The notes under the pieces were generated by a model. The model searched no databases, was not told the origin of the DNA, and saw nothing but the letters and a program-made list of their open reading frames with translations. Position numbers and translations under genes: made by a program. This document shows, piece after piece, positions 1 through 64,000 of a DNA stretch of 64,000 nt. The stretch covers positions 32,001 to 96,000 of the forward strand of contig CAWDSQ010000020.1 of NCBI GenBank assembly GCA_963804955.1. Direction: 5' to 3'. Numbering within the stretch: position 1 is the first letter of the stretch; each line of letters begins with the position of its first letter. The stretch is from an uncultured delta proteobacterium (GTDB lineage Bacteria; Desulfobacterota; WTBG01; CAIYCZ01; CAIRTM01).

Positions 1-413
1 TTATAATTGTAGCGCTTCATTTCGGGAAGCGCGGTTGCGCCCATGGTTGCGGCGGTTGCATTGGTCGAGCCGCAGATGGCGGCAAACAGCGAGCAGGCGC
101 CGACCGTAGCTATGGCAAGTCCGCCGGGAAGATGGCCGATGAATTTATAGGCGGCATCATACAGGCGGCTGCTGAGCCCGGAATGAAAGGCAAGCTGGCC
201 CATCAGCACAAAAAGGGGAACAACCGTGAGACTGTAGGAGTTGAACGTCGAAAAAATATCTTTGGCAAGAAGGTTCAGAGCCGCATCCCAGTTCACAATG
301 GACGCGAAGCCGGTTACCCCGATTATGGCCATCACAAAGCCGATGGGCAAGCGGGAGAAGATAAAAACGGAAAGGGCTATAATACCGATAAGTCCGATGA
401 TGGTTGGCGACAT
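1..413 (-). CDS. dctM: TRAP transporter large permease (5' part; runs off window)
   Basis: Manual translation from ATG at 413: MSPTIIGLIGIIALSVFIFSRLPIGFVM...VVPLFVLMGQLAFHSG...GHLPGGLAIATVGACSLFAAICGSTNATAATMG, typical DctM motifs; lies downstream of dctP-dctQ. Confidence 0.92.
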   Translation of the reverse strand, partial: MSPTIIGLIGIIALSVFIFSRLPIGFVMAIIGVTGFASIVNWDAALNLLAKDIFSTFNSYSLTVVPLFVLMGQLAFHSGLSSRLYDAAYKFIGHLPGGLAIATVGACSLFAAICGSTNATAATMGATALPEMKRYNY

Positions 414-440
414 ACTGTTCCTTACGTGTATACCAGGGTA

Positions 441-936
441 TCAGGAATTCTTCAGGTCGCGGAAGCAGCGCAGTCCGTGCAGAAATTCCACCATCAGCAC
501 AAGGGTTAAAATGTCCACAGCCGGCGGCAATGCCGAAGACAAAGGGATAAATGGGAATCTGAATGGTCGGCGATACCTGCCCTTTTTTCAGTAAATCCAT
601 ACCATAGAGCAGCGACTGCCAGGTGATGATGCCAAACAGAACGGTTGCAAGTATCGCATTTGCAGAGCCGATCAGAGCCTGGGCTTTCGGCGAAAAGCGC
701 ATGACCAGAAAGTCGACCGCTATATGGCCTTTTTCAACCGAAGTGTAACCCAGGGAAAATGAAGTCACCACCGCCCCCAGCAGGCCTATTATTTCATAGG
801 TCCCGGGAACAGAGCTTTTGAACAGGCGCAGGATAACATCAAGGGTCGTGAGCAGCATCATGATAATAAGGGCTGCAGCCGCTATCCAGTTTGCCTTTAC
901 TGCCGTGGCCGTAATGGTTTTTTCAATGCGATACAT
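441..936 (-). CDS. dctQ: TRAP transporter small permease (one frameshift near 510)
   Basis: Four hydrophobic segments, DVILR...GTYEI...GHIAVD DctQ motifs; C-terminus continues in the shifted frame to TGA at 441-443. Confidence 0.88.
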
Positions 937-1012
937 GATGAAACCAGTATTCCCGTATAATACGCAGGGCTGCAGGCACAAGCGCCGCAGCCCGGACAGT
1001 ATGAATAGCGGA

Positions 1013-2044
1013 TTATTTCTTGCCGTTTTCCTTCAAGAGCCGCTGAATTTCGGCGATTGCCTTGTCGCCGGGAAGGCCTTTTTCATTGGCGTTTTTCTTG
1101 AAGCTGTCGATAACGGGTGCAACAGCCGTGACCCAGCGCTGGTTTTCTGCTCCCGGAAGGGCAGTGATTTCATTTTTCAAGCTGAGAGCAAATTCTTTGC
1201 CTTCTTTGTCAAGACGGTCCCAGGCCTCACCGTGCTTTGCTATCCATTCTGCGCTGGTGTCGTCAAAAATCTTTTTTATATCATCGGGCAGCGCATTCCA
1301 TTTTTTAAGATTCATTACAACAAACATTGCCGTCGTGTAGCCGATATCAGGGCAGTCGACCGTGTACTTGACAACTTCCGCCTGCTTCCAGCCTTTCAGG
1401 GTTTCAATCGGGGTGAATGTGCCGTCAACAACGCCCTTCTGCAAGGGCTTCATAGGTTTCACCCTGGGGCATGGCAACGGGCGAGCACCCAGTGCTTCGA
1501 CCACTTTTGCGCTGAAGCCGGTTGAGCGGATTTTCATGCCTTTCAGGTCTTCCATTTTTTTAACGGGCTTTTTGGTGTGCAGCAGGCCAGGCCCATGGGC
1601 ATGCAGGTACAGTACCTTAACCTCGTCCAGAGCCTGGGGCTTCATTGCTTTATAATAGCCATTGGCGACAAGGGTCGCGACTTTGCCTGAAGGGTAGCCC
1701 ATCGGCAGATCAAGCGCTTCCATGATCGGGAAGCGACCGCGGGTATAGGCAAAGCATGACATGCCGATATCGGATATCCCGTTTACCACGCCGTCATACA
1801 CCTCGGGAGCTGCGGTCAGGGTGCCGCCGGCAAATACGTCGATTTTGATTCGGCCGGCGGAGCGCTTTTCAATCTCTTTTGCCCAGGCGATGCCAGCCTC
1901 TGCCTGGCCGTGTGCCGGCGGAAAGAAAATGCTGTACGTGAGCTTGACCGGCGCTGCATCAGAGGCAGCAAGCACGTCCGTGTGATACAGACAAACAGAA
2001 ATGACAGTCAGAAAGAGACCCGAAAGCAAAGCGAATTTTTTCAT
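1013..2044 (-). CDS. dctP: TRAP transporter periplasmic substrate-binding protein
   Basis: Signal peptide; FPPAH, GRFP, DLKGMKIR, LQKGVVDG motifs of the DctP family. Confidence 0.93.
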   Translation of the reverse strand: MKKFALLSGLFLTVISVCLYHTDVLAASDAAPVKLTYSIFFPPAHGQAEAGIAWAKEIEKRSAGRIKIDVFAGGTLTAAPEVYDGVVNGISDIGMSCFAYTRGRFPIMEALDLPMGYPSGKVATLVANGYYKAMKPQALDEVKVLYLHAHGPGLLHTKKPVKKMEDLKGMKIRSTGFSAKVVEALGARPLPCPRVKPMKPLQKGVVDGTFTPIETLKGWKQAEVVKYTVDCPDIGYTTAMFVVMNLKKWNALPDDIKKIFDDTSAEWIAKHGEAWDRLDKEGKEFALSLKNEITALPGAENQRWVTAVAPVIDSFKKNANEKGLPGDKAIAEIQRLLKENGKK

Positions 2045-2260
2045 GTGTTCCTCCCTATAAAAGTATTATGTGAGGGTGCGCCCACGTGATGCGTGAGCAC
2101 AGGTAAAGCCCGCAAGAACGGCCTAAAAATTCTGGACATTTTATGGTATTTTACAGCAAGTTGCAAGCACATATGATGTTTTTAGTAAAATCAGGCGTTT
2201 CTCCAGAGGATATGCTGATGAGGCGCTCGAGCGGGCTGCGCATGTAGCGGCAGGCAGATT

Positions 2261-3078
2261 TCAGACGTTCTCAATGCAGCGGTTCAGGCTTCCCGTGGAG
2301 TAGCCTTCCAGGTCAACGGCAATATACTGCCAGCCGAGCCTGCGAAAGGCTTTTGATATGCGGTTTTTGAGTTCAGGGTCAAGCAGGCGTTTAATTTCTC
2401 CGGATGGGACTTCAATGCGGGCAATATTTCCGTGATGACGGACGCGCACCTGCGTAAATCCTGCTTTATGCAGCAGCTGTTCCGCCGATGCAATGCGTTT
2501 CAGCAGCGGCTCATCTATCCGCGTGCCGTAAGGAATGCGCGAGGCAAGACATGCTGCGGCAGGTTTGTCCCATGTCGGCAGCCCTGATCGGCGGGAAAGC
2601 ATGCGGATCTCTTTTTTTGTGAGGCCGGCTTCAAGCAGCGGGCTTCTGATGCCGAGCTCAGTCACCGCCTGCATGCCGGGGCGGTAGTCGCCCAGATCAT
2701 CTGCATTGCTGCCTTCAATGACAAAACTGCAGCCCTTCACGGCGGGCGATTTTTTTCAGCTCCAGAAATCTGTCGCGTTTGCACCAGTAACAGCGGCGTT
2801 TTTCGTTTTTGAGAAAGCGCGGGTTCTGCATTTCACCGCCTTCATGATCATGAGGCGCGCGCCGATCAGAGCGGCCAGCGCTTTCATCTGCTTTTGCTCT
2901 TCGCGTGTCATGACCTCCGACACTGCGCAGACAGCAAGCACATTTTTTTTACCCAGGATATCCACAGCAGTTTTCAGCAGCAGCGTGCTGTCGACGCCGC
3001 CCGAGAATGCCACAAGAACACTGTTCATTCCTTAAGTATTGCCCCTGAGTTGTCAATTCTTTCTGTTTAGTCGTTCAT
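2261..3078 (-). CDS. larE: ATP-dependent sulfur transferase LarE (frameshifted; start approximate)
   Basis: PP-loop VAFSGGVDST, RCYWCK (read in the shifted frame), EGSNADDLGDYRPG, WDKPAAACLASRIPYG, VRVRHHG, DLEGYSTGSLN. Confidence 0.9.
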
Positions 3079-4138
3079 GCAAAACCTCGTTTATTATGCC
3101 GCCGCCAATGACACTATCCTCATCATAGAGTACAACGGACTGACCCGGTGTAATGGCATCCTGTAATTCGTCAAAAAGAACATTCAGGATATCGCCGGAA
3201 ACAGAGAAACTGCATGCTGCCGGCTTATGGGCATAGCGTATTTTTGCAAGGGCGCGATCCGGAAGCGATGTGTAATGCATGATGATGCTGTTTGCACGAA
3301 GACGACGCGAGCTGACATGCTTTTTATTTCCGGCAATGATGCGATTCTTTTCCGCATCAATTGCAATGACATACAGGGGCTCGGGCGCCGCTATGCCAAG
3401 CCCGCCGCGCTGACCGATGGTGTAGAAGGGTATGCCTTTATGAACACCGATTTTTTTTCCGCTCAAGTCGACAATATCGCCGGGCTGAATGTCCAGTGCA
3501 TGCTGCATAAGAAACTCCCGGTACTTGCCGTCCGGAATAAAACAGATGTCCTGGCTGTCTGCCTTTTCAGCAACCGGCAGTGCTGCATCGCGGGCAATCC
3601 TGCGGGTTTCGTCTTTTGTAGAATCTCCAAGGGGGAAGACAATCCGGTCAAGCACATTGTTGTTGACGGCATAGAGAAAATACGACTGGTCTTTGCGCGG
3701 ATCTTTGGCCTTTCTCAGAACAGTACGACCGTTATGGTACGACGGTGGCGGCATAATGGCCGGTTGCAAACATGTCGAAGCCAAGTTCGCCGGCTTTATC
3801 AAAAAGCAGGCCGAATTTGACATATCTGTTGCACTGCACGCAGGGGTTGGGCGTTCGGCCCCTGCGGTACTCGGCCACAAAGCATCGATTACATGTTTTT
3901 GCAGGTGGAGCGGAGAAATCAAAAACAAAATGCTTGATGCCCAGGTGCTCGGCAGACACGCCGTGCGTCATCAACGGCGCGGTTCGCACTGCATGATGCG
4001 CCAGTGATTCTGCCGTATGACATCCTGGAGGCACATGGTGACACCAGCCACGTCATGAGCCGGCAGTTTTTAAGCTTCAGTGCGGCAACCGATGAATCAA
4101 CACCGCCGCTCATGGCTACAAGAATTTTTTTATTGCAT
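3053..4138 (-). CDS. mnmA: tRNA 2-thiouridine(34) synthase MnmA (several frameshifts)
   Basis: KILVAMSGGVDSS, GRTPNPCVQCN, ATGHY, KDQSYFL, SQDICF, YTIGQRGGLGI, AITPGQSVVLY spread over ORF fragments. Confidence 0.93.
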
Positions 4139-4373
4139 AAAACAGCTATCCAAAAACAGTTTGCGCGCAGAATGCCCATACTGAGCATTAAAGCACAGTT
4201 ATCCGGGTAGAGAAATAAGAAAAATGTCCGCACTGTGTTGAGCCGTAACCTTCGCACCAGCATTTTGCCCATGATCAGCGCAAGCACGTTGTGCGCTGCG
4301 TATCCAACATCCTGAACCCAGGCGCTGGATCCAACCATGGTAGTCAGTCAATGAATACTTTCAGGTGATTTCA

Positions 4374-5183
4374 CTAGTTGATGAATTTTTCTCTGATTGA
4401 AACAGCGCCGGTAGGGCATTTCAGACAGCGGTAGCAGCGTATACAGCTTGTTGATTGGCAGGCATTGTTTTCATATGCCTTAATCTCAACAGGGCAATCC
4501 CGCAGGCAGGCATCGCAGTGTATGCATTTTTCATGGTCAACCTGCGGCCGAAGTATGCTAACTTTATTAAATAGGCCATAGATGGCTCCAAGCGGGCAGA
4601 CCGTACGGCAGAAGGGGCGTTTGCAGAGAACAAAAAGAATGATAAAGGCTGCAAGAATGCCAAGTTTAACATTAAACAGCATGCCGGTCATTTCCCTGAG
4701 GTCGGAATTAAGCGATGTGAGCGGAATGCCTGCCTCAAGCGTGCCTGCAGGGCAGAACTTGCAGAACCACGGCTCGCCTGTTATCCAGGCAACACCGAAG
4801 ACCACAACCACAAGAATCGCGTAGCGCAGCCATGTGAGTATCTGCGGGATATGCAGTTTGGGAGAAGGTATTTTATTCAGCAGGTCCTGCAGGAGCCCGA
4901 AGGGGCATGCCCAGCCGCAGACAATGCGCCCCGCGGCTGTGCCGATCATGCCGAGAAAACCGAGCACATAAAAGGGTATGTGGTAGGTGCCGTATGCCGT
5001 AAGCATTTGCAGTGCGCCCACAGGGCATGTGAACAGGGCCGACGGGCAGGAATGGCAGTTGAGGCCCGGGCATGGAGCAAGCTTGAAACTGCCCTGGTAG
5101 ATGCTGCGCAGGTAGAAGCCGTAGAAATAGCAGTTGTACAGCACCACACTTGCAAACTGAGATATGCGCTGCCAGGCTTTCAT
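4374..5183 (-). CDS. Membrane 4Fe-4S binding polyferredoxin (NapH/MauN/RdxA-like)
   Basis: CPGLNCHSCP, CGWACPFG, FCKFCPAG, FCRTVCPLG, CIHCDACLRDCP and CIRCYRC motifs with TM segments; likely start MKAWQR at 5183. Confidence 0.88.
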   Translation of the reverse strand: MKAWQRISQFASVVLYNCYFYGFYLRSIYQGSFKLAPCPGLNCHSCPSALFTCPVGALQMLTAYGTYHIPFYVLGFLGMIGTAAGRIVCGWACPFGLLQDLLNKIPSPKLHIPQILTWLRYAILVVVVFGVAWITGEPWFCKFCPAGTLEAGIPLTSLNSDLREMTGMLFNVKLGILAAFIILFVLCKRPFCRTVCPLGAIYGLFNKVSILRPQVDHEKCIHCDACLRDCPVEIKAYENNACQSTSCIRCYRCLKCPTGAVSIREKFIN

Positions 5184-5185
5184 GC

Positions 5186-5320
5186 TTATCCTATCCCTAT
5201 GCAGCTCAGGCATACCACGATGGAATAGCTCATGATCATGTTGTGCTGCCCCATGATGATGCCGATGATAAATAAAGCTGCCGACAGTGCTGCAATAATG
5301 GCTGGCAGATGCTTTTTCAT
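5186..5320 (-). CDS. 44-aa CD1871A-family CXXC-motif membrane mini-protein
   Basis: Manual translation MKKHLPAIIAALSAALFIIGIIMGQHNMIMSYSIVVCLSCIGIG*; C-terminal CLSCIGIG is the family hallmark; ends 2 nt before the polyferredoxin ATG. Absent from the ORF track. Confidence 0.82.
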   Translation of the reverse strand: MKKHLPAIIAALSAALFIIGIIMGQHNMIMSYSIVVCLSCIGIG

Positions 5321-5433
5321 AAAATGCACGGGCTTTTCCCTGTTTTGTGTTGCCTGCGTCAGCAGGATTTGTTATGTGATACAGTGAGCTGTTTTATATA
5401 AACCTATTTTTTTACTCCATTCAAGGAACAATA

Positions 5434-6950
5434 ATGATTATTTTAAAGCGCTTCCATGCCGTGGTTTTTATGTGCCTTGCGCTGCTGGCTGCCCGGCCAT
5501 GCTGCGTTTGCTCTCGGTATTGGCGACAAGGTTCAGCACGTTTGAGCTTGCAAATGGATTGAAGGTCCTCCTGCTGGAGCGTCATACCTCGCCGACAATT
5601 TCTTTTGCCATGGGTTTTAAAACCGGTGCGGTTGATGAAAAAAGCGGCACCACAGGGGTGGCGCATTTGCTTGAGCATATGCTGTTTAAGGGCACAAGAA
5701 CGATCGGCACGCGAGATTTCAAAGCCGAGCAGAAGCTGCTTGCCCGTATCGATGAGGTTGCAATTCAGCTCGATGCCGAGCGGCGCAAGGGCAGTGCCGG
5801 GGACGCCGACAGGATTGCACGTCTTGCAGATGATTTAAAAATAGCTGCAGGATCAGGAAAATGCCCTTATTATAGAAAATGAATTTGATACAATCTATAC
5901 ACGCAACGGCGCCGAAGGCATGAATGCCGGCACGGGTTATGACATAACCACCTATACGGTTAGCCTGCCGTCAAACCGGCTTGAACTCTGGATGCGTCTT
6001 GAGTCGGAGCGGTTTCGAGCATCCGGTGTTTCGCCAGTACTATGCCGAGCGCGATGTCGTTATCGAGGAGATGAGGCAGAGCTACGAAACCAAACCGGAT
6101 CGCCTGCTTTCAACACAGCTTTTATCGGCAGCGTTTCAAGCCCATCCCTATGGGCGGCCCATTATCGGCTGGAAGTCAGACATTCAGTTTCTGCCGCGGT
6201 CCGTATGCGAGGAGTTTTTCAAAAATCGCTACTCCCTGGCAAATGCTGTTGTGGCAGTTGTGGGAGACATTGATATTGAACAGACCAAAAAGCTTTTTGA
6301 GCAGTATTTTGCCCATATTCCTAGCCCGGCGCGGTAGATGAGCCGTTTGTCTCGCAGGAGCCCGAGCAGATGGGCGAGCGCCGCATCGAGGTTCGTTTTG
6401 ATGCCGAGCCCCAGGTGCTTATAGGCTTTCACAAGCCTACGTTTCCCGTACGAGATGATTATGTTTTTGACCTGATCGATGCTCTGCTTTCAAACGGCAG
6501 AACATCGCGGCTGTATACAATCTCTGGTGCTACATAAGAAAATAGCAGCATCGGTTGATACTTCCAATGGTTTTCCCGGGCGCTCGTTTCCCCAACCTTT
6601 TTATCATTCAGGGCGGTTCCGCTCAAAGGCGTGGCATGCCCAGAGCTTGAAAAAGCCATATATGCCGAGATCGACAGGCTTGCTGCGCGACCCCGATACC
6701 GCCGGAAGAACTCGCAAAGGTCAAAAAACAGTTTCTCGCAGATTTTTTCGCAATCTTGAACTCCAATCAGGAATTCAGCCACACTCTGTCCTACTACCAG
6801 ATCGTGTGCAATGACTGGCGCTATGTTGAAAAAAGCCTTGCGGTTATTGAGGGCATTTCTTCAGATGAAATTCAAACTGCGGCAAAAAAATATCTTGTTC
6901 CGCGCAACAGGACCGTTGCGACACTTGTGAAAGACACAAACAATGAATAG
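5434..6950 (+). CDS. M16 family zinc metallopeptidase, catalytic subunit (frameshifted)
   Basis: GVAHLLEHMLFKGT (HxxEH), NAGTGYDITTY, ERDVVIEE, HPYGRPIIG. Confidence 0.9.
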
Positions 6951-8382
6951 ATCACCATTCTGCTGTATTGCTGCTGCTTGTTATGCTCTGCGCATGCTCG
7001 CTGACTGCCTCTAAAGATCATCTCCTGCAGTCTGACGGCTTTCAGCCGATTGTTTTTAAAGCGCCGGCTCCCGAGCGCATTGAACTTCAAAACGGCATGA
7101 TTGTCTATCTGCTTGAAGACCATGAACTGCCGCTTATAAACATTACCGCCTCATTGCGGACCGGCTCGATATATGAACCGGCTGAACTGGCCGGACTTGC
7201 CGCCCTTACCGGTGCAGCGATGCGAACAGGCGGTACGCTGCATATGACTGCCGATGAGGTGGACCGCCGGCTTGAGGCAATGAGCGCACAGCTGGGTGTC
7301 GGCATCGGATCTGGAGCAGGGCTCGGCTTCTCTGTCTGTGCTCAAGGAGGATTTTGAAAAAGCATTTTCCATTTTTTCCGGGATTCTCATGCAGCCGGTG
7401 TTTGAAAAAGATAAGTTTGAAATATGCCCGCACTACCATGTGCCAGGGGCTCAGGCAGCTGCCCGATAACCCCCAGAGTCTGGCTTTCAGGGAGTTTAAA
7501 AAACTCATGTATGCAGGCAATCCCCGCGGCATACTGCCGACGATCTGCTTCTGTGCAAAGCATAAAAAGAGAGGATATTGTTGCCTTTCACCGGAAATTT
7601 TTTCACCCGGAAAATATCATGCTTGCAATTTCCGGCGATTTCAGCCGCGACAGTATGCTTGCTCATATAAGAAAGGAGTTTGGCTCCTGCCCGCGATCCT
7701 CGGATTCAGTGCCCGGCATTCCCTCCCCGCATGCCGCTTAAGGCAATGCAGCTTTATCATCTGCAAAAGCAGCTTTCGCAGTCGACCATTGTGATGGGGC
7801 ACTTTGCACCGCCCAAAAACCATCCGGACTATTTCGCCTTTCAGGTGCTTGATTTTATCATCGGCAGCGGCGGTTTCACGTCCCGTCTTTTTTCTCAGGT
7901 GCGCACCGCGCAGGGCCTTGCCTACAGCGTAGGCAGCTTTTACCGCGGGGACAGAGGTTACGGCGTCTTTGGCGCCTACTGCATGACAAAAGCAGACTCG
8001 ACCCATCGTGCAGCTTCGCTTATGATGCAGATTCTCGACACTATCAAAAAAGGGCGAACTGACTGAAGAAGAACTTCAATGGGCAAAGGAATCGATTCTC
8101 AATAACTTTATTTTTTCCTTTACCTCAAGCGCCCAGATTGCAGCTCAGCAGATGCAGCTCGAATATGACGGCCTGCCTCCTGACTTTATCAGCACAGCCC
8201 CGGAGAAAATCCGTTCTGTGTCCATGCATGATCTGAAGCGTGTGGCCGATACATGGCTCAATCCGGATAGAATGCTTATCCTGTTTCTCGGCGATGCCGC
8301 GCATATCGACGTACAGCCTGGCGCATGGGAGTGGGGGAGCGCTGTCACCATACAATCGGATATTATACATGAAAAGCAGTAG
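6943..8382 (+). CDS. M16 family peptidase, non-catalytic partner subunit (frameshifted)
   Basis: LQNGMIVYLLEDHELP, GLAALTGAAMRTGGT (no HxxEH), GSGGFTSRLFSQVRTAQGLAYSV; overlaps the stop of the preceding gene. Confidence 0.87.
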
Positions 8383-10098
8383 TGTTTTTTTGAAAACCTT
8401 ATGTGCTGTCGTACTATGCAGCGCACTTGCCGCCTGTTCAGTTTCGTTGCTGCTTCCCTCGAACGGGGCAAAAAGGTCCGCCGTACCGGATAACAAAACG
8501 ATGTTCCCTCCACAGGTTTATTATCATTTTCTTGCTGCCCAGTCCTGCATGGGCCAGCAGAACTGGGACTGTGCCAGAAAGGAATTTGAGTCAGCACTTG
8601 AATATGACAACAATTCCTCCTATCTGCATCTCCAGACTGGCTCAGATGTATGCATTGAGCGGTGATTTTGAAAAAGCCGCTGTCTGGGCTGAAAAGGCGG
8701 CTGTGATTGATCCGGCAGACATAGATGCGTATTATATGCTCATACGCATTTATGTAGCGCAAAACCGTGCTGAAGATGCAATCCAGCCAATACGAAAACA
8801 ATTTTCTCTCTTGATCCGGCCGATGAGGAAGCATATTTTACCCTTGCCATGCTCCTGCAGCAGCAGAAACGCCATGACGATGCTATTGCAACGATAAAAA
8901 AGCTGCTCAAGGTAAATGAACGCTCTTCCTCGGCCTGGTTTTTTCTTGGCAATATTTACATGGATATCGGCAAAATCGGTAAAGCCCGCACATGCTATCT
9001 CCGGGCACTGGATATAGATCCGGCATTTGAACCCGCGCTTATAAATCTGGCTTTGCAGTATGAAGCTGACGGGAATGTTGTACAGGCGATAGAAACGCTG
9101 CAGAAGGTAGTTGAGCTCAACTCTGAGAATTACCAGGCACGGGATAAGCTTGCTTTTCTTTATTTAAAGCAGGACCGGCTTCAGGAAGCCCTTGAAAACT
9201 ATCTGTATATTCGTGATGCCAATCCGGAGTTTGCAGCAGAGCTTGAAACAAAAATCGGCCTTATTTATTATGACCTTGAACAGTGGAACAATGCAGAGCA
9301 GTCCTTTGCCGCTGCAGTTGAAAAAAATCCGGGCAACGACAGGCTGCAGTATTATCACGGCATAGCCCTGGAGCGTCTCAAACGCAATCATGAGGCGCGG
9401 CTGGCATTTTCTGCCGTTGCTCCTGATTCAAAATTTTATGCGCAGGCACGGCTGCATATGGGGTTTATACTGGATGAAGAAGGTGAAAGAGAGCGTGCGC
9501 GCCAGGTTGTTCGTGAAGCAATTGCCACGCAGGGAAGATGATGCCGACCTCTATCATTTTCTTGCTTCGCTCTATGAAAAAGACTTGAAGATAGACGAAG
9601 GCATCGCTGCCCTTAAGGAAGGTCTTGCCGTTGAGCCCGGCAATGAGAATCTGCTTTTTTATCTTGGTGTTCTGTATGATAAGGCAAAACGCTTCGATGA
9701 AAGCATACGCGTCATGCAGGAGGTTCTGCAGAATAACAAGAATAATGCAGAAGCCCTACAACTTTATCGGCTATTCATGGGCTGACAGAGGGATACATCT
9801 GGATGAGTCTGAAAAGCTGATTAAAAAAGCCCTCAAGCTGAAGCCTGAGGACGGCTATATCATAGACAGCCTTGGCTGGGTTTATTTTAAGCAGGGCCGA
9901 ATCGATGAAGCAATAGCTGCGCTTGAAAAAGCGGTGCTTTTAGCGCCCAAGGATGCAATCATTGCAGAGCATCTTGGTTTTGCCTACCTGTCTAACAATC
10001 AATTTGAACGGGCCCGGCATATGTTTAAACAGGCTCTTGAACTTGATCCGGCAAAAGAATATTTGAAGGCTAAAATAAATGAAATTTCAAATAAATAG
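8369..10098 (+). CDS. TPR-repeat lipoprotein (frameshifted)
   Basis: Lipobox-like LAAC, many TPR helices, C-terminal NFIGYSWAD...PEDGYIIDSLGWVYFKQG. Confidence 0.85.
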
Positions 10099-10885
10099 AT
10101 CCATATACCTGTTTATTTTATTAGGTTTTTTTGCAGCGGCTGCGCAGTGCTGCCAGCGCGCCAAAAGCCCCTTCCCGTTCTTAAAGATCCTGCCGGCTAT
10201 TTTCAGGAAAGCTATCAAAAAGTCGCATGCTGTAAACGACGTATCGGGATATGCAAAGCTCAAAATTTCCACGGACGGGAAAACTTCGACATCACGCAAT
10301 GTTTTTTTCGTCAGAAGGCCCGACATGATCCGAATCGAAACCCTGGGTTTTTTGAGCAGGCCGGCCCTGTTTTTTACCGCTGACAGCAAGTCTATGTCCA
10401 TCTACGCCATTGAAAGCAATGCTTTCTATAGCGGAAAAACCACTGTTGAAAATTTACAGCGTATAATTGGCATGCGGCTCGAACTCCGGGAAGTCATTCT
10501 GTCATTTTTGGGAGAACCGCCTCTTGTCGACTGCACTCGTAAGAAGATTACCTGCAGTCAGGATAAAAATCAGTACTATTTTATTATTGCATGTGAAGGA
10601 GCAAAACAGCTCATATGGATTGACCCTGCAACAGGCAGTATTACCGGGTATAAACTTTATGAGAATAAATCACCCGTATACGAATACGCATTCTCCGATT
10701 TTCAGAATTTTAACGGCCGTCTTTTCCCTTTAAAAATTAATATTCATCACTACACTACTAATACAGATATCACTCTTGAATTTGAGTCGATAAGCTTTGA
10801 CCCGATTGCCATTGAACGCTTCAACATGAATCTCCCGCCGGGGGCGACCTCCATGAGCATTGAAGAGCTTGGCATGCCGCAGTAA
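10079..10885 (+). CDS. LolB-like / DUF4292-type envelope protein
   Basis: Signal-like N-terminus, RRPDMIRIE, YAFSDFQNFNGRLFPLKINI; follows the TPR gene as in the TPR-lolB arrangement. Confidence 0.6.
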   Translation: MKFQINRSIYLFILLGFFAAAAQCCQRAKSPFPFLKILPAIFRKAIKKSHAVNDVSGYAKLKISTDGKTSTSRNVFFVRRPDMIRIETLGFLSRPALFFTADSKSMSIYAIESNAFYSGKTTVENLQRIIGMRLELREVILSFLGEPPLVDCTRKKITCSQDKNQYYFIIACEGAKQLIWIDPATGSITGYKLYENKSPVYEYAFSDFQNFNGRLFPLKINIHHYTTNTDITLEFESISFDPIAIERFNMNLPPGATSMSIEELGMPQ

Positions 10886-11028
10886 AGCAGATACAGACCG
10901 ATGGAGCCTGATTGTTTGCTGCAATCATTTAAAAAGTTTTTGTTATTTTTTCTTGATATTTTATTTTGGAAATAGTAGCTTTTCAGACATTCAATTTAAA
11001 AAAAATCAATTGATATTCGTGCACTGCC

Positions 11029-11400
11029 ATGTCAGCTAAACTGCTCGTAGTCGACGACGAGGAAAATATACGCTTTCTGTATGAACAGGAACTGCTTGAT
11101 GAAGGCTATCAGATAGTTCTTGCCCGCGATGGCAAGGAATGTCTGGAGATGGTCAAAGAGCATGCTCCTGACCTTATCATTCTGGATATACGCATGCCGC
11201 GCATGGACGGCCTTGAAGCAATCGGCAAGATTATTGAAATAAATAAAAATATTCCAATTATTATTAATTCGGCATATTCCACGTACAAGGATGATTTTAT
11301 GAGCTGGGCTGCTGATGCCTATGTGGTTAAGTCCTACGACCTGGATTCTCTCAAATCCACCATTCGGGAAGTCCTGGAAAAGAAAAAGCATAAAAAATGA
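11029..11400 (+). CDS. Single-domain response regulator (receiver)
   Basis: LVVDDE, PDLIILDIRMPRMDG, ADAYVVK; no output domain. Confidence 0.92.
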   Translation: MSAKLLVVDDEENIRFLYEQELLDEGYQIVLARDGKECLEMVKEHAPDLIILDIRMPRMDGLEAIGKIIEINKNIPIIINSAYSTYKDDFMSWAADAYVVKSYDLDSLKSTIREVLEKKKHKK

Positions 11401-12614
11401 AAAAAATTCTGGCCATGATTCTCGCGGGCGGCAAGGGCGAAAGGCTCTATCCGCTGACACGCGACCGCGCAAAACCATCGGTGCCTTTTGGCGGCGCCTA
11501 CCGTATCATAGATTTCACCATAAGCAACTGCATCAACTCTGATATCAGAAAAATCTATATAATGACCCAGTATAAGTCCCTGTCCCTTGACCGTCACATA
11601 CAGCGGGCATGGAACGCTCTCAATGGCCGCTTTGGCGAATTCGTTTACATCATTCACGCGCAGCAGCGCGTCAATGAAAACTGGTATAAGGGAACCGCGG
11701 ATGCCATCTACCAGAATTTTTATACCCTGCAGCAGGAAAAGCCCGATCTTGTCATGGTGCTGTCCGGCGACCATATCTACAAAATGGATTATCGCGAAAT
11801 GGTTGAGCAGCATATACGCAAGAAGGCCGACCTGACCATCGCCACCATGGAGATGGACAAGCAGTTTTCCAAAGAATTCGGCGTTGTGCAGACGACCAAA
11901 ACGGGCCAGGTAAAAGGTTTTCAGGAAAAGCCGGTAAAGCCGACAACTGTTCCCGGCAAACCGGATTCAATACTGATCAATATGGGGATTTATATTTTCA
12001 ATACCGATGTGCTGGTCAAGCGCCTGATTGAAAATGCCCGCAAACCTGATTCGCAGCATGACTTCGGAAAAAATGTGATTCCCGCCATGCTGAAAACAGA
12101 CCGCGTGTTTACCTATTCTTTCTGCGACCGCGATACACGGCAGGCCGGCTACTGGCGCGATGTGGGAACTATAGAGGCCTACTATGAAGCGAACATGGAT
12201 TTGCTGGAAGAACGCCCGCAGTCAAATCTTTTCGACAACAGCTGGCCCATCTTCAGCTCGGAGAAGCAGTCGGCACAGGCAAAGGTGTGCGGCTTTGAAC
12301 AGAAGGACGGCCAGCTGTACGGCGTGATGATCAATTCCATCATATCGCGGGGCTGCCTTATTAACCGGGCTCATGTCGAGCATTCAATTCTGTCTCCCAA
12401 TATTCACGTTGGCGAATACTCGGAAATACATGACTCGATACTGCTGGATAATGTGAGAATCGGAAAAAACTGCAGAATCAGGCGCGCCATCATCGATAAG
12501 GGCGTTAAAATCAGCGACGGCACGGAAATCGGCTTTAACCCGAAAAAGGACGCACAGAAGGGCACGATTTCTGATGCAGGCATCGTGGTAATACCAAAAA
12601 ACACCGTATTCTGA
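11397..12614 (+). CDS. glgC: Glucose-1-phosphate adenylyltransferase
   Basis: ILAGGKGERLYPLTRDRAKPSVPFGG, WYKGTADA, LSGDHIYKMDY, DFGKNVIP, YWRDVGT, C-terminal beta-helix. Confidence 0.96.
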   Translation: MKKILAMILAGGKGERLYPLTRDRAKPSVPFGGAYRIIDFTISNCINSDIRKIYIMTQYKSLSLDRHIQRAWNALNGRFGEFVYIIHAQQRVNENWYKGTADAIYQNFYTLQQEKPDLVMVLSGDHIYKMDYREMVEQHIRKKADLTIATMEMDKQFSKEFGVVQTTKTGQVKGFQEKPVKPTTVPGKPDSILINMGIYIFNTDVLVKRLIENARKPDSQHDFGKNVIPAMLKTDRVFTYSFCDRDTRQAGYWRDVGTIEAYYEANMDLLEERPQSNLFDNSWPIFSSEKQSAQAKVCGFEQKDGQLYGVMINSIISRGCLINRAHVEHSILSPNIHVGEYSEIHDSILLDNVRIGKNCRIRRAIIDKGVKISDGTEIGFNPKKDAQKGTISDAGIVVIPKNTVF

Positions 12615-12702
12615 TGAGACGCCCCCTGGGGAGCAATTGTTCCTGCTTGTACCACGCACAGGCTGCGGTATTCAATTCCACCGCAGCCGCACTCATTCCG
12701 CC

Positions 12703-13458
12703 CTATGCATCTTTTTTATCAGCCAGCTGCAGAAACGGTTTTATAAGCTCCATGGGCAGGGGGAAAATGGTGGTCGAGTTGTTTTCCGTAGCAACCTCCG
12801 TCAGGGTCTGAAGGTATCTGAGCTGGAGAGCCACAGGGTTTGACATGACCACAGCGGCCTCAGCAAGTTTTACCGCAGCCTGGGCTTCGCCTTCGGCATG
12901 AATGACCTTGGCCCGGCGCTCGCGCTCGGCCTCGGCCTGCTTAGCCATGGCTCGCTTCATCTCATCGGGCAGATCTATATGCTTGATTTCCACATTGGTG
13001 ACCTTGATGCCCCAGGGATCGGTCCTCCGGTCAAGTATTTCCTGCAGCTTCATATTGAGCTTTTCCCGTTCAGACAGCAGATCATCAAGCTCAGCCTCTC
13101 CACAGACGCTGCGAAGCGTTGTTTGCGCAAGCTGTGATGTTGCATACAGAAAGTTTTCAACTTCCACAATAGCCTTCTCCGGAATCACCACTCTGAAATA
13201 CACAACGGCGTTTACTTTCACCGAGACATTGTCTTTCGTAATGATATCCTGAGGGGGCACATCAAGGGTGACGAGCCGAAGGCTCACTTTCTGCATCTTG
13301 TCGACAACCGGAATAAGAATTATCAGTCCGGGACCCTTGCTTCCTATGAGGCGGCCAAGGCGGAAAATAACGCCCCGCTCATATTCATTGAGAATTTTTA
13401 TGGCGCTTGCCAGAAACATAACCACCAGCACGATGATAAAAAAAGTCATATTGAACAT
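12703..13458 (-). CDS. Slipin / SPFH (band 7) family protein
   Basis: [54 protein letters not shown]. Confidence 0.94.
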
Positions 13459-13473
13459 GATGCCTCCTTTTGC

Positions 13474-14787
13474 TTATTCAGGGTTTATGTGTTCAGGCAG
13501 CGGCATAACGGTCAGATTCATGCCGTCCACCCGTGTGATTATTGCCTGTTCTCCCTTTCTGAGCGGCATAGTGCTTTGCGCGTTCCAGTACTCACCATGC
13601 ACGAAAACCTTGCCCTGCGGGTTGATTGCGACCATGACTTCGCAGGGTGTGCCGATAAGGCCCTGAAGACCGGTCTGCGTCTTGCGGCGCTGTGCTTTAA
13701 CCACAAGTCCGACAACTATGACAAAAAAAGCCCATATGAGCAGAGACGAGGAAATGATGACGCTCCATGAAATGCGCAGATAGGGCACGGATGAGTCAAA
13801 CAGCATGAGAGAGCCGAGCACCACGGCGATTATCCCGCCTATGGACAGCAGGCCGTAGCTCGTCACCTTGATCTCGGCTATGAAGAGAATGACGCCCAGT
13901 AGTATGAGCAGAAGCCCCGCATAATTAGCCGACAGTGTCTGCAATGAATAAAAGGCAAGCAGAAGAGAGATACCGCCAAGCGCGCCGGGCAGTATGGCCC
14001 CGGGGGTTGACAGTTCAAAATAAAGGCCTGCAAGGCCGATGAGCAGCAGGATATACGCAATAGTCGGATCGGCAAGGGATTTCAGAACAATTTCACGAAT
14101 GCCCATTGCCCGTTCAGTCAGCTGCGCATTTTTTGTTTTAAGCCTGCGCGGGCCTGCCGGCGTTTCAACCTCGCGTCCGTCGATGGCGGCAACCAGAGCC
14201 CGCGTGTCGGTTGCAATAAGATCGATGACATGCTCTTTGAGAGCGTCCGTTTCACTGGCGGACAGGCTTTCGCGGACGGCTTTGACTGCCCATTGCTTAT
14301 TGCGCTTGCGTTTTTCAGCAATGCTTTCAGCATACGCCGCCGAGTCATTTTCTGCCTTTGAAGACATTTCCTTATTCTGCTCACCAAAGCCGATACTGAC
14401 CGGATGTGCTGCGCCGATATTTGTGCCGGGCGACATGGCTGCCACATGAGCTGCAAGGGTTATTATGGCTCCGGCCGACGCTGCCCGAGCCCCTGATGGG
14501 GTAACGTAGACAATGACCGGCACTTCCGATGAGAGTATTTTTTTTATTATGTCCCGCATGGCAAGATCAAGACCGCCGGGCGTATCAAGCTGCACTACCA
14601 GGCATTCCGCCCGCGACTTTTCGGCAGCTGTTATTTCACGAATAATATACTCTGATATGACCGGCGTAATAGGATCGTTGATGGTAAGCACAACGATTTC
14701 AGAGCAGTATGCCGGTGCCGGGCGCCCGGCGAACAAGGCGCATACAATCAGCAGCCAGAGCAAAAGGGGTGAATAGTGGCGGGCCAT
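13474..14787 (-). CDS. nfeD: NfeD-family membrane-bound ClpP-class protease
   Basis: LDTPGGL, ARAASAG, GTNIGAAHPV, TM region, C-terminal OB domain GKVFVHGEYWNA; typical slipin partner. Confidence 0.93.
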   Translation of the reverse strand: MARHYSPLLLWLLIVCALFAGRPAPAYCSEIVVLTINDPITPVISEYIIREITAAEKSRAECLVVQLDTPGGLDLAMRDIIKKILSSEVPVIVYVTPSGARAASAGAIITLAAHVAAMSPGTNIGAAHPVSIGFGEQNKEMSSKAENDSAAYAESIAEKRKRNKQWAVKAVRESLSASETDALKEHVIDLIATDTRALVAAIDGREVETPAGPRRLKTKNAQLTERAMGIREIVLKSLADPTIAYILLLIGLAGLYFELSTPGAILPGALGGISLLLAFYSLQTLSANYAGLLLILLGVILFIAEIKVTSYGLLSIGGIIAVVLGSLMLFDSSVPYLRISWSVIISSSLLIWAFFVIVVGLVVKAQRRKTQTGLQGLIGTPCEVMVAINPQGKVFVHGEYWNAQSTMPLRKGEQAIITRVDGMNLTVMPLPEHINPE

Positions 14788-14977
14788 AGCAACTCCTTGT
14801 ACAAAACTAATTTCATTTGAAACTGATTACCATCAGGACAAGCCACAGTACAAGTAAAATCGCACCTGTCTGCACGAGACTTTCTCTGCCGGCATCCGGA
14901 AAAAACATGCTAAAAATCGCTTGACTTATGAGCGCAACTGCCTTAAGTATAAGAACTCTTTTGCAGCCAATACCGGT

Positions 14978-15053
<76 letters not shown>

Positions 15054-15169
15054 TTTTTTTGTCTTCAAATAATCCGGCCAGATATCCAAAATACCCCTCC
15101 TGTAAGTATAGCGGTTTTTTTTTGGAAACAAGGCAGGAAAAACGTAATAAATCAGGAAAGATGCGTCAT

Positions 15170-16472
15170 ATGTCAAATGTTGTCATCATTGGGACCCAGT
15201 GGGGTGATGAGGGCAAAGGCAAGATCGTTGATCTGCTGACCGAGCATGCCGACGTCATCGTTCGCTTTCAGGGCGGCCCGAATGCCGGCCACACCGTCGT
15301 TGTGGGCGATAAAAAGACCATCCTGCATCAGGTACCCTCAGGAATACTTCATCAGGGCAAGCAGTGCGTGATCGGCAACGGCGTTGTTCTGGACGCCGAA
15401 TCACTCATCAAAGAGATTGATGAAGTGAAAGCACAGGGGTATTTTTCGGATGATTCCGTGCTGCATATCAGCGAAAACGCTCATCTGATAATGCCCTATC
15501 ACAAGCTTATCGATGTTGCCCGCGAGAAGATGAAAGGCGAGGGCAAAATCGGCACTACCGGACGCGGCATAGGCCCTGCCTATGAAGATAAGGTCGGCCG
15601 CAACGGCATACGGCTTGCCGATATTTTCAATGATGAGGTCTTTCTTGCCAAGCTCAATCAGAACCTTAAAGAGAAAAATTTTTATCTGAAAAATTATCTG
15701 GGCGAGGCTGAGATAAGCTGCGATGCTATTTTCCCTGTTTTTACAGCCTTTCGCAAACGGCTCAGCAGCTATGTCGGCAATGCAGCTCTTTTTCTGCATG
15801 ATGCGCTGGCTGCCCGCAAAAAGGTTCTTTTTGAAGGGGCTCAGGGCGCCATGCTCGACGTCGATCACGGCACCTATCCTTTTGTTACTTCATCAAATAC
15901 GGCTTCTGCAAATGCCGCCATCGGCAGCGGGGTAGGGCCCCGTCATCTTGATGTAATTGTGGGTATTGTCAAAGCCTATACCACGCGCGTCGGTGAAGGC
16001 CCGTTTCCAACCGAACAGGAGAACGACCTTGGCGAGAAGCTTCGCGACAAAGGAGATGAATACGGTGCAACGACAGGCCGGCCGCGGCGCTGCGGCTGGC
16101 TTGATCTTGCAGTGGTTCAGCATGCCATTCGCATGAACAGCATCACGCCATCTGCTGATTACCAAGCTTGATGTTCTCAGCGGCCTGAAAACGATCAAAG
16201 TCTGCACCGGCTATACCTGTGATGGCAGAACTATCGCCGGTTTTCCGTCTGATCTTGCCGTGCTTGAAAAATGCACACCGGTCTATGATGAACTTGAAGG
16301 CTGGGAGGATGATTTGACCGGTGTTACCCGCTATGAGCAGCTTCCCGAGGCTGCAAAACGGTATATAAGCTATATCGAGCAGAAGACTGAAACTCCCATA
16401 AGCATGGTATCCGTGGGGTACAGGCGTGATCAGATCATTACACTGATCGACCCGTTTTCTGTCACCAATTGA
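15170..16472 (+). CDS. purA: Adenylosuccinate synthetase (frameshift near 16150)
   Basis: GTQWGDEGKGKIVD, RFQGGPNAGHT, IGTTGRGIGPAYEDK, EGAQG, GATTGRPRRCGWLD. Confidence 0.97.
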
Positions 16473-16530
16473 TTTTACAATTGTAAATCAAGACCATTTT
16501 TTGTTATAAGAATAAATTACAAGATTATAT

Positions 16531-16606
16531 GAGTCGCTAGCTCAGTTGGTAGAGCACCGGACTTTTAATCCGTAGGTCCCGGGTCCGAGTCCCGGGCGAC
16601 TCACCA
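16531..16606 (+). tRNA. tRNA-Lys(TTT)
   Basis: GAGTCGC/GCGACTC acceptor stem, anticodon loop CTTTTAA, CCA end; T-loop reads TCCGAGT rather than TTCGAGT. Confidence 0.94.
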
Positions 16607-16614
16607 TATACATG

Positions 16615-16650
16615 AAGCACTTAGCCGATACCAGGTTAAGTGCTTTTTTT
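16615..16650 (+). terminator. Rho-independent terminator after tRNA-Lys
   Basis: AAGCACTTAGCC-gatacca-GGTTAAGTGCTT followed by a T run. Confidence 0.8.
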
Positions 16651-17073
16651 GTGGCCGCCATGAGATGCTCAAAACTAAAAACGGCTGCTTGCCCACAGGT
16701 ATACATCCATTGATTGTAAAGCAAATTCAGCCTTTGGGCAGTTTGCACATTGGTTATAACAGCCTACCGCTTAAACTTTTCAATTCCTTACAGACACCGT
16801 CAGCGTATCAAATACCAGTTTGATGCTTTTTGTACCGGTGCCGCATACAGGTATATGGAGCGTATTATATTTTTTACTCAATTCCATGCTTGTATATGTT
16901 TCTTGAGCACCACATAAAGAACCGGCAATTATATTTTTTTAAATTTTGAAAATTATTCTTGTCAAACTCCAAAATAGGATTAAAATACGAAGATTTTGTG
17001 ATATCTGCCTGCGAATGTAACATCAGGCTGAATAGGAATTGTAACCCTTAAAGCTTCATCTGGAGAGAAGAGA

Positions 17074-19709
17074 ATGAAGATTCGTTCCGTGCGGGCTTTG
17101 CGTGGGCCTAATATATGGGCAAATTTTACTGTTCTTGAAGTTCTTGTTGACCTTGAGGAATTCAAGGACAGTCCGTCCAGTATGATTCCCGGATTCAATC
17201 AAAGAGTCATGGAAGGCCTCCCCTCGCTTATCGAGCACCGTTGCGGCCGTGGTGTGCGCGGCGGATTTTTTCAGCGCCTTGAAGAGGGAACCTATCTCGG
17301 CCATGTGCTTGAGCATGTAACCCTTGAGCTGCAGACTCTTGCGGGAACCGATGTCGGATACGGCAAAGCACGCGAAACTGATGAGGGTGGCGTCTACAAA
17401 GTTGCCATTGAGTATGAAAATGAACGCCTGGCACGTGAGTGCCTTGCCGTTGCCTGGGATTTTTGTCTGTCTGCTGTTCACAATACGCAGTTTGATTGTG
17501 CGGGTCACATAGCCCGTCTCAAAGATCTTGCCGGCGATGTCTGTCTTGGCCCCAGCACCAGGGCAATTGTCGATGCCGCGCGCGAGAGGGGCATTCCTGT
17601 CCGGCGCCTCAATGACGCAAGCCTCGTGCAGTTCGGCTTTGGCGCAAAGCAGCGCCGCATCATGGCCGCAGAAACAGACCGCACGGGAGCTATAGCAGAA
17701 GAAATAGCCCAGGATAAAGAGCTGACAAAAATGATACTCAAGTCAGCCGGTGTGCCGGTACCCTACGGCAGCATTGTTCACAGCCGGGATGATGCATGGG
17801 CTGAGGCGCAGGACATAGGCTTTCCGGTGACTGTCAAGCCGGCTGACGGCAATCAGGGCAGGGGTGTTGCTGTAAATTTAAGCACGCGAAGAACAGGTTA
17901 AAGCTGCCTATGATGCAGCTTCGAAAGAAAGCAGGGACGTGCTGGTGGAAGAGAATGTGCGGGGCAGGGATTTTCGTTTCCTTGTGGTTGGCAGCCATCT
18001 TGTTGCAGCAGCATGCCGCATACCGGCCCAGGTTGCAGGCGACGGCATTCATACGGTTGCTGAACTGGTTGCGCAGGAAAACACCAATCCACGCCGCGGT
18101 GACCACCATGCCCTTACCCTCAGCAAAATACCCCTTGATACGGTCTCCCTTGCCGTTCTCAAAGCCCAGGGCCTCACGCCCGACTCAGTGCCGCCTGAAG
18201 GGGCAAGCGTGCTTATCCGCCGAAACGCGAATCTGAGCACAGGCGGAACAGCCATTGATGTTACCGATTCCGTCCACCCTCTGAATGCCTCCTTTGCCGT
18301 CGGCGCAGCCAAGTGTGTGGGGCTTGATATTGCGGGTGTTGATATTGTTGCTGAGGATATAAGCATCCCCCTTGATGAGCAGGGAGGCAAAGTGATCGAA
18401 GTAAACGCAGCACCCGGGCTGCGCATGCATATAGCGCCGTCTGAAGGTCAGAGCCAGCCTGTGGGAAAAGCGATAGTTGATATGCTTTTTCCTGAGGGAG
18501 AAACAGGCCGCATACCGCTTGTGGCCGTAACCGGTGTCAACGGCAAAACCACAACGACCCGATTTATAGCCCATATTTTGAAAAGCGCGGGCTTTCAGGC
18601 CGGCATGGTCTGCAGCGACGGCATTTATGTTGATGGCAGGCGCATCGAAAAAGGGGATTGCAGCGGCCCTCAGAGCGCCAAAAGCCTGCTTCTGAACCCC
18701 TTTATTGATGCAGCAGTGCTGGAAACCGCGCGGGGCGGCATTATCCGTGAAGGTCTCGGCTTTGACAGGTGCGATGTCGCCGTTGTCACTAATATCGAAG
18801 GCGGCGATCATCTGGATCAGAATGATATCAATACCCTTGACAAGCTGGCGGTGGTGAAGCGCACTGTTGTTGAATCTGTTTCAAAGCACGGCACAGCCGT
18901 TCTCAACGCGCAGGATCCCCTTGTCGCTGATATGGCGGAGCATTGCCGGGGGTCGGTCTGTTTCTTTGCCTTAAACGGCGACAACCCTGTTGTCAGAAGA
19001 GCACTGCGCCAAAGGCGGCAGGGCACTGTTTGTCCGCGATCACATGATCATCCTTGCCGATGGGGCACAGGAGGTTCACTTTGCCATGCTTGACATGATA
19101 CCTTTGACCCACCGGGGCACGATACGGTTTCAGGTTGAGAACGTGCTTGCGTCAATCGGCGCCGCCTGGGCCCTCGGGCTGCCGTTTGAGAAAATACTGA
19201 CGGCAGCCGAAACATTTATTGCCAATTTCATCAATCTTCCGGGCAGGTTCAATGTCGTAAGCAGAAACGGCTCAACCATCATCGTCGATTACGGCCATAA
19301 TCCTTCATCCCTTGAAGCAATTATCGCGGCACTGGACAATTACGACCATAAGCGGCGCGTGGCCATCTATTCTACAGCCGGAGACCGCCGCGACTGCGAT
19401 ATCATCCTGCAGGGAAAGCTGCTGGGCGAGGCCTTTGACTCTGTTATCCTGTATGAGGACCATTATTTGCGGGGGCGGCAGAAAGGTGACATCATACGGC
19501 TGTTCAGGCAGGGTCTTGCGGGGTCACCCCGGACCAAGGAAGTCAGTGAAATATTCGGTTCGCTTAATGCCATCGATGCCGCCATGAGCACTCTTGCCAC
19601 AGGAAGCCTGCTGCTCATACAGGCCGATGAAGTTGATGAAACAGTCGATTATATGCGCAAGTACTTTCCTTTTGAAATACCGCTGCCGGCAGCAGCGGCA
19701 CATGCCTGA
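17074..19709 (+). CDS. cphA: Cyanophycin synthetase (frameshifts near 17890 and 19010)
   Basis: RALRGPNIW, GTYLGHVLEHVTLELQ, LGPSTRAIV, VKPADGNQGRGV, EVNAAPGLRMH, VTGVNGKTTT, ETARGGI, PGRFN, DYGHN: ATP-grasp plus Mur-ligase architecture. Confidence 0.95.
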
Positions 19710-22043
19710 TGCTCCTGCGCCCGGCTGACAGAAACTTTAACGACACGAGTGGCTCCTTGCTTGAACATAGCCCTACAGCATATGCCGGCAGTGAAGAAGT
19801 GCAGCAGGCGTACTTCGCCCATGATCTTGACGGCAACCTTTGTTACCGCCCGTTCGCCCTTGTTCTTACCAACCGCCGGCTGCTGCACAAAGAGCTGCCT
19901 GCGGGGAGCCTGTCCGGGCAAACTGCGCAGAGCCCGGCTCAGCCCGAAGGCGTTCCGGATGAAGTTTTCGAACTGAGCCCTGATCTCACCGCAACGGCCC
20001 AGGCCTATACCGGAGTCGGGGAAATTGAGCTCAGATGCCCTCAGCGCCTGCTCGCACGCTGGCATTATACCGTCGGCAAACATGCCGATGCCTGCGCATT
20101 CGTCAAAACAGTAAACTCCCTGGCTGCCAAACCAGCTGCCGATCAGCCGGATCGCGAGCCTGCTGCCGGCCTGCAGGAGCCTGCCTCCGATGCGGCACCT
20201 GAGGCGCCTGCCGAAATCACCTCAACATCAACGATGCGGTATCTGGGCCGGATTGTGAGTTTTGCCCGGCCCTGGGCCGGATTTTTCCTGCTGAGTTTCC
20301 TGCTGAGTGTCGCCTGCACCGGAGCGGGCCTTATACCGCCCTATATTACCATGCCCCTGATCGACAAGGTTCTCATCCCCTTTCAGAACGGCAAGCCCAT
20401 TGATGAGGGCCGTGTTGTTTTATTGCTGGCCGGTCTCGGGGGAGCGGCTTTTTTTGCATGGCTGCTTGGCTGGGCGCGTACTTTTGTGCTGGCGCGGGTG
20501 AGCGAGCGTGTCAGCGCTCAATTGCGCAATACCATTTATACGCATTTGCACAGGCTGTCGCTTGACTTTTTTAGCGAAAAGCGAACCGGTGATTTGATTT
20601 CCCGCGTCAGCACGGACACGGACCGGATTTGTTTTTTTCTGTCGGTCTACGTGCTTGATCTGGCAGCCGATATACTCATGATCATTATGACCGCCGGCAT
20701 ACTTTTGTATATAAATCCCCTGCTTGCCATTGTTACCCTCTGCCCGTTTCCGTTTATTGCCTGGCTTACCCACCGGGTGCGTAAAACCCTGCGGCGCGGG
20801 TTTTCCAAAGGAAGCCGCGCCTGGGCTGACATGACCAGCGTTCTTGCCGACGCCATACCCGGCGTCAGGGTGGTCAAGGCATTTGCTCAGGAGGATCGGG
20901 AAACCGAGCGGTTCAAGGAAGCAAACCGGCTCGTCCTGCGGGCCAATGACCGCGTCAACCGGGTCTGGTCTTTTTTCGGCCCCATGGTCACGCTCCTGAC
21001 TGATTTGGGCGTGCTGATCATCTGGGGATTTGCCGTGTGGATGATATTTAAAAATCAGATCACGGTCGGCGTACTGACGGCCTTTGTTGCCTATATCAGC
21101 AAATTTTACGCCCGCCTTGAGTCCATGATTCGCATGGTGTCTGCCTTCCAGCGCACCGCGGCAAGCGCCAAGCGCATTTTTGACGTTATCGACATCGAGC
21201 CCCGTATTGTTGAGGTTGCCAACCCCGTCATTCCGGGCAAGGTGCAGGGGAAAATAGAATTTAAAAATGTCGGTTTTTCCTATGGCAAGCGGGATGTGCT
21301 GAAAAATGTCAACCTGACCATTAATGCCCGGTGAGATGATCGGCTTTGTGGGGCCGAGCGGATCAGGTAAAACCACGCTCGTCAACCTGGTGTGCCGTTT
21401 TTATGACGTGTGCGAGGGCGCGGTCATTGTCGATGATACCGATATTCGTGATATGTCCATTGCCGGGTACCGCAAAAATATCGGCATCGTGCTGCAGGAC
21501 CCGTTCCTTTTTTACGGCACCATCGCTGAGAACATTGCCTATGGCAAGCCTGATGCCTCCCGCGCCGAAATCATAGAGGCAGCGCGTGCGGCATGCGCCC
21601 ATGATTTCATTATACGCCTGCCCGACGCCTATGACACGCTGGTCGGCGAGCGCGGACAGCTTCTTTCAGGCGGCGAGAGGCAGCGCATCAGCATAGCCCG
21701 GGCCATTCTCATTAACCCGTCGATTTTGATACTCGACGAGGCCACCTCATCGGTCGACGTGGAAACGGAAAAGGAAATTCAGCAGGCCCTTGAAAATTTA
21801 ATCGAAGGCCGAACAACGCTTGCCGTTGCCCACCGCCTCAGCACCCTGAAGCGCGCCGACCGGATTGTGGTGCTTGAGGAAGGCACAATAACCGGTGTCG
21901 GCGGGCACACGGAGCTTCTGAGCACGAGCCTGACCTATGCCCGGTTTCACCGGACAAATGCCGAGATGTATCTGTCAGCCGTTCATCAGCTCAAGGCCGG
22001 AGATGAAAAAAACGGGCTCGAGGAGGAAGAGCAGTATGCGTAG
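19709..22043 (+). CDS. Cyanophycin-metabolism-associated ABC transporter (N-terminal extension + TMD + NBD; frameshift near 21325)
   Basis: ABC membrane domain, GPSGSGKTT, LSGGERQR, ILDEATSSVD; start overlaps the cphA stop. Confidence 0.9.
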
Positions 22044-22512
22044 TTCAGCTAAAACCATTATTGCAGGTTTTCGCAATAGCCAGGGCATGCTGGTTCTCAC
22101 CGACGATGAGGGCACCCAGTACACGGATGTGCTGCCGGTGCGCATGTTTCCCATTACGGACCCCGACGGGTGGCTGTCTATCTGCGACAGGCAGGCAAAA
22201 GAGCTTTTCTGCATCGAGAACATCGAAACCATACCCCCTGAACTAAGGCGCATGCTCCAGGAGGAGCAGAACCGCTGCATGTTTACGCCTCTTATCACGC
22301 ATATCAAACGGTCAATGCCCTTTGGCGATCATGTTCGTCTTTTCATAAAGACCGACCGGGGCGAGACGGATATTACCGTTGATACGGAGGATATTTACCG
22401 CCTGTCCGGCAACCGGATACTCATGAAGGATGTCAACGGCATCAGGTATCTTATCCCCGACTGGCAAAAGATGAGCACCCACAGCCGCCGCATACTGGAT
22501 ATGTATTTATAA
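22036..22512 (+). CDS. DUF1854-like protein (cyanophycin-associated)
   Basis: VLPVRMFPITDPDGWLSI, TDRGET, DVNGIRYLIPD...SRRILD; typical neighbour of cphA and the ABC gene. Confidence 0.82.
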   Translation: MRSSAKTIIAGFRNSQGMLVLTDDEGTQYTDVLPVRMFPITDPDGWLSICDRQAKELFCIENIETIPPELRRMLQEEQNRCMFTPLITHIKRSMPFGDHVRLFIKTDRGETDITVDTEDIYRLSGNRILMKDVNGIRYLIPDWQKMSTHSRRILDMYL

Positions 22513-23140
22513 AACGAATTCCTGCCTTATTTCCCCGTGCTCAGCTTCACGTGGTTTGTGTATTTCCCCTCAAACAGTTTCTCCTGTCCGCCTTTTGATC
22601 GAGATAATAAACTGTCCATACAGGATACAGAAAAAATAGCTCTTACCTCCTTTGTATACTTCTTAAAATTCCAGCAATCAAATCTGTATTTTAGAGAACC
22701 AAATACGTTCTAATTTAAAAAAAATCATTTTTTTTTGATAAATACTGGCAATAAACCAGTATTAAATCTGAAAAATTGAGTATTTGTACTCATAGCTTTT
22801 CCATTTTTTCTATGATAGCTAATTTTAAGCTAGATGGTTAAGTTCACGTTAGCTAACTTTTTACAGACGTTTATTTTTATTTTCGGATAGAACTTTTAAG
22901 GGGCAGGAGGGGAGGGGAAACAACATGCCGAAACACCAGTCCATTTACCATCTATCTTCTCATTTGATTCAAGATAAGCGTAATCCGTTGTTCCGTCTGT
23001 TCATTATGCAGAGCTAAATAGCATGATGTGGAAACGACGAAAGTTTTAAAGTTTTTTCTGCATAGCTAATGGCATGCTGTCATGTTTCGGCTGTTTCAAA
23101 ATTAACTGATGATAGGTGGAAATTTTTTAAGGTGCAATCC

Positions 23141-26100
23141 ATGAAGTCGACATTGGTGAAAAAATTTTTTACAACAGGTACACTATTTCTGGTTTTCATG
23201 TTTGTGCTAATCTGGCTAATGCGCAGACAACGACTATACGTGCCGGATAGCAGCACACCACTACCACAATTTCAGCAACGTTGATGATTTCGGGAATGCT
23301 TGTAACACTGCGCAACCGGTGTCTGTCAATGCCACGATAAGCGGTGCAATAAATTATGGTGGTGATTATGATTACTTTGTAGTGCAGGTGCCGGCGTTTG
23401 GAGCACTGAGTGTGTATACAACAGGATCTGCCGATACTTTTGGTTTTTTGTTGGATGCAGGCTGCACTGATTCCAATGATCATATTTTTGCGCAAAATAA
23501 TAATTTGGCTGAAGCACAAAATTATAATTTTGCAATCAACAAAAACGTTCCAGCAGGCACATATTACATTGCAGTACGGCTTTCTGCTTCCGATAGCGTT
23601 GGCGCATATACGCTGCATGTTCACTTTAATCAGGCAGCCATAACATCAGAGCTGGTTGATTAACAGGGTAGCGGGCAATGGGCAGTATGATTATACTGGC
23701 GATGGTTTACAAGCTACTGAGGCAGCGTTTCGTAATCCATTCAGTATTGCCGTTGACAGTTCGGACGCTTCTTATATTGCAGATTGGGCTAACAATAGAA
23801 TCCGCAAAGTTGCATACAATGGAACGATTACAACGGTTGCTGGCGGCGGTATGTATAATAATAGTGATTATACCGTTGCAGGCAACTGATTTCATGCTTA
23901 ATTATCCTTCCGGCATTGCTGTCGACCTCTGGAACAATATTTATATTGCAGACTCAGGCAGCAGGATGATTTTTAAAGTCGATGCTGCAACAGGTACTAT
24001 CGGCCTTGTTGCGGGTGGAGGCACCAGTGAGGACTGTAATTATACAGGCCCGGCCACAAATGCCCTTCTGTCTGGTCCCTGGAGTATCGCTTTAGACAAT
24101 TATGATAATATATATATCGCAGATTACGGCTGCGGCTGTGTGCGTAAAGTTGACGAACATGAAACAATCAGCACTGTGGCGGGGGGCGGAACGCCTCCCG
24201 ACGGACGCGGTGATGGCGGTTCAGCTACGGCTGCAGCGCTTTATGGGCCCACTGGCCTGGCCTTTGACAGCGACGGAAATATGTATATTGCAGACTGGGA
24301 TGACAAACGTGTACGCAAAGTTGATGCGCTGACACAGTCTATTACGACGATTGCAGGGGGTGGCACACCCGATGATGGCCTTGGCGATAACGGGACGGCA
24401 GCAGCGGCAATGCTGAATAATCCTTCCAGCGTTGCAGTTGATAATACTAACAATATCTACATTGGGGATGTCGGTAATCAGCGTATTCTAAAAGTCGACG
24501 CAATAACAAAAAAAATCAACACTGTTGCGGGTGGAGGCCTGGTCAGTGATATCAACTATAATGGTCCGGCATTGGCCCCATTCTTTTTTCCTGATTCGGT
24601 TGCTCTTGATAGCCAGGGGGGTATACTCATCGCTGATTCCGGTAACAGTGTTATCTGGCGCATGTATCATGGGTGCATCGACAACGATGGCGACGGCTAT
24701 GGAGTTGGATCAGAATGTTTTGCAGTTGACTGCAATGACAACGATGCATCAGGACATCCCGGCGCACCGGAAATATGCTACAACGGCCTTGATGATAACT
24801 GTAACGGGGAGTTTTCTGAAGGCTGCGCGACGTGGTATAGGGATGCGGACGGTGACGGTTATGGCAATGCAGCTGAGACGATGGCAGCAATTAGCCAGCC
24901 AGAGGGGCATGTGGCAGACTCCACCGATTGCGATGACACCAGCGCTTCGGTATATCCGGTGGCAACGGAGCTGTGCAACGGAATTGACGATGATTGCAAT
25001 GGCCAGATTGATGAGACCTGTGCCTGCGTTGACAACGATGGCGTATACGCTATGGCCGTTACCGCAGGCTGGCCCCGACTGTGACGACAGCAACGCCGCG
25101 GTCCATCCGGGCGCCACGGAAGCGTGCAACGGCATCGATGACGACTGCGATGGCCAGATCGAAGATACGTGTTCTTGTGTTGACAACGATGGCGACACCT
25201 ATGGCCATAATTGCAGCGCGGGCCCAGTTGTGACGACAACAACGCCGCTGTCCATCCGGGCGGCCACGGAAATCCGCAATGGCATTGATGATAATTGCGA
25301 CGGTTTGATTGATGGTGGAGATACTGATGGCGACGGCCTTTTTGATCTTTGCGGCAATTGCCCTTCTGCCGTAAATCCGGAACAGCAGGACAGGGACTAT
25401 GACGGCGTGGGAATGCATGCGACAACTGCCCGGACACCTGCAATCCGCTTCAGTTTGATGTTGACTCTGACGGCACAGGCGATGTGTGCGACACGACACC
25501 CGGTTGCGGCGGCTGCGCGAGCAAACACCTTGTGTGCATGATTGCTCAACTTTTGATTTTGATAAAGACGGCATCAGCAACAATGCTGATAATTGCCCCG
25601 GCAGTGCCAACACCTCTCAGCAGGACTCGACTCTGACGGGGTGGGTGAAGTGTGCGACAGCTGCCCGACAGCATCAGATCCGGATCAGCAGGACAGCGAT
25701 GTTGACGGTTTTGGCGATGTCTGTGACAATTGCCCTGCAGTTGCAAAACCCGCACAGCGGACTCGGATTATGAAGGCGTGGGGGATGCCTGTGACAACTG
25801 CCCGGAACCTGTGTAATTTTTTACAGAAGGATACAGACAGTGACGGTGCCGGCGATGTGTGTGATGCTTCGCCCAATTGCGGCAGTGGATGCGGCCAGAC
25901 GCCCTGTGAAACCGATTGCACAGCTTCCATGGGGCCGCTGCCTGTCATAGCCATACTGTCGCCAGTTGAGAATGCCACAGTCGGTTTAACAGCTCTTTAC
26001 CGTTGCCGGCCTCTGTTTAACGCTGTGCAGGTTGATGTTAACGGTGTGCGGGCATTTATTTCCGGCAGCTTGTTCACGGCAAGTATTCCTGTCAGTGAGG

Positions 26101-29100
26101 GCATCAACTCAATTACCGCAACCGCCACGGATACCTATGGCCGGCCGGTACAGGCCGGCATAACCGTTACAGCCGGTCAAATCCCCTATTTTATTGAAAC
26201 AATAAGTGATCTGGTTTTCAACCTGCAAGTATAGCTGTCGAATACGGAGGGCGTTGCTTATATTGCCAATGGCAATGGCCACAGGGTCCATAAAATAGAT
26301 CCTCATGACTTAACCCAACCCTTATTACGGTTGCAGGCGCCGGCACAGCAGGATATAACGATGACGGCATACCGGCCCTTTCAGCGCAGCTTAACAAGCC
26401 TACCGGAGTTGCAGTAGACGTCTCCGGCAATATCTATATTGCGAGACAGCGGAAACAGCCGTATTCGCATGGTTGATACTGCAAATCCCCCTATCATTAC
26501 AACAGTTGCCGGCAACGGTGTTTTCGGGGCTTGCGTCCCCGGGCAGTAGCGCAACCCTCAGCCCCCTTGCCAATCCCGTAAGAGTCGCCTCTTGATTCAA
26601 ACGGCAATATCTACATATCGTGTTACTATGGGATGTGCGATGAGGCGCGGGTGCTCAAGGTCGATGAGCAACAAGAATTATTTCAGAATTTGCAGGAAGT
26701 GGTTGTCGGCAAACGGTTCATGAATACTTGTGAACTTACGAGGCCAATAGGCTTGGCGGTTGATGCTTTGAACAAGCGTCTATGTCAGCCGACCCCGCCA
26801 ATCTCTGTATCCGTCAGAAAAGCCAGGAGGATTTTTTTACACAGGATGCGGCCGGACATTATATTTATATGGGATCTTCAACGTGACTATCGATATACCT
26901 CCCAACAGTGAAAGCGGTGATGGGTTACCGGCGACAAGCACCGGGTCTCTCTCAACGAACCCAATGGTGTTGCCGTTGATGCTGCCGGTAATATGTACAT
27001 TGCGGACACCATGCACCATACGATCCGCAAAGTTACCGGCTTCGAGCGGTATTATCAGTACCATTGCGGGCACCGGTGCGCAGGCAGCAGATACGGAAGA
27101 CGGCTTCGCAACTGAGGCTCCGCTTAACAGGCCTACTGATGTTGCCGTAGACGACGCAGGAAATGTCTTTGTTGCAGACTCCTATAATAACCGCATCTGC
27201 AGGCTTTCGCTGCCATCATCGGGCACGGTGCTGCAGGGAACCGCGCGTGACGCCGCCACCGGCCTGTCGCTGCGGTGTTATCCTGTCCGTCATTTCCTCC
27301 GGCATTTCATATACGGCGGTCAGCGGCGCTGACGGGTCGTTTGTGTTCTCCGGCATCATGCACGGCAGTTACACCCTTACCGGCCTCAAGGATGGCTATC
27401 TGCCGAAAACCGTTTCAGGCGCCATCACGGCCGGAGCTACACATACTATTGCCGTTCAGATGGAACAAACGAGCGCATCACTGACCGTTGCCATCACATC
27501 GCCCGGCGATGGCGCCACTATAACATCGGCATCCATCACCGTTACCGGCCTTGTCTCGTGCCCTGCCCAGGTAACGGTCAATGGAGTCGAAGCAGCCCGT
27601 CAGCAACAACACCTTCAGCGCGGCGATTACGCTTGCCGAGGGGGTTAACACCATAACCGCAACCGCCACGGATACGCTTAATCAAACCGCAACCGTTCAT
27701 ATTCAGGTAACGGTTGTCACAAAAGGGTCGCTTGCCGGAACGGTTACCGACAGCCAAACCGGCCTGGCCCTGCCGGGTGTTACGGTAAGAGCTACCGATG
27801 CCGGCGGCGCCGTCCACCAGACAATGACCAATGAGCTGGGTTTTTATGCATTTTCCGATGTGCCTGCCGGCTCGATCACCACCAGGTTCAGCAAGAGCGG
27901 GTATATTGGCCAATACAAACAGGCGGTGATAACCGCCGGCTCTTCAACCACGGTGAATTTGCAGCTGGCTGTAGCCCCGGCATTAACCATTACTATTGTC
28001 CAGCCGGATGATGGCGACACGGTTACGTCACCGTTTGTTACCCTGATGGGCACAGCCAGCAATGATGCGGACGTCGCCATCAATGGGCAACAAGTAGCCA
28101 GCATGGCAACTATCTTTTTGTGTGACCTTGTGCTTCATGCGGGGGTAAATATTCTCACCATAACCGCTACCGATACGTATGGCCAGACAGTTACTATATA
28201 TTTTACGATCAATTATATTATTCCGCAAACACAAGTATACTTGTCCCGCGTCTGAAACCACTATTCTCATCGGCTCATCAGTAACTCTTTCATGGAATTC
28301 GTATTATGCTGGAGAGTGTGTGCTGCAACCCGGTATTGGCGTTGTAGCAAACTCGGGCTCAATCACTGTCAGCCCAACAGAAACGACTACTTACATCATG
28401 TATGCTACCGGGCCGGCCGGTACGGCAGCCGACAGCGTTACGGTGTATGTCATACACCCGGTAAAACCAACCGTAACGCTCAGTTCAACACCGGCAAGTA
28501 TTGCCCCTGGAGCTACCGCAACCCTGTGCCTGGATCTCAACCGACGCACTGTCCTGCGCCATAGCGCCGGGTATCGGTACGGTTGATCACCATGGCTCGA
28601 TACAGGTAGCACCTGCTGAAACCACCACCTACACTATTACGGCAACCGGGCCGGGTGGCGAATCAGACCCGGTAAGCGTTATCGTTATCGTAGCCCAGCC
28701 CGCGCCCACAGTAACTTTAGCCGCTTTACCGGAAACAATTGCGCGGGGACAGTCAACAACACTTACCTGGACCTCAACCGATGCTGACTCCTGTGTCATC
28801 GACCCCGGCAATACTGCCGTGGGGTGCAACAGTTTCGCTACAGTAACGCCCAATAATACAACCACCTATACCATCACGGCGACAAACGCCATGGGTTCTG
28901 CTACAGCAACCGCCATGGTAATTGTTATTGTGCCCCGCTCCGTGCAGATAACCTATCCGGCAGATAATGAACGTATCAACCGGCCCGACACGCTGGTGCA
29001 GGGGTCGGTGGAGGGATTTACCGGCAGCGATATCGGGGTAACGGTAAACGGTGTGGTGGCGCATGTGTACGGCACCGAGTTTGCGGCAAATCATGTGCCC

Positions 29101-29781
29101 CTGCAGGAAGGAGACAATAACAGCATAACCGCCTTTGCCGTAAATGATTCCGGAGACAATGCAACAGACGCGATCAATGTGCGCGCAAGCACAGCAGGTA
29201 ACCATATAACCCTAACTGGCAGCCCATCCTCGGGCATAACGCCGCTTGAGTTTACGATGAATCTGACCAAAACCTATGCCGGCACGACATATGCTTTCAG
29301 CTATACAGGCCCGGGCGCAGTTGATAACATGGGTGATAATGCCACAATCATGGAGTTCAAGCGCCGCGTAGCCGAACCGGGGCTGTATTATATTACCGCA
29401 GAGGACAATGAAACCCTGGACAACGGCACGCAGATACTCCATACCGACACCATGGCTATCATGGCTGATAACCGCACCGCGTTGGATGCGAAGCTGAAAG
29501 AAAAATGGGAGGGGATGAAAGCCGCATTGTCACAGAGTAATATAAATAATGCGATAAGTTGGTTTGATAATTCTACAAAAGAAGGTTATACGGAGGCTTT
29601 TACAGCCCTTTTTTCACAGCTTCCTCAAATCGCACAGGATTTAAGTAATATACAATTATTGGATATGCAGAACAGCAAAGCGCAATATGATATCCGGATA
29701 TTCAGAAGCGGGAACGAGTTTTCGTATTATCTGGTGTTTGTAAAAGACAAAAACGGAATCTGGAAGATAAAGGCATTCTAA
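23141..29781 (+). CDS. Giant secreted repeat protein, ~2200 aa: PPC-like, NHL repeats, DCDD/MopE-like repeats, TSP3-like repeats, carboxypeptidase-regulatory/Ig-like domains, C-terminal alpha/beta domain (many frameshifts)
   Basis: Successive + strand fragments show GDYDYF...GTYYIAV, P.GIAVD..GNIYIAD, DCNDND..HPGA.E.CNG.DDDC, DNCP...N..Q.D.DGDG.GD.CD, EGVNTITATATD, P.ETTTYTITA, ending YYLVFVKDKNGIWKIKAF. A single gene is inferred; it could be more than one. Confidence 0.75.
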
Positions 29782-29808
29782 ACATTCAACCATTACAGTG
29801 GTGCCCAT

Positions 29809-30459
29809 ATGAAAAGGTTAAAACTAAAACTGACAGCTATCCTGCTGGGGGTAATGATTCTCGTTGGTTTATGCTCACTGGTATATGAAAAGAGCTGGTT
29901 GTTTTATTACAAACCCGCGTTCAAAGGCAGGCTGGTTGACAATGAGACCAAGGAGCCGCTAGAGGGGGTGGTAGTGGTGGCGATATACGGGACTTCACCC
30001 TGGTTCTGTCTTGGCCCGGGGGGGTGCTCCGGGTCAATAATACATGTGAGGGAAACCTTAACGGATAAAAACGGGGAATTTTCTATACCTTCTTATATTG
30101 GGATCATCCACCCGTTTGATTATGAGGGTGATACTGACTTCATTATTTATAAGCCAGGGTATGGGAGTTTTGACAATTTGTATACGTTTAATATTTTCCC
30201 GATTCAATATCGGGGTATTATGTACTGCGGCCCTTCCTGGCTGTTTTCACAAGAACGCACGTATGGAGAAAAAATAACACTTTCGAAAGAAGGTGCAACC
30301 ATCACCTTTACCTTCGGAGAGGCGGAACTGCCAAGGTTAAAGACAAAAGAAGAAAGAAGAAATGCATTAGTGAGTGGGTATGTGTATGATTTTGGCCCAA
30401 AAGATTTGCCTCTTTTAAATGGGGCAATAAATGAGGAAAGAAAAAAGCCTATTTGGTGA
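29809..30459 (+). CDS. Membrane-anchored protein with carboxypeptidase-regulatory-like beta-sandwich
   Basis: N-terminal TM; FKGRLVDNETKEPLEGVVV...ETLTDKNGEFSIP...IYKPGY. Confidence 0.75.
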   Translation: MKRLKLKLTAILLGVMILVGLCSLVYEKSWLFYYKPAFKGRLVDNETKEPLEGVVVVAIYGTSPWFCLGPGGCSGSIIHVRETLTDKNGEFSIPSYIGIIHPFDYEGDTDFIIYKPGYGSFDNLYTFNIFPIQYRGIMYCGPSWLFSQERTYGEKITLSKEGATITFTFGEAELPRLKTKEERRNALVSGYVYDFGPKDLPLLNGAINEERKKPIW

Positions 30460-30492
30460 TTAACAATTAAAAAAAAGTTAAAAGGATCTATT

Positions 30493-32643
30493 ATGAAAAA
30501 GATACTATTTATAGTTGCAGGAGTGTTTATTAGCTTTCCTGTGTTCTGTTTTGCTTTGAATGTAGATTCTCACAAAAAAATCAACGATCATATAGCTGGA
30601 GCAACTATCAATGGATTTTCGTTAGGTTCTTTTTTAAGAAACCAATTAGATATGCCAAAGGGAAATGATACTAAAATGATGAATAGTGATAATAAAACGG
30701 TACAAGATTGGCTCTCAGACGGTGGAGTTAAAGAAGATAATCCTTACTGGCTTATGACACTCGTGCCAGTGCGGGCGATGTATCATTTTCACGATCCATT
30801 CAACGAACAGGGGTGGGCCGGGAAGGAGTCTGCGGTGTTCTGGACACAGGAGGGTATAGGTCAGCAATGGTATGGGGGGTATTATTCATGGTTTGATGTC
30901 AGGCAGTACTATTACGATGCTTTAATTGAAGAAGACAATGCTGCAAGAGATGTAAGTTTTGCTGAAACCTTCAGGGGTCTTGGTCAGCTCATGCACCTTG
31001 TGCAGGACATGTCTGTGCCGGAGCATGCCAGAAATGATTTTCACAACCCCTCAGAATATGAAGAATGGGTAAAAGGAAGTACTGGCGGCACGGCGCATGT
31101 TAATATTGGCTCGTATACGCCGCATTCCTTTGACTGGGATTTATTGCTTTTGGACAGCAAATTTATCAGCAGCGCTCCGGTGCCCATAGCAAATCTTTTT
31201 GATACCAATCAGTACGAGGGCAGTAATCCGAATCCGGATATTACAATGGTTCAGGGAATTGGACTTGCAGAATACACGAATGCTAATTTCCTCAGTCCTG
31301 ATACCATTTTTACTGGCTATCCATATCCTTCCATAACCACCAGCGTTGAGGTAGATAATGATACCATCACAGACCCTCGCGACCCCTTCCGGCAGGTTTT
31401 GCGGCAATACTATAAAAAAATTGCAGATGGTGATACCGGCTACCGGCTGGCAAACAGGCCTTTACTGTGTGACTATGCTTTAACTCCGGTTCCGCCGGAG
31501 GGTTGGGCATATAATCTGCCGGTTTTTGATGATAATGTGTACAGGGATTATGCCAACAAACTTCTGCCCTATGCTATAGGGTATTCTGCTGATTTACTGC
31601 ATTATTTTTTCCGTGGCAAGCTTGAGATATCCCAACCTTCACGGTTTGTGTATTCAATACTAGACGGCAGTCAACCCTATAAGGTGTTTCATTACATTCA
31701 GGCAAAAGTTAAAAATGCATCGCAGACCAATGGCACATTTGAAGAAATAGGTGGCGGCACTCTTGTCGCTGTAGCAAAATACCGGCTGCGAACAGATACA
31801 GACCCGTATAATCCCGACTTGTCAAAAGACCCGCCGACCGATGCTTCCCGTGATTCTAAATTTTCATACTCTGTATCTGCTCCAAAGGATATTAATTCTT
31901 TGCCGACCAGCGGTGATGGTGAAGAGTTTGAATTTGACTTTTCGCTTTCCCCCATCCCTGCGGGCATTACCGACCTGTATGTGCAGGTGGTGTATCAGGG
32001 AACCCTGGGCAATGAAGAAGGCACTGCCATTGCTGTAGGTATGAAAGACCTGTCCGAGCCGACGCATTATGTCGAGTATAATGCAACGGATCGGTTGTAT
32101 GTCAGCGGCATAGTGCGTACAACGCAGGAGATTATAGATAATGCAACGGCACGCAGCAGCTATTTCGATGATTGTTCCGGCTCCGAGGTTGATTATACGC
32201 AGTGCGCACCATGCATATACCCGTTTGAACTCAAAACCAGACTTGCTTTTGGGCGCTATCTTACAGACGGGCTGGATGAGGAGTATGATGTTGTCATTAA
32301 CCCGCAACCCGAGGGCAGTTACAGCAGAATCATATTCCTGACAGATGAGCCGTCTATTGCGATCACCATAAATAAAAGTACAACAGCTTCCTATCCCTGT
32401 ACTGATCCTGCGGCCAGCGATTTTCCTCTTACAAGTTATTCGTCAATTGACAGTGCCGTCAATCAGGAGGATGAAGCGGGTGCATTTTACAATACACCCT
32501 CAGTGACCTTCCGACAGATTCGATCACATGATTGGCGGGCAAGTGCGATGGTGACACCCGATGGTGCGCTCTCAGGGATAGTCGATGCGCCCTGGCCACC
32601 GCTTGACGGCTCAATCCCGGTGGCCTTTACCATTAACAAGTAG
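30493..32643 (+). CDS. Secreted protein with N-terminal Zn-dependent phospholipase C / P1-nuclease-like domain
   Basis: Signal peptide, then H (DSHKKIN), D (GVKED), HFHDP, LGQLMHLVQDMSVPEH, HNPSEYE, matching the order of trinuclear Zn ligands; intact 716-aa ORF. Confidence 0.7.
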   Translation: MKKILFIVAGVFISFPVFCFALNVDSHKKINDHIAGATINGFSLGSFLRNQLDMPKGNDTKMMNSDNKTVQDWLSDGGVKEDNPYWLMTLVPVRAMYHFHDPFNEQGWAGKESAVFWTQEGIGQQWYGGYYSWFDVRQYYYDALIEEDNAARDVSFAETFRGLGQLMHLVQDMSVPEHARNDFHNPSEYEEWVKGSTGGTAHVNIGSYTPHSFDWDLLLLDSKFISSAPVPIANLFDTNQYEGSNPNPDITMVQGIGLAEYTNANFLSPDTIFTGYPYPSITTSVEVDNDTITDPRDPFRQVLRQYYKKIADGDTGYRLANRPLLCDYALTPVPPEGWAYNLPVFDDNVYRDYANKLLPYAIGYSADLLHYFFRGKLEISQPSRFVYSILDGSQPYKVFHYIQAKVKNASQTNGTFEEIGGGTLVAVAKYRLRTDTDPYNPDLSKDPPTDASRDSKFSYSVSAPKDINSLPTSGDGEEFEFDFSLSPIPAGITDLYVQVVYQGTLGNEEGTAIAVGMKDLSEPTHYVEYNATDRLYVSGIVRTTQEIIDNATARSSYFDDCSGSEVDYTQCAPCIYPFELKTRLAFGRYLTDGLDEEYDVVINPQPEGSYSRIIFLTDEPSIAITINKSTTASYPCTDPAASDFPLTSYSSIDSAVNQEDEAGAFYNTPSVTFRQIRSHDWRASAMVTPDGALSGIVDAPWPPLDGSIPVAFTINK

Positions 32644-32653
32644 GGGAATGAAT

Positions 32654-32770
32654 CACCCCACCAGCAGCGGGGTATTGAAGTTATTTCGGCATCCAGTCTG
32701 CTTTTTATCTGGATTCCGACTTTCGCCTGATGACAGGTTGCACGGCAAGCCGCGGGGTATTGAACCCGAA
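32654..32770. repeat. REP-like palindromic element; related copy at ~63013-63077
   Basis: CACCCC..CAGCGGGGTAT..AAGTTATTTCG.CATCCAGTC...GGATTC is shared by both loci; a second GCGGGGTATTGAA occurs at ~32752. Confidence 0.55.
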
Positions 32771-32851
32771 ATGAATGAAACATGAAATGTTTAGCCTTGA
32801 AAAGCCTCCTTTGTAAGCTGGTGACAGCACGTGCAGGTTTTTTACTGCTGT

Positions 32852-32978
32852 TGTGTCATAGACCCCGGCAATAATGCAGTAGGGTGCAACAGTTTCGCTA
32901 CAGTAACGCCCAATAATACAACCACCTATACCATCACGGCGACAAACGCCATGGGTTCTGCCACATCAACCGCCATGG
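32852..32978 (+). repeat. 127-bp direct copy of 28792-28918 (internal Ig-like repeat of the giant gene)
   Basis: Ungapped alignment, 121 of 127 positions identical. Confidence 0.93.
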
Positions 32979-34113
32979 GGTAACAATAGGGGACGTCCAT
33001 GGTAACAATAGGGGACGTCCATGAATAAATGAATTGACAAGTATAAGCAGTGAGTAATAAGGGGACAGTATGCCACGAGTAGCCAGATTAGACGCAGCCG
33101 GGGTATTGCATCATGTAATATTCCGGGGAATAGAGCGCAGAAGCATTTTTCGCGGTGCTGCTGATAAGGATTGGTTTGTCCAGCGACTGGGGCAATTGCT
33201 TTCAGGCGAGCCAGACGAGCTGTTATGCCTGGGCGCTGATGGACAATCATGTGCACCTGTTGCTGCGAACCGGTGATGTGAGCCTGGCAACACTTATGAG
33301 AAGACTACTGACGGGGTATGCCGGGTATTTCAATCGGCGGTATAGCCGGCACGGGCAGTTGTTTCAGAACCGGTATAAATCCATTATTTGTCAGGAGGAT
33401 ATATATTTACAGGAGTTGGTGCGCTACATCCATTTAAATCCATTGCGTGCCGGAATTGTAAAGACTATGGAAGGAGCTGAAGAGCTATGCATATAGTGGC
33501 CACAGCGCTCTGATGGGGGAGAAGACGTACAGCTGGCAGCAGACAGGCTATGTGCTTGAGTTGTTCGGTAAGAGGATGCAGCGGGCACGGGAGCAGTATG
33601 AGCAGTATGTAGCCCAGGGTATTGAACAGGGCAGGCGGCCGGAGCTGGTAGGGGGTGGCTTGATCCGGAGCATGGGGGGCTGGGAAGCGGTAAAGAAGCT
33701 GCGGTTAAAAGGGCAGGACCGGGTAAAGGGTGATGTGCGGATACTGGGGGAAGGTGAGTTTGTGGAGCAGGTGCTAGCCCGGGCAGAGGAAAAATTCAGC
33801 CAGGCATATGAGTTGAAGCGCAGGGGTTATGATATTGAAAAAGTGGAGCATCGGGTTGCAGAGGTGCTGGGAATATCGGCAGAAGAAGTGCGGAAGCGGG
33901 GGCGCGAGAGGCACAGGGTGGAAGCCCGCAGTCTTGCAATTTACTGGGCGGTGCGGGAATTGGGTATGCCAGGGGTAGCGTTGGCAAAGCGATATGGTTT
34001 AACGCAGTCGGCGATAGTACATGCCAGCCGACGAGGGGAAAAAATCGCCAATAGAATTAAACTGCAAGTTGTTAAAATGAAAGTTATTCATATTTTCATG
34101 GACGTCCCCTATT
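32979..34113. mobile_element. Y1/HUH (RAYT-like) transposase element with 28-bp inverted repeats
   Basis: Left IR 33007-33034 and right IR 34086-34113 (26/28 identical); 22-bp tandem duplication at 32979-33022. Confidence 0.75.
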
Positions 34114-34133
34114 TACCTCAAACGAAATCCTAG
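33070..34133 (+). CDS. REP-associated-type tyrosine transposase (Y1_Tnp) with C-terminal HTH (frameshifted; true stop may be ~34080)
   Basis: MPRVAR...HHVIFRGIERRSIF, YAWALMDNHVH (HUH), GQLFQNRYKS, RYIHLNP; C-terminal ARSLAIYWAVRELG...LAKRYGLTQSAI. Confidence 0.9.
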
Positions 34134-34165
34134 ACTTTGAAAACCATGCTCGAACAGAAATTTTA

Positions 34166-34747
34166 TTGAGCGAAAATTATGAGAATTGGCCCGCAGAAAA
34201 TGCGATGCAAAAGTATTGGTGTTATCAAAATTTGGGATATGAAAATTTGGATTCTGAAGGTTGGTATTGTAAAGATGAGGAGCTCAATGAATACGATAAA
34301 AATGTGGCTGAATATTGTATTAAAATAATAAAAATATTCATATCCGCATTAACATCGGAACCTTCCGATAACTCTTACAAATTCAAAAACCATCTTAACT
34401 GGGCTACATACAAGGCGTTAGCTTTCTTGGAGCACCCTGATATTTTTGATACTTTGAAAGACTTTGCAAAATTATTTCATGACAATAGCGAATATGATAA
34501 AGCCCAATTTTTATATCATAGTATGTTTAAAATAACTGCAGTAACCCTACCGAAAGCTAAACGCCGAGAGAAACTCCGGGATATATATCCTCGCGCTTAC
34601 GCGAAATGGACCCCTGAAGAAGATGATGTCTTGCGCTCCCAGTTCCAGAAGGAACAACTAACAATTGAAGAGATTGCGACCCGTCTCCAACGTAGAGTTG
34701 GTGGCATCAGGTCGCGACTCATCAAACAGGTGTTAATTGAAAAATGA
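34166..34747 (+). CDS. Hypothetical protein with C-terminal Myb-like HTH
   Basis: AT-rich ORF ending PRAYAKWTPEEDDVL...IEEIATRLQRRVGGIRSRL; start uncertain. Confidence 0.6.
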   Translation: MSENYENWPAENAMQKYWCYQNLGYENLDSEGWYCKDEELNEYDKNVAEYCIKIIKIFISALTSEPSDNSYKFKNHLNWATYKALAFLEHPDIFDTLKDFAKLFHDNSEYDKAQFLYHSMFKITAVTLPKAKRREKLRDIYPRAYAKWTPEEDDVLRSQFQKEQLTIEEIATRLQRRVGGIRSRLIKQVLIEK

Positions 34748-34915
34748 ACACCGAACCAGAGTCTTCAAAGTAATCATGTCCTGCGGTAATAAAAAACGGG
34801 GAAGCAAACAGCGTTTGTTTCCCCCTTTCTCTTGGTTGCGCTTTTCAGCTGCGTAGCGACTGATATTTTCACATGTCATGACCACACAGTTCAAACCCTG
34901 CGCCGCCTATTTGCT

Positions 34916-34944
34916 TTGACACTCAATCGCCCCCATTGTATAGT
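34916..34944 (+). promoter_or_regulatory. Sigma70-type promoter of nhaA
   Basis: TTGACA-17 nt-TATAGT, 65 nt upstream of the ATG. Confidence 0.7.
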
Positions 34945-35008
34945 TTGCCCATCCCAAAGCAATTTGTTATTACTGACTCGATGAGTCATACTACACAGCC
35001 GGAAGAGT

Positions 35009-36374
35009 ATGCTTTCCGAAAAAAATCCCGTTAAAAATCAATTCTTTTACCCCTGGGAGCAAAAGCTCGAGCGGTTGATCACTCCGTTTGAGGAGTTCAT
35101 TCACCGGCAGACAACAAGCGGCATTATGCTCATGGCCGTGTCGGTGCTTGCGCTGGCTGTTGAAAACTCGCCGCTCAGGGAAGGCTATGAGCATCTTATT
35201 CATATGCCTCTGTCCATCACCCTCGGGAGCTGGTCGCTCGAGCGATCACTTGTGCACTGGATAAACGAAGGGCTCATGGCCTTTTTTTTCTTTGTCGTCG
35301 GCCTTGAAATAAAACGCGAGGTGCTTGTCGGCGAGCTGTCCGCGCCACGCCAGGCGGCGCTGCCCATTATAGCCGCCATAGGCGGTATGGTTGTGCCCGC
35401 TCTTATCTATTTCCTGTTCAACCAGACTGAGCCGTGGTCGCGGGGGTGGGGCATACCCATGGCAACGGATATTGCCTTTTGCGTCGGAGCGCTGGTTTTG
35501 CTCGGCAACCGCGTCCCGCAGGCTTTGATGATTTTTCTGGTATCGCTGGCTATTGTTGACGACCTTGGCGCGGTTGTCGTCATTGCGGTCTTTTATACGG
35601 AAAAAATCAATATTCCGGCCCTGGGCATTGCCGCATGCAATTCTTTTTGTGCTGATCACCTTCAACCGGAGCGGCGTTCGCAAAAGCCTCCCGTATCTGG
35701 TTGCAGGCATCTGTCTGTGGTTTGCCCTTTTTTACTCCGGCATCCATTCTACCATAGCAGGTGTGCTGGTTGCTTTCTGCATTCCTTCAAAGGCACGGTA
35801 TAAAACATTCCTTTTTGCAGACCGCGTCAAGACTCTTGTCCGGAGATTCGAGGCATGCAGCCGTCCCCGAGAGAGCATTCTGACAAACATTGAGCAGCAT
35901 ACCGTCCTTCGCGGGCTCAATCAGGAAATAGACCTTGCGGAGGCTCCCCTGCAGCGCATGGAGGATGCTCTGCACCTGCCTGTGGCCCTGTGCGTCATTC
36001 CCCTTTTTGCTTTTGCAAATGCAGGCATCAGAATTGACATGAGTTCCCTTGCAAGCGTCCTGTCCAGCCCGATATCCCTTGGGGTGATGTGCGGTCTTGT
36101 GCTCGGGAAATTTATAGGCATAACCGGCTCGGCATGGCTTGCGCTGCGGCTGGGGATAGGTTCTCTGTCGCAGGGAATAAACCTGCAACACCTGGCCGGC
36201 GTAGGCCTGCTGGGAGGGATCGGGTTTACGATGTCGATTTTTGTAGCCGAACTTTCCTTTCCCGGAAACCCCGAAGGGCTGCACATGGCAAAATCAGGGA
36301 TTCTGCTTGCATCCCTGCTTGCCGGGGTTCTTGGCTTCTTCTGGCTGGGATTTTTCGCAAAAAAAACAGCATAA
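35009..36374 (+). CDS. nhaA: Na+/H+ antiporter NhaA (frameshift near 35640)
   Basis: WINEGLMAFFFFVVGLEIKRE, GWGIPMATDIAF, LAIVDDLGAV, PLFAFANAG, GIGFTMSIF. Confidence 0.95.
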
Positions 36375-36532
36375 GGCGGAGCAGGATTTAATCCGTTTGA
36401 GCTGAAAGAGCAAAGCTGCTCTTTCTGCCCGGCACAGCCGCTACCAACTTGTAACAAATCGAGTCACAGCACAGTATACAGGGTATGTATGCAGTTTTCT
36501 CCGATAAACTTTTTACCCTGCCGATTTCTTTC

Positions 36533-37339
36533 TCACCAGCACCAGTCAGTGCCGCCGTCGACGCTCAGGTTCTGGGCAGTTATATAGGAGGCTTCATCGG
36601 ATGCCAGAAAAGCAATCGCCGATGCCACCTCTTCGGGCTCGCCCTTGCGAGGGATGAGCAACTGCCCGTTTTTGACCGACTCCTCTATGATCCAGTCGAT
36701 AAACGTATCGCGCTCGGCCATCATGGCATCCTCAATCTTGTGCCAGATTTCCGTGGCTACAACGCCGGGCGACACGCAGTTGACCCGTATGCCCATGGGC
36801 GCAAAGCACTTGGCAAGGTTCTTGGTGAACATGACAACCGCGGCCTTGGAAGCCGGATACGCGCCGGTTTCTGTTTTTATGCCCCGGGCCATGGCCGAGG
36901 AAACCGTGACGATGGAGCCGCGGATGCCGTTTTCTATCATGTTATTGGCGCAGGCGCGGCAGAATAAAAGCGAGCCGCGCGCGTTCACATTCATGACGCG
37001 GTCCCACTCATCCACGGTGAGATCAAAGGCCGAGGGCTGCTTCTCGTTTATGCCGGCATTTGACACGGCGACATGAATCGGGCCGTAGGTCGCAACGGCC
37101 TGCTTCACCAGCGCGTCAATTGATTCGGGGATGGCCACGTCGCAGGAAATATAGCAGGCCGTGCCGCCCTTTTCCATTATTTCGGCTGCGACCTTTTCGC
37201 CGTTTTCCCTGTTGCGGTTTGCAATGACAACTTTTGCACCTTCATCGGCAAAACGGTGCGCTGTGCCCCGGCCTATGCCTGTGCCGCCGCCGGTGATTAT
37301 GACATGTTTGCCGGTAAATCTTTGTGCGCTTCTATTCAT
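36533..37339 (-). CDS. Short-chain dehydrogenase/reductase (SDR)
   Basis: TGGGTGIG, SNAG, YPASK, IRVNCVSPG, ends DGGTDWCW. Confidence 0.93.
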   Translation of the reverse strand: MNRSAQRFTGKHVIITGGGTGIGRGTAHRFADEGAKVVIANRNRENGEKVAAEIMEKGGTACYISCDVAIPESIDALVKQAVATYGPIHVAVSNAGINEKQPSAFDLTVDEWDRVMNVNARGSLLFCRACANNMIENGIRGSIVTVSSAMARGIKTETGAYPASKAAVVMFTKNLAKCFAPMGIRVNCVSPGVVATEIWHKIEDAMMAERDTFIDWIIEESVKNGQLLIPRKGEPEEVASAIAFLASDEASYITAQNLSVDGGTDWCW

Positions 37340-37365
37340 GAGATGCTCCTTTATGATTTTTAATT

Positions 37366-38588
37366 TTATAATCCAGCCGCATCATACACCAGATCGATAA
37401 TATCGTATACCGGCATCGGGTTGTCCATCCCCTGAGCCGCTGCTGCGAGATTTGTTTCGCAGAACGGGCAGGCAGATGCAAGGGCCTGAGCTCCCGCACT
37501 CCGTGCAGCATCAAGGGCCTCCCGGCCCATATCGGCTGCCAATGCGCCGGCTTCAAACAGGCGCATGCCGCCGCCGGCGCCGCAGCAGATGGTGTTCTCC
37601 CTGGTTGCCGGCCGCTCGACAAGCGTTATGCCGGGTATGGCTTTTAGTATATCCCGTGGCGGGTTAAAAACGCCCAGATGCCGTCCCAGGTGGCAGGGAT
37701 CATGATAGGCCACAGTCATATGCTGCTCTTTGGTGAAGGCAATCTTTTTATCCTTTACAAGCCGTGCCAGATATTCAACCAGATGATACACTTTCGGCGC
37801 AAGTTTTTCATCGGTCTTTGCATACTCAGTTTTCAGCATAGTGCAGCATCCGGCGCAGAGCGTGACTATTGCTGTGCAGCCAAGGCCATTAAGCAGATTA
37901 ATATTGTTTTTAATCATGTCTGCAGCAAGATCCGTGTCGCCGATACGCTTCTGCACACTGCCGCAGCAGGGTTCCGCAGCCACCCAGTATACCGAAGTCG
38001 ACGCCTGCCGCCTTGCAGCACGGCAGCAGCTTTTTTCGCCCGCTCAGCGAGCTCCGGATTGAGGCTCATGGTGCAGCCGACAAAAAGCAGAACATCCGAC
38101 TTATCTTTCTGCGCATCTTTGAGCTTGAGTCCCTTTGCCCATTTGCCCCGAGCCGAACGCGGCATGCCCCAGGGATTGCCGTACTGGCGGGTTTGCTCAA
38201 GCACGCGGCGATAGGCCTCATCCACAAGATCGGGACATTCCCGCAGCAGGTCAGCCCGCAGTGCCTCGACCACGGCCGTATTGTCGACAAGGGGCTTGCC
38301 CGTGTCCTGATCAGTGGCGCCGCACTGGGTCATGCAGTTGCCGCAGAGGGTGCAGCTGTAGGCAGCCCGGGCCAGACCCTCAGTGGGCTGGAGGCTTCCT
38401 TCAAGCAGGGCCTGCGCCAGCATGATTTTGCCGCGGGAGGAAAAATTTTCAAATCCCGGGGTAGCCTTTTTCACGGGGCAGACATAGGGAACTTTGCCGG
38501 TAACCTTGTACCTGCATACGCCGCAGGTGCGGCAGCTGTATATATACCTGCGAACACGGTCAAGCTCACGGAATGTATTCTCAGCCAT
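37366..38588 (-). CDS. 4Fe-4S / CCG-domain oxidoreductase subunit (GlcF/GlpC/HdrD-like; frameshifted)
   Basis: CRTCGVC, CTLCGNCMTQC, CCG, CAGC, YHDPCHLGR, CCGAGGG, ACPFC. Confidence 0.9.
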
Positions 38589-40054
38589 TGCTGTCCTCCT
38601 TTTCGTTTAAATAACTGCCTGTCCACTGGCCGGGATTGAGAATGCCATGAGGGTCAACAACTCCTTTGACAGCCTCAAACAGGCTCTTGAAGCCGGGGGA
38701 CCAGCACGAAGCGTTCAGGTCTGACATAAATCCCTGATTGTAGACATCAATTGATCCAAGGCTGTGGGCGTATTTCTGAAAATCAGCCATTAACGTGCGG
38801 GCAAAGGCGATGGCAGCCGGATTGTCAACATCGGCAAAGAAAACGTCGATTTCACCGACGATGGTGCTTGGGTCAGAAGCGGTGAAAAACTCCCAGGTTG
38901 TGCGCACGCGAAGGCCCAGTTTTTCTGCTTCTTTCAGCCTTTCATTGCGCCAGGCGATCAGCTTGTTATATACTTCCGCAAAGCCCTGCCGCGGCAGGTT
39001 GAAGGGCAGCCATGCCGGAACGCCGAAGCTGTTGAAAATGGCCATCCAGTCCATTTCGCTGTCCTCGCCCGTCGGCGTTCCCATGGCTTCAGCCATGGCG
39101 TCGAGCATGAAGTTGCGCTGCGCCCCGCACTGATCGGCAAGGCTGTTGATGGTGGCAAGCCGTGCTTCAACCTCGGCCTCCTCGTGGCCCTGTATCATAG
39201 CCTGCACGGTAAAGGGCGCTACCTCGTCGGTATCACCCATAAAATTTTTCATTGCCCCGGCGCCGAAAACAAGCACCGGGATCAAAGCGAAGCACAGGGC
39301 GGCGTTCAACGTGGAGCCGCACGAGCTCAAGCGCAGGCTCGATTGCATCAAAAGCGAAAATGCCAGCCCGCAGCTTGGCCGGGTGCTTCGTCATGCGGAT
39401 GGTTGCCTGGGTTTTGATGCCGAAGGAGCCGCCATCGCCGATGAACATTCCGGCAAAATCCGGTCCGCCCAGATTACGGTTGTAGGCAAGGGTCTGGTGC
39501 ACATTGGTGCCGGGCCCGCCGCCGGTTTGCACAATGGTGCCATCGGCAAGCACCACGGTGATGCTCACGATATCGGTCCAGAGACCCGCTGCGCCTGCAA
39601 CGCCTGATATCCATCCGCCAAGTGATACCATATGCAAAGGCGCAAAAGGCGACCACATATAAAAACCATTCTTTTTGCAGGCATGCACCATTTTGCCTAA
39701 GATAATGCCTGCTTCGGCCGTGACGGTCATGCTCTGTGCATTAACATCGAGAACCCGGTCCATGCGCGTCATGTCCAGCAGCACGGTACGGTCCGGGTCG
39801 CCCTTGGGCTGGCCGTAAATAGTAGCCCCGCCGCCGCGGGTCACGATGGGCACGCGGTGCCGATTGCACAGGGCTGCAATGCGCGACACCTCAGCGGTTG
39901 AGCCCGGCCGCACAACCAGCGCGGATTCTGTTCCGCCGAAAAGGCTTGCATCGCGGGTATAGGTGAATCGCGTCACCGGGTCGTCGGTCACGTACTGCTC
40001 GCCGACGATTTCATTCAATTGTTTTTTGAACTCACCAGATAAGGCTTCCGTCAT
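38581..40054 (-). CDS. FAD-binding oxidoreductase (GlcD/PCMH-type; frameshifted)
   Basis: VVRPGSTAEVSRI, VTRGGGA, LDMTRMDRV, VVLADGT, GDGGSFGIKT, C-terminal DPHGILNPG. Confidence 0.88.
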
Positions 40055-40073
40055 GACGTCTGTCCTTTCACGG

Positions 40074-40699
40074 TTATTTGATAACAAATTTGTCGATTAA
40101 AGCTTTGATGCCAAGGCGCACATCCTCTTCGGTATAGCCCATGACGCGCCTGCCATGGCTTTCAAGTATCAGGCCCTGGTACAGCATCTGGCTTGAACCG
40201 CCGATGATCTGCCGTATGACCTGAGGCTTAAGCGCTGACTCGATAAGACCCTGTCGCTGCCCGTCGGCAATAAGGTCGTCGAGGGTCAGCTGCAGCTGGC
40301 CGGGCGCCTCCAATAATCAGCGCATATTTTTTTTGCAGATTTTCATCCTTCATCTTTCTCAGTATCGGGCAGAACTTCTTTGAGGATATGCCCCCAGTAG
40401 AGATTCTTGTTGCTTTGTGACATAAGCTCCATGAGGGCTGCAAATACGGCATGGAGCCGCTCAACCGGTGTTGAGCACCGGGCGAGCTTTTGATTGATCA
40501 GATCATTGACGCTTTCAATAAAGAAAAGAATGACATCCAGCAGTATGTCGAGCTTGTTTTCAAAACAGACATGCACAAGGCCTTTCGAGACGCCTGCCTC
40601 TTTCGCGATTTCGGCGATGGTGGTGTACTGGTAGCCTTTACAGGCGAAAATTTTCATCGCCGCGTTGAGGATTCGCGTCTTTTTATCCTGTTCGGTCAA
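40074..40699 (-). CDS. TetR-family transcriptional regulator (frameshifted)
   Basis: ILNAAMKIFACKGY..TTIAEIAKEAGVSKG; TTG start with GAGGAG RBS. Confidence 0.88.
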
Positions 40700-40717
40700 T
40701 CGATATACTCCTCTGCC

Positions 40718-41992
40718 TTACAGCATATCGCTCAGGCTTGTTTTGGTGCGGCTGTTTATTTTTTCATGCAGTTCAGGCCGCTCAGACCGGATCAGCTGCT
40801 CATGTTTAAGAATAGCATTCCACATGAGCCGCGGAGATTTGTACTGGTTGTAGGTGCCTTCAAGAATCTCATCTTCTATGAGTCCGAACAGATAGTCAAG
40901 CTCTTCATCGGTGTAGGTGGGCACCAGGGCGAATCCCTGCGCAACCTGCAGGTAGTCATCTCCATTAAACTCGAAGGACTTCTGCCACCATGCAGTGTAC
41001 TGGCTAAATCCGCCCCGTCCCTCAAGCTCATCGGCAACAGCGCCTGCTGCACGAAAGCCGCAGGCAAGGGCGCCCTGCATCTCGACTTCGACATAGGCTG
41101 CTGCATCGCCGATCACGAGAACATTGCCTGCATGCGGCACTTTCAGGGATGAGTAGGCCCGTGCAGCGCAGCCGGTTTTTTTTATAACCCGTGCATTCCG
41201 AAGCGACGGGGAAAGAGCGCCTTTATGTGCGATATCCTGAAACATTTTTTCCGGCGGGCTGTTTTTGTTGCCGATAACGACCAGGCAGGCGGTGTCGGCA
41301 TCATCAAGGGCCGTGTTGAGCGTAAGCGGTGCAAGACCGCAGTAGGTACGACCGAAATACGTCTTCAGGGCGCTGGGTTCAAAACCGGCAACGCCTTTCA
41401 GAAAATAGATGACGCACAGAGCAGAAGCAAAGCATTGGCGATTGCTGTTTATTCCCATGCGCTCAGCAATCCGGGAATTGACGCCGTCGGCAATAATAAG
41501 CTTGCGGGCATTGATCACGTTTTGTTCCCCTGCGCTGGTTATGAAAAGCGCAACCATATCACCGCGGTCAACAGCGCCGGTTACATGCGTGCCGGACCGC
41601 AATTCAGCACCCGAAGCAGCAGCTGCATCCCACAGGTTCCGGAGCATGAGTCCCTTGTCGATTTTGATTACAATGGGGCTTTTGTCCGGATAGGCAAAAT
41701 GAATGGTCCTGCCGGCAGGGGAGATGAAATACTTATCGGTGACATCGACAGTCGGGCCTCCGTAGTCGACACAGAAGCCGTTGTTGAGTGATACAATTTT
41801 GCCAGCTTTAAGTCGGACCGTGTCGCCCTGAAAGTCTTTGTCCATAATGAGCTGTTCGCAGCAGGCACGGGTGATGAGCGATACATCCTGTCGCTTTTCA
41901 AGCAACACTGTTTTCAATCCCAGTTCAGCGGCGGTTTTTGCCGCCATCAGCCCCGCAGGGCCCGCTCCGATTATTGCAATGTCATACACCAT
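40718..41992 (-). CDS. Geranylgeranyl-reductase/FixC-family FAD-dependent oxidoreductase (copy 1)
   Basis: YDIAIIGAGPAG, IIADGVNS, NVLVIGDAA; AAGGAG RBS before ATG 41992. Confidence 0.82.
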   Translation of the reverse strand: MVYDIAIIGAGPAGLMAAKTAAELGLKTVLLEKRQDVSLITRACCEQLIMDKDFQGDTVRLKAGKIVSLNNGFCVDYGGPTVDVTDKYFISPAGRTIHFAYPDKSPIVIKIDKGLMLRNLWDAAAASGAELRSGTHVTGAVDRGDMVALFITSAGEQNVINARKLIIADGVNSRIAERMGINSNRQCFASALCVIYFLKGVAGFEPSALKTYFGRTYCGLAPLTLNTALDDADTACLVVIGNKNSPPEKMFQDIAHKGALSPSLRNARVIKKTGCAARAYSSLKVPHAGNVLVIGDAAAYVEVEMQGALACGFRAAGAVADELEGRGGFSQYTAWWQKSFEFNGDDYLQVAQGFALVPTYTDEELDYLFGLIEDEILEGTYNQYKSPRLMWNAILKHEQLIRSERPELHEKINSRTKTSLSDML

Positions 41993-42014
41993 GGCAGTCT
42001 CCTTATTGAATATG

Positions 42015-42401
42015 TCATGCACCTGATGGAAGCAGAGGGAATTTATACATACCGAACAGAAAGGCTATATGGTCGATGAACCAGGCGACCTGAGTTACCG
42101 TAATAATGCTGTGATAGGCTGCTATACGGCGGGCTCTGCGCAGCAGGAGGGCTGCAGGAAACAGCAGCCACACGACAAAGCCGATCACGATGGCAAAAAC
42201 AATCACGCTGTTTGTTCCCGGCAGGTTCATCTTTAGGGCCGTGACTCCCATCATCGGCAGCATGCTCTACCAGGAAATCAAGCAGCACTGCCCAACTCAT
42301 TATTAGCACAGAAAAATGGCTGCCATTGTCGCGATACGACCAAGCCGCTCCGTGATAAAGAAGCAATAGGCAACCGTGTACAGTGTTTCACTGAGCGTCA
42401 T
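42015..42401 (-). CDS. Small polytopic membrane protein (frameshifted)
   Basis: Joined fragments give about four hydrophobic segments; same strand as and abutting the downstream reductase. Confidence 0.55.
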
Positions 42402-42578
42402 TTTAGGTTTCCCTTCTACTAGTGCACAATAAAATTGAATTTGGCTTCAAAGCCAATATGTATTCTGCTACGTACACGATTTCTTTTCTGCTGTCAAGTT
42501 TGCAGGAGATTTCGCACGTTGATATTTACAGAAGTTGAAAATTTCCGATTGACAAGACAAATTCAATAGTCTAATTAA

Positions 42579-42596
42579 TAGTTGTAAGTTCAACTA
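42579..42596. promoter_or_regulatory. Putative MarR operator; second site at 43165-43182
   Basis: TAGTTG-N6-CAACTA just downstream of TTGACA (42549-42554); TAGTTG-N6-CAACTG upstream of the SDR gene. Confidence 0.7.
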
Positions 42597-42697
42597 ATTT
42601 TGATTTTTATATTGGACTTTGTCTGATGGCTTACATTTCTGTTATTTTCTAGAATACCAATAATAACTACAAAAGAATTAGCCTGGCTATCTGATCC

Positions 42698-43198
42698 ATG
42701 GACTATACAGCAGAATTTAATCCCAATGATTCATTATCTTATCTCCTGGACAAGACAGCAAGAGCCCAGTTCTGCCGCTTGCAGAATGTTTTTACAAAAG
42801 CCAATTACGATATAACGGTTGAACAGTGGATGATTCTGCTGCTGCTTTGGAAAGAAAACGGCCAGTTTCAGCAGCAGCTTGCTGATGGTATGTGTAAAGA
42901 TAAAACAACATTGACGCGGCAAATAGACGGACTTGAGAAGCGCAACATTATTGTGCGTGTACCTGACAAAATAGATCGAAGACAAAAACGTATTTATCTA
43001 ACCACGAAAGGTAAAGATTTGGAACAGGAACTGATACCGCTGGGCATTGCAAACGGACTATGCGCAATAAAAGATATTCCCCCTGAGCATATTCAGATTT
43101 GCAAGGATGTACTGCGTAAAGTTTATGAAAATCTTATAAACAGGTTAATATTATATTGCATAATTAGTTGCATAGCCAACTGTGTGCGGCGCAACTAA
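42698..43198 (+). CDS. MarR-family transcriptional regulator
   Basis: ITVEQWMIL, QQQLA...DKTTLTRQIDGLEKR, DRRQKRIYLTTKG. Confidence 0.93.
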   Translation: MDYTAEFNPNDSLSYLLDKTARAQFCRLQNVFTKANYDITVEQWMILLLLWKENGQFQQQLADGMCKDKTTLTRQIDGLEKRNIIVRVPDKIDRRQKRIYLTTKGKDLEQELIPLGIANGLCAIKDIPPEHIQICKDVLRKVYENLINRLILYCIISCIANCVRRN

Positions 43199-43213
43199 TA
43201 TAAGGAGATACAA

Positions 43214-44019
43214 ATGGAACAAAGCGCAAAAAGATTTATAAATAAGCATATTATTATTACAGGTGCGGCAGCCGGCATCGGCAAAGGTGTTGCTCACCGA
43301 TTTGCTGACGAAGGGGGCAGGGTGGTTATTGCCGACAGGAACCGGGAATGCGGTGAGGCAGTTGCGAAACAAATTACTGAATCCGGTGGAACCGCTGTCT
43401 ATATTCCTGTTGATGTGGCTGATCCGGATTCAATAAATGAACTCATAAAAAAAGCAGCTGACGTTTTTGGGCCGATAGATGTCGCTGTGTCAAACGCGGG
43501 TATCAGCGAAACGCAGTCTTCAGCCCTTGATATTACCGTTGAGGAGTGGGACCGCGTGTATGACATAAATACCAGGGGGTCATTTTTTTTCTGCAAAGCA
43601 TGCGCTCAGAATATGATGGATAATGATATCAAGGGATCAATCGTGACCCTGGGATCAATTGTAGCGCGCAGCGCGAAAGGCATGTCGGGGGCGTACGCTT
43701 CTTCAAAAGCTGCAATCATCATGTTTACTAAAACACTTGCAAAATGCCTTGCGCCCATGGGCATACGGGTAAATTGTGTTGCGCCGGGGATTGTTGCAAC
43801 CGAAATATATAACGGTGTCGAAAAAGAGATGATGATGGAAAAAGATTCTTTTGCCGACTGGCTGGTAGAGCAGTCGATTGCAAGCGGCCAGCTGCTTATA
43901 CCCCGTTGCGGTACGGCAGGTGATATCGCCTGGCCATTGCCTTTCTGGCATCCGATGATGCAGCCTATATTACCGCTCAAAACTTAAGCGTTGATGGCGG
44001 CATAGACTGGTGTTGGTAA
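43214..44019 (+). CDS. SDR oxidoreductase, paralogue of 36533-37339 (frameshift near 43930)
   Basis: TGAAAGIG, SNAG, YASSK; the shifted frame ends ITAQNLSVDGGIDWCW*. Confidence 0.92.
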
Positions 44020-44050
44020 TACTGTCACGTAATTTATTACGGAGAGTATC

Positions 44051-44530
44051 ATGACGAAAGCTTTTGGAAAAGAGATCCCCTGGGAAAAACAGCGGGATAT
44101 GCTGATTGAAATGACCGCGCTGAAATTACCGATGCTTTTTCAATCTCTTGTTTCCGCGTACGGAGCAGATGAAGGAAAAAGGATATATGAAAAAATCTAT
44201 GAGGAAGGTTTCAAGCAACGCTCAAGCCGCTTCAAGGATAAAGATATTGGCGATATCCTGATGGCCGAAATAGACATGTTCCCGGCAATGGGCTGGAAGC
44301 TGTGGGTTGAAAAGGTGGAAGAAAAGGGATCTGTTGCCTGGTATGAGCATCTGGAAAAATGCCCGCATCTTGAGGCGACGAGAAAGTATAAATTGCCTGA
44401 CCCCTGTTCTCTTATCTGCGACATGGATTGCACCTTAGGCGAGAAATATAAAGTCGCACACTGGGAAAGGATGAAACACATGCCGGCAGGTGACAGCGAA
44501 TGCTGCTTCAGGATTACCCGGTGCCCATAA
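44051..44530 (+). CDS. ATC-hydrolase-like (L-2-amino-thiazoline-4-carboxylate hydrolase family / V4R-like) protein
   Basis: KCPHLE...CSLICDMD...WER...GDSECCFRI cysteine pattern. Confidence 0.7.
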   Translation: MTKAFGKEIPWEKQRDMLIEMTALKLPMLFQSLVSAYGADEGKRIYEKIYEEGFKQRSSRFKDKDIGDILMAEIDMFPAMGWKLWVEKVEEKGSVAWYEHLEKCPHLEATRKYKLPDPCSLICDMDCTLGEKYKVAHWERMKHMPAGDSECCFRITRCP

Positions 44531-44597
44531 AATGTGTTTGCAGTTGCTGCTCATTGCTAGAGCAATCTGAATTAATAAATTTATATATCAGGAGGCG

Positions 44598-45587
44598 ATG
44601 TTACACATGACTAATGAAAATGCAGCATCAATTTTTAAGGTGGATGAAGATCTTTGCATTGGCTGCGGGATTTGTATTGATGCCTGTCCCATGAAGATTC
44701 TGGAGATTCAGGACGGGCTGTGCATTATGACGGACCCGGAAAAATGCCTTGAGTGCGGAACCTGCGAGCGTGCATGTCCTGAAAAAGCCATTACCATTAA
44801 AGTTGGCGCCGGCGCCAAAGCGAAAGCAACGTTAAAAACGGGCACAGCGGGAGCCACGGAAAGCGCGCGGGCCAAGTTCTACCCCATCCTTGATAAACTG
44901 ACGGAAATGATACAGGTGGTCAGCCCGAAGCAGATATTCACCTTCGAGGGGCAGGATATCACGAGCCTCAATAATTTCGAAATCGATAACGAGCCCTCCT
45001 ATTACCGGGCCTATACGGCGGACAAAATCGATAAGCTGGGCATATCAAGCTCGCTTTTCTTCGGGATTATGACCGCGGATGTGATGGTCCTGACGCCGTC
45101 CAAAGAATATGATATCCCCTATTTTGTAATGGACTGGGATGAGTCAGAAGAGCATATATTCTTTATCTGCGATCTTATGCCCGGCGATGATCCGGGAAGG
45201 AATAACGACTATCTGAACAAATATCTGTATGAGCCACTCGAAGAACTGTACATGAACTACACCATGTCCATACCCGGTCTGAAAAACAGCGTGTTCCACT
45301 GGGTGCGGTCCATCCATTCCCCCTATATCATCACCGGCTCCATAGAAAAAACCAAAGAGAACATTGAAATGCTTGCCAACTGCGCCTGTGATTACCTGAA
45401 GGCCTGGATCGAAATATGGAAAAAGGCAGAGCCGCAGGACCCCAATTCTCCGTACATGAAACTCGTGCATGAGCGGAGAAAAAACATCCGGGCAATATAC
45501 AAAGAAAACGACCCCGGCGCCGGATCGCTGAACAAATACCTGGGCAAGGAGCTGGGGGCGACGGCCATTTCCATCATCGAGCCCTGA
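44598..45587 (+). CDS. 2x[4Fe-4S] ferredoxin fused to a ferredoxin-dependent bilin reductase / RCC-reductase-like domain
   Basis: CIGCGICIDACP and CLECGTCERACP, Ala/Thr/Lys linker, then VMVLTPSKEYDIPYFVMDW...HIFFICDLMP, IHSPY, ENDPGAGSLNKYLGKE. Ferredoxin part is clear; FDBR call is by motif recognition only. Confidence 0.72.
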   Translation: MLHMTNENAASIFKVDEDLCIGCGICIDACPMKILEIQDGLCIMTDPEKCLECGTCERACPEKAITIKVGAGAKAKATLKTGTAGATESARAKFYPILDKLTEMIQVVSPKQIFTFEGQDITSLNNFEIDNEPSYYRAYTADKIDKLGISSSLFFGIMTADVMVLTPSKEYDIPYFVMDWDESEEHIFFICDLMPGDDPGRNNDYLNKYLYEPLEELYMNYTMSIPGLKNSVFHWVRSIHSPYIITGSIEKTKENIEMLANCACDYLKAWIEIWKKAEPQDPNSPYMKLVHERRKNIRAIYKENDPGAGSLNKYLGKELGATAISIIEP

Positions 45588-45657
45588 TGTGGGCGCAACC
45601 GGGTTGTGCAGCATCATGATCAATGAAGGTTAAACAATTTAGATAAGGAGAACAGCC

Positions 45658-46370
45658 ATGGCAGAAATACTACAGTTTGCAGCAGAGGCAAAAAAAAGTC
45701 TTGAAGCGCTGCTGCCCCTGCAGCCCGTTGCTCTTGATCCACAGCTGCAGCATATAAAAACCGAGGGTGGCTCTGTCGATATCGAGCTTTTCAAGGCCGA
45801 CAAGTTTGAAAAAATTGTTCTGTGCACGATAAACATCTTCGAAACCGAAGTGGTTGAGGCCACCGTTATGGCATGGCCCGATGAAAAGCACAATTTCCCC
45901 ATTCTCTGGGGCAATCTGACCATAGTCCCCTATGTCATGAACGTTCCTATCTTTGATTTCGTTCCCCTGATGGACCCGGTTCTCTATCAGGACTATGCAG
46001 ATACCTACATTGAAGGAGTCAACGAGCTGAAAGCAGACGCCCTTGAGCGTGCTCGGGGATACGGTCACTCAATAAAGACGTAGTGCTGCCGTCAAAAACC
46101 ATCTATACCCTGTCGCCGTACAGCCTTATTGCAAATATTAAGGAAGAGGGAATTCCTCTCGTCCCGCAGATCACGGATGCCTATATTAAGGCGTATATAA
46201 AGCTCTGGCAAAAGGCCGGGCCCGTGGAAAAGGCCGCTGATCTTGAGCATTACGCAAAAAAGCGGGCTGCAACACGCACTCTTATGAAGGGCAATGACCC
46301 CGGCTACCCATTTATGATCGATGCTTTCGGGGAGGAAAAAACGCATAAGGTTTTTGATATTATTTTTTAG
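45658..46370 (+). CDS. Second bilin reductase / RCC-reductase-fold protein (frameshift near 46050-46083)
   Basis: ADKFEKI, VMAWPDEKHNFPILWGNL...IFDFVPLMDPVLYQDY, LSPY, GNDPGYPFMIDAFGEEKTHKVFDIIF; visibly related to the upstream gene. Confidence 0.68.
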
Positions 46371-46848
46371 TTTACGGCAGCCGGTGTGCGGCAGAACACT
46401 GAAAAATTTATTGCTGCACATGGACGTTTTGACCCTTTAAAAATGCAATTTAAACAGTTCTGTAAGGTGCAGGTAAAAAGCGATGCTGCTAGTGAGAACA
46501 GCGTGCGTACGATGAACAGGTTTAAGTGTGTTTTAATCGACACAGGGGTACTTACTCTGTATCTGCTTATAAATTTATTGCCGCTCAGAGTCCGTGATTA
46601 TATTCTGGACAGAATGTTTCCACCTATCCGGGATACTCGGCACTCAGCGTATTCAAAAGGTAAGGAGCACCGTGCATAAATCATGAAAAAATTTTACCTG
46701 AAAAAAGTGTGTTGAATGACTAAATAGTTACTGTTTCAAGCGACCTTTTTTAAAAAGGTATGCTTAGAAAAGGAGGGTGTGATTGTCTTTTCAATCGTAA
46801 AAAGTTGTATGGACACAAAATAATTTTTTCTAAAGGAGTACGGGACTT

Positions 46849-48778
46849 ATGAGAAAAACCGAGATTAGAAAAAAACTCAGATTCTTGGCGGTAGCAGCTT
46901 CTTTTTTATGCATAGTGATGGGGTATGGGGTTTCATGGGCCGCAGACAGTGATGGTGACGGCATTGACGATGCGATTGACAACTGCCCCGCCATTGCAAA
47001 TCCCCAGCAGCTTGATGCCGATGATGATGGCATAGGAGATCTATGCGACACCACCCCCGGCTGCGGCGGCTGTGGTGTGGTTGCCTGTGAGGGTCAGGTT
47101 GATGCGGACCTTGACAATTGGGCTGATGAGATTGATAACTGCCCGAGCAGCTGCAATACCCAGCAGCTTGATGCCGATAGCGACGGCATCGGCGATGTGT
47201 GCGATACAGCTCCCGGCTGCGGGGGCTGCGGACCAGCCGGCCTGTGAGGGGGGGTGCGCAAAGGACCCTGAAGTAGTCGTAACAGCAAGCCAGTCTATAG
47301 CCGGCAAGTTCGATCGTTATACGGTGACCGGCATCAGGACGCCCCTGCCGCAGCTGCCCAATGTGCCCGGGTTCATCGGGGCATCCTATCTGACCATTGG
47401 AGATATTGACGGTGACGGCAGGCAGGATATCCTGAGCACATCCGGTGGCGGGCTGGATAACAATTTCACCACATCCGACGGTGCTGTTGCAGTGTACACG
47501 CAGGGCGCAGACCTTGACAGCTGGACACAATCTATTATTTATCCGGTTGGGACGACGGGCCTTCTTGGCTTCCCCAATGAGATGGTGCTGCGGGATATGG
47601 ATGAGGACGGTGATTTTGATATTATGGTTCTGGATAATTTTCTTGCCGGCTGGTTTACCCACTTCCCGGCAGGCATCTATTATCTGGAAAACAAGGGCGG
47701 CGATATTACCAGCAAGCTTAACTGGGAAATAAAGACCATTTTCCGGGGAGACGCAACACAGATCGGCTGGTCATCCTATCACCGGGCGCGCTTTCTTGAT
47801 ATAGACGGCGATGGGCTGGAAGACTTTGTCACCACAAAAGTGTGCATGTACAACTGGCAGAATACGTCTGACCAGTATGTGTGGACGGAATGGTGGAAAA
47901 AAGAGGGCAGCCCGGAAACCAGCCCCACAGCTTATTCAGGCCCTTATACTATAGGTGACGGCGCCGGATTTTTGTTTGAAATGATGGATATAGATGGAGA
48001 CGGAGACCTGGACGTTGCAGGGCCGCAGTTCTACATTCAAAGTCCGGGTACGCTTGTGGTAAAGCAGGGTACTATCCGCGGCGACAGCCTGATCTGGTTT
48101 GAGAATCCGGGAACGGCTGGTGCGGTAACGCAGCCCTGGAACCGCTATACGATTGACAACTGGTACACATCGCAAAACCCCCTGGGCAAAAACATGGAGG
48201 TTATTTCAGGCGATATCGATAATGATGGGAAAATAGAGCTGATAGATACAACTCACAACCATCAGGATTACAAGCCGAACAATGTTCCCGGCGATCCGCT
48301 CAACCACAGGATCTGGCCATCGGGGGTGTACTATCTGGGCATTCCTGATGATCCCAAGATAACGGCCAACTGGAAGCCGATCACGATTGACCGTGGCGAC
48401 CCGAATCTTGACCCGACTGATCCGGTAGCGGTTGCCAATGATGTCTATGCAGTTGATCGTCCGGGCGGACCCTACAGCCAGGGCTCACCGGGCATGGTGA
48501 GAGCTGCGGATATAAGCGGAGATGGCTACCTTGACCTGGTTGTGCCCGGTGACGGCAAGGGAGCAGTGTACTACTATGAATCCCTGGGCAGATCAGCAGG
48601 CAAACTGCAGTTTTTGCGGGCGGCGATCTATAAAGACACAGCCTGCATGCCGGGTGATGCCAAGATTGTGGATATTGACGGCGACGGCACGCTTGAGATC
48701 GTACAAGTAATATACGATACCAGTGTGGAGAAAAACTCGTCATCAGGCTCCATATTTATTTACAAGCTGAAGCCGTAA
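46849..48778 (+). CDS. Secreted protein: TSP3-like repeats + FG-GAP/VCBS beta-propeller (frameshift near 47240)
   Basis: Signal peptide, two DNCP..N.QQLDAD.DGIGD.CD..PGCGGCG units, then about seven D-x-D-G-D-G-x-x-D repeats. Confidence 0.85.
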
Positions 48779-48794
48779 AAGCTGCTTGTAAAGT

Positions 48795-48847
48795 CTAAAA
48801 AACCAAGGGCGCCTGGGGCATATACTCCAGGCGTTCTTGGTTTTTAG
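48795..48847 (+). terminator. Rho-independent terminator
   Basis: AAAAACCAAGGGCGCCTGG...CCAGGCGTTCTTGGTTTTT hairpin. Confidence 0.8.
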
Positions 48848-49048
48848 TGTAAAACTATATTTTAATCATGCGTCTCATCCAGTTATTGTTTAAGCAAGTA
48901 GAGCTTCACCTGCAACGAAGGGCAGTCGCTTGTATGGTCTTTAACCGACATGACTGTCAATTCAATCGATATGTTATGTTTATAGATTGACTTATCTGTA
49001 CTCTTTGAGCTTACTATGAAATAATGAGAATATATTTCTAAAAGGAGC

Positions 49049-49801
49049 ATGTGTATGAAGAAGGGTAAAATATTTTTCCTTTTTATGGGGTGGTTTATTT
49101 TTTATTCACTGCTGTATTTTTTAAGCCTTGATATTACCGGTGATTCTCCCGGCAAGGAGGGTTCTGCATTCCACAAGTTTTTTAATTACGGCATACTTTT
49201 TATTGTTTCTCTTTTCGGCTGGTGGTTTTCCTGGAAAAAATTTCAAACTGTGTTTTCTCCTTCAGATCCTGCAGGCGGAGGCATTATAGAATGCCGTTTC
49301 GGGCTGAGAAATCCTGAACTCATGTATTATCTGATGTTTTTAAAGCTTTTTTTGCTTGTCATGGGCGCCAACGGCATTATTACCCTTTCGCACCACACCG
49401 GGGCGGCACGGACATTTTTTATATGGAACTTTATCGTACTGTATATTTACGCCATTCCTTTTTTCCTGATAAAATTCGGCAAGCTGAAAAAAGCGCTGAG
49501 TACCTCTCTGATTCTTGATGAAACCAGCATTGCCCTGCGCTGTAAGGATCAGACAATTGCGCAGATGAATTATTCCGCCATCTCGCAGGTACTGATCGAA
49601 GAGGCAACCGGCGCTGCCATTATCCGCAGTGATACTGCATCATTCTGTCTGGGCAGCAAACACTCCAAAATATCACCATTTTATACAGCGGGTATTGAAC
49701 AGGTTGTAGAAAAAATCCGTCAAAAAGCCCCGGATAAAATTAGCCCTGTTGCATCATTGAAGGATGAATTGAAAAGGCTTGCCATAAAGCCATTTTTTTA
49801 A
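49049..49801 (+). CDS. Hypothetical membrane protein (about 4 TM + soluble C-terminus)
   Basis: Intact 250-aa ORF with AAGGAG RBS and hydrophobic segments. Confidence 0.7.
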   Translation: MCMKKGKIFFLFMGWFIFYSLLYFLSLDITGDSPGKEGSAFHKFFNYGILFIVSLFGWWFSWKKFQTVFSPSDPAGGGIIECRFGLRNPELMYYLMFLKLFLLVMGANGIITLSHHTGAARTFFIWNFIVLYIYAIPFFLIKFGKLKKALSTSLILDETSIALRCKDQTIAQMNYSAISQVLIEEATGAAIIRSDTASFCLGSKHSKISPFYTAGIEQVVEKIRQKAPDKISPVASLKDELKRLAIKPFF

Positions 49802-49826
49802 ATCATAAAAATGATGCGTGCAGTAA

Positions 49827-49865
49827 ATAAAAACAGCCCGATTTTTTTCAGCGGGCTGTTTTTAT
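49827..49865. terminator. Bidirectional terminator between convergent genes
   Basis: ATAAAAACAGCCCG-11 nt-CGGGCTGTTTTTAT perfect 14-bp stem. Confidence 0.85.
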
Positions 49866-49878
49866 GGTGTAACCCTGG

Positions 49879-51156
49879 TTAATACGTTTTTTGCAAATTC
49901 CCGACTGTGAACATATCCGCAGGAACATCTATGGTAATCGCCGGCTTGTAAAAATATTCCTGATCACTTAAGCCTGAATGGGTCCGTTGAAACTCTTCAA
50001 ATTGTGTGGCCACAATGAACGGTTTTATTTGACCGGTCTTTGTCGGCAGTGGGCAGGTGTTATTCATGAAGCACTTCCAGAATTTGCCGTTGGAATCATA
50101 AATTTCCGTCCAGAGAATTATAGCTGTTTCGGGATCAAGGTACCAGACACGCTTGCTGTAAACATAATTGGGATCCTTGCTGATGACATCAATAACAAGC
50201 GTGTTGCATCGTTCAAGCGTCAAACCGTTTGAGAGGGCCTGTCCGGGGATACGCGTCGTTGCTTTCATGTCAGTGTGCCTGCTGCAGAGGAGGTCTTTTT
50301 TACCTTTTAGTGTGTATTTGTTTCTGGTTAACTGGCCATCCCACAGGTATTCATCATCATAGATTATATCTGAACCGTCAATTGCATCGGTACGTTGGGC
50401 CGTCGACATTCTTCTAATCCGCCTGAACTGGCTGTACCAAAGATATGCATCATCTTCCATTTTCGGATCAATGTATCTGATATTGAACATGCGTGTATTT
50501 AAAAACTCAGCAGGTTTGAACATATGGAGGAAATATGCCCGATGCATTCCTTTCGGATTTTCGGCGACTGCAGGGAGGGGTTCTTTTTCAGTACGGTGAA
50601 TGAAAAAGTATTCAGTGTACTCCTGATCTGCAATGCGATCGTTTTTTGCTGTAGGATTGATCGATGGACTGTAGCGTCGATATTTACAGGTATCTCCATG
50701 ATTGTTGAACTCAAAATTATAGGCTGCTTCCATGCCGTCCGCCGGCTCAGGAAATGGACGCCCGGCTATTTCAGCATAGTTGGTTATCGTACCGTCCTGA
50801 TTTTTTTTGACTGTTGACGCATACTTCCTTGTTGCATCAGAAAACCCTTTGGTTTCAGGTACAGGCTGGTAGGCGACGATAGCAAAGAAAAACCCCTCCG
50901 GAGGGGCGCCCCACTTTTCAGGTTCTTTTATAATTCCCACATAGGAGTCGGGCATATAAGCCGCAACCTGATCGATAGTTGCTTTATCTACTTTTTTCCC
51001 AGCCCAGGTTTTTTCCCATTCCCTGACTTTTGCCAGTTCATCAGGCGTGTATGCAGTGCCGATTACAGTTTGTGCTCCTGCAAGCGCCGGGGCCAGATAC
51101 AGCAGGAGCGCTCCAAGCATCCAAACTCTGAACATGTACTGCCAGCTGTTTTTCAT
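49879..51156 (-). CDS. DUF1329-like exported protein
   Basis: Signal peptide, GRPFPEP, DDAYLWYSQFRRIRRMS..QRTD..DGSD, YVYSKRVWYLDPET, YDSNGKFWK. Confidence 0.82.
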   Translation of the reverse strand: MKNSWQYMFRVWMLGALLLYLAPALAGAQTVIGTAYTPDELAKVREWEKTWAGKKVDKATIDQVAAYMPDSYVGIIKEPEKWGAPPEGFFFAIVAYQPVPETKGFSDATRKYASTVKKNQDGTITNYAEIAGRPFPEPADGMEAAYNFEFNNHGDTCKYRRYSPSINPTAKNDRIADQEYTEYFFIHRTEKEPLPAVAENPKGMHRAYFLHMFKPAEFLNTRMFNIRYIDPKMEDDAYLWYSQFRRIRRMSTAQRTDAIDGSDIIYDDEYLWDGQLTRNKYTLKGKKDLLCSRHTDMKATTRIPGQALSNGLTLERCNTLVIDVISKDPNYVYSKRVWYLDPETAIILWTEIYDSNGKFWKCFMNNTCPLPTKTGQIKPFIVATQFEEFQRTHSGLSDQEYFYKPAITIDVPADMFTVGNLQKTY

Positions 51157-51759
51157 TTCATTCTCCTTCCTAAAGGTTTATGGTTGGAAAAAAAACATTG
51201 ATTCCATGCAGAGAGTCACAAAATCGACTGCCATCCCCCCCATTTTTTAGTATTAATAAAGAGCCCTGTTGCCATTGTCGAATACCGGTTGACCGCCGAA
51301 CGTTCTGGTTAAGGGCAGGGCATTGTTGTTTATACCATGCTGTGAGGCATAAGGCTGATTTTGCCATTATTATTCACTGTTTTTACTTAGTGGGCATCCC
51401 AACATTCATGGGCGATACCTTTCATATAATGAAAATATACCTTCTGCAGTGGGGTTGTCCTGATAACCCGCACCATGCCCAAAGGGAACACAACCGGCGC
51501 GCCGGTGCGCTGCTCAAAATCGTCAAGCATGGGCTTGAAGAGCTTCAGCGCATAGTTGAGCTCCGCCTGATCCTCGGTGAAAATTTCAGCAATTCCCTGC
51601 ATATTCAGCCCGCGCACCGAGGTAATTGTGCGCGCGGAGGTGCCGATCCCGACCGCAGGGAAAGATCGTATGCTTGAACGATAGTGAAGATGGTAAAATT
51701 TTTGTCGGCCTGCGGTGGATATTAAATGATACATCTGCTACAGCAGTTAGATAAATGCT

Positions 51760-53084
51760 CTAATCACCCAGGGTGCGCGACTGCTGCTTCTTGAATTTTA
51801 TCCCAGATTTCAGGCCGCTCTCTTTGAATGCGCTCATCGTGTTTGTGGATTGCAGCCCACATCATGCGCGGTGAGTCATACTGGCTCCAGCTGCCGTTCA
51901 GGACCACATCGTCAAGCAGCGAAAACAGGAACACGACCTCCTCGTCCGTATAATACGGGATAAGGGCATAGCCGGTTGTAACCTGCATCATGCCGTCATC
52001 GTTGAACTCAAAAGTTTCAAGCCAGGTTTTGCCGTATTCGGCAAACCCGGGCTTACCCTCAAGCTCTTTTGCAACGGCATCTGCTGCCCAGTAGCCGCAG
52101 TTGAGCGCACCCTGGGCCTGCACCTCGACGAATGCCGCGGCATCGCCAATCATCAGGCAGTTGCCCCGATAGGGTGTCTTCATGGGCGCAAAGGCCTTGG
52201 TGGTGCAGCTGTGCATGCGCTCGACTTTTGCGTTTTCAAACATCCAGGCAACAGGGCTCTCTTTGGTAAAATAATCAAACAGCTCCAGGGGCTTTTTTTC
52301 AAGGGATCCCACAAGAATCAGATCGGCCCAGTCGAAATGACCCGCCGGGCCCGTGCCCAGAAGCGGCGCAAAGGCGGAACCATAACACTGCCCCCAGAAT
52401 CCGACCCATTCATTGGGGCTGTAATTTTTCACCCCTGACATATACAGCGCCACAACCGGAGCTGAGGTAAAATACATGCGACCTTCATTCATCCCGAGGG
52501 ACTGGGCAATCTGCGCGCTGGCGCCGTCGGCCGCGATGAGCTTTTTGGCCTGAAGCCTGAAGCGCTTGCCTTCGCTCACGCATTTCAGCGTTACCTCTGT
52601 CGGGGCCATCCTTTGCCTCATAGCAGATCGTGTTGTTCATATAATCAACACCAAGAGCAAGGACTTCATCAAGCAACTGCTGCTGCAGGCCGCCCTTGTC
52701 GTATTTCCAGGCAATGGGTTTCTTGTCGGGCCAGGCGTAATGGGCATTATGCTTGAGATCAGCAGAATAATAATATTTATCAAGGCAGGGGCACAGCGGC
52801 CCGTTGTAGGTTATTTCCCAGCCGAATTTTTCAGATCTGATCTTATTATCCGGGTTTGACGGCACCATGCGGTTGGGCCCTTCCATGGGCCGGCCCGGCT
52901 CAACAATAATCGTGTCGCCGTTATAGTTTTCATCAAGGATGATATGCTCGCTGCAATAGCGGGTTATCTTGCTGATATCTTTCCGTTTTTCGATCAGCGC
53001 TACTTTCAGACCCTTTTTTGCCGCCCATTTTGCCGCGTGAAGACCACCGGGACCCGCTCCTACGATTGCCACGTCATATGTCAT
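51760..53084 (-). CDS. Geranylgeranyl-reductase/FixC-family FAD-dependent oxidoreductase (copy 2; frameshifted)
   Basis: [39 protein letters not shown]; shares FEFN...YTDEE...QY.SPR.MW.AI.KH.E.I..ERPE with copy 1. Confidence 0.82.
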
Positions 53085-53114
53085 AAAATACCCTTCCTGA
53101 ATTTTTTCGTAATT

Positions 53115-54320
53115 TTACTTCATCAATTCCAGCAACCGTTGCCATGGCCGGGCCGCCGCCGGCGCACAGGGAAGCGCAGCCGAGGGCCGCGCCCATGCGC
53201 TCCATTTCATGCAGCAGCGTCACCAGCACCCGAAGGCCCGAGCACCCGACGGGATGCCCAAGGGATATGCCCGAGCCGTTGCGGTTGACGATATCCATGT
53301 TAAGCTTGTAGCCGTGTTCTTTTGCAAGCAGGTGCTCCACGCCCAGAAACTGGGCGGCAAAAGCTTCATTTACTTCCCAGTAGCCGATATCGGCAAACGA
53401 CAAGCCCGGCTTTTTGCAGCACCCGCGGAATGGCATAGGCAGGGCCGATGCCCATGACCGAAGGCTCAACGCCCACGCTTGCCGTTGCACGTACGCGGGC
53501 CTGTGATTTGCAGGCCCAGATCGCGGGCTTTCTGCTCGCTCATAAGCACCATGGCTGCTGCGCCGTCATTGACGCCGGAGGCATTGCCTGCCGTCACCGT
53601 TCCGTCTTTTTTGAAAATTGTTTTGAGGTTTGCCAGTGTTTCAAGCGAGGTGTCCGCCCGGGGATGTTCGTCAGTGTCAAACACAATAGGTGCCTTTTTT
53701 CTGCTTAACCTCGACCGGCACGGTTTCGGCTTTAAAGGTTCCGGCCTTGATGGCTGCGCATGACCGGGCATGGCTCAAGCACGGCAAGCTCGTCCTGCAC
53801 CTGCCTGCTGATGCCAAAGCGGGCAGCCACGTTTTCAGCCGTTACACCCATGTGGCAGTGCTCAATCGAGCAGACCAGCGCATCCAGAAGCATGGCGTCT
53901 TCAATTGTAGCCGGTCCCATGCGGTACCCTGTGCGGGCCTTCTGCAGAAGATAGGGGGCCATGCTCATGTTTTCGACACCCACCACAAGGCACACATCTG
54001 TTTCTCCAAGCATGATATTGCGGGAGGCGATTTCAAGGGCGCGCATTGAGGAAGCGCACAGCTGATTGACCGTGCAGGCCGGGCTTTCCCAGGGTATGCC
54101 GAGTTCGGCCTGTATCTGCCTGCCGATATTGCCGCCAACGCCTGCCTGAATGACATTGCCGCAGACAAGCTCATCGACCTGTTCAGGCGTTGATGCCCGC
54201 CCGCTGCATCGCCTCAGCGCCGACGATACGACCGAGCTCCCGTGGGTGAATCTCTTTCATTGATCCCAGAAAATCGCCTATCGGTGTTCTGCAAGCGCTG
54301 ACGATAACAGCTGCATTCAT
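53115..54320 (-). CDS. Thiolase (acetyl-CoA C-acyltransferase; multiple frameshifts)
   Basis: [60 protein letters not shown]. Confidence 0.93.
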
Positions 54321-54345
54321 ACTGCCTCCTGTACGATTTTTTTAA

Positions 54346-55117
54346 TTACTTTCGCATCCAGCGCTGATATTTGCGCATGCCGTCTTTTTCAAAAGCCGAG
54401 CTGTTGACCGTAACCTGGTTGACGGTTATTTTGCTCAGAAGCATGCCTTTTTTGATCATTTCACGGGCCTGCTGCGGTTCGATTTTCATTTTTTTTGCAA
54501 GCTCCTCGTAGGGATAAATTTCTACCAGGACTTTTTCGAATTCAGGGTTTGATCCATCAATAAGTTCAGCAGTGCCGATAAACTGTGCGCACAGCACCGT
54601 ACCCCATGTTTTGAATTCTTCATGCCAGTTGAGGCTCACCTTTGGATTCTGTTTTATGTGCAAAAGCTTCGTGGTGCCTTTTTCATGCAGTCCGTACAGT
54701 GTCATGGTGTCAGGATCAAAGGCGAAATCGGCTGTGGTGGTAAGCGGCACATTATTGAGGCTGGTGCCCAGCACACAGGTTCTTTTGCTGTTTTTTGCCG
54801 CCCATGAGTTTTCCGATTTCAGCCTTAAGCCGGTCCTGCGGCATGACGCCCTGACCTGCGGCATACTTAAGATAGGCCCCATGCAGCCAGGCCTGCGTTG
54901 CGGTTGTCTTTGCATCCAGCTTTACCTCATGGCAGTCATTGCAGGAAACACCCTGCGGTATTTCGGGATGATTGTCGCTCAGGCCGCTTGCAGCGGCGTC
55001 GATCTGTTTGGGCTTTGCCGCCTTTTTCTGTCATGCTGCGGCAGCGAAAGAAAAGCTCCCGAACATGAGAACAGCTGCAATGCCGGAAAACAATGCTGTA
55101 TACATAACCTTCTTCAT
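54346..55117 (-). CDS. Exported monoheme c-type cytochrome / PNPOx-like split-barrel fusion (one in-frame TGA, one frameshift)
   Basis: Manual translation: MKKVMYTALFSGIAAVLMFGSFSFAAAA*QKK...DNHPEIPQGVSCNDCHEVK...GGKK, then KRTCVLGT...KLLHIKQNPKVSL...QFIGTAELI. Confidence 0.72.
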
Positions 55118-55358
55118 TACGATGAACTCCTTATTTCGGTTTATGTTTTCAGTTTTATGTACTATGGCAATTTTTTTTCTGCAGTGCTGAGTACTGACAG
55201 GTTGAAAAATCCAGTCGAAAATAGATCCCGTACTCTGCGGGCGTCAATTTCGTCAGAAGCACCAGATAACTAAACCCGTATCGGTTAAAATAACCTTGAA
55301 CAGGTCATTGTGAAATGCTGCTTAAAAAAAGTCTTTTTTATCTGTACAGCAAGGGTTG

Positions 55359-56623
55359 TTAGATCGCCCTGTTAACCAAATCAACCAGACTCAGCATTTT
55401 CAGCGGGCTGCCGATAGCGTTGATGGAATCCCCGAGATTCGACTCACACCAGGGGCAGGAGGTGACCAGCGCTTCGGCTCCGGTTGATTCAGCCTCCTCA
55501 ATGCGCTCGCGCGCTGTTTCAAGTGCAAATTCCGGAAATGCCGAGCGCACTCCGCCGCCGGCGCCGCAGCACCATGAAAATTCCCGGATGCGCTCCATTT
55601 CCACAAGTTCAACACCCGGTATGGCTTTCAGCACATTGCGCGGTGCATCGAATACGCCTTGTGCTCCGTAATTGCGCTCCCGCGGCGGCTCTGAGAGGCC
55701 CCACTTCACGCGCACGCCTTCCCACAGGTCCTGCGGCTCGCTGCCGCGGCCCAAATGGCAGGGGTCATGCCAGGTGACACGCATCGGCACTTCTTTCGTA
55801 AACTTCAGCCGTCCTTCCTGTATAAGCTGATCGAGATACTCGGAGCTGTGCTTTACCTCAAAATTCATTTTGCCGACTCCGGGGTACTGGCTTCTTAAAA
55901 CTCCGTAGCATCCTGCGCATGAGGTCACGACGGTCTTGATGCCCAGGTCATTGAACATTTGAATATTGTCGGCCTGCATGTTCGCGAAACATGTCTACCA
56001 TGCCCACCTTCAGCACCGGGCTGGCGCAGCAGGCCTCATTGTTTCCGAGAATGCCCGACATCAATGCCCGCATTCTGAAGAATACCGAGTGTCGCGCGGG
56101 ACACCTCCTGCATATTGGCATTGTAGGAATACGTGCAGCCGGCAAAATACAGAACCTCGGCCTTTTCTTTGCTGATGTCTTTCACCTTCATTTTACGCGC
56201 CCAGTGACCGCGCCGCGAGCGGGGCTGGAGCCAGGGATTGTTGTTCTGGCGAATGCTGTCAACCGCAGGCATATGGCCGGGCAGGGGGCCTTTGCCCTTG
56301 GCAACGGCAAGTGCACGCAGCTCCTGCAGAATTTCAAGGGGCTCCATGTCGCGGGTGAACTTGCAGGTCACGTCACATCCGCCGCACAGGGTGCAGGTGT
56401 AGATGACCTCGGCGGCTTTGTCCGTCATTTCCACCTCGCCTTCCAAAAGCGCCCGGGCAAGATCAAAGCGGCCCTGGGCTGAGTAAGCGTCAAATTTGTA
56501 TTTCTGCATCGACGGGCAGATCCGGGCCCGCTCTTTGCTTTTGATACTCCATGGGTGCACCCATTTGCACATGGAGCAGCGCTCACAGTTAACCAGGTCC
56601 CAGCGGTATTTTTCAAGACTCAT
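55359..56623 (-). CDS. 4Fe-4S / CCG-domain oxidoreductase subunit (frameshifted)
   Basis: CERCSMC, CTLCGGCDVTC, CCASP, SCAGC, WHDPCHLGR, CCGAGGG, SCPWC. Confidence 0.9.
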
Positions 56624-56760
56624 TGGTTCTCTCCATTTTAGATTTTGGATTGCGGAGTTTGGATGCAGTACAAAGCAAATATCCAAAACAGCCGCTTGTA
56701 TTTAGTTATTCATCTGAATCGGTTTGGGATTTTTGGATTTTCAATCAGCAATCGTAAATC

Positions 56761-58304
56761 CTAAAGGCCGAGCTTTCCGGGATTCATTATGTTTTTCGGG
56801 TCAAGCACGTCCTTGACCATTTTTGCCGTCTGAAACTGCACGGCGTTGCCGCTTGCGATCATTTCGGCCCAGGGGCCATAGGCCCGGGTAAACAGCGCTC
56901 CAAGCCCGTACATGCGGCGGCTTGCGCTGCCGTGTACCTGCCGCATGCGTGCGCAGTCATCACGGTCTGACGGGTCATAGGGCAGCATAAATTCAAGATG
57001 GCAGACCCGGCCGTTTTCAATCGGCTGTAAATAGATGCCCATGTCGTCGGTTGCCACAGAGCTCTTTATCGCTTCCTGGTGCATGGCATCGACAAACTTC
57101 GAAGCGCGGTTCATGGTGGTGATGAAGAAAATATCCGAGCTTGCCCCTTTCAGGCGATCCTTCCAGTACACATCGCCATCCCAGCACCGAAGCAGGTTCT
57201 GACTCAAAAAAAGCGGCTGCACGGGGCGCCTGGCTGATGCCCGGCTGCGGCGCGAGACCGCATTCGCGGGCTGTTTCAAGAAAATCAGCCTCCTGCCAGG
57301 CAATGCGCTCATCGGGCAAACGGCGAAGCCCCCCGATGCAGAAAATCTGCACATAGGCGGGCAGCCGCTTTTTAAGACGCTCATAATCCTCGGGCATGCT
57401 CTGCGCAAGTATAAGCGCCAGTGCCGTGCGGTTCAGGATAAAGCATTCATAGCCAAGCCACTTGCGCTGAACCCTGTAGGTAAAATCAACCAGTGCGTCC
57501 AGATTATCAGATGCCGTGAAAAAAAGTTTCTGCCGGGAGGGCAGGGGTTCTGCCATGATATTCATCCAGGTTGACTATGCCAAGAGTGCCCTGTGAACGG
57601 GTATACAGCCTGTTCCAGTCAAAGCCGGGTCCCCAGGGGCCTACCATGTCTGAGTTGTTCAGCTCGGGCGGCCCGAGGGCTGCTGTGCCCGTGCGGAAGA
57701 TATCGCCCGACGGCATGACGATCTCCATAGTGTAAACGGGCTCGCTGTAATTAAACTCGGGGATGAGCTTGGGCTGCGCCTCAAGATTAGACGTGAGCAC
57801 GGACTGATCCCTGCGGGGCAGAAGCGGAAATAAAGCCCGGAGATTTTCTTTGGCAAGGGCTTCCTGCAGCTGGCCATAGGTGACGCCGGGCTGTATGCGG
57901 GCGCTGCGGTTTCTGTGATCGATTTTTTGTATCTGCCGCCAGCCCGACAGGTCGACCGCCGCGCCGCCCATGCGTACCAGAGCGTTTCCATAAGTATGGG
58001 TGCCCGAGCTGAGCGGGGTCAGGGGAAGGGATGCTTCATTGGCGTATTTGACCAGAGCGCAGAGCCTTTCAAGATTATCAGGCTTCAGGACAAAGCAGGG
58101 CCTGCCGGCCTCTTCAAGGCTTTTGTCCCGGCTGAGCGCGTCGAGGGCCGCAGGGTCTGCGCACACCTGCTCCGGGCCAAGTATTTCTTCCAGACGGGCT
58201 TTCTGCTCAGCGGAGTAGTGCTGCCGCTCTCTTATAACCTGGTCGTACGGTTTATCTTCCAGGGGCTTTAAATAATCAACTTTTGCAAGCACGGTATCTG
58301 CCAT
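56761..58304 (-). CDS. FAD-binding oxidoreductase (GlcD/PCMH-type; frameshifted)
   Basis: AVDLSGWRQI, IQPGVTYGQL, EIVMPSGDIFRTG, SQGTLGIV, DPKNIMNPGKL. Confidence 0.88.
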
Positions 58305-58537
58305 GTGACCTCCTGAATCAAGTAAAACTGCTGGTATGTGTCATCTCGACCAAAGGGAGAGATCTTTCTTCAGTCTGCATATTTTAAATACCCCTCACCC
58401 TGACCCTCTCCCGCAAAGAAAGAGTAAGCTTGTAAGGAGTGTGTATAGGCTGTATCGCATTACATAAAGTTTCGAAGGCAGAGTCTGTTTTAAAAGTGGC
58501 TCTTTAATTCGGTAAATCCATGGTCCCTTAATACGCA

Positions 58538-60103
58538 TTAGCCTTTGGGCGGCTCCTGCGGCACCGGGTAATCGGGGTTCGAGGTCAGCCTCGGATCAAC
58601 AGCCTTCTTAATGTTGAGAACCAGTTCATGGTAGTTACACATGGTCGGGCCGGCGATATAATTCATGGGACCCAAAGGCCAGGTGGTGCACATCCTGCGC
58701 TTCACCGCTTCTACAACGGTCTGGGCATAGCTGTTAATGAAGCTTGCGCCGGCGTCAAGATCGTGCTCGAAATAAATAAGGGGTTCGGTCTCTGAGTAGT
58801 GCCCCAGCTGATAGGAGTTCAGCCAGTCATTATGCGTGTCGTCAGGCACGAAGTGCCCCTTTTTCTGGCCCTGTTCAATGAGGGGCCACATATAGTCTTC
58901 GCTCATTTTGTAGCTTTGGTCGATGGAATCAAAGCCGAAGCCGCCGATGACGAAAAAGTCACCTGCAATGCGGAACAACCGGTTTGACAGACCCGTTCGA
59001 ATCTGCTCGCCGATATTGTCCTGGCCGATGCTCCACAGCTCCGAGCCCTCTTCTATATATGCTTCCGCCGAGCTCTTTAACGATTGCGTCAAGCACCTTC
59101 TGCTCATAGGCTATCTGGCGGGAAGAGGAGAATCCGATAAGGGTTACGGAGAGCACATTGCGCCACTGCTTCATGAAGTCCGGGTATTTTTTCCAGAAAT
59201 ACTCAACCGAGGGAGATGCGCCCGAGAGCACCATGGTGGCCGGCTCTTCATGAACGGCTGCTGCTATTTCGGCGTGGCCGACTTCATACATCGCTTCGAT
59301 CAGTTTCTTGCGGTCGGGAAACTTGATAAGATTGAGCTTGAAGCGGTCTTTGGGGAAATCGACTTCAAAGTTCGGGTTTGCACCCTTGACCGGAAAGGAC
59401 TGAGGGCCCTGGATAGGGAAACAGTTTTACCGCCATGCGGGTAACCATGCCCATGCCGCCGCAGTGGCCTGAATCTGCCCGCAGCAGACCTTTCAGGTTC
59501 ATGCCTGCGCAGTCGCCCCAGAACCAGTCCGCACCCGGCATTGCTGCGCGAACCTATATGCAGAATATCTCCGTTTGGCAGCACCCAGTCGCATCCCAGC
59601 ACGCCGCGGTTATAGCCGAATTTATGCCCTGTGCCGCCCATGCCCTGAAACATATTGTTAGCCACGACAGATACCTGGGCGCCGGCCTCTGCTATCGTGA
59701 TGGTCAAACCGTGTTTCATGGCCTCAGCCTGCAGCTGGGCATAGGTCACATACGGTTCCACCACGGCATACATGTTCTGCGTGTCGATTTCGACAATGCT
59801 GTCCATCCGTTTGGGGTCTATGATAATCGTATCGGCCCGGGCCGGTATGGTCGGCGGCAGCAGATTGGTGCCGACCGGAATGTAATTGAACTTATACCGG
59901 TTGGCGATTTTAATGATAGTCTGCACATCCTGCGTACTGCGCGGCAGCACAACAGCTGCGGGCCGGTAGCGGCCTGACTGGGCATGAGTGCTGTAGATCA
60001 GCCACATATAGCTGTAGCCTGAAGTTACAGCCGGATCGTCGCAGATGTTTTCAGCGCCAAGCGCATCGGCAAGCGCCTGATAAGCTCCTTGTGGAAGCCC
60101 CAT
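58538..60103 (-). CDS. FAD-binding oxidoreductase (GlcD/PCMH-type; frameshifted)
   Basis: PAAVVLPRSTQDVQTII, IDPKRMDSI, VEPYVTYAQL, WVLPNGDILHIGS, IKKAVDP. Confidence 0.87.
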
Positions 60104-60131
60104 TATGCATTCCTCCTGATAGAATTATCCG

Positions 60132-60569
60132 TTAAGCGTTTTTTTTGATGGAATCCACAATGCTGTTGATCTGAAAGTGATTTTGATCCGCAAGATCAAA
60201 TTCAACCTTCATGACAAACCGCGTAAAAATAACCCCGATTGAAAGAAAATAAATTGCCCTCGCCAGTTTCTCGGCGTTAACCTGACGGAAGGAGCCCTCT
60301 TTGATGCCCTGACGAATTATACCGGCCAGCGTGCTTATGTATTTGTCGTAAAAAGAAGTAATCATTTCCTTTGCTTCAACACGCTCGGCTTCTTTGGCCA
60401 GAAATTCGATATAGATTTTGAAAAAGTCGCTATGCTCGCCGATGATTGAAATTGCCCGGTCGACAAAAATTTTCAGCCGCTCTTCGGCGTTTTTTCCTTC
60501 ATCGATCCCTGTCTGGATTTCATTAAAATACTTGTTTGTACCGTAGTGAAATATTTCTGTTGTGATCAT
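60132..60569 (-). CDS. TetR C-terminal (ligand/dimerisation) domain only, no HTH
   Basis: Aligns by eye with the C-terminal ~140 aa of 60732-61319 (EERL..F, DFFK..IEFL, FY, GI..G.F, AEK.A.AIYFL); AGGAGG RBS directly before the ATG. Confidence 0.8.
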   Translation of the reverse strand: MITTEIFHYGTNKYFNEIQTGIDEGKNAEERLKIFVDRAISIIGEHSDFFKIYIEFLAKEAERVEAKEMITSFYDKYISTLAGIIRQGIKEGSFRQVNAEKLARAIYFLSIGVIFTRFVMKVEFDLADQNHFQINSIVDSIKKNA

Positions 60570-60698
60570 AAAACCCTCCTATTGTTTGCCGACTGGTCAG
60601 TATAGTAATTTGTCTTAAAAAAAGTCTTTGAAAATTAAAGCATTGTCCTTTTCCGGCAGTAAAAGATTTAGACGACCGGTCAGTGTACCATTATGTTG

Positions 60699-60722
60699 AA
60701 AAAAAGGGGGTTGCGGCCCCCT
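60699..60722 (-). terminator. Terminator after the full-length tetR
   Basis: On the minus strand AGGGGG-CCGCAA-CCCCCT followed by a T run. Confidence 0.7.
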
Positions 60723-60731
60723 GTTTCAGCA

Positions 60732-61319
60732 CTATTCCTTGAGAGTTTTAAAAATATTGTTCAGTTGAAAAGAGTGCTGTTCAATCAGGTCATATTCCAC
60801 ATTGACTGAAAAATACGTGAAAAATGCCCCCATAAAGAGAAAATAGATCGCCAGGGCTGTCTTCTCGGCATCATGGGGTTTAAAAATACCCTTGCGTATG
60901 CCTTCTTCGACATAACTTTTAAATGTGCCGACTGATTCCTTGTAAAAAGCAGTCATCATGTCGCGTATCTCGGAATCACGCACGCCATAAGAAAGAAACT
61001 CAATGCAGAATTTGAAAAAATCGGCATTTTCTTTCTGGATATTACCGGCTTTATTTATGAAAACCTGCAGACGCTCCTCCGGGTTGGCTATATCCGCCGT
61101 GTAATTTTTCAGATAGTTGGTATATCTGTAAACGCGATACTTGAACAGTTCCTGAAAAAGCTCTTTTTTGGATTTGAAATGGTAATAAATACCGCCCTTG
61201 CTGATTTTAGCCTTAGCGGCAATCGTATCCATGGCTGTTTCATAATAGCCTTTTTCATTGAAGCACTGTACGGCAGCCTCAAAAATATCCTCTTTTCTAT
61301 CCCGTTTTGAATCATCCAT
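60732..61319 (-). CDS. TetR-family transcriptional regulator
   Basis: IFEAAVQCFNEKGY..TAMDTIAAKAKISKGGIYYHFKSKKEL. Confidence 0.95.
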   Translation of the reverse strand: MDDSKRDRKEDIFEAAVQCFNEKGYYETAMDTIAAKAKISKGGIYYHFKSKKELFQELFKYRVYRYTNYLKNYTADIANPEERLQVFINKAGNIQKENADFFKFCIEFLSYGVRDSEIRDMMTAFYKESVGTFKSYVEEGIRKGIFKPHDAEKTALAIYFLFMGAFFTYFSVNVEYDLIEQHSFQLNNIFKTLKE

Positions 61320-61339
61320 GGTAGACCTTTTTTTTGATA

Positions 61340-61387
61340 GAACTGACTGGTCAGTTCATATATATCCGATCATGTTTTTTGTGTCAA
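61340..61387 (-). promoter_or_regulatory. tetR promoter with adjacent palindromic operator
   Basis: Minus strand TTGACA-17 nt-TATATA (61387-61359), then GAACTGAC-TG-GTCAGTTC (61340-61357); related GACYGGTCAGT sites at 60591-60601 and 60674-60684. Confidence 0.75.
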
Positions 61388-61684
61388 GATAATTTTAAAC
61401 ATAAGACGGATTCTGCACATATAAAACACTACACTCGTGCTTGTACGGAAAAATGCTGGTTCAAGGTGCATGAAATGTCAGTGGGATTAACTTGCAAACC
61501 AAAACCCATTTCCCGGCCGCAATCTATATGATTTGCCATTAGTGTATTGCTATTTTATAACCTGTTCCTATACTTTTACTGTATAGCTCTGTCTCATCGC
61601 CATTTCTGTTTTTTTAACAGCAGGCTGCAGTCGTGAATTTATCCGCAGCCTGCACAACAATTATTCAAGTGAAGGGAGCAGGTC

Positions 61685-62074
61685 ATGAAAAGATTAGCTG
61701 TTTCACTGTTGAGCCTTGTCATCGCGCTGGGTTTTGCCGGGCTATGTTTCGCAGAAGAGCAGGAGATCGACAAGGCCGACAAGATCAAGCAGGCCCAGGA
61801 AGGCCTTACGAGCCTTGACTATTACAAGGGCGAAGCCACCGGCAAGATGAACCCGGAAACACGCGCTGCTGTAAAGGAATTTCAGAAAAAAGAAATGGAT
61901 ATGAAAATGCCCTCTGGCGTGCTCAATGCTAAAACTTGCGACATGATCTGCAAGAAGGCCGATGAAAAAAAACCCAAGGACAAAGAGGGCGACAAGAGCA
62001 TTATGGATAAGGCCAAGGACAAAGTCGATGAAGGCAAATCCAAAATGATGCCTGCCGCTGAAATGCCCAAATAA
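61685..62074 (+). CDS. Exported protein with peptidoglycan-binding-like domain
   Basis: Signal peptide, IKQAQEGLTSLDYYKGEATGKMNPETRAAVKEFQ...PSGVLNAKT. Confidence 0.82.
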   Translation: MKRLAVSLLSLVIALGFAGLCFAEEQEIDKADKIKQAQEGLTSLDYYKGEATGKMNPETRAAVKEFQKKEMDMKMPSGVLNAKTCDMICKKADEKKPKDKEGDKSIMDKAKDKVDEGKSKMMPAAEMPK

Positions 62075-62090
62075 AAATGTTTCAAGGCAT

Positions 62091-62122
62091 AAAAGGCAGG
62101 CTGTGAGGCCTGCCTTTTTTTT
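62091..62122. terminator. Bidirectional terminator
   Basis: AAAAGGCAGGC-tgtgag-GCCTGCCTTTTTTTT. Confidence 0.82.
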
Positions 62123-62175
62123 CACTACATGCCGCCGGCAGTTCTAAAGCAGGGATGCTTCACTCCTCGCCCTCT

Positions 62176-62822
62176 TTAGCGCCTGCCGCCCCTGAACCAA
62201 TTGCCTGGGGTATGTCCCCCAGAGCCCATGCCGCGATTCTCCCGCTGGGGGAAGCCCCTGCCGAAATCATTCCGCTGGCTGCCCCTCCTCTGAAAGCTGC
62301 GCTCGCGCGAAAAAATATCCTGAATAGTGTCCCGGATGTTCTCAAAACGTTCCTGCCGATTTTCCCTGCGCTCATGCATAAAATTCTGGAAATTTTCCCG
62401 GCGGTCCAGCCGCCGGTCACGCATATTCTCAAGTGTGTCCGCCAGATCGCCGCCGGAACGGCCGTGGCGCCTGTGCCTCAGGTCATGATGATCGTCATCA
62501 TCGTAATAACGCCAGGGATAGCCGTATGTTCCATAGTACGGGGCGGCATACGGATAGTAATCGGGATAGTAGGGATCATAGTAGAATGAAGGGAAGCGCC
62601 GCAGCCGGCTGAGGTACCAGGGGTCATCATAGGCCGGGGCCGGCATGTATTCATCTTCACTCTCTGCATTGCTGCCTGCAGCGTTCGAGGTGAGATTGTC
62701 AAGATAGGCCAGATCGTTGTCCGTCAGCGCCAGCACCGTGTTATTCCGGTGCACTGCACGCGGAGCAGTATCGGCAGAAGCAGCATAGATAAAATGTTAG
62801 CAGCATATTTTTTCACGACCAT
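62176..62822 (-). CDS. Hypothetical exported low-complexity protein (Tyr/Pro- and Arg-rich; frameshift near 5' end)
   Basis: MVVKKYAANILSMLLLPIL signal-like start; YYDPYYPDYYPY and R/E-rich tail. Confidence 0.55.
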
Positions 62823-63340
62823 GCATCCCCTGCGCATCTGTTTAAAGTATATCATGTGAAACATACTCAGAAGCAAAAAAAACAGGGCAGCATCATCAGG
62901 AAACTCGAAATATATATTTAAACACATGGCCGGGAAAGGGTTTGCGAATTTATTAAACCAGAAGAAAGAATCCGGAATTCAGGAGTCAAACTTCGACATG
63001 GAAAATAATAAACACCCCGCCGCAGGCAGCGGGGTATAAAAGTTATTTCGTCATCCAGTCATTTCATTCCGGATTCTGTCCGTCGCTGTTGACTTAAACC
63101 TATTGATAAAAAACCTCTATAACATTATTAGAAAAGTTTTTTAATGCTCCGTAATTGCTTTATTTTTTTAAATTTTAGTCTTTTGTTTTAAGTCTTCCAG
63201 AACAGCATATTCTCGCCATAAGCCCCTGCATAAGTGAATATCATTAAAATTAACAGCATCAATTTTTTTTTCTCTTTTTGACCTTATATGACAAAAGTCG
63301 CGGCTATTGTTCAGGTACAAACAACAGAAAGGAGCATACC

Positions 63341-63781
63341 ATGAAGAAGTTGTTCATAACTATAACGGGTATCGCCATGCTGTTTATTACAACAGCCCGG
63401 GCTGGTGAGCCTCTGGGCAACTACAGTGCAAACCCCTACGGCCATGACTCAACCTCAAACCCCTACAGTGAGGCCGGAAGCCCCTACAGTTCAAAAAGTA
63501 TCAACAATCCTTACGGCATATACGGCAGCCCTTACAGCTCAAAGTCTGCCAGCAATCCTTATGCTTCCGACGCGCCCCGGCTTTATGACAGCCGTGGCAA
63601 CTATCGCGGCAGGCTTTCCAGCAATCCCTATGACCCGGAATCTGTTTCAAACCCCTATGGCCGCTACGGCAGCCCCTATTCATCCGAGAGCATCAACAAC
63701 CCGTATGGCCCGGGCAGCCCGTACCGCACAGACAGCCCCAATAACCCCTATGGCGAGGGCTTGGAAATTATCGGAGACTGA
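63341..63781 (+). CDS. Exported protein with SxxNPYG repeats
   Basis: AAGGAG RBS, signal peptide, repeated NPY/SPY units in two related halves. Confidence 0.8.
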   Translation: MKKLFITITGIAMLFITTARAGEPLGNYSANPYGHDSTSNPYSEAGSPYSSKSINNPYGIYGSPYSSKSASNPYASDAPRLYDSRGNYRGRLSSNPYDPESVSNPYGRYGSPYSSESINNPYGPGSPYRTDSPNNPYGEGLEIIGD

Positions 63782-63853
63782 TAGATTGCCGGCAGACGCA
63801 TGGCTAAACAAGATGACTTATAAAAACCAGTGCCTTACAGGCGAAAGCAGGAT

Positions 63854-64000
63854 ATGAGAATAGATGAGATTTTAAAATATTTGCCTCAGTTGGCAGGTAA
63901 AAAAATTAAAAAGATTTGTTACTGTGAACCGCAGCCGGGCTACGAACCGTTTACACAATCTGTATTTTGAGTTTGACGATGGCAGCCATTTTGAAATGTA
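63854..64000 (+). CDS. Possible hypothetical protein, truncated by the window end
   Basis: AGGA before ATG, MRIDEILKYLPQLAGKKIK...; no recognisable motif. Confidence 0.3.

Follow-up and report, generated by a model that had tools for sequence, protein, structure and literature searches.

A gene cluster of uncultured Thermodesulfobacteriota that probably breaks down pigment remains or similar lipophilic molecules without oxygen

Results

Gene content of the cluster

A run of 22 genes, about 25 kb long, occupies positions 36533–61319 of the window, the 64,000-nucleotide stretch of DNA from an uncultured, oxygen-avoiding bacterium that was analysed here. The cluster probably breaks down pigment remains or similar lipophilic molecules without oxygen. 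It is made up of three sub-operons, and the proposal that these form one functional system is largely supported. Module 1 encodes an SDR, a CCG Fe-S protein, a FAD oxidase, a TetR regulator and a GGR-like flavoprotein. The FDBR operon encodes a MarR regulator, an SDR, an ATC-hydrolase-like protein, a ferredoxin-FDBR fusion and a second FDBR. Module 2 encodes a GGR-like flavoprotein, a thiolase, a cytochrome c/split-barrel fusion, a CCG protein, two FAD oxidases and two TetRs.

36533–37339, −: SDR1, intact, 268 aa, ending in DWCW (adh_short_C2, E 2e-63)
37366–38588, −: CCG1, Fe-S subunit with Fer4_8 and two CCG domains; one frame break near 37,980–38,013; intact orthologues 401–408 aa
38581–40087, −: FADox1, FAD_binding_4 flavoprotein; one frame break near 39,236–39,279; intact orthologues 486–492 aa
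40077–40699, −: TetR1 regulator (TetR_N, E 5e-14); one frame break near 40,343–40,355
40718–42022, −: GGR1, GGR-superfamily FAD flavoprotein, intact, 434 aa (Pfam/NCBIfam profile searches)
42698–43198, +: MarR-family regulator heading the FDBR operon (PF01047, E 1.4e-13)
43214–44019, +: SDR2, second DWCW-type SDR; one frame break near 43,933–43,945
44051–44530, +: ATC-hydrolase-like Cys-rich protein, 159 aa (PF14196, E 1.9e-12)
44598–45587, +: FerFDBR, 2x[4Fe-4S] ferredoxin domain and FDBR-like domain, intact, 329 aa (Fer4 and Fe_bilin_red)
45658–46370, +: FDBR2, second FDBR-like gene; one frame break near 46,047–46,056
46386–46679, +: small ORF, 97 aa, without Pfam match
46849–48778, +: secreted TSP3-repeat/FG-GAP protein, split over two overlapping ORFs in different frames (inferred break)
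49049–49801, +: predicted membrane protein, 250 aa, without Pfam or NCBIfam match
49879–51156, −: DUF1329/LolA-like envelope protein with signal peptide, 425 aa (PF07044, E 1.3e-35)
51764–53084, −: GGR2, second GGR-like flavoprotein; one frame break near 52,600
53074–54320, −: thiolase, acetyl-CoA C-acyltransferase type; about four frame changes, at least three ORF pieces; intact orthologues 400–406 aa
54346–55117, −: exported protein with signal peptide, one CxxCH heme-c motif and a PNPOx-like split barrel; frame broken once, near 54,790, with an in-frame TGA at 55,031–55,033
55359–56686, −: CCG2, Fe-S subunit; two frame changes; intact orthologue 420 aa
56761–58304, −: FADox2, FAD_binding_4 flavoprotein; two frame changes; intact orthologue 513 aa
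58538–60103, −: FADox3, FAD_binding_4 flavoprotein; three frame changes; intact orthologue 519 aa
60132–60569, −: TetR2, 145 aa, ligand domain only, no HTH (matches TetR_C families only)
60732–61319, −: TetR3 regulator, intact, 195 aa (TetR_N, E 1.5e-17)

An earlier note on this DNA had listed two SDRs sharing a DWCW C-terminus, two GGR-family flavoproteins, two CCG Fe-S subunits with three FAD-oxidoreductases, a thiolase, a DUF1329-like protein, a cytochrome-barrel fusion, a MarR and three TetR-type genes. The full list was recovered by a Pfam scan of 34 ORFs and tblastn self-comparison, with the refinement that one TetR (60132–60569) is a C-terminal domain only. The borders given there are correct, because the genes on either side are unrelated: upstream lies a split NhaA, downstream a small PG-binding protein. 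The frame changes, the ATC-hydrolase-like gene and the secreted TSP3/FG-GAP protein are additions to that list. Comparison with intact orthologues placed at least 18 single-base frame changes in 12 of 15 genes; they look like assembly errors, the corresponding genes being intact in relatives.

The two SDRs are 61% identical, and the DWCW ending of SDR2 is visible only when the reading spans the frame break near 43,940. This ending was present in all 17 distinct SDRs that adjoin FDBR-like genes, and in the window genome it occurred in the two window SDRs only, among 20 SDR ORF hits. The DWCW SDRs form one clade (100/100), separate from two other SDRs of the same genome; SDR1 belongs to this clade, which was found only next to FDBR-like genes. 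The two Fer4+CCG proteins are 30–39% identical. Among the regulators, the MarR gene adjoins the ferredoxin-FDBR gene in 7 of 18 loci, a 209-aa TetR1 orthologue aligns across two frames, the domain-only form of TetR2 is kept in relatives (143 aa at the equivalent position in G006), and TetR3 stands at the head of module 2 in relatives. About five loci in the genome carry ATC-hydrolase-like paralogues; two are no more than 10 kb from FDBR-like loci, and a third belongs to the FADox/CCG/GGR cluster on contig C22.

FDBR-like proteins

By sequence, the two FDBR-like genes are bona fide members of the FDBR family, relatives of the plant and cyanobacterial bile-pigment reductases. The Fe_bilin_red domain of FerFDBR scores 48.3 bits (Pfam cut-off 31 bits) and matches HY2 (6kmd) with E 1.1e-9, while FDBR2, whose intact orthologues (234–248 aa) lie above the Pfam cut-off, matches HY2 and PebB. 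An invariant Asp in the ‘ICDL / FDF’ strand and one in the ‘NDPG’ motif both align with HY2/PebB, and we take each to have a role. Heme oxygenase, heme-copper oxidase and a ChuW-type enzyme were not found in the genome (87% complete); with no heme oxygenase found, any bilin would therefore need to be imported. Two of four weak ferrochelatase-like matches adjoin other FDBR clusters, and in G030 NuoE/F-like electron-input genes lie upstream of GGR-FDBR-FDBR.

The tetrapyrrole turnover raised in the earlier note thus gains support from family membership, the aligned Asp residues and the heme oxygenase result, although these do not settle the substrate. Our leading candidate, to which we would give somewhat less than an even chance, is an imported bilin-type pigment (a bilin or chlorophyll-derived phyllobilin) that would be processed reductively without oxygen. 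Several observations weigh against it. The FDBR-like proteins match solved structures at E 1e-4 to 1e-9, which is far from characterised enzymes, and they could act on another conjugated molecule. In the 275-aa orthologue model of the heme-c/split-barrel protein, the barrel (pLDDT >90) matches PNPOx-like barrels with Z 12–14, and its structural neighbours include heme- and biliverdin-handling proteins; however, this fold is common to FMN, F420 and heme binders alike. A Pfam scan of the window cluster found no CoA ligase, CoA transferase or hydratase to feed the thiolase, whose G011 orthologue scores 423 bits against the 240-bit cut-off of TIGR01930. The phenol-active relatives of FADox3 and the gene distributions in certain genomes, both described below, also count against the favoured reading of one system that processes a bilin.

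FAD oxidases and the alkylphenol alternative

The label ‘GlcD/GlcF-like’ fits FADox1, which among solved structures is closest to D-lactate dehydrogenase and glycolate oxidase (FAD domain only), but not FADox3, which is nearest to VAO/PCMH-type 4-phenol oxidoreductases (9fge/9ffk, E 1e-20 over the FAD domain; also the 8s7n series and PCMH 1dii). The nearest NCBIfam models for CCG1 are TfrB, LdhH and GlpC, each below cut-off. Module 2 might be p-cresol-methylhydroxylase-like, its two different flavoproteins of the VAO/PCMH type acting with a c-type cytochrome and the CCG Fe-S protein (Hdr-like) to hydroxylate side chains of alkylphenols or lignin-derived aromatics with water. AORs would oxidise the aldehyde, the thiolase would complete a CoA pathway, and proteins of the FDBR-like and GGR-like families would have been recruited as ene-reductases for substrates other than pigments. 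We consider this unlikely, though AOR genes recurrently adjoin the clusters, 4-phenol oxidoreductases and PCMH are described in PMC7617285 as using cytochrome c as electron acceptor, and an anaerobic p-cresol route of PCMH followed by aldehyde dehydrogenase is outlined for Geobacter in PMC1924859. The FADox3 alignment covers the FAD-binding domain and not the substrate-binding cap domain; the flavoproteins lack a signal peptide, but the cytochrome, which is fused to a split barrel, is exported; and no benzoyl-CoA pathway genes were detected within the cluster by Pfam scan. An alkylphenol substrate would also leave the tightest conserved core, the tandem FDBR pair with the DWCW SDR, unexplained.

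GGR-like flavoproteins and envelope proteins

GGR1 and GGR2 are 41% identical. The AlphaFold model of GGR1 (pLDDT 87) has as its best fold match the archaeal geranylgeranyl reductase Ta0516 (3oz2, E 1e-25, TM 0.70/0.76), which may point to the breakdown or reductive use of a polyisoprenoid-type lipid (phytol, carotenoids, quinone side chains or steroids) with prenyl C=C bonds saturated by the GGR-like enzymes and the chain shortened in a beta-oxidation-like manner by SDR and thiolase. The GGR-like family has grown to about 20 loci per genome, some of them in a tandem array on C22 behind DUF1302/DUF1329, and proteins of the DUF1302 and DUF1329 families are linked to hydrophobic ester use in Pseudomonas (bioRxiv 10.1101/2020.07.04.188060). 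The DUF1329 gene is paired with DUF1302 in relatives, and one locus (L042) adds MMPL/RND and BNR proteins. Yet GGR1 reaches 68 bits against the TIGR02032 cut-off of 158.8 bits, its next fold matches are flavin halogenases and monooxygenases, the cluster holds no acyl-CoA dehydrogenase, hydratase, CoA ligase or steroid-specific family by Pfam scan, and the FDBR-like proteins would have no evident role. We regard such a lipid as more doubtful still than an alkylphenol. The earlier note's isoprenoid lead keeps the GGR-like fold as its sole basis, short of settling the substrate, and none of the tests pointed specifically to its other suggestion, steroids.

Conservation among relatives

The three sub-operons are adjacent in five genera of two families: g1 (G000, the window genome, and G003), g2 (G005:C15), g6 (G009:C4), g10 (G017:C31) and g11 (G018:C31 and C4), and probably in a sixth. 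Gene order differs among these genera. G003, from the window's own genus, has all three on one contig with the FG-GAP gene relocated, and in G005:C15 and G009:C4 module 2 lies about 20 kb or less from the FDBR operon. Family f2 (G017:C31, G018:C31, G018:C4) shows the collinear order FADox-CCG-GGR-cytPNPOx-thiolase-...-FDBR-FDBR-SDR(DWCW)-FADox-CCG-PNPOx. In G006, G011, L041 and L042, one strand carries both module 1 and the FDBR pair. GGR2 orthologues (70–92% identity) adjoin the cytochrome/split-barrel gene, GGR1-type genes occupy the module-2 position in G005, G012 and G018, and TSP3/FG-GAP orthologues adjoin the FDBR operon or module 2 in G001, G003, G007, G009 and L038; the 250-aa membrane protein was not seen in relatives' clusters. 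A third family, f4, again has the core of GGR-like, tandem FDBR-like and FAD oxidase genes, arranged as GGR-FDBR-FDBR-GGR-FADox x3 in three genomes (G030, G034, G036); four more genomes of f4 (G040, G022, G032, G038) have one or two GGR-like genes adjoining a tandem FDBR pair.

Independent sub-operons in relatives, which the earlier note said would speak against its single pathway, were seen only in g7 (G016) and probably in g4 (G007). In G016, module 2 lies on a different contig from the ferredoxin-FDBR gene (the contigs measure 435 and 257 kb), and the latter has only an AOR next to it; the two are split between contigs in G007 too. The shuffled adjacency across genera thus upholds a functional unit, while the substrate part of the one-pathway proposal is not settled by it. 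These distributions, and that of G008 (95% complete; 16 GGR-like matches and no FDBR-like or cytPNPOx match), tell against one system that processes a bilin, as does the placing of the SDR and ferredoxin-FDBR pair among housekeeping genes in f4 and some other genomes.

That placing fits a biosynthetic or a catabolic role. The SDR and FDBR-like pair might produce or modify one of the cell's own pigments or cofactors, and the modules on either side would be unrelated catabolic genes collected in a variable island; we find this about as doubtful as the polyisoprenoid lipid. At L037, L040 and L043 the DWCW SDR and ferredoxin-FDBR genes sit between homoserine dehydrogenase, phosphoglycerate mutase, thioesterase and HisF, and characterised FDBRs are biosynthetic (PMC10151467, PMC13446030). 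However, the bilin source that such a role calls for was not found (see above), V4R and globin, the partners in known pre-PcyA clusters, are both absent from the window cluster, and MarR/TetR control, envelope uptake genes and 2–12 paralogues per genome better match catabolism. Moreover, the flanking modules accompany the SDR/FDBR pair through rearrangements in five to six genera.

FDBR-like loci number about 10 in the window genome, GGR-like loci about 20 and split-barrel loci about 15, and the clustering is above chance. Genome-wide, a toolkit partner lies no more than 5 kb away from 8 of 10 FDBR-like loci (1.9 expected; 8 reached in 0 of 2000 relocations), and a FAD-oxidase or CCG gene lies no more than 10 kb away from 9 of 20 GGR-like loci (1.8 expected; 0 of 2000). 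That the three sub-operons are independent and adjacent only in the window genome is therefore very improbable, despite their separate contigs in G016 and G007, given this co-localisation far beyond random relocation and the shuffled-order adjacency in relatives.

Discussion

Under the favoured bilin-type reading, and more generally for any bulky, conjugated, lipophilic compound taken up from outside the cell and processed anoxically, the predicted course would be as follows. The compound would be captured and imported by the DUF1329 protein (plus DUF1302, RND and BNR proteins in relatives) and the secreted FG-GAP protein, and it or an intermediate would bind the MarR and TetR proteins and relieve repression. 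The ferredoxin-fused FDBR and FDBR2 would reduce C=C bonds of the conjugated system stepwise, at low potential and without a cofactor, in the manner of PebA/PebB, and the two GGR-like flavoproteins would saturate others (vinyl, ethylidene or prenyl). The DWCW-type SDRs may interconvert carbonyl and alcohol groups or reduce a bridge carbon. FADox1 (GlcD-like) and FADox2/3 (VAO/PCMH-like), with their CCG partners and the exported heme-c/split-barrel protein, would dehydrogenate without O2, or hydroxylate with water, and hand on the electrons. Finally, the thiolase and the aldehyde:ferredoxin oxidoreductases of relatives may shorten side chains.

The system was not found described in the literature searched. 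Individual genomes hold 12–34 GGR-like, 3–9 cytPNPOx and 2–12 FDBR-like matches; of 32 genomes that match GGR1 strongly, 31 have FDBR-like genes, as against none of nine that lack such a match. All such counts overstate the support, because related genomes are not independent. Of 251 genomes sampled from the phylum, 8 exceeded the PF05996 cut-off, and each of these belongs to f1 or f2. The 22-gene cluster represents a single copy of a toolkit specific to its lineage, which has been multiplied many times over in an uncultured, order-level clade of Thermodesulfobacteriota.

Gene content and organization of the cluster

The cluster at window positions 36533–61319 is a catabolic-type redox gene cluster in which known families occur in an undescribed combination. 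The list of gene families in the earlier note was borne out by a Pfam scan of 34 ORFs (36.5–61.3 kb) and a tblastn self-comparison, which give the following layout.

35009–36374, plus strand: NhaA-family Na+/H+ antiporter, as two overlapping ORFs split by a frame change (unrelated upstream flank)
Cluster, minus strand, module 1: SDR1, CCG1, FADox1, TetR1 and GGR1 (geranylgeranyl reductase-like)
Cluster, plus strand, FDBR operon: MarR, SDR2, an ATC-hydrolase-like protein, FerFDBR (2x[4Fe-4S]-ferredoxin fused to a ferredoxin-dependent bilin reductase, FDBR) and FDBR2
Cluster, plus strand, after FDBR2: a small ORF, then a secreted TSP3/FG-GAP protein, then a membrane protein
Cluster, minus strand, 3' block: DUF1329, then module 2 (GGR2, thiolase, the exported heme-c/PNPOx-like fusion cytPNPOx, CCG2, FADox2, FADox3, TetR2 and TetR3)
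60132–60569, minus strand: TetR2 of module 2, 145 aa
Downstream flank: a small PG-binding protein, unrelated to the cluster

Paralogous pairs within the cluster (tblastn self-comparison)
SDR1/SDR2: 61% identity, DWCW C-terminus in both
GGR1/GGR2: 41% identity
CCG1/CCG2: 30–39% identity
FADox2/FADox3: 26% identity
TetR2/TetR3: 40% identity

At the equivalog level of NCBIfam, the thiolase subfamily was the only name assigned to a cluster protein. TetR2 has the ligand-binding domain of TetR proteins but no DNA-binding helix-turn-helix, and may be a ligand-sensing partner or a decoy of TetR3. A 143-aa TetR2 orthologue occupies the same place in the related genome G006, 78 bases behind TetR3, and pieces matching TetR2 were seen in at least seven further genomes. 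A few kilobases upstream of the cluster, an intact ORF of 716 aa (30493–32643, plus strand) has no Pfam match.

Frame changes in the cluster genes

Compared with intact orthologues, 12 of 15 genes carry frame changes, 18 in all. The NhaA gene lies outside the cluster and is also split, showing that such breaks are not confined to the cluster genes. Contigs of four public sequencing runs, which come from relatives and not necessarily from the same strain, were aligned to positions 52000–60200 at 85% likeness or more. Against these contigs the window has one extra base at the 12 places listed of 34, and 9 of the 12 listed extra bases fall inside seven frame-break intervals (54790, 56057, 57203, 57574, 59060/59062, 59410 and 59535/59537). 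In the relatives, the cluster genes are intact and of the expected lengths. To judge from these alignments, the broken frames are most likely assembly errors, and the cluster genes were read through by homology, without adopting a pseudogene treatment. The copy in this strain may instead be truly decayed. A non-standard genetic code was ruled out, as the breaks are frame changes rather than stop codons and coincide with single extra bases relative to the relatives.

Shortly after the signal peptide, the heme-c/split-barrel gene has an in-frame TGA (55031–55033, minus strand) in place of the Glu codon of close relatives, which may reflect either a base error or a genuine nonsense change. The public runs that share words with the locus were five DNA runs, with word shares of 0.05–0.08, and no RNA run.

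The FDBR-like proteins

By sequence, FerFDBR and FDBR2 are true members of the FDBR family. FerFDBR scores 48.3 bits against the Pfam model Fe_bilin_red (PF05996; curated cut-off 31 bits). For FDBR2 the broken ORFs of the window reach 28.8 and 19.8 bits, and its intact orthologues 35.6–42.8 bits. Matches to solved structures were found for the FDBR-like proteins with HY2 (6kmd; E 1.1e-9 and 1.1e-4) and PebB (6qwq; E 1.5e-4). Two Asp residues are invariant in each protein, D192 and D305 in FerFDBR and D113 and D225 in FDBR2. The latter pair aligns with the 'LDLNP' and 'KDPG' segments of HY2, while the correspondence for FerFDBR was judged by eye from the motifs. We take the HY2 Asp residues at these positions to be catalytic, one being the proton donor on the central sheet and the other the Asp of the C-terminal (K/N)DP motif.

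The fused 2x[4Fe-4S] domain is present in FerFDBR, and bilin reduction by this protein is only predicted. Orthologues without the ferredoxin domain, about 246–251 aa long, occur at three loci of family f2 (L076–L078) and on contig C56 of genome G012, so the fusion is a lineage-specific gain or loss.

Flavoproteins, Fe-S subunits and split barrel

Structural modelling places GGR1 as a divergent flavoprotein of the GGR superfamily. Its model (pLDDT 87) has the Ta0516 GGR as top structural match (PDB 3oz2; E 1e-25, TM 0.70/0.76), followed by flavin halogenases and monooxygenases (E 1e-22 to 1e-18), and the G006 orthologue scores 68.1 bits against TIGR02032 (family cut-off 158.8). A protein-atlas search with GGR1 gave only FAD-oxidoreductase clusters with generic names, most of them from Thermodesulfobacteriota.

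The closest solved relatives of FADox1 are D-lactate and glycolate dehydrogenases, alignable in the FAD domain only. Those of FADox3 are 4-phenol oxidoreductases of the VAO/PCMH type, and its FAD domain (residues 6–251) is likewise the only part that aligns (9fge, 8s7n and 1dii). The nearest models for the CCG proteins are TfrB, LdhH, GlpC and GlcF, all below cut-off. The GlcD/GlcF-like modules named in the earlier note hold as an architecture of FAD_binding_4 and CCG proteins and do not hold as an equivalog assignment, since the module 1 orthologues score far below the cut-offs (GlcD TIGR00387, 86.8 against 567.9 bits; GlcE, 41 against 284; GlcF, 51 against 333). In common with GlcDEF and D-lactate dehydrogenase, there are one or two FAD_binding_4 subunits and a Fer4 plus 2xCCG subunit, but the C-terminal substrate domains of the window proteins have diverged.

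In the exported fusion, a signal peptide and a single invariant CxxCH are joined to a split barrel, which scores 31.3 bits against PF01243 (cut-off 28.1). The barrel model gave Z scores of 12–14 to GS26, PNPOx-like, heme-binding and F420-binding barrels. In Foldseek and structural comparison its FMN-, F420-, heme- and biliverdin-binding relatives were tied, with Z within about 1.5.

Linkage of the sub-operons

A pattern scan of 185,579 species-representative genomes for FerFDBR relatives yielded 18 loci, all in uncultured Thermodesulfobacteriota or 'delta proteobacterium' MAGs.

Neighbours of FerFDBR relatives
DWCW SDR: 12/18 loci
FDBR2: 10/17 loci with downstream sequence
MarR: 7/18 loci
FADox1/CCG1: 7/18 loci
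GGR1 (at least 57% identity): 5/18 loci
DUF1329: 3/18 loci
Thiolase: 3/18 loci
ATC-hydrolase-like protein: 3/18 loci
FG-GAP protein: 3/18 loci

By tblastn, 4 of the 18 loci have none of these neighbours; three of the four have an amine-oxidase-like flavoprotein, joined in two of them by an aldehyde:ferredoxin oxidoreductase (AOR). The DWCW end is present in all 17 distinct SDRs found beside FDBR-like genes, which form one clade (100/100 support) far from two other SDRs of the window's genome.

The core of module 2, FADox3-FADox2-CCG2-cytPNPOx, stays together at 11 fetched loci from 11 genomes of family f1, usually accompanied by TetRs, GGR2 and thiolase, and is also found in the window's genome, G003 and G016. 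FADox3, FADox2 and CCG2 keep this order in the window as well as at 11 fetched loci from relatives. Five genera have module 2 next to or close to the FDBR operon: g1 (the window's genome and G003), g2 (G005:C15), g6 (G009:C4, at a distance of about 20 kb), g10 and g11. In the last two, both of family f2, all parts are collinear on one strand (G017:C31; G018:C31 and C4). In g9, two contigs of G012 (C44 and C56) appear to join inside a GGR1 gene into one collinear run. The two parts are separate in g7 (G016, on contigs of 435 and 257 kb) and probably in g4 (G007), and the contigs of g3 and g8 are too short to place them. GGR1-type genes stand in the module 2 position in G005, G012 and G018, showing that the modules exchange parts. 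The single system proposed in the earlier note is supported by adjoining sub-operons in five genera and weakened by their separation in g7 and probably g4; we consider it probable that the sub-operons form one system.

Other arrangements of FDBR-like genes were also seen. In three genomes of family f4 (G030, G034 and G036) the order is GGR-FDBR-FDBR-GGR followed by three FAD oxidases, and four more (G040, G022, G032 and G038) have a tandem FDBR pair with one or two GGR-like genes beside it. At one f4 locus, L071 (G030:C1:508001-528000), NuoE-like and NuoF-like genes and 2Fe-2S/4Fe-4S proteins (5787–9239) lie directly upstream of GGR-FDBR-FDBR, and resemble an NADH-linked module dedicated to feeding electrons to the reductases. 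In genus g7 (L032, L034 and L035, on G010:C47, G016:C6 and G015:C2, at about 10–17 kb in each locus), the ferredoxin-FDBR gene has neither FDBR2 nor an SDR beside it; after it come an amine-oxidase/phytoene-desaturase-like flavoprotein (PF01593) and a conserved protein, about 750 aa long, that belongs to no known family. A tungsten-type AOR comes first in L034 and L035, and L032 is without it.

A multiplied toolkit in the clade

The window cluster is one copy of a multiplied toolkit. In families f1, f2, f4 and f5, each genome has 12–34 GGR-like, 3–9 cytPNPOx and 2–12 FDBR-like matches. FDBR-like genes occur in 31 of 32 genomes with a strong GGR1 match and in none of nine without (families f3 and f6), the genomes being related and the counts hence not independent. 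The exception is G008 (f1, genus g5, 95% complete), in which 16 GGR-like matches and no FDBR-like or cytochrome/split-barrel match were found, so that the GGR-like expansion is not strictly tied to FDBR-like genes. In an even sample of the phylum, PF05996 scored above cut-off in 8 of 251 genomes, all in f1 or f2.

A profile search of six-frame ORFs in the window's genome gave about 10 FDBR-like, 20 GGR-like, 15 split-barrel, 16 FAD-oxidase, 14 CCG and 21 AOR loci. A partner family lies within 5 kb of 8 of the 10 FDBR-like loci (1.9 expected; none of 2000 random relocations reached 8), and a FAD-oxidase or CCG gene within 10 kb of 9 of the 20 GGR-like loci (1.8 expected; 0 of 2000 relocations). 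A second supercluster of about 34 kb (contig C7, 378259–412613) holds two GGRs, a split barrel, two FDBR-like genes, DUF1329/DUF1302, FAD oxidases, CCG, ATC-hydrolase-like and SDR genes, and a weak ferrochelatase-like match (390880–391488). On contig C22, a tandem array of GGR-like reading frames (61965–74175) stands directly behind DUF1302/DUF1329, and about 7 kb beyond it is a module 2 paralogue (80870–94960) with FAD oxidases, CCG, GGR-like and ATC-hydrolase-like genes.

Comparison with known systems

The window proteins share with the FDBRs, including the pre-PcyA lineages of non-photosynthetic bacteria, the PF05996 domain, the C-terminal NDP...FG motif and occurrence in heterotrophs, and they have Asp at both positions aligned with HY2 and PebB. 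The two adjacent FDBR genes recall the sequential pair PebA/PebB. Known pre-PcyA clusters encode a heme oxygenase and an Fe-S protein as well as V4R proteins and globins (Rockwell et al. 2023, PMC10151467), and known FDBR-like (pre-PcyA) genes of heterotrophs make phytochromobilin or phycoerythrobilin (PMC10151467, PMC13446030). No Pfam match to heme oxygenase, the V4R pair or a globin/phycobiliprotein-like protein was found in the 34 window ORFs or in 91 ORFs of six relatives' loci. Several features set the window apart from known FDBRs: one of its FDBRs carries a fused 2x[4Fe-4S] ferredoxin domain of its own, FDBR-like genes number 2–12 per genome, GGR-like, VAO/GlcD-like, CCG, SDR, split-barrel and thiolase genes surround them, and the host has no oxidase or heme oxygenase match.

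BilR and BilV convert bilirubin to urobilinogen in gut anaerobes, with the MarR-type BilQ and the flavodoxin-like BilS, according to PMC10769871 and bioRxiv 10.64898/2026.06.10.731317. Shared with this pathway are a MarR-family regulator in the operon, a dedicated electron-carrier protein or domain and, as a prediction here, an imported bilin whose methine bridges and vinyl groups are reduced anaerobically by several enzymes. BilR and BilV are, however, Old Yellow Enzyme (OYE) TIM barrels, and enzyme families, host phylum and habitat all differ. The 34 window ORFs gave no Pfam match to the OYE family.

Of the envelope systems of DUF1302/DUF1329/BNR/RND type in Pseudomonas, to which type AmeABCD of Castellaniella reportedly belongs, the window holds DUF1329 alone. 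All four genes (DUF1329, DUF1302, MMPL/RND and BNR) stand in a row at one fetched locus, L042, and DUF1302 with or without DUF1329 at L033, L036 and L041. The function of these systems is unsettled, with export, uptake or esterase roles proposed (bioRxiv 10.1101/2020.07.04.188060). The freely accessible literature searched held no account of anaerobes in which FDBR-like genes form a cluster with GGR-like or VAO-like ones.

Substrate and proposed role

Profile searches of the window's genome found nothing above cut-off for heme oxygenase (PF01126) or COX1/heme-copper oxidase, only 25.5 bits, below cut-off, for DsrA, and at best 152.8 against 400 bits for ChuW/HutW; this genome is 87% complete, so failed searches fall short of showing absence. 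Given no heme oxygenase or ChuW/HutW match, any bilin reduced by the FDBR-like enzymes must come from outside the cell. The MarR/TetR regulators, the envelope proteins of DUF1302/DUF1329/RND/BNR type and the NuoE/F-like electron-input genes of a relative fit catabolism of, or respiration on, an external hydrophobic compound.

For the substrate we tentatively prefer, at slightly under even confidence, a tetrapyrrole-type compound, with reductive, oxygen-free processing of a linear tetrapyrrole. This preference follows from the FDBR pair being the best-conserved core, from split-barrel structural neighbours that handle heme or biliverdin, from weak ferrochelatase-like genes beside sister clusters, and from the repeated presence of AORs, for which a formyl group is a conceivable target.

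The VAO/PCMH-like flavoproteins, cytochrome and CCG protein equally recall an anaerobic p-cresol methylhydroxylase type of system. As described in PMC7617285 and PMC1924859, the shared features are FAD_binding_4 flavoproteins, a c-type cytochrome in the same operon and oxygen-independent chemistry. The window differs in being alignable in the FAD domain only, in having two unlike flavoproteins plus a CCG Fe-S protein, and in a cytochrome that carries a fused PNPOx-like barrel and, unlike the flavoproteins, is exported. The GGR-like expansion recalls prenyl-chain reduction. GGR1 has the same FAD-binding motifs as its top structural match, Ta0516, but differs in its low identity (about 19%), an extra helical C-terminal region and about 20 paralogous loci per genome. 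The SDR and FerFDBR pair, which stands among housekeeping genes in several genomes, allows a biosynthetic role. Steroid catabolism, held equally possible in the earlier note, was set aside, as the Pfam scan of the 34 window ORFs gave no steroid-typical family.

A wider proposal, which we regard as somewhat more doubtful, is that in this clade of Thermodesulfobacteriota the bilin-reductase fold has become the core of a catabolic regulon, present in many copies, that acts on imported linear tetrapyrroles without oxygen, the window cluster being a complete copy of the pathway. Candidate substrates would be heme- or phycobiliprotein-derived bilins, or chlorophyll-derived phyllobilins. Conjugation would be stripped by self-sufficient ferredoxin-FDBR fusions together with GGR-like flavoproteins, VAO/GlcD-like Fe-S flavoenzymes would functionalise the product with water, and thiolases and tungsten aldehyde oxidoreductases would trim it.

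To our knowledge, next to nothing is established on how anoxic soils and sediments lose their tetrapyrrole pigments (chlorophyll and heme breakdown products, phycobilins), and we know of no characterised anaerobic bilin-reducing enzymes other than the gut OYE enzymes BilR and BilV. The bilin-reductase fold is familiar to us only from pigment biosynthesis and plant chlorophyll breakdown. If the cluster acts on such pigments, it would represent a second, unrelated breakdown route, a catabolic role for the FDBR family and new oxygen-independent flavin/Fe-S chemistry. Whatever the substrate, the conserved and heavily duplicated combination of FDBR-, GGR- and VAO-like, CCG and heme-c/split-barrel proteins is a clear, testable lead, pointing to anaerobic metabolism not yet described in a lineage that is widespread and uncultured.

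Follow-up and report, generated by a model that had tools for sequence, protein, structure and literature searches.

What do two adjacent genes of the bilin-reductase (FDBR) fold, one of them fused to its own ferredoxin, do in a bacterium in which no heme oxygenase was found? The pair lies in a stretch of 64,000 nucleotides (the window) from an uncultured delta proteobacterium (GCA_963804955.1, CAWDSQ010000020.1:32001-96000). Our preferred answer, to which we give a probability of about one half, is that the two genes form a conserved module encoding an oxygen-independent, self-contained FDBR-fold reductase that likely acts on a conjugated substrate other than biliverdin.

Organization of the locus

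Gene calls and Pfam place marR, an SDR gene, an ATC_hydrolase-like gene and the ferredoxin-FDBR fusion (Fd-FDBR) in a co-oriented run, followed by a second FDBR-fold gene (FDBR2). The order and position agree with those given in an earlier note on this DNA. That note had also taken the SDR and the last protein, of about 235 residues, to be intact, and here it does not hold, as both carry frameshifts in the sequence of the assembly. The features of the region are as follows.

42698-43198, plus strand: MarR-family regulator (marR), heading the co-oriented run (Pfam MarR, 50.9 bits)
43214-44019, plus strand: SDR-family oxidoreductase (Pfam adh_short, 184.9 bits), with a 1-base deletion near 43930
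44051-44530, plus strand: ATC_hydrolase-like protein, Cys-rich, 159 residues, a variable accessory (PF14196, 48.6 bits; cut-off 28.1)
44598-45587, plus strand: Fd-FDBR fusion (Pfam Fer4, 53.6 bits; Fe_bilin_red, 48.3 bits, cut-off 31)
44868-45584, plus strand: FDBR-fold, putatively catalytic domain of the fusion, with invariant D179 (in MDWDESE) and D305 (in NDPG)
45658-46370, plus strand: FDBR2, a stand-alone FDBR-fold paralog, with one extra base near 46049 and another near 46067
40718-42022, minus strand: geranylgeranyl-reductase-family FAD enzyme, divergent from the run (TIGR02032, 79.1 bits, below the cut-off of 158.8)
42015-42366, minus strand: small membrane protein ending in FLFGMYKFPL, split here by a frameshift (ORFs compared by eye with the sequences of relatives)
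37366-40087, minus strand: FAD_binding_4 flavoprotein and Fer4_8/CCG iron-sulfur subunit, each split in two (Pfam)

The intact SDR ortholog at the related locus L019 matches the glucose 1-dehydrogenase subfamily of NCBIfam (234.6 bits; cut-off 215); the ATC_hydrolase-like protein had no match in the NCBIfam scan. The small membrane protein belongs to a family that also adjoins the pair at four other loci (L022, L034, L037 and L039), and its L022 member had no match in the Pfam scan. Between 42000 and 47000, a promoter scan gave six promoter-like sites, fewer than the mean of 9.1 for shuffled sequences, and a terminator scan gave no convincing terminator at the bounds of the run. None of the sequencing runs listed was an RNA run.

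Frameshifts in FDBR2 and the SDR gene

Compared to the relatives at L019 and L020, two bases are inserted in FDBR2 and one is lost from the SDR gene, whose true C-terminus (AFLASDDAAYITAQNLSVDGG...) is read in a different frame, up to 44019. Both genes are intact in these relatives, which are 88-96% identical (FDBR2, 236 residues; SDR, 270 and 278 residues, respectively). If the breaks were real, the module would be decaying in this strain, a remnant with FDBR2 and the SDR gene as pseudogenes; the indel sites do not lie within long homopolymers, as such a reading would have it. However, split genes are common in the window (NhaA, two FAD_binding_4, two CCG/FeS and two TetR genes), and outside it AOR and AMP-binding genes are cut into two or three pieces. 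The resulting rate of about one break per few kb is far above the natural density of pseudogenes. Contigs from other sequencing runs also lack the extra base at 46049 in three of three runs and that at 46067 in two of three, and the G missing from the SDR gene is present in two contigs of one run (X2); these contigs come from related strains and are informative for the indel sites only. As the run shares are all small (≤0.17), no habitat is assigned. Since the relatives are intact and many genes in the assembly are split, we read the frameshifts as probable assembly errors and regard genuine decay as unlikely.

Domain structure and fold of the fusion

The fusion consists of a 2x[4Fe-4S] ferredoxin domain (residues 14-64) with both CxxCxxCxxxCP motifs complete, a linker of low confidence (residues ~68-95) and an FDBR-fold domain (residues ~96-329). 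Translation likely starts at ATG 44607, 11 nt past an AGGAGG sequence, which yields the 326 residues of the homologs. The Fer4 match bears out the fused bacterial-type dicluster ferredoxin that had been proposed as the electron carrier; the best 25 of 93 matching NCBIfam families are ferredoxin models throughout.

The predicted structure of the fusion has a pLDDT of 89.5 and a pTM of 0.86. Its best Foldseek matches are HY2, PcyA, PebB, RCCR and PebA (E values of 1e-10 to 1e-8, probability 1.00), and the models of both FDBR proteins align with these structures with TM-scores (to target) of 0.63-0.82. Thus, the α/β/α sandwich expected for both proteins, with its central antiparallel sheet and C-terminal helices, was recovered. 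As a profile of the whole fusion is swamped by ferredoxins when compared to PDB sequences, the profile of the FDBR domain was used in its place. Among solved structures, its top matches are HY2 (tomato, 6KMD/6KME; 6.7e-11) and PebB (GtPEBB, 6QWQ/6QX6; 2.2e-7), with RCCR (2ZXL/3AGA) at 3.6e-4. Of the two Pfam families named in the earlier note, Fe_bilin_red matches the fusion above its cut-off, and RCC_reductase (PF06405) scores 17.4 bits, below its gathering cut-off of 24.9.

Homologs of the fusion form about 97 clusters. Of 41 related genomes (own genome counted), 23 encode the fusion at full length; in four of those genomes an in-frame TAA parts its halves, so that a split form exists too.

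Conserved acidic residues

The motifs reported from the raw sequence were all found in the translations: YDIP, VMDW, SPY and NDPG in the fusion, and HNFP, WGNL, SPY and NDPG in the second protein. D179 and D305 of the fusion are invariant in all 44 aligned homologs. D179 aligns with D105 of PebS and the Asp of the GLDLV motif of PebB, and D305 with D206 of PebS and the Asp of the KDPG motif of HY2. The central Asp was placed by HMM alignments with PebB and HY2 and by a joint MAFFT alignment; hhalign of the Fd-FDBR domain profile with PebS aligned the C-terminal third only, with a probability of 1.9. Titles of PDB entries among the Foldseek matches list D105N and D206N mutants of PebS. FDBR2 has an asparagine (N86) at the position of D105 and an aspartate (D213) at that of D206 in the seven of seven rows shown; the HY2 row of the profile alignment likewise has Asn at the first of these. 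The Asp/Asn difference noted earlier between the two proteins is genuine, and its site is precisely that of D105 in PebS.

The FDBR-fold domains could instead be non-catalytic modules that bind or carry a ligand, for redox sensing or as a chaperone, with the ferredoxin sensing the redox state. The column of PebS D105 is variable enough among the paralogs of this genome to allow it, with T, E, D, F and N all occurring in the alignment, and pre-PcyA variants that bind cyclic tetrapyrroles are reported (PMC13446030). We nevertheless consider such a role very improbable: both putative catalytic Asp residues are invariant in the Fd-FDBR clade, the gene context is enzymatic, and a fused low-potential dicluster ferredoxin, which in some genomes is encoded separately next door, typically marks a partner that donates electrons.

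FDBR2 and a predicted heterodimer

The two pieces of FDBR2 in the window (45658-46083, 141 residues, 28.8 bits; 46083-46370, 95 residues, 19.8 bits) each score below the Fe_bilin_red cut-off of 31. The model of the intact L019 ortholog (pLDDT 90.0) is closest to PebA (2x9o; E value of 1.6e-11, TM-score 0.81), with PebB (6qx6) at a TM-score of 0.82. FDBR2 lies directly downstream of Fd-FDBR at 14 of 24 related loci, and one more locus stops at a contig edge.

Complex prediction for the fusion and FDBR2 gave an ipSAE of 0.82, which passes (0.80-0.82 in three runs, with at least 98% of contacts in agreement and a partner pLDDT of at least 89), compared to 0.00 for the best of three controls. Of 157 solved complexes, 116 attain the mark applied, as do 2 of 215 mismatched pairs; these counts are rough, since our own alignments were used. 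The predicted interface contains invariant D198, R201 and R293 of the fusion, and D106, V108 and K201 of FDBR2. The three residues of the fusion are also invariant in homologs from nine loci without an adjacent FDBR2 and may, therefore, serve a different purpose, for instance in binding the substrate or in homodimerization. RCCR crystallizes as a homodimer, and the passing score could reflect likeness to this solved dimer; our literature search gave no confirmation of the RCCR homodimer. Conserved adjacency and the passed prediction nonetheless lend in silico support to the earlier suggestion of a two-component system.

Gene neighborhood across relatives

At 25 loci (window counted), the neighbors of the pair are SDR (15), FAD_binding_4 (9), MarR (9), CCG/FeS (6), geranylgeranyl-reductase-like (6) and AOR (4) genes, with SDR the most constant. 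The ATC_hydrolase-like gene occurs at only four loci (L020, L021, L023 and the window) and is missing from L019, which is 96% identical. The ATC_hydrolase-like gene, listed earlier as part of the run, and marR, listed as upstream of it, are variable accessories. The neighbor set is heterogeneous, consists of generic redox enzymes without tetrapyrrole genes, and names no substrate. Nothing in it ties the pair to bilins or chlorophyll catabolites, two of the substrates first proposed.

A relation of the MarR protein to BilQ, and hence to bilirubin, was considered and rejected: the BilQ model scores 28.3 bits (cut-off 125), no higher than other MarR models do. BilR, of the BilQ/R/S bilirubin-reductase system, is a reductase of the Old Yellow Enzyme type, in contrast to the FDBR-fold proteins found here.

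Paralog expansion and the host

The pair does not stand alone. The genome holds about 12 FDBR-like paralogs in all, the pair among them (ten PF05996 matches, the second gene of the window and a fragment), eight places besides the fusion being above the Fe_bilin_red cut-off. The expansion is lineage-wide: of 41 related genomes (own genome counted), 31 carry 6-22 PF05996 matches apiece.

The earlier observation that the window lacks heme oxygenase and phytochrome extends to the whole genome, which is 87% complete: profile searches found no heme oxygenase (PF01126, no match at E≤1), no phytochrome PHY domain and no reaction center (Photo_RC). In the same genome, HutW/ChuW had no match above cut-off and no heme-copper oxidase (COX1) was found. 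Since the genome is incomplete, such negatives fall short of proving absence. Tungsten AOR is represented by 28 AFOR_N matches in about 20 genes. With neither Photo_RC nor COX1 found and some 20 AOR genes, the host is a non-phototrophic anaerobe. DsrA had no match above cut-off in the genome, and the host is therefore not classed here as sulfate-reducing.

These data bear on the principal alternative, that the pair is a true reductase of bilins or tetrapyrrole catabolites, analogous to PebA/PebB or RCCR. Its substrates would be linear tetrapyrroles (phycobilins, biliverdin, bilirubin or chlorophyll catabolites) imported from decaying phototrophs, or products of an oxygen-independent ring opening, and its products an electron sink, a means of nutrient salvage or a sensor ligand. 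The retained Asp pair of PebS type and the HY2-type Asn of the partner speak for it, as does the fold itself, which has been described solely in enzymes that handle tetrapyrroles (FDBR, RCCR and CPO; PMC13193486); every solved protein in our Foldseek lists likewise binds tetrapyrroles, and the prior thus favors a tetrapyrrole over other conjugated compounds. Sets of DUF1302, DUF1329, BNR and MMPL genes, which we interpret as serving the uptake of hydrophobic compounds, occur next to several paralogs and at 49879-51156 in the window. HemG-like flavodoxin, weakly ferrochelatase-like and PCP_red-like proteins are encoded near other paralogs, all below or near cut-offs. One paralog (contig C30) shares its strand with a GAF histidine kinase whose best PDB matches include phytochrome GAF domains (E value of 2e-4), but this match is no better than those to non-bilin GAF domains, and the phytochrome Cys aligns with a Thr.

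Besides the failure to find heme oxygenase, HutW/ChuW, PHY and reaction center genes, the equivalog models argue against this alternative. No cut-off of the NCBIfam PcyA, PebA and PebB equivalogs (NF002760, NF009719/20, NF009721-23) is reached: the best score among the eight matching FDBR-like proteins is 91.9 bits versus 263 (the C22 paralog), and the L019 FDBR2 scores 34.6 versus 263. Moreover, 6-22 copies per genome far exceed the need of any known bilin pathway, and what surrounds Fd-FDBR and its partner is a set of SDR, FAD/FeS dehydrogenase, AOR and AKR genes rather than tetrapyrrole genes. Taken together, we judge a dedicated bilin or tetrapyrrole-catabolite reductase pair to be rather doubtful.

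Comparison with known FDBR-fold enzymes

FDBRs receive electrons from a separate soluble ferredoxin, of the plant [2Fe-2S] type in the cases studied, and RCCR is likewise ferredoxin-driven and free of cofactors. The closest known enzymes, PebB and HY2, share the fold of the pair at about 16-20% sequence identity, and the two Asp residues described above are kept in the fusion. They differ from it in using a free plant-type ferredoxin: here the putative electron donor is the fused 2x[4Fe-4S] bacterial domain, in place of the separate ferredoxin typical of the FDBR superfamily. The predicted heterodimer, the host, the absence of a recognized heme oxygenase and the score below the PebB equivalog cut-off also set the pair apart. 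The PebA/PebB relay resembles it in having two paralogous FDBR-fold proteins side by side, without the upstream oxygen-dependent step finding a counterpart here. PebS (P-SSM2 phage, 2VCK) shares the D105 and D206 positions. In a small tree of 28 rows, whose three canonical references are phage PebS and two phage PcyA and which holds no PebA, PebB, HY2, RCCR or pre-PcyA, PebS and phage PcyA stay outside a group (support 86/94) that holds both the Fd-FDBR and the FDBR2 clade. Neither the alignment nor the tree includes the paralogs at L016, L017 and L018, which are fragmented.

RCCR has the same fold (Foldseek E values of 8e-10 to 1e-8), but here the Asp pair is that of the FDBRs, the Pfam score falls short, and a pheophorbide a oxygenase context is lacking. 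Uncharacterized bacterial sequences (Ca. Schekmanbacteria) have been placed with RCCR in an outgroup by Rockwell et al. 2023 (PMC10151467), and the full trees of that work may already contain family members in this "outgroup". As at this locus, pre-PcyA proteins are FDBR homologs from non-photosynthetic bacteria, including delta-proteobacterial lineages (PMC10151467). Their genes are described as clustering with heme oxygenase, BBAG globins, V4R and Fe-S proteins, and the enzymes as reducing biliverdin (PMC10151467; PMC13446030). In contrast, the ferredoxin is fused here, and among the neighbors scanned there was no heme oxygenase or V4R and no globin was recognized, in a scan that used no BBAG model. 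The main texts of Rockwell 2023 (PMC10151467) and Frascogna 2026 (PMC13446030) mention no ferredoxin fusion, and our literature search turned up no publication that describes an FDBR fused to a ferredoxin or FDBR homologs from anaerobes.

Proposed mechanism

Based on homology, we suggest that the pair probably forms a self-powered reductase in an oxygen-free setting. The N-terminal ferredoxin domain would take low-potential electrons, with AOR and other ferredoxin-linked dehydrogenases of the anaerobe as candidate sources, and hand them singly to a substrate in the cofactor-free FDBR pocket. D179 and D305 would act as proton donors, by analogy with D105 and D206 of PebS, so that one of the double bonds of an extended conjugated system would be reduced by a radical, proton-coupled route. 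FDBR2 is predicted to bind the fused protein as a pseudo-symmetric heterodimer, and would either perform a second, different reduction or hold the substrate and hand it over.

We think it most likely that the substrate is something other than heme-derived biliverdin. The module belongs to a large radiation of paralogs, and SDR, flavoprotein/FeS dehydrogenase, geranylgeranyl-reductase-like and AOR genes surround it. A bilin is a possible but unsupported substrate; a hydrophobic conjugated compound (pigment, polyene, quinoid or aromatic) used in anaerobic catabolism seems more likely.

Evolutionary implications

It has been proposed that the enzymes of this fold arose only after oxygenic photosynthesis, since all known relatives (FDBR, RCCR and CPO) depend on oxygen in their pathway (PMC10151467). 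The present case contrasts with these relatives in its non-phototrophic anaerobic host with about a dozen FDBR-fold genes and no heme oxygenase found. Tentatively, the pair could be the visible part of an ancient, oxygen-independent diversification of FDBR-fold radical reductases, including an "archae-FDBR" stock, in which ferredoxin-fused heterodimers act on non-heme substrates. The hosts would be strictly anaerobic bacteria related to Desulfobacterota, the substrates polyenes, quinoid or aromatic compounds and imported pigments, and the bilin reductases and RCCR would have arisen later from the "archae-FDBR" stock. Such a history, if true, would contradict the proposed origin after oxygenic photosynthesis (PMC10151467).

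If the proteins are active reductases, the cofactor-free radical chemistry of FDBRs would extend to anaerobic metabolism, and the module would offer a directly testable candidate for the pre-oxygen ancestry of the family as well as a small ene-reductase scaffold with its own electron supply. With intact orthologs at L019 and L020, the module can be tested now.

Gene organization

The earlier note described, downstream of a marR gene, a co-oriented run of an SDR gene, an ATC_hydrolase-like gene, a fusion of a 2x[4Fe-4S] ferredoxin to a ferredoxin-dependent bilin reductase (FDBR)-fold domain (Fd-FDBR, the fusion), and a second, stand-alone FDBR-like gene (FDBR2). Pfam searches bear out each of these genes, and all of the motifs quoted in that note are present in the translated frames of the window.

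42698–43198, plus strand: marR (MarR, 50.9 bits, cut-off 24.6)
from 43214, plus strand: SDR (adh_short, 184.9 bits, cut-off 26.6)
44051–44530, plus strand: ATC_hydrolase-like gene (ATC_hydrolase, 48.6 bits, cut-off 28.1)
44598–45587, plus strand: fusion, 329-codon frame, with ferredoxin (dicluster Fer4 models, residues 14–64, 53.6 bits, cut-off 21.1) and Fe_bilin_red (residues 163–319, 48.3 bits, cut-off 31) parts
45658–46083, plus strand: FDBR2, first frame (Fe_bilin_red, 28.8 bits, cut-off 31)
46083–46370, plus strand: FDBR2, second frame, abutting the first (Fe_bilin_red, 19.8 bits, cut-off 31)

The fusion scores 17.4 bits with the Pfam RCC_reductase model, below its cut-off of 24.9. An AGGAGG lies 11 nt ahead of its second ATG (44607), and since the homologs begin at this same ATG, the protein is probably 326 aa long. 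The two short frames of FDBR2 cover the first and last parts of the Fe_bilin_red model; the single frame once attributed to it is two abutting frames in the window.

Directly after the pair (46849–48778) come a frame with thrombospondin-type-3 repeats and an FG-GAP repeat protein of 568 aa; their frames overlap at 47072–47247 and are probably one gene split by a frameshift. An FG-GAP protein also adjoins the module in three other loci (L020, L029 and L032).

Frameshifts and assembly quality

In addition to the broken FDBR2, the SDR of the window is without its conserved C-terminus. Two close relatives, L019 and L020, whose fusion proteins are 96% and 92% identical to that of the window, have an intact FDBR2 of 236 aa and an intact SDR of 270/278 aa; in L019 the fusion and FDBR2 lie at 7001–7990 and 8061–8771. 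Compared to these relatives by DNA alignment, the window FDBR2 has two added single bases and the SDR is one base short. We compared the indel sites with contigs of other public runs, which represent related strains 88–99% alike. The added base at 46049 is absent from the contigs of all three other runs covering the site and that at 46067 from two of three, while the G missing after 43930 in the SDR is present in two contigs of run X2.

Split genes are frequent in this assembly, with approximately one break per few kb. Within the window, NhaA, two FAD_binding_4, two Fer4_8/CCG and two TetR genes are split; outside it, AOR and AMP-binding genes are broken up into two or three frames each. GGR-like genes are also among the families hit.

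Split genes, overlapping same-strand frames: window 35009–36374, 37366–40087, 40074–40699, 42015–42366, 51764–53084 and 55359–61319; also in loci L010, L017 and L018

This frequency points to an indel-prone assembly. Taken at face value, the broken genes would mean that the module is decaying in the source strain, and we keep this as a rival reading; however, because the relatives are intact, the contigs of other runs differ and the assembly is rich in split genes, all three frameshifts are very probably assembly errors.

Predicted structures and a possible heterodimer

The earlier note would have been refuted by predicted structures other than the FDBR sandwich; the models of both proteins match FDBR structures and thus do not refute it. 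The fusion model, built on 44 homologs, has a mean pLDDT of 89.5 and a pTM of 0.86, with only the N-terminus and the linker near residues 82–86 poorly modelled. Its top Foldseek match in the PDB is tomato HY2 (6kme, E 1.3e-10), followed by PcyA, GtPEBB, RCCR and PebA, all with a probability of 1.00. FDBR2, modelled from the intact L019 ortholog with 14 homologs (pLDDT 90.0, pTM 0.88), matches PebA (2x9o, E 1.6e-11, TM 0.81), PcyA, GtPEBB (TM 0.82) and RCCR, with coproporphyrinogen oxidases low in the list.

Prediction of the complex between the fusion and FDBR2 gave an ipSAE of 0.82 (0.80, 0.82 and 0.82 in individual runs), whereas the highest of three controls scored 0.00. The contacts agree between runs to 98% or more, and the pLDDT of the partner is 89 or higher. 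Of 157 solved complexes, 116 come up to that ipSAE mark, as do 2 of 215 mismatched pairs; these counts are only approximate because our analysis used its own alignments. The predicted interface is pseudo-symmetric, consisting of residues 198–203, 234–239 and 289–300 of the fusion and residues 106–109, 140–154 and 197–208 of FDBR2, and holds invariant residues from both proteins. The model thus suggests that the two proteins may form a heterodimer. As RCCR is a homodimer in crystals, the prediction may echo a solved dimer, and the interface residues of the fusion are invariant also in homologs where no FDBR2 adjoins.

Active-site residues

A profile of the FDBR domain of the fusion alone, run against PDB sequences, matched HY2 (E 6.7e-11), GtPEBB (E 2.2e-7), RCCR (E 3.6e-4) and PcyA (E 0.12). 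Asp179, the first Asp of MDWDESE, aligns to the Asp of GLDLV in PebB and to the Asn of CANFF in HY2, and Asp305, the Asp of NDPG, to the Asp of KDPG/KDPA. As a reference we used PebS of phage P-SSM2, for which PDB titles name D105N and D206N mutants. In profile and multiple alignments, the D105 column is occupied by Asp179 in the fusion and Asn86 in FDBR2, and the D206 column by Asp305 and Asp213. The fusion pair is invariant in 44 of 44 homologs, the FDBR2 pair in all 14 rows. Both Asp positions are common to the fusion and PebS/PebB, and FDBR2 and HY2 both have Asn at the D105 position. Since these aligned and invariant positions match, the fusion appears to possess a proton-donor pair of the PebS/PebB type, and FDBR2 a HY2-type variant.

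Among the matches listed, no FDBR-like protein of the source genome attains the equivalog cut-off of the NCBIfam models of PcyA, PebA and PebB (best 91.9 bits vs 263). Judged by sequence, they are superfamily members outside every named enzyme family.

Conservation of the pair

The relatives of the fusion form ~97 clusters at 90% identity, mostly fusions of 320–335 aa with a few unfused proteins of ~240 aa; they are annotated only in general terms, for example as '4Fe-4S binding protein' or 'PreA subunit'. We compared 24 related loci, which belong to named MAGs (Thermodesulfobacteriota or 'delta proteobacteria') and a single Spirochaetota SAG. FDBR2 directly follows the fusion in 14 of the 24, is absent in nine, and the contig ends there in one. 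When the window is added (25 loci), an SDR is found near the pair in 15, a FAD_binding_4 flavoprotein in nine (along with a Fer4_8/CCG subunit in six), MarR in nine, a geranylgeranyl-reductase-family enzyme in six, TetR in five and AOR in four. A small membrane protein is present in four loci and the window, and the ATC_hydrolase-like gene in only four (the window, L020, L021 and L023).

A full-length fusion is encoded in 23 of 41 related genomes, counting the source genome. In four of these 23 (G012, G018, G019 and G020), one in-frame TAA parts the ferredoxin from the FDBR; here the two parts seem to be adjacent genes, a natural split form, which argues that the ferredoxin is a dedicated partner of the FDBR part.

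Rockwell et al. 2023 (PMC10151467) described pre-PcyA in heterotrophs and, in Ca. Schekmanbacteria, uncharacterised sequences between FDBRs and RCCR, and argued that the enzymes of this fold arose post-oxygenation. The fold common to FDBR, RCCR and CPO was restated in a 2026 FEBS J paper (PMC13193486). The main-text sections of these two papers and of Frascogna et al. (PMC13446030) do not mention a ferredoxin fusion, and a literature search for a ferredoxin-fused FDBR turned up no paper that describes it. Fd-FDBR and FDBR2 are a conserved module, a real and apparently undescribed variant of a familiar enzyme kind.

In L023, a second FDBR2-like copy (9435–10226) lies downstream of the pair. Its hydrophobic, signal-peptide-like N-terminus (MKQKSTTIRSMLFLIAGMGLMVAIVSPGSA...) would be odd in a ferredoxin-dependent enzyme.

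Paralog expansion and phylogeny

The source genome (G000; 4.26 Mb, 87% complete) contains ten Pfam Fe_bilin_red matches, eight above the cut-off; with FDBR2 and one further fragment added, we estimate about 12 FDBR-like paralogs.

FDBR-like places in G000, by contig:
C22:17101–17853
C7:129019–129642
C32:76205–76849
C14:218657–219364
C5:99314–100042
C30:325783–326535
C7:388079–388555
C7:400590–401586
C7:198531–198797
C2:7780–8115

Apart from the window copy, the whole-fusion profile has two matches in the genome (E≤1e-40), both confined to the FDBR part; the window copy alone extends over the ferredoxin as well. The D105 column is T, E, D, F or N among the paralogs, and the D-P-G Asp is retained in all but one. 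Fe_bilin_red matches occur in 31 of the 41 related genomes, source genome included (6–22 each), and in none of eight genomes of one family of the same class. In a library of 1.84 billion representatives, the FDBR-domain profile matched just 177 proteins at E≤1e-3, and just 12 when the limit was set to E≤1e-30. This is a rare family, bound to its lineage.

In a small tree of 28 rows, whose only canonical references are three phage proteins (one PebS and two PcyA), Fd-FDBR, FDBR2 and four more paralogs group apart from these references (support 86/94). Fd-FDBR (core 99/99; 88/98 once two unfused homologs are included) and FDBR2 (100/99) are distinct clades. Three paralogs sit with the references, on long branches.

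Gene content, mechanism and substrate

Searches of the source genome, at its 87% completeness, gave no match for heme oxygenase (at E≤1), Photo_RC, PHY or COX1, and nothing above cut-off for HutW/ChuW or DsrA. The same genome has 28 AFOR_N matches, representing ~20 genes of AOR-family tungsten/molybdenum enzymes. Sets of DUF1302, DUF1329, BNR and MMPL genes, PNPOx-like flavoproteins, GGR-like enzymes, ETF, AKR-FeS and AOR recur at the paralog loci. This is the gene make-up of an anaerobe that is rich in ferredoxins and has a broad catabolism, both reductive and oxidative, and not that of a pigment maker.

FDBR-like paralogs repeatedly have DUF1329-type genes (with DUF1302, YCF48-like BNR and MMPL/RND) and genes of small PNPOx-like flavoproteins nearby.

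49879–51156 and 54346–54915, minus strand: DUF1329-type/PNPOx-like sites in the window; also in L012, L013, L015, L016, L037 and L039

As for catalysis and the electron path of the fusion, the fused ferredoxin would supply single electrons to a cofactor-free pocket, where Asp179 and Asp305 would donate protons to a radical intermediate formed from a conjugated substrate; FDBR2 would dock onto the fusion and carry out or aid a second step.

All known members of the fold are tetrapyrrole-related, which argues for a bilin or chlorophyll catabolite as the substrate of the pair, and hints in the same direction, albeit weak, come from other paralog loci, in the form of a HemG-like flavodoxin, ferrochelatase-like and PCP_red-like proteins and a kinase whose GAF is similar to those of phytochromes.

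L011 4855–5994, L015 8712–10121, L012 8099–8959 and L014 11136–11486, jointly: 379-aa Flavodoxin_5/HemG-like protein; ferrochelatase-like protein (26.3 bits, cut-off 27); protein with a PCP_red-like C-terminus (24.7 bits, cut-off 32.5); corrinoid adenosyltransferase

The many FDBR copies, their neighbor genes and the failure to find a ring-opening enzyme speak against such a substrate, which we regard as unlikely, if still a serious candidate. For these same reasons, a non-heme, hydrophobic, conjugated substrate is more likely than a bilin.

At L014, on contig C30 of the source genome, an FDBR-like paralog lies on the same strand as the genes of a membrane histidine kinase with a GAF domain and of two unknown proteins (3269–8554, minus strand). 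The best PDB matches of the kinase GAF include phytochrome/CBCR GAFs (2lb5 and 2k2n, E 2e-4), non-bilin GAFs score equally, and the phytochrome Cys column is occupied by Thr, with a Cys two residues on.
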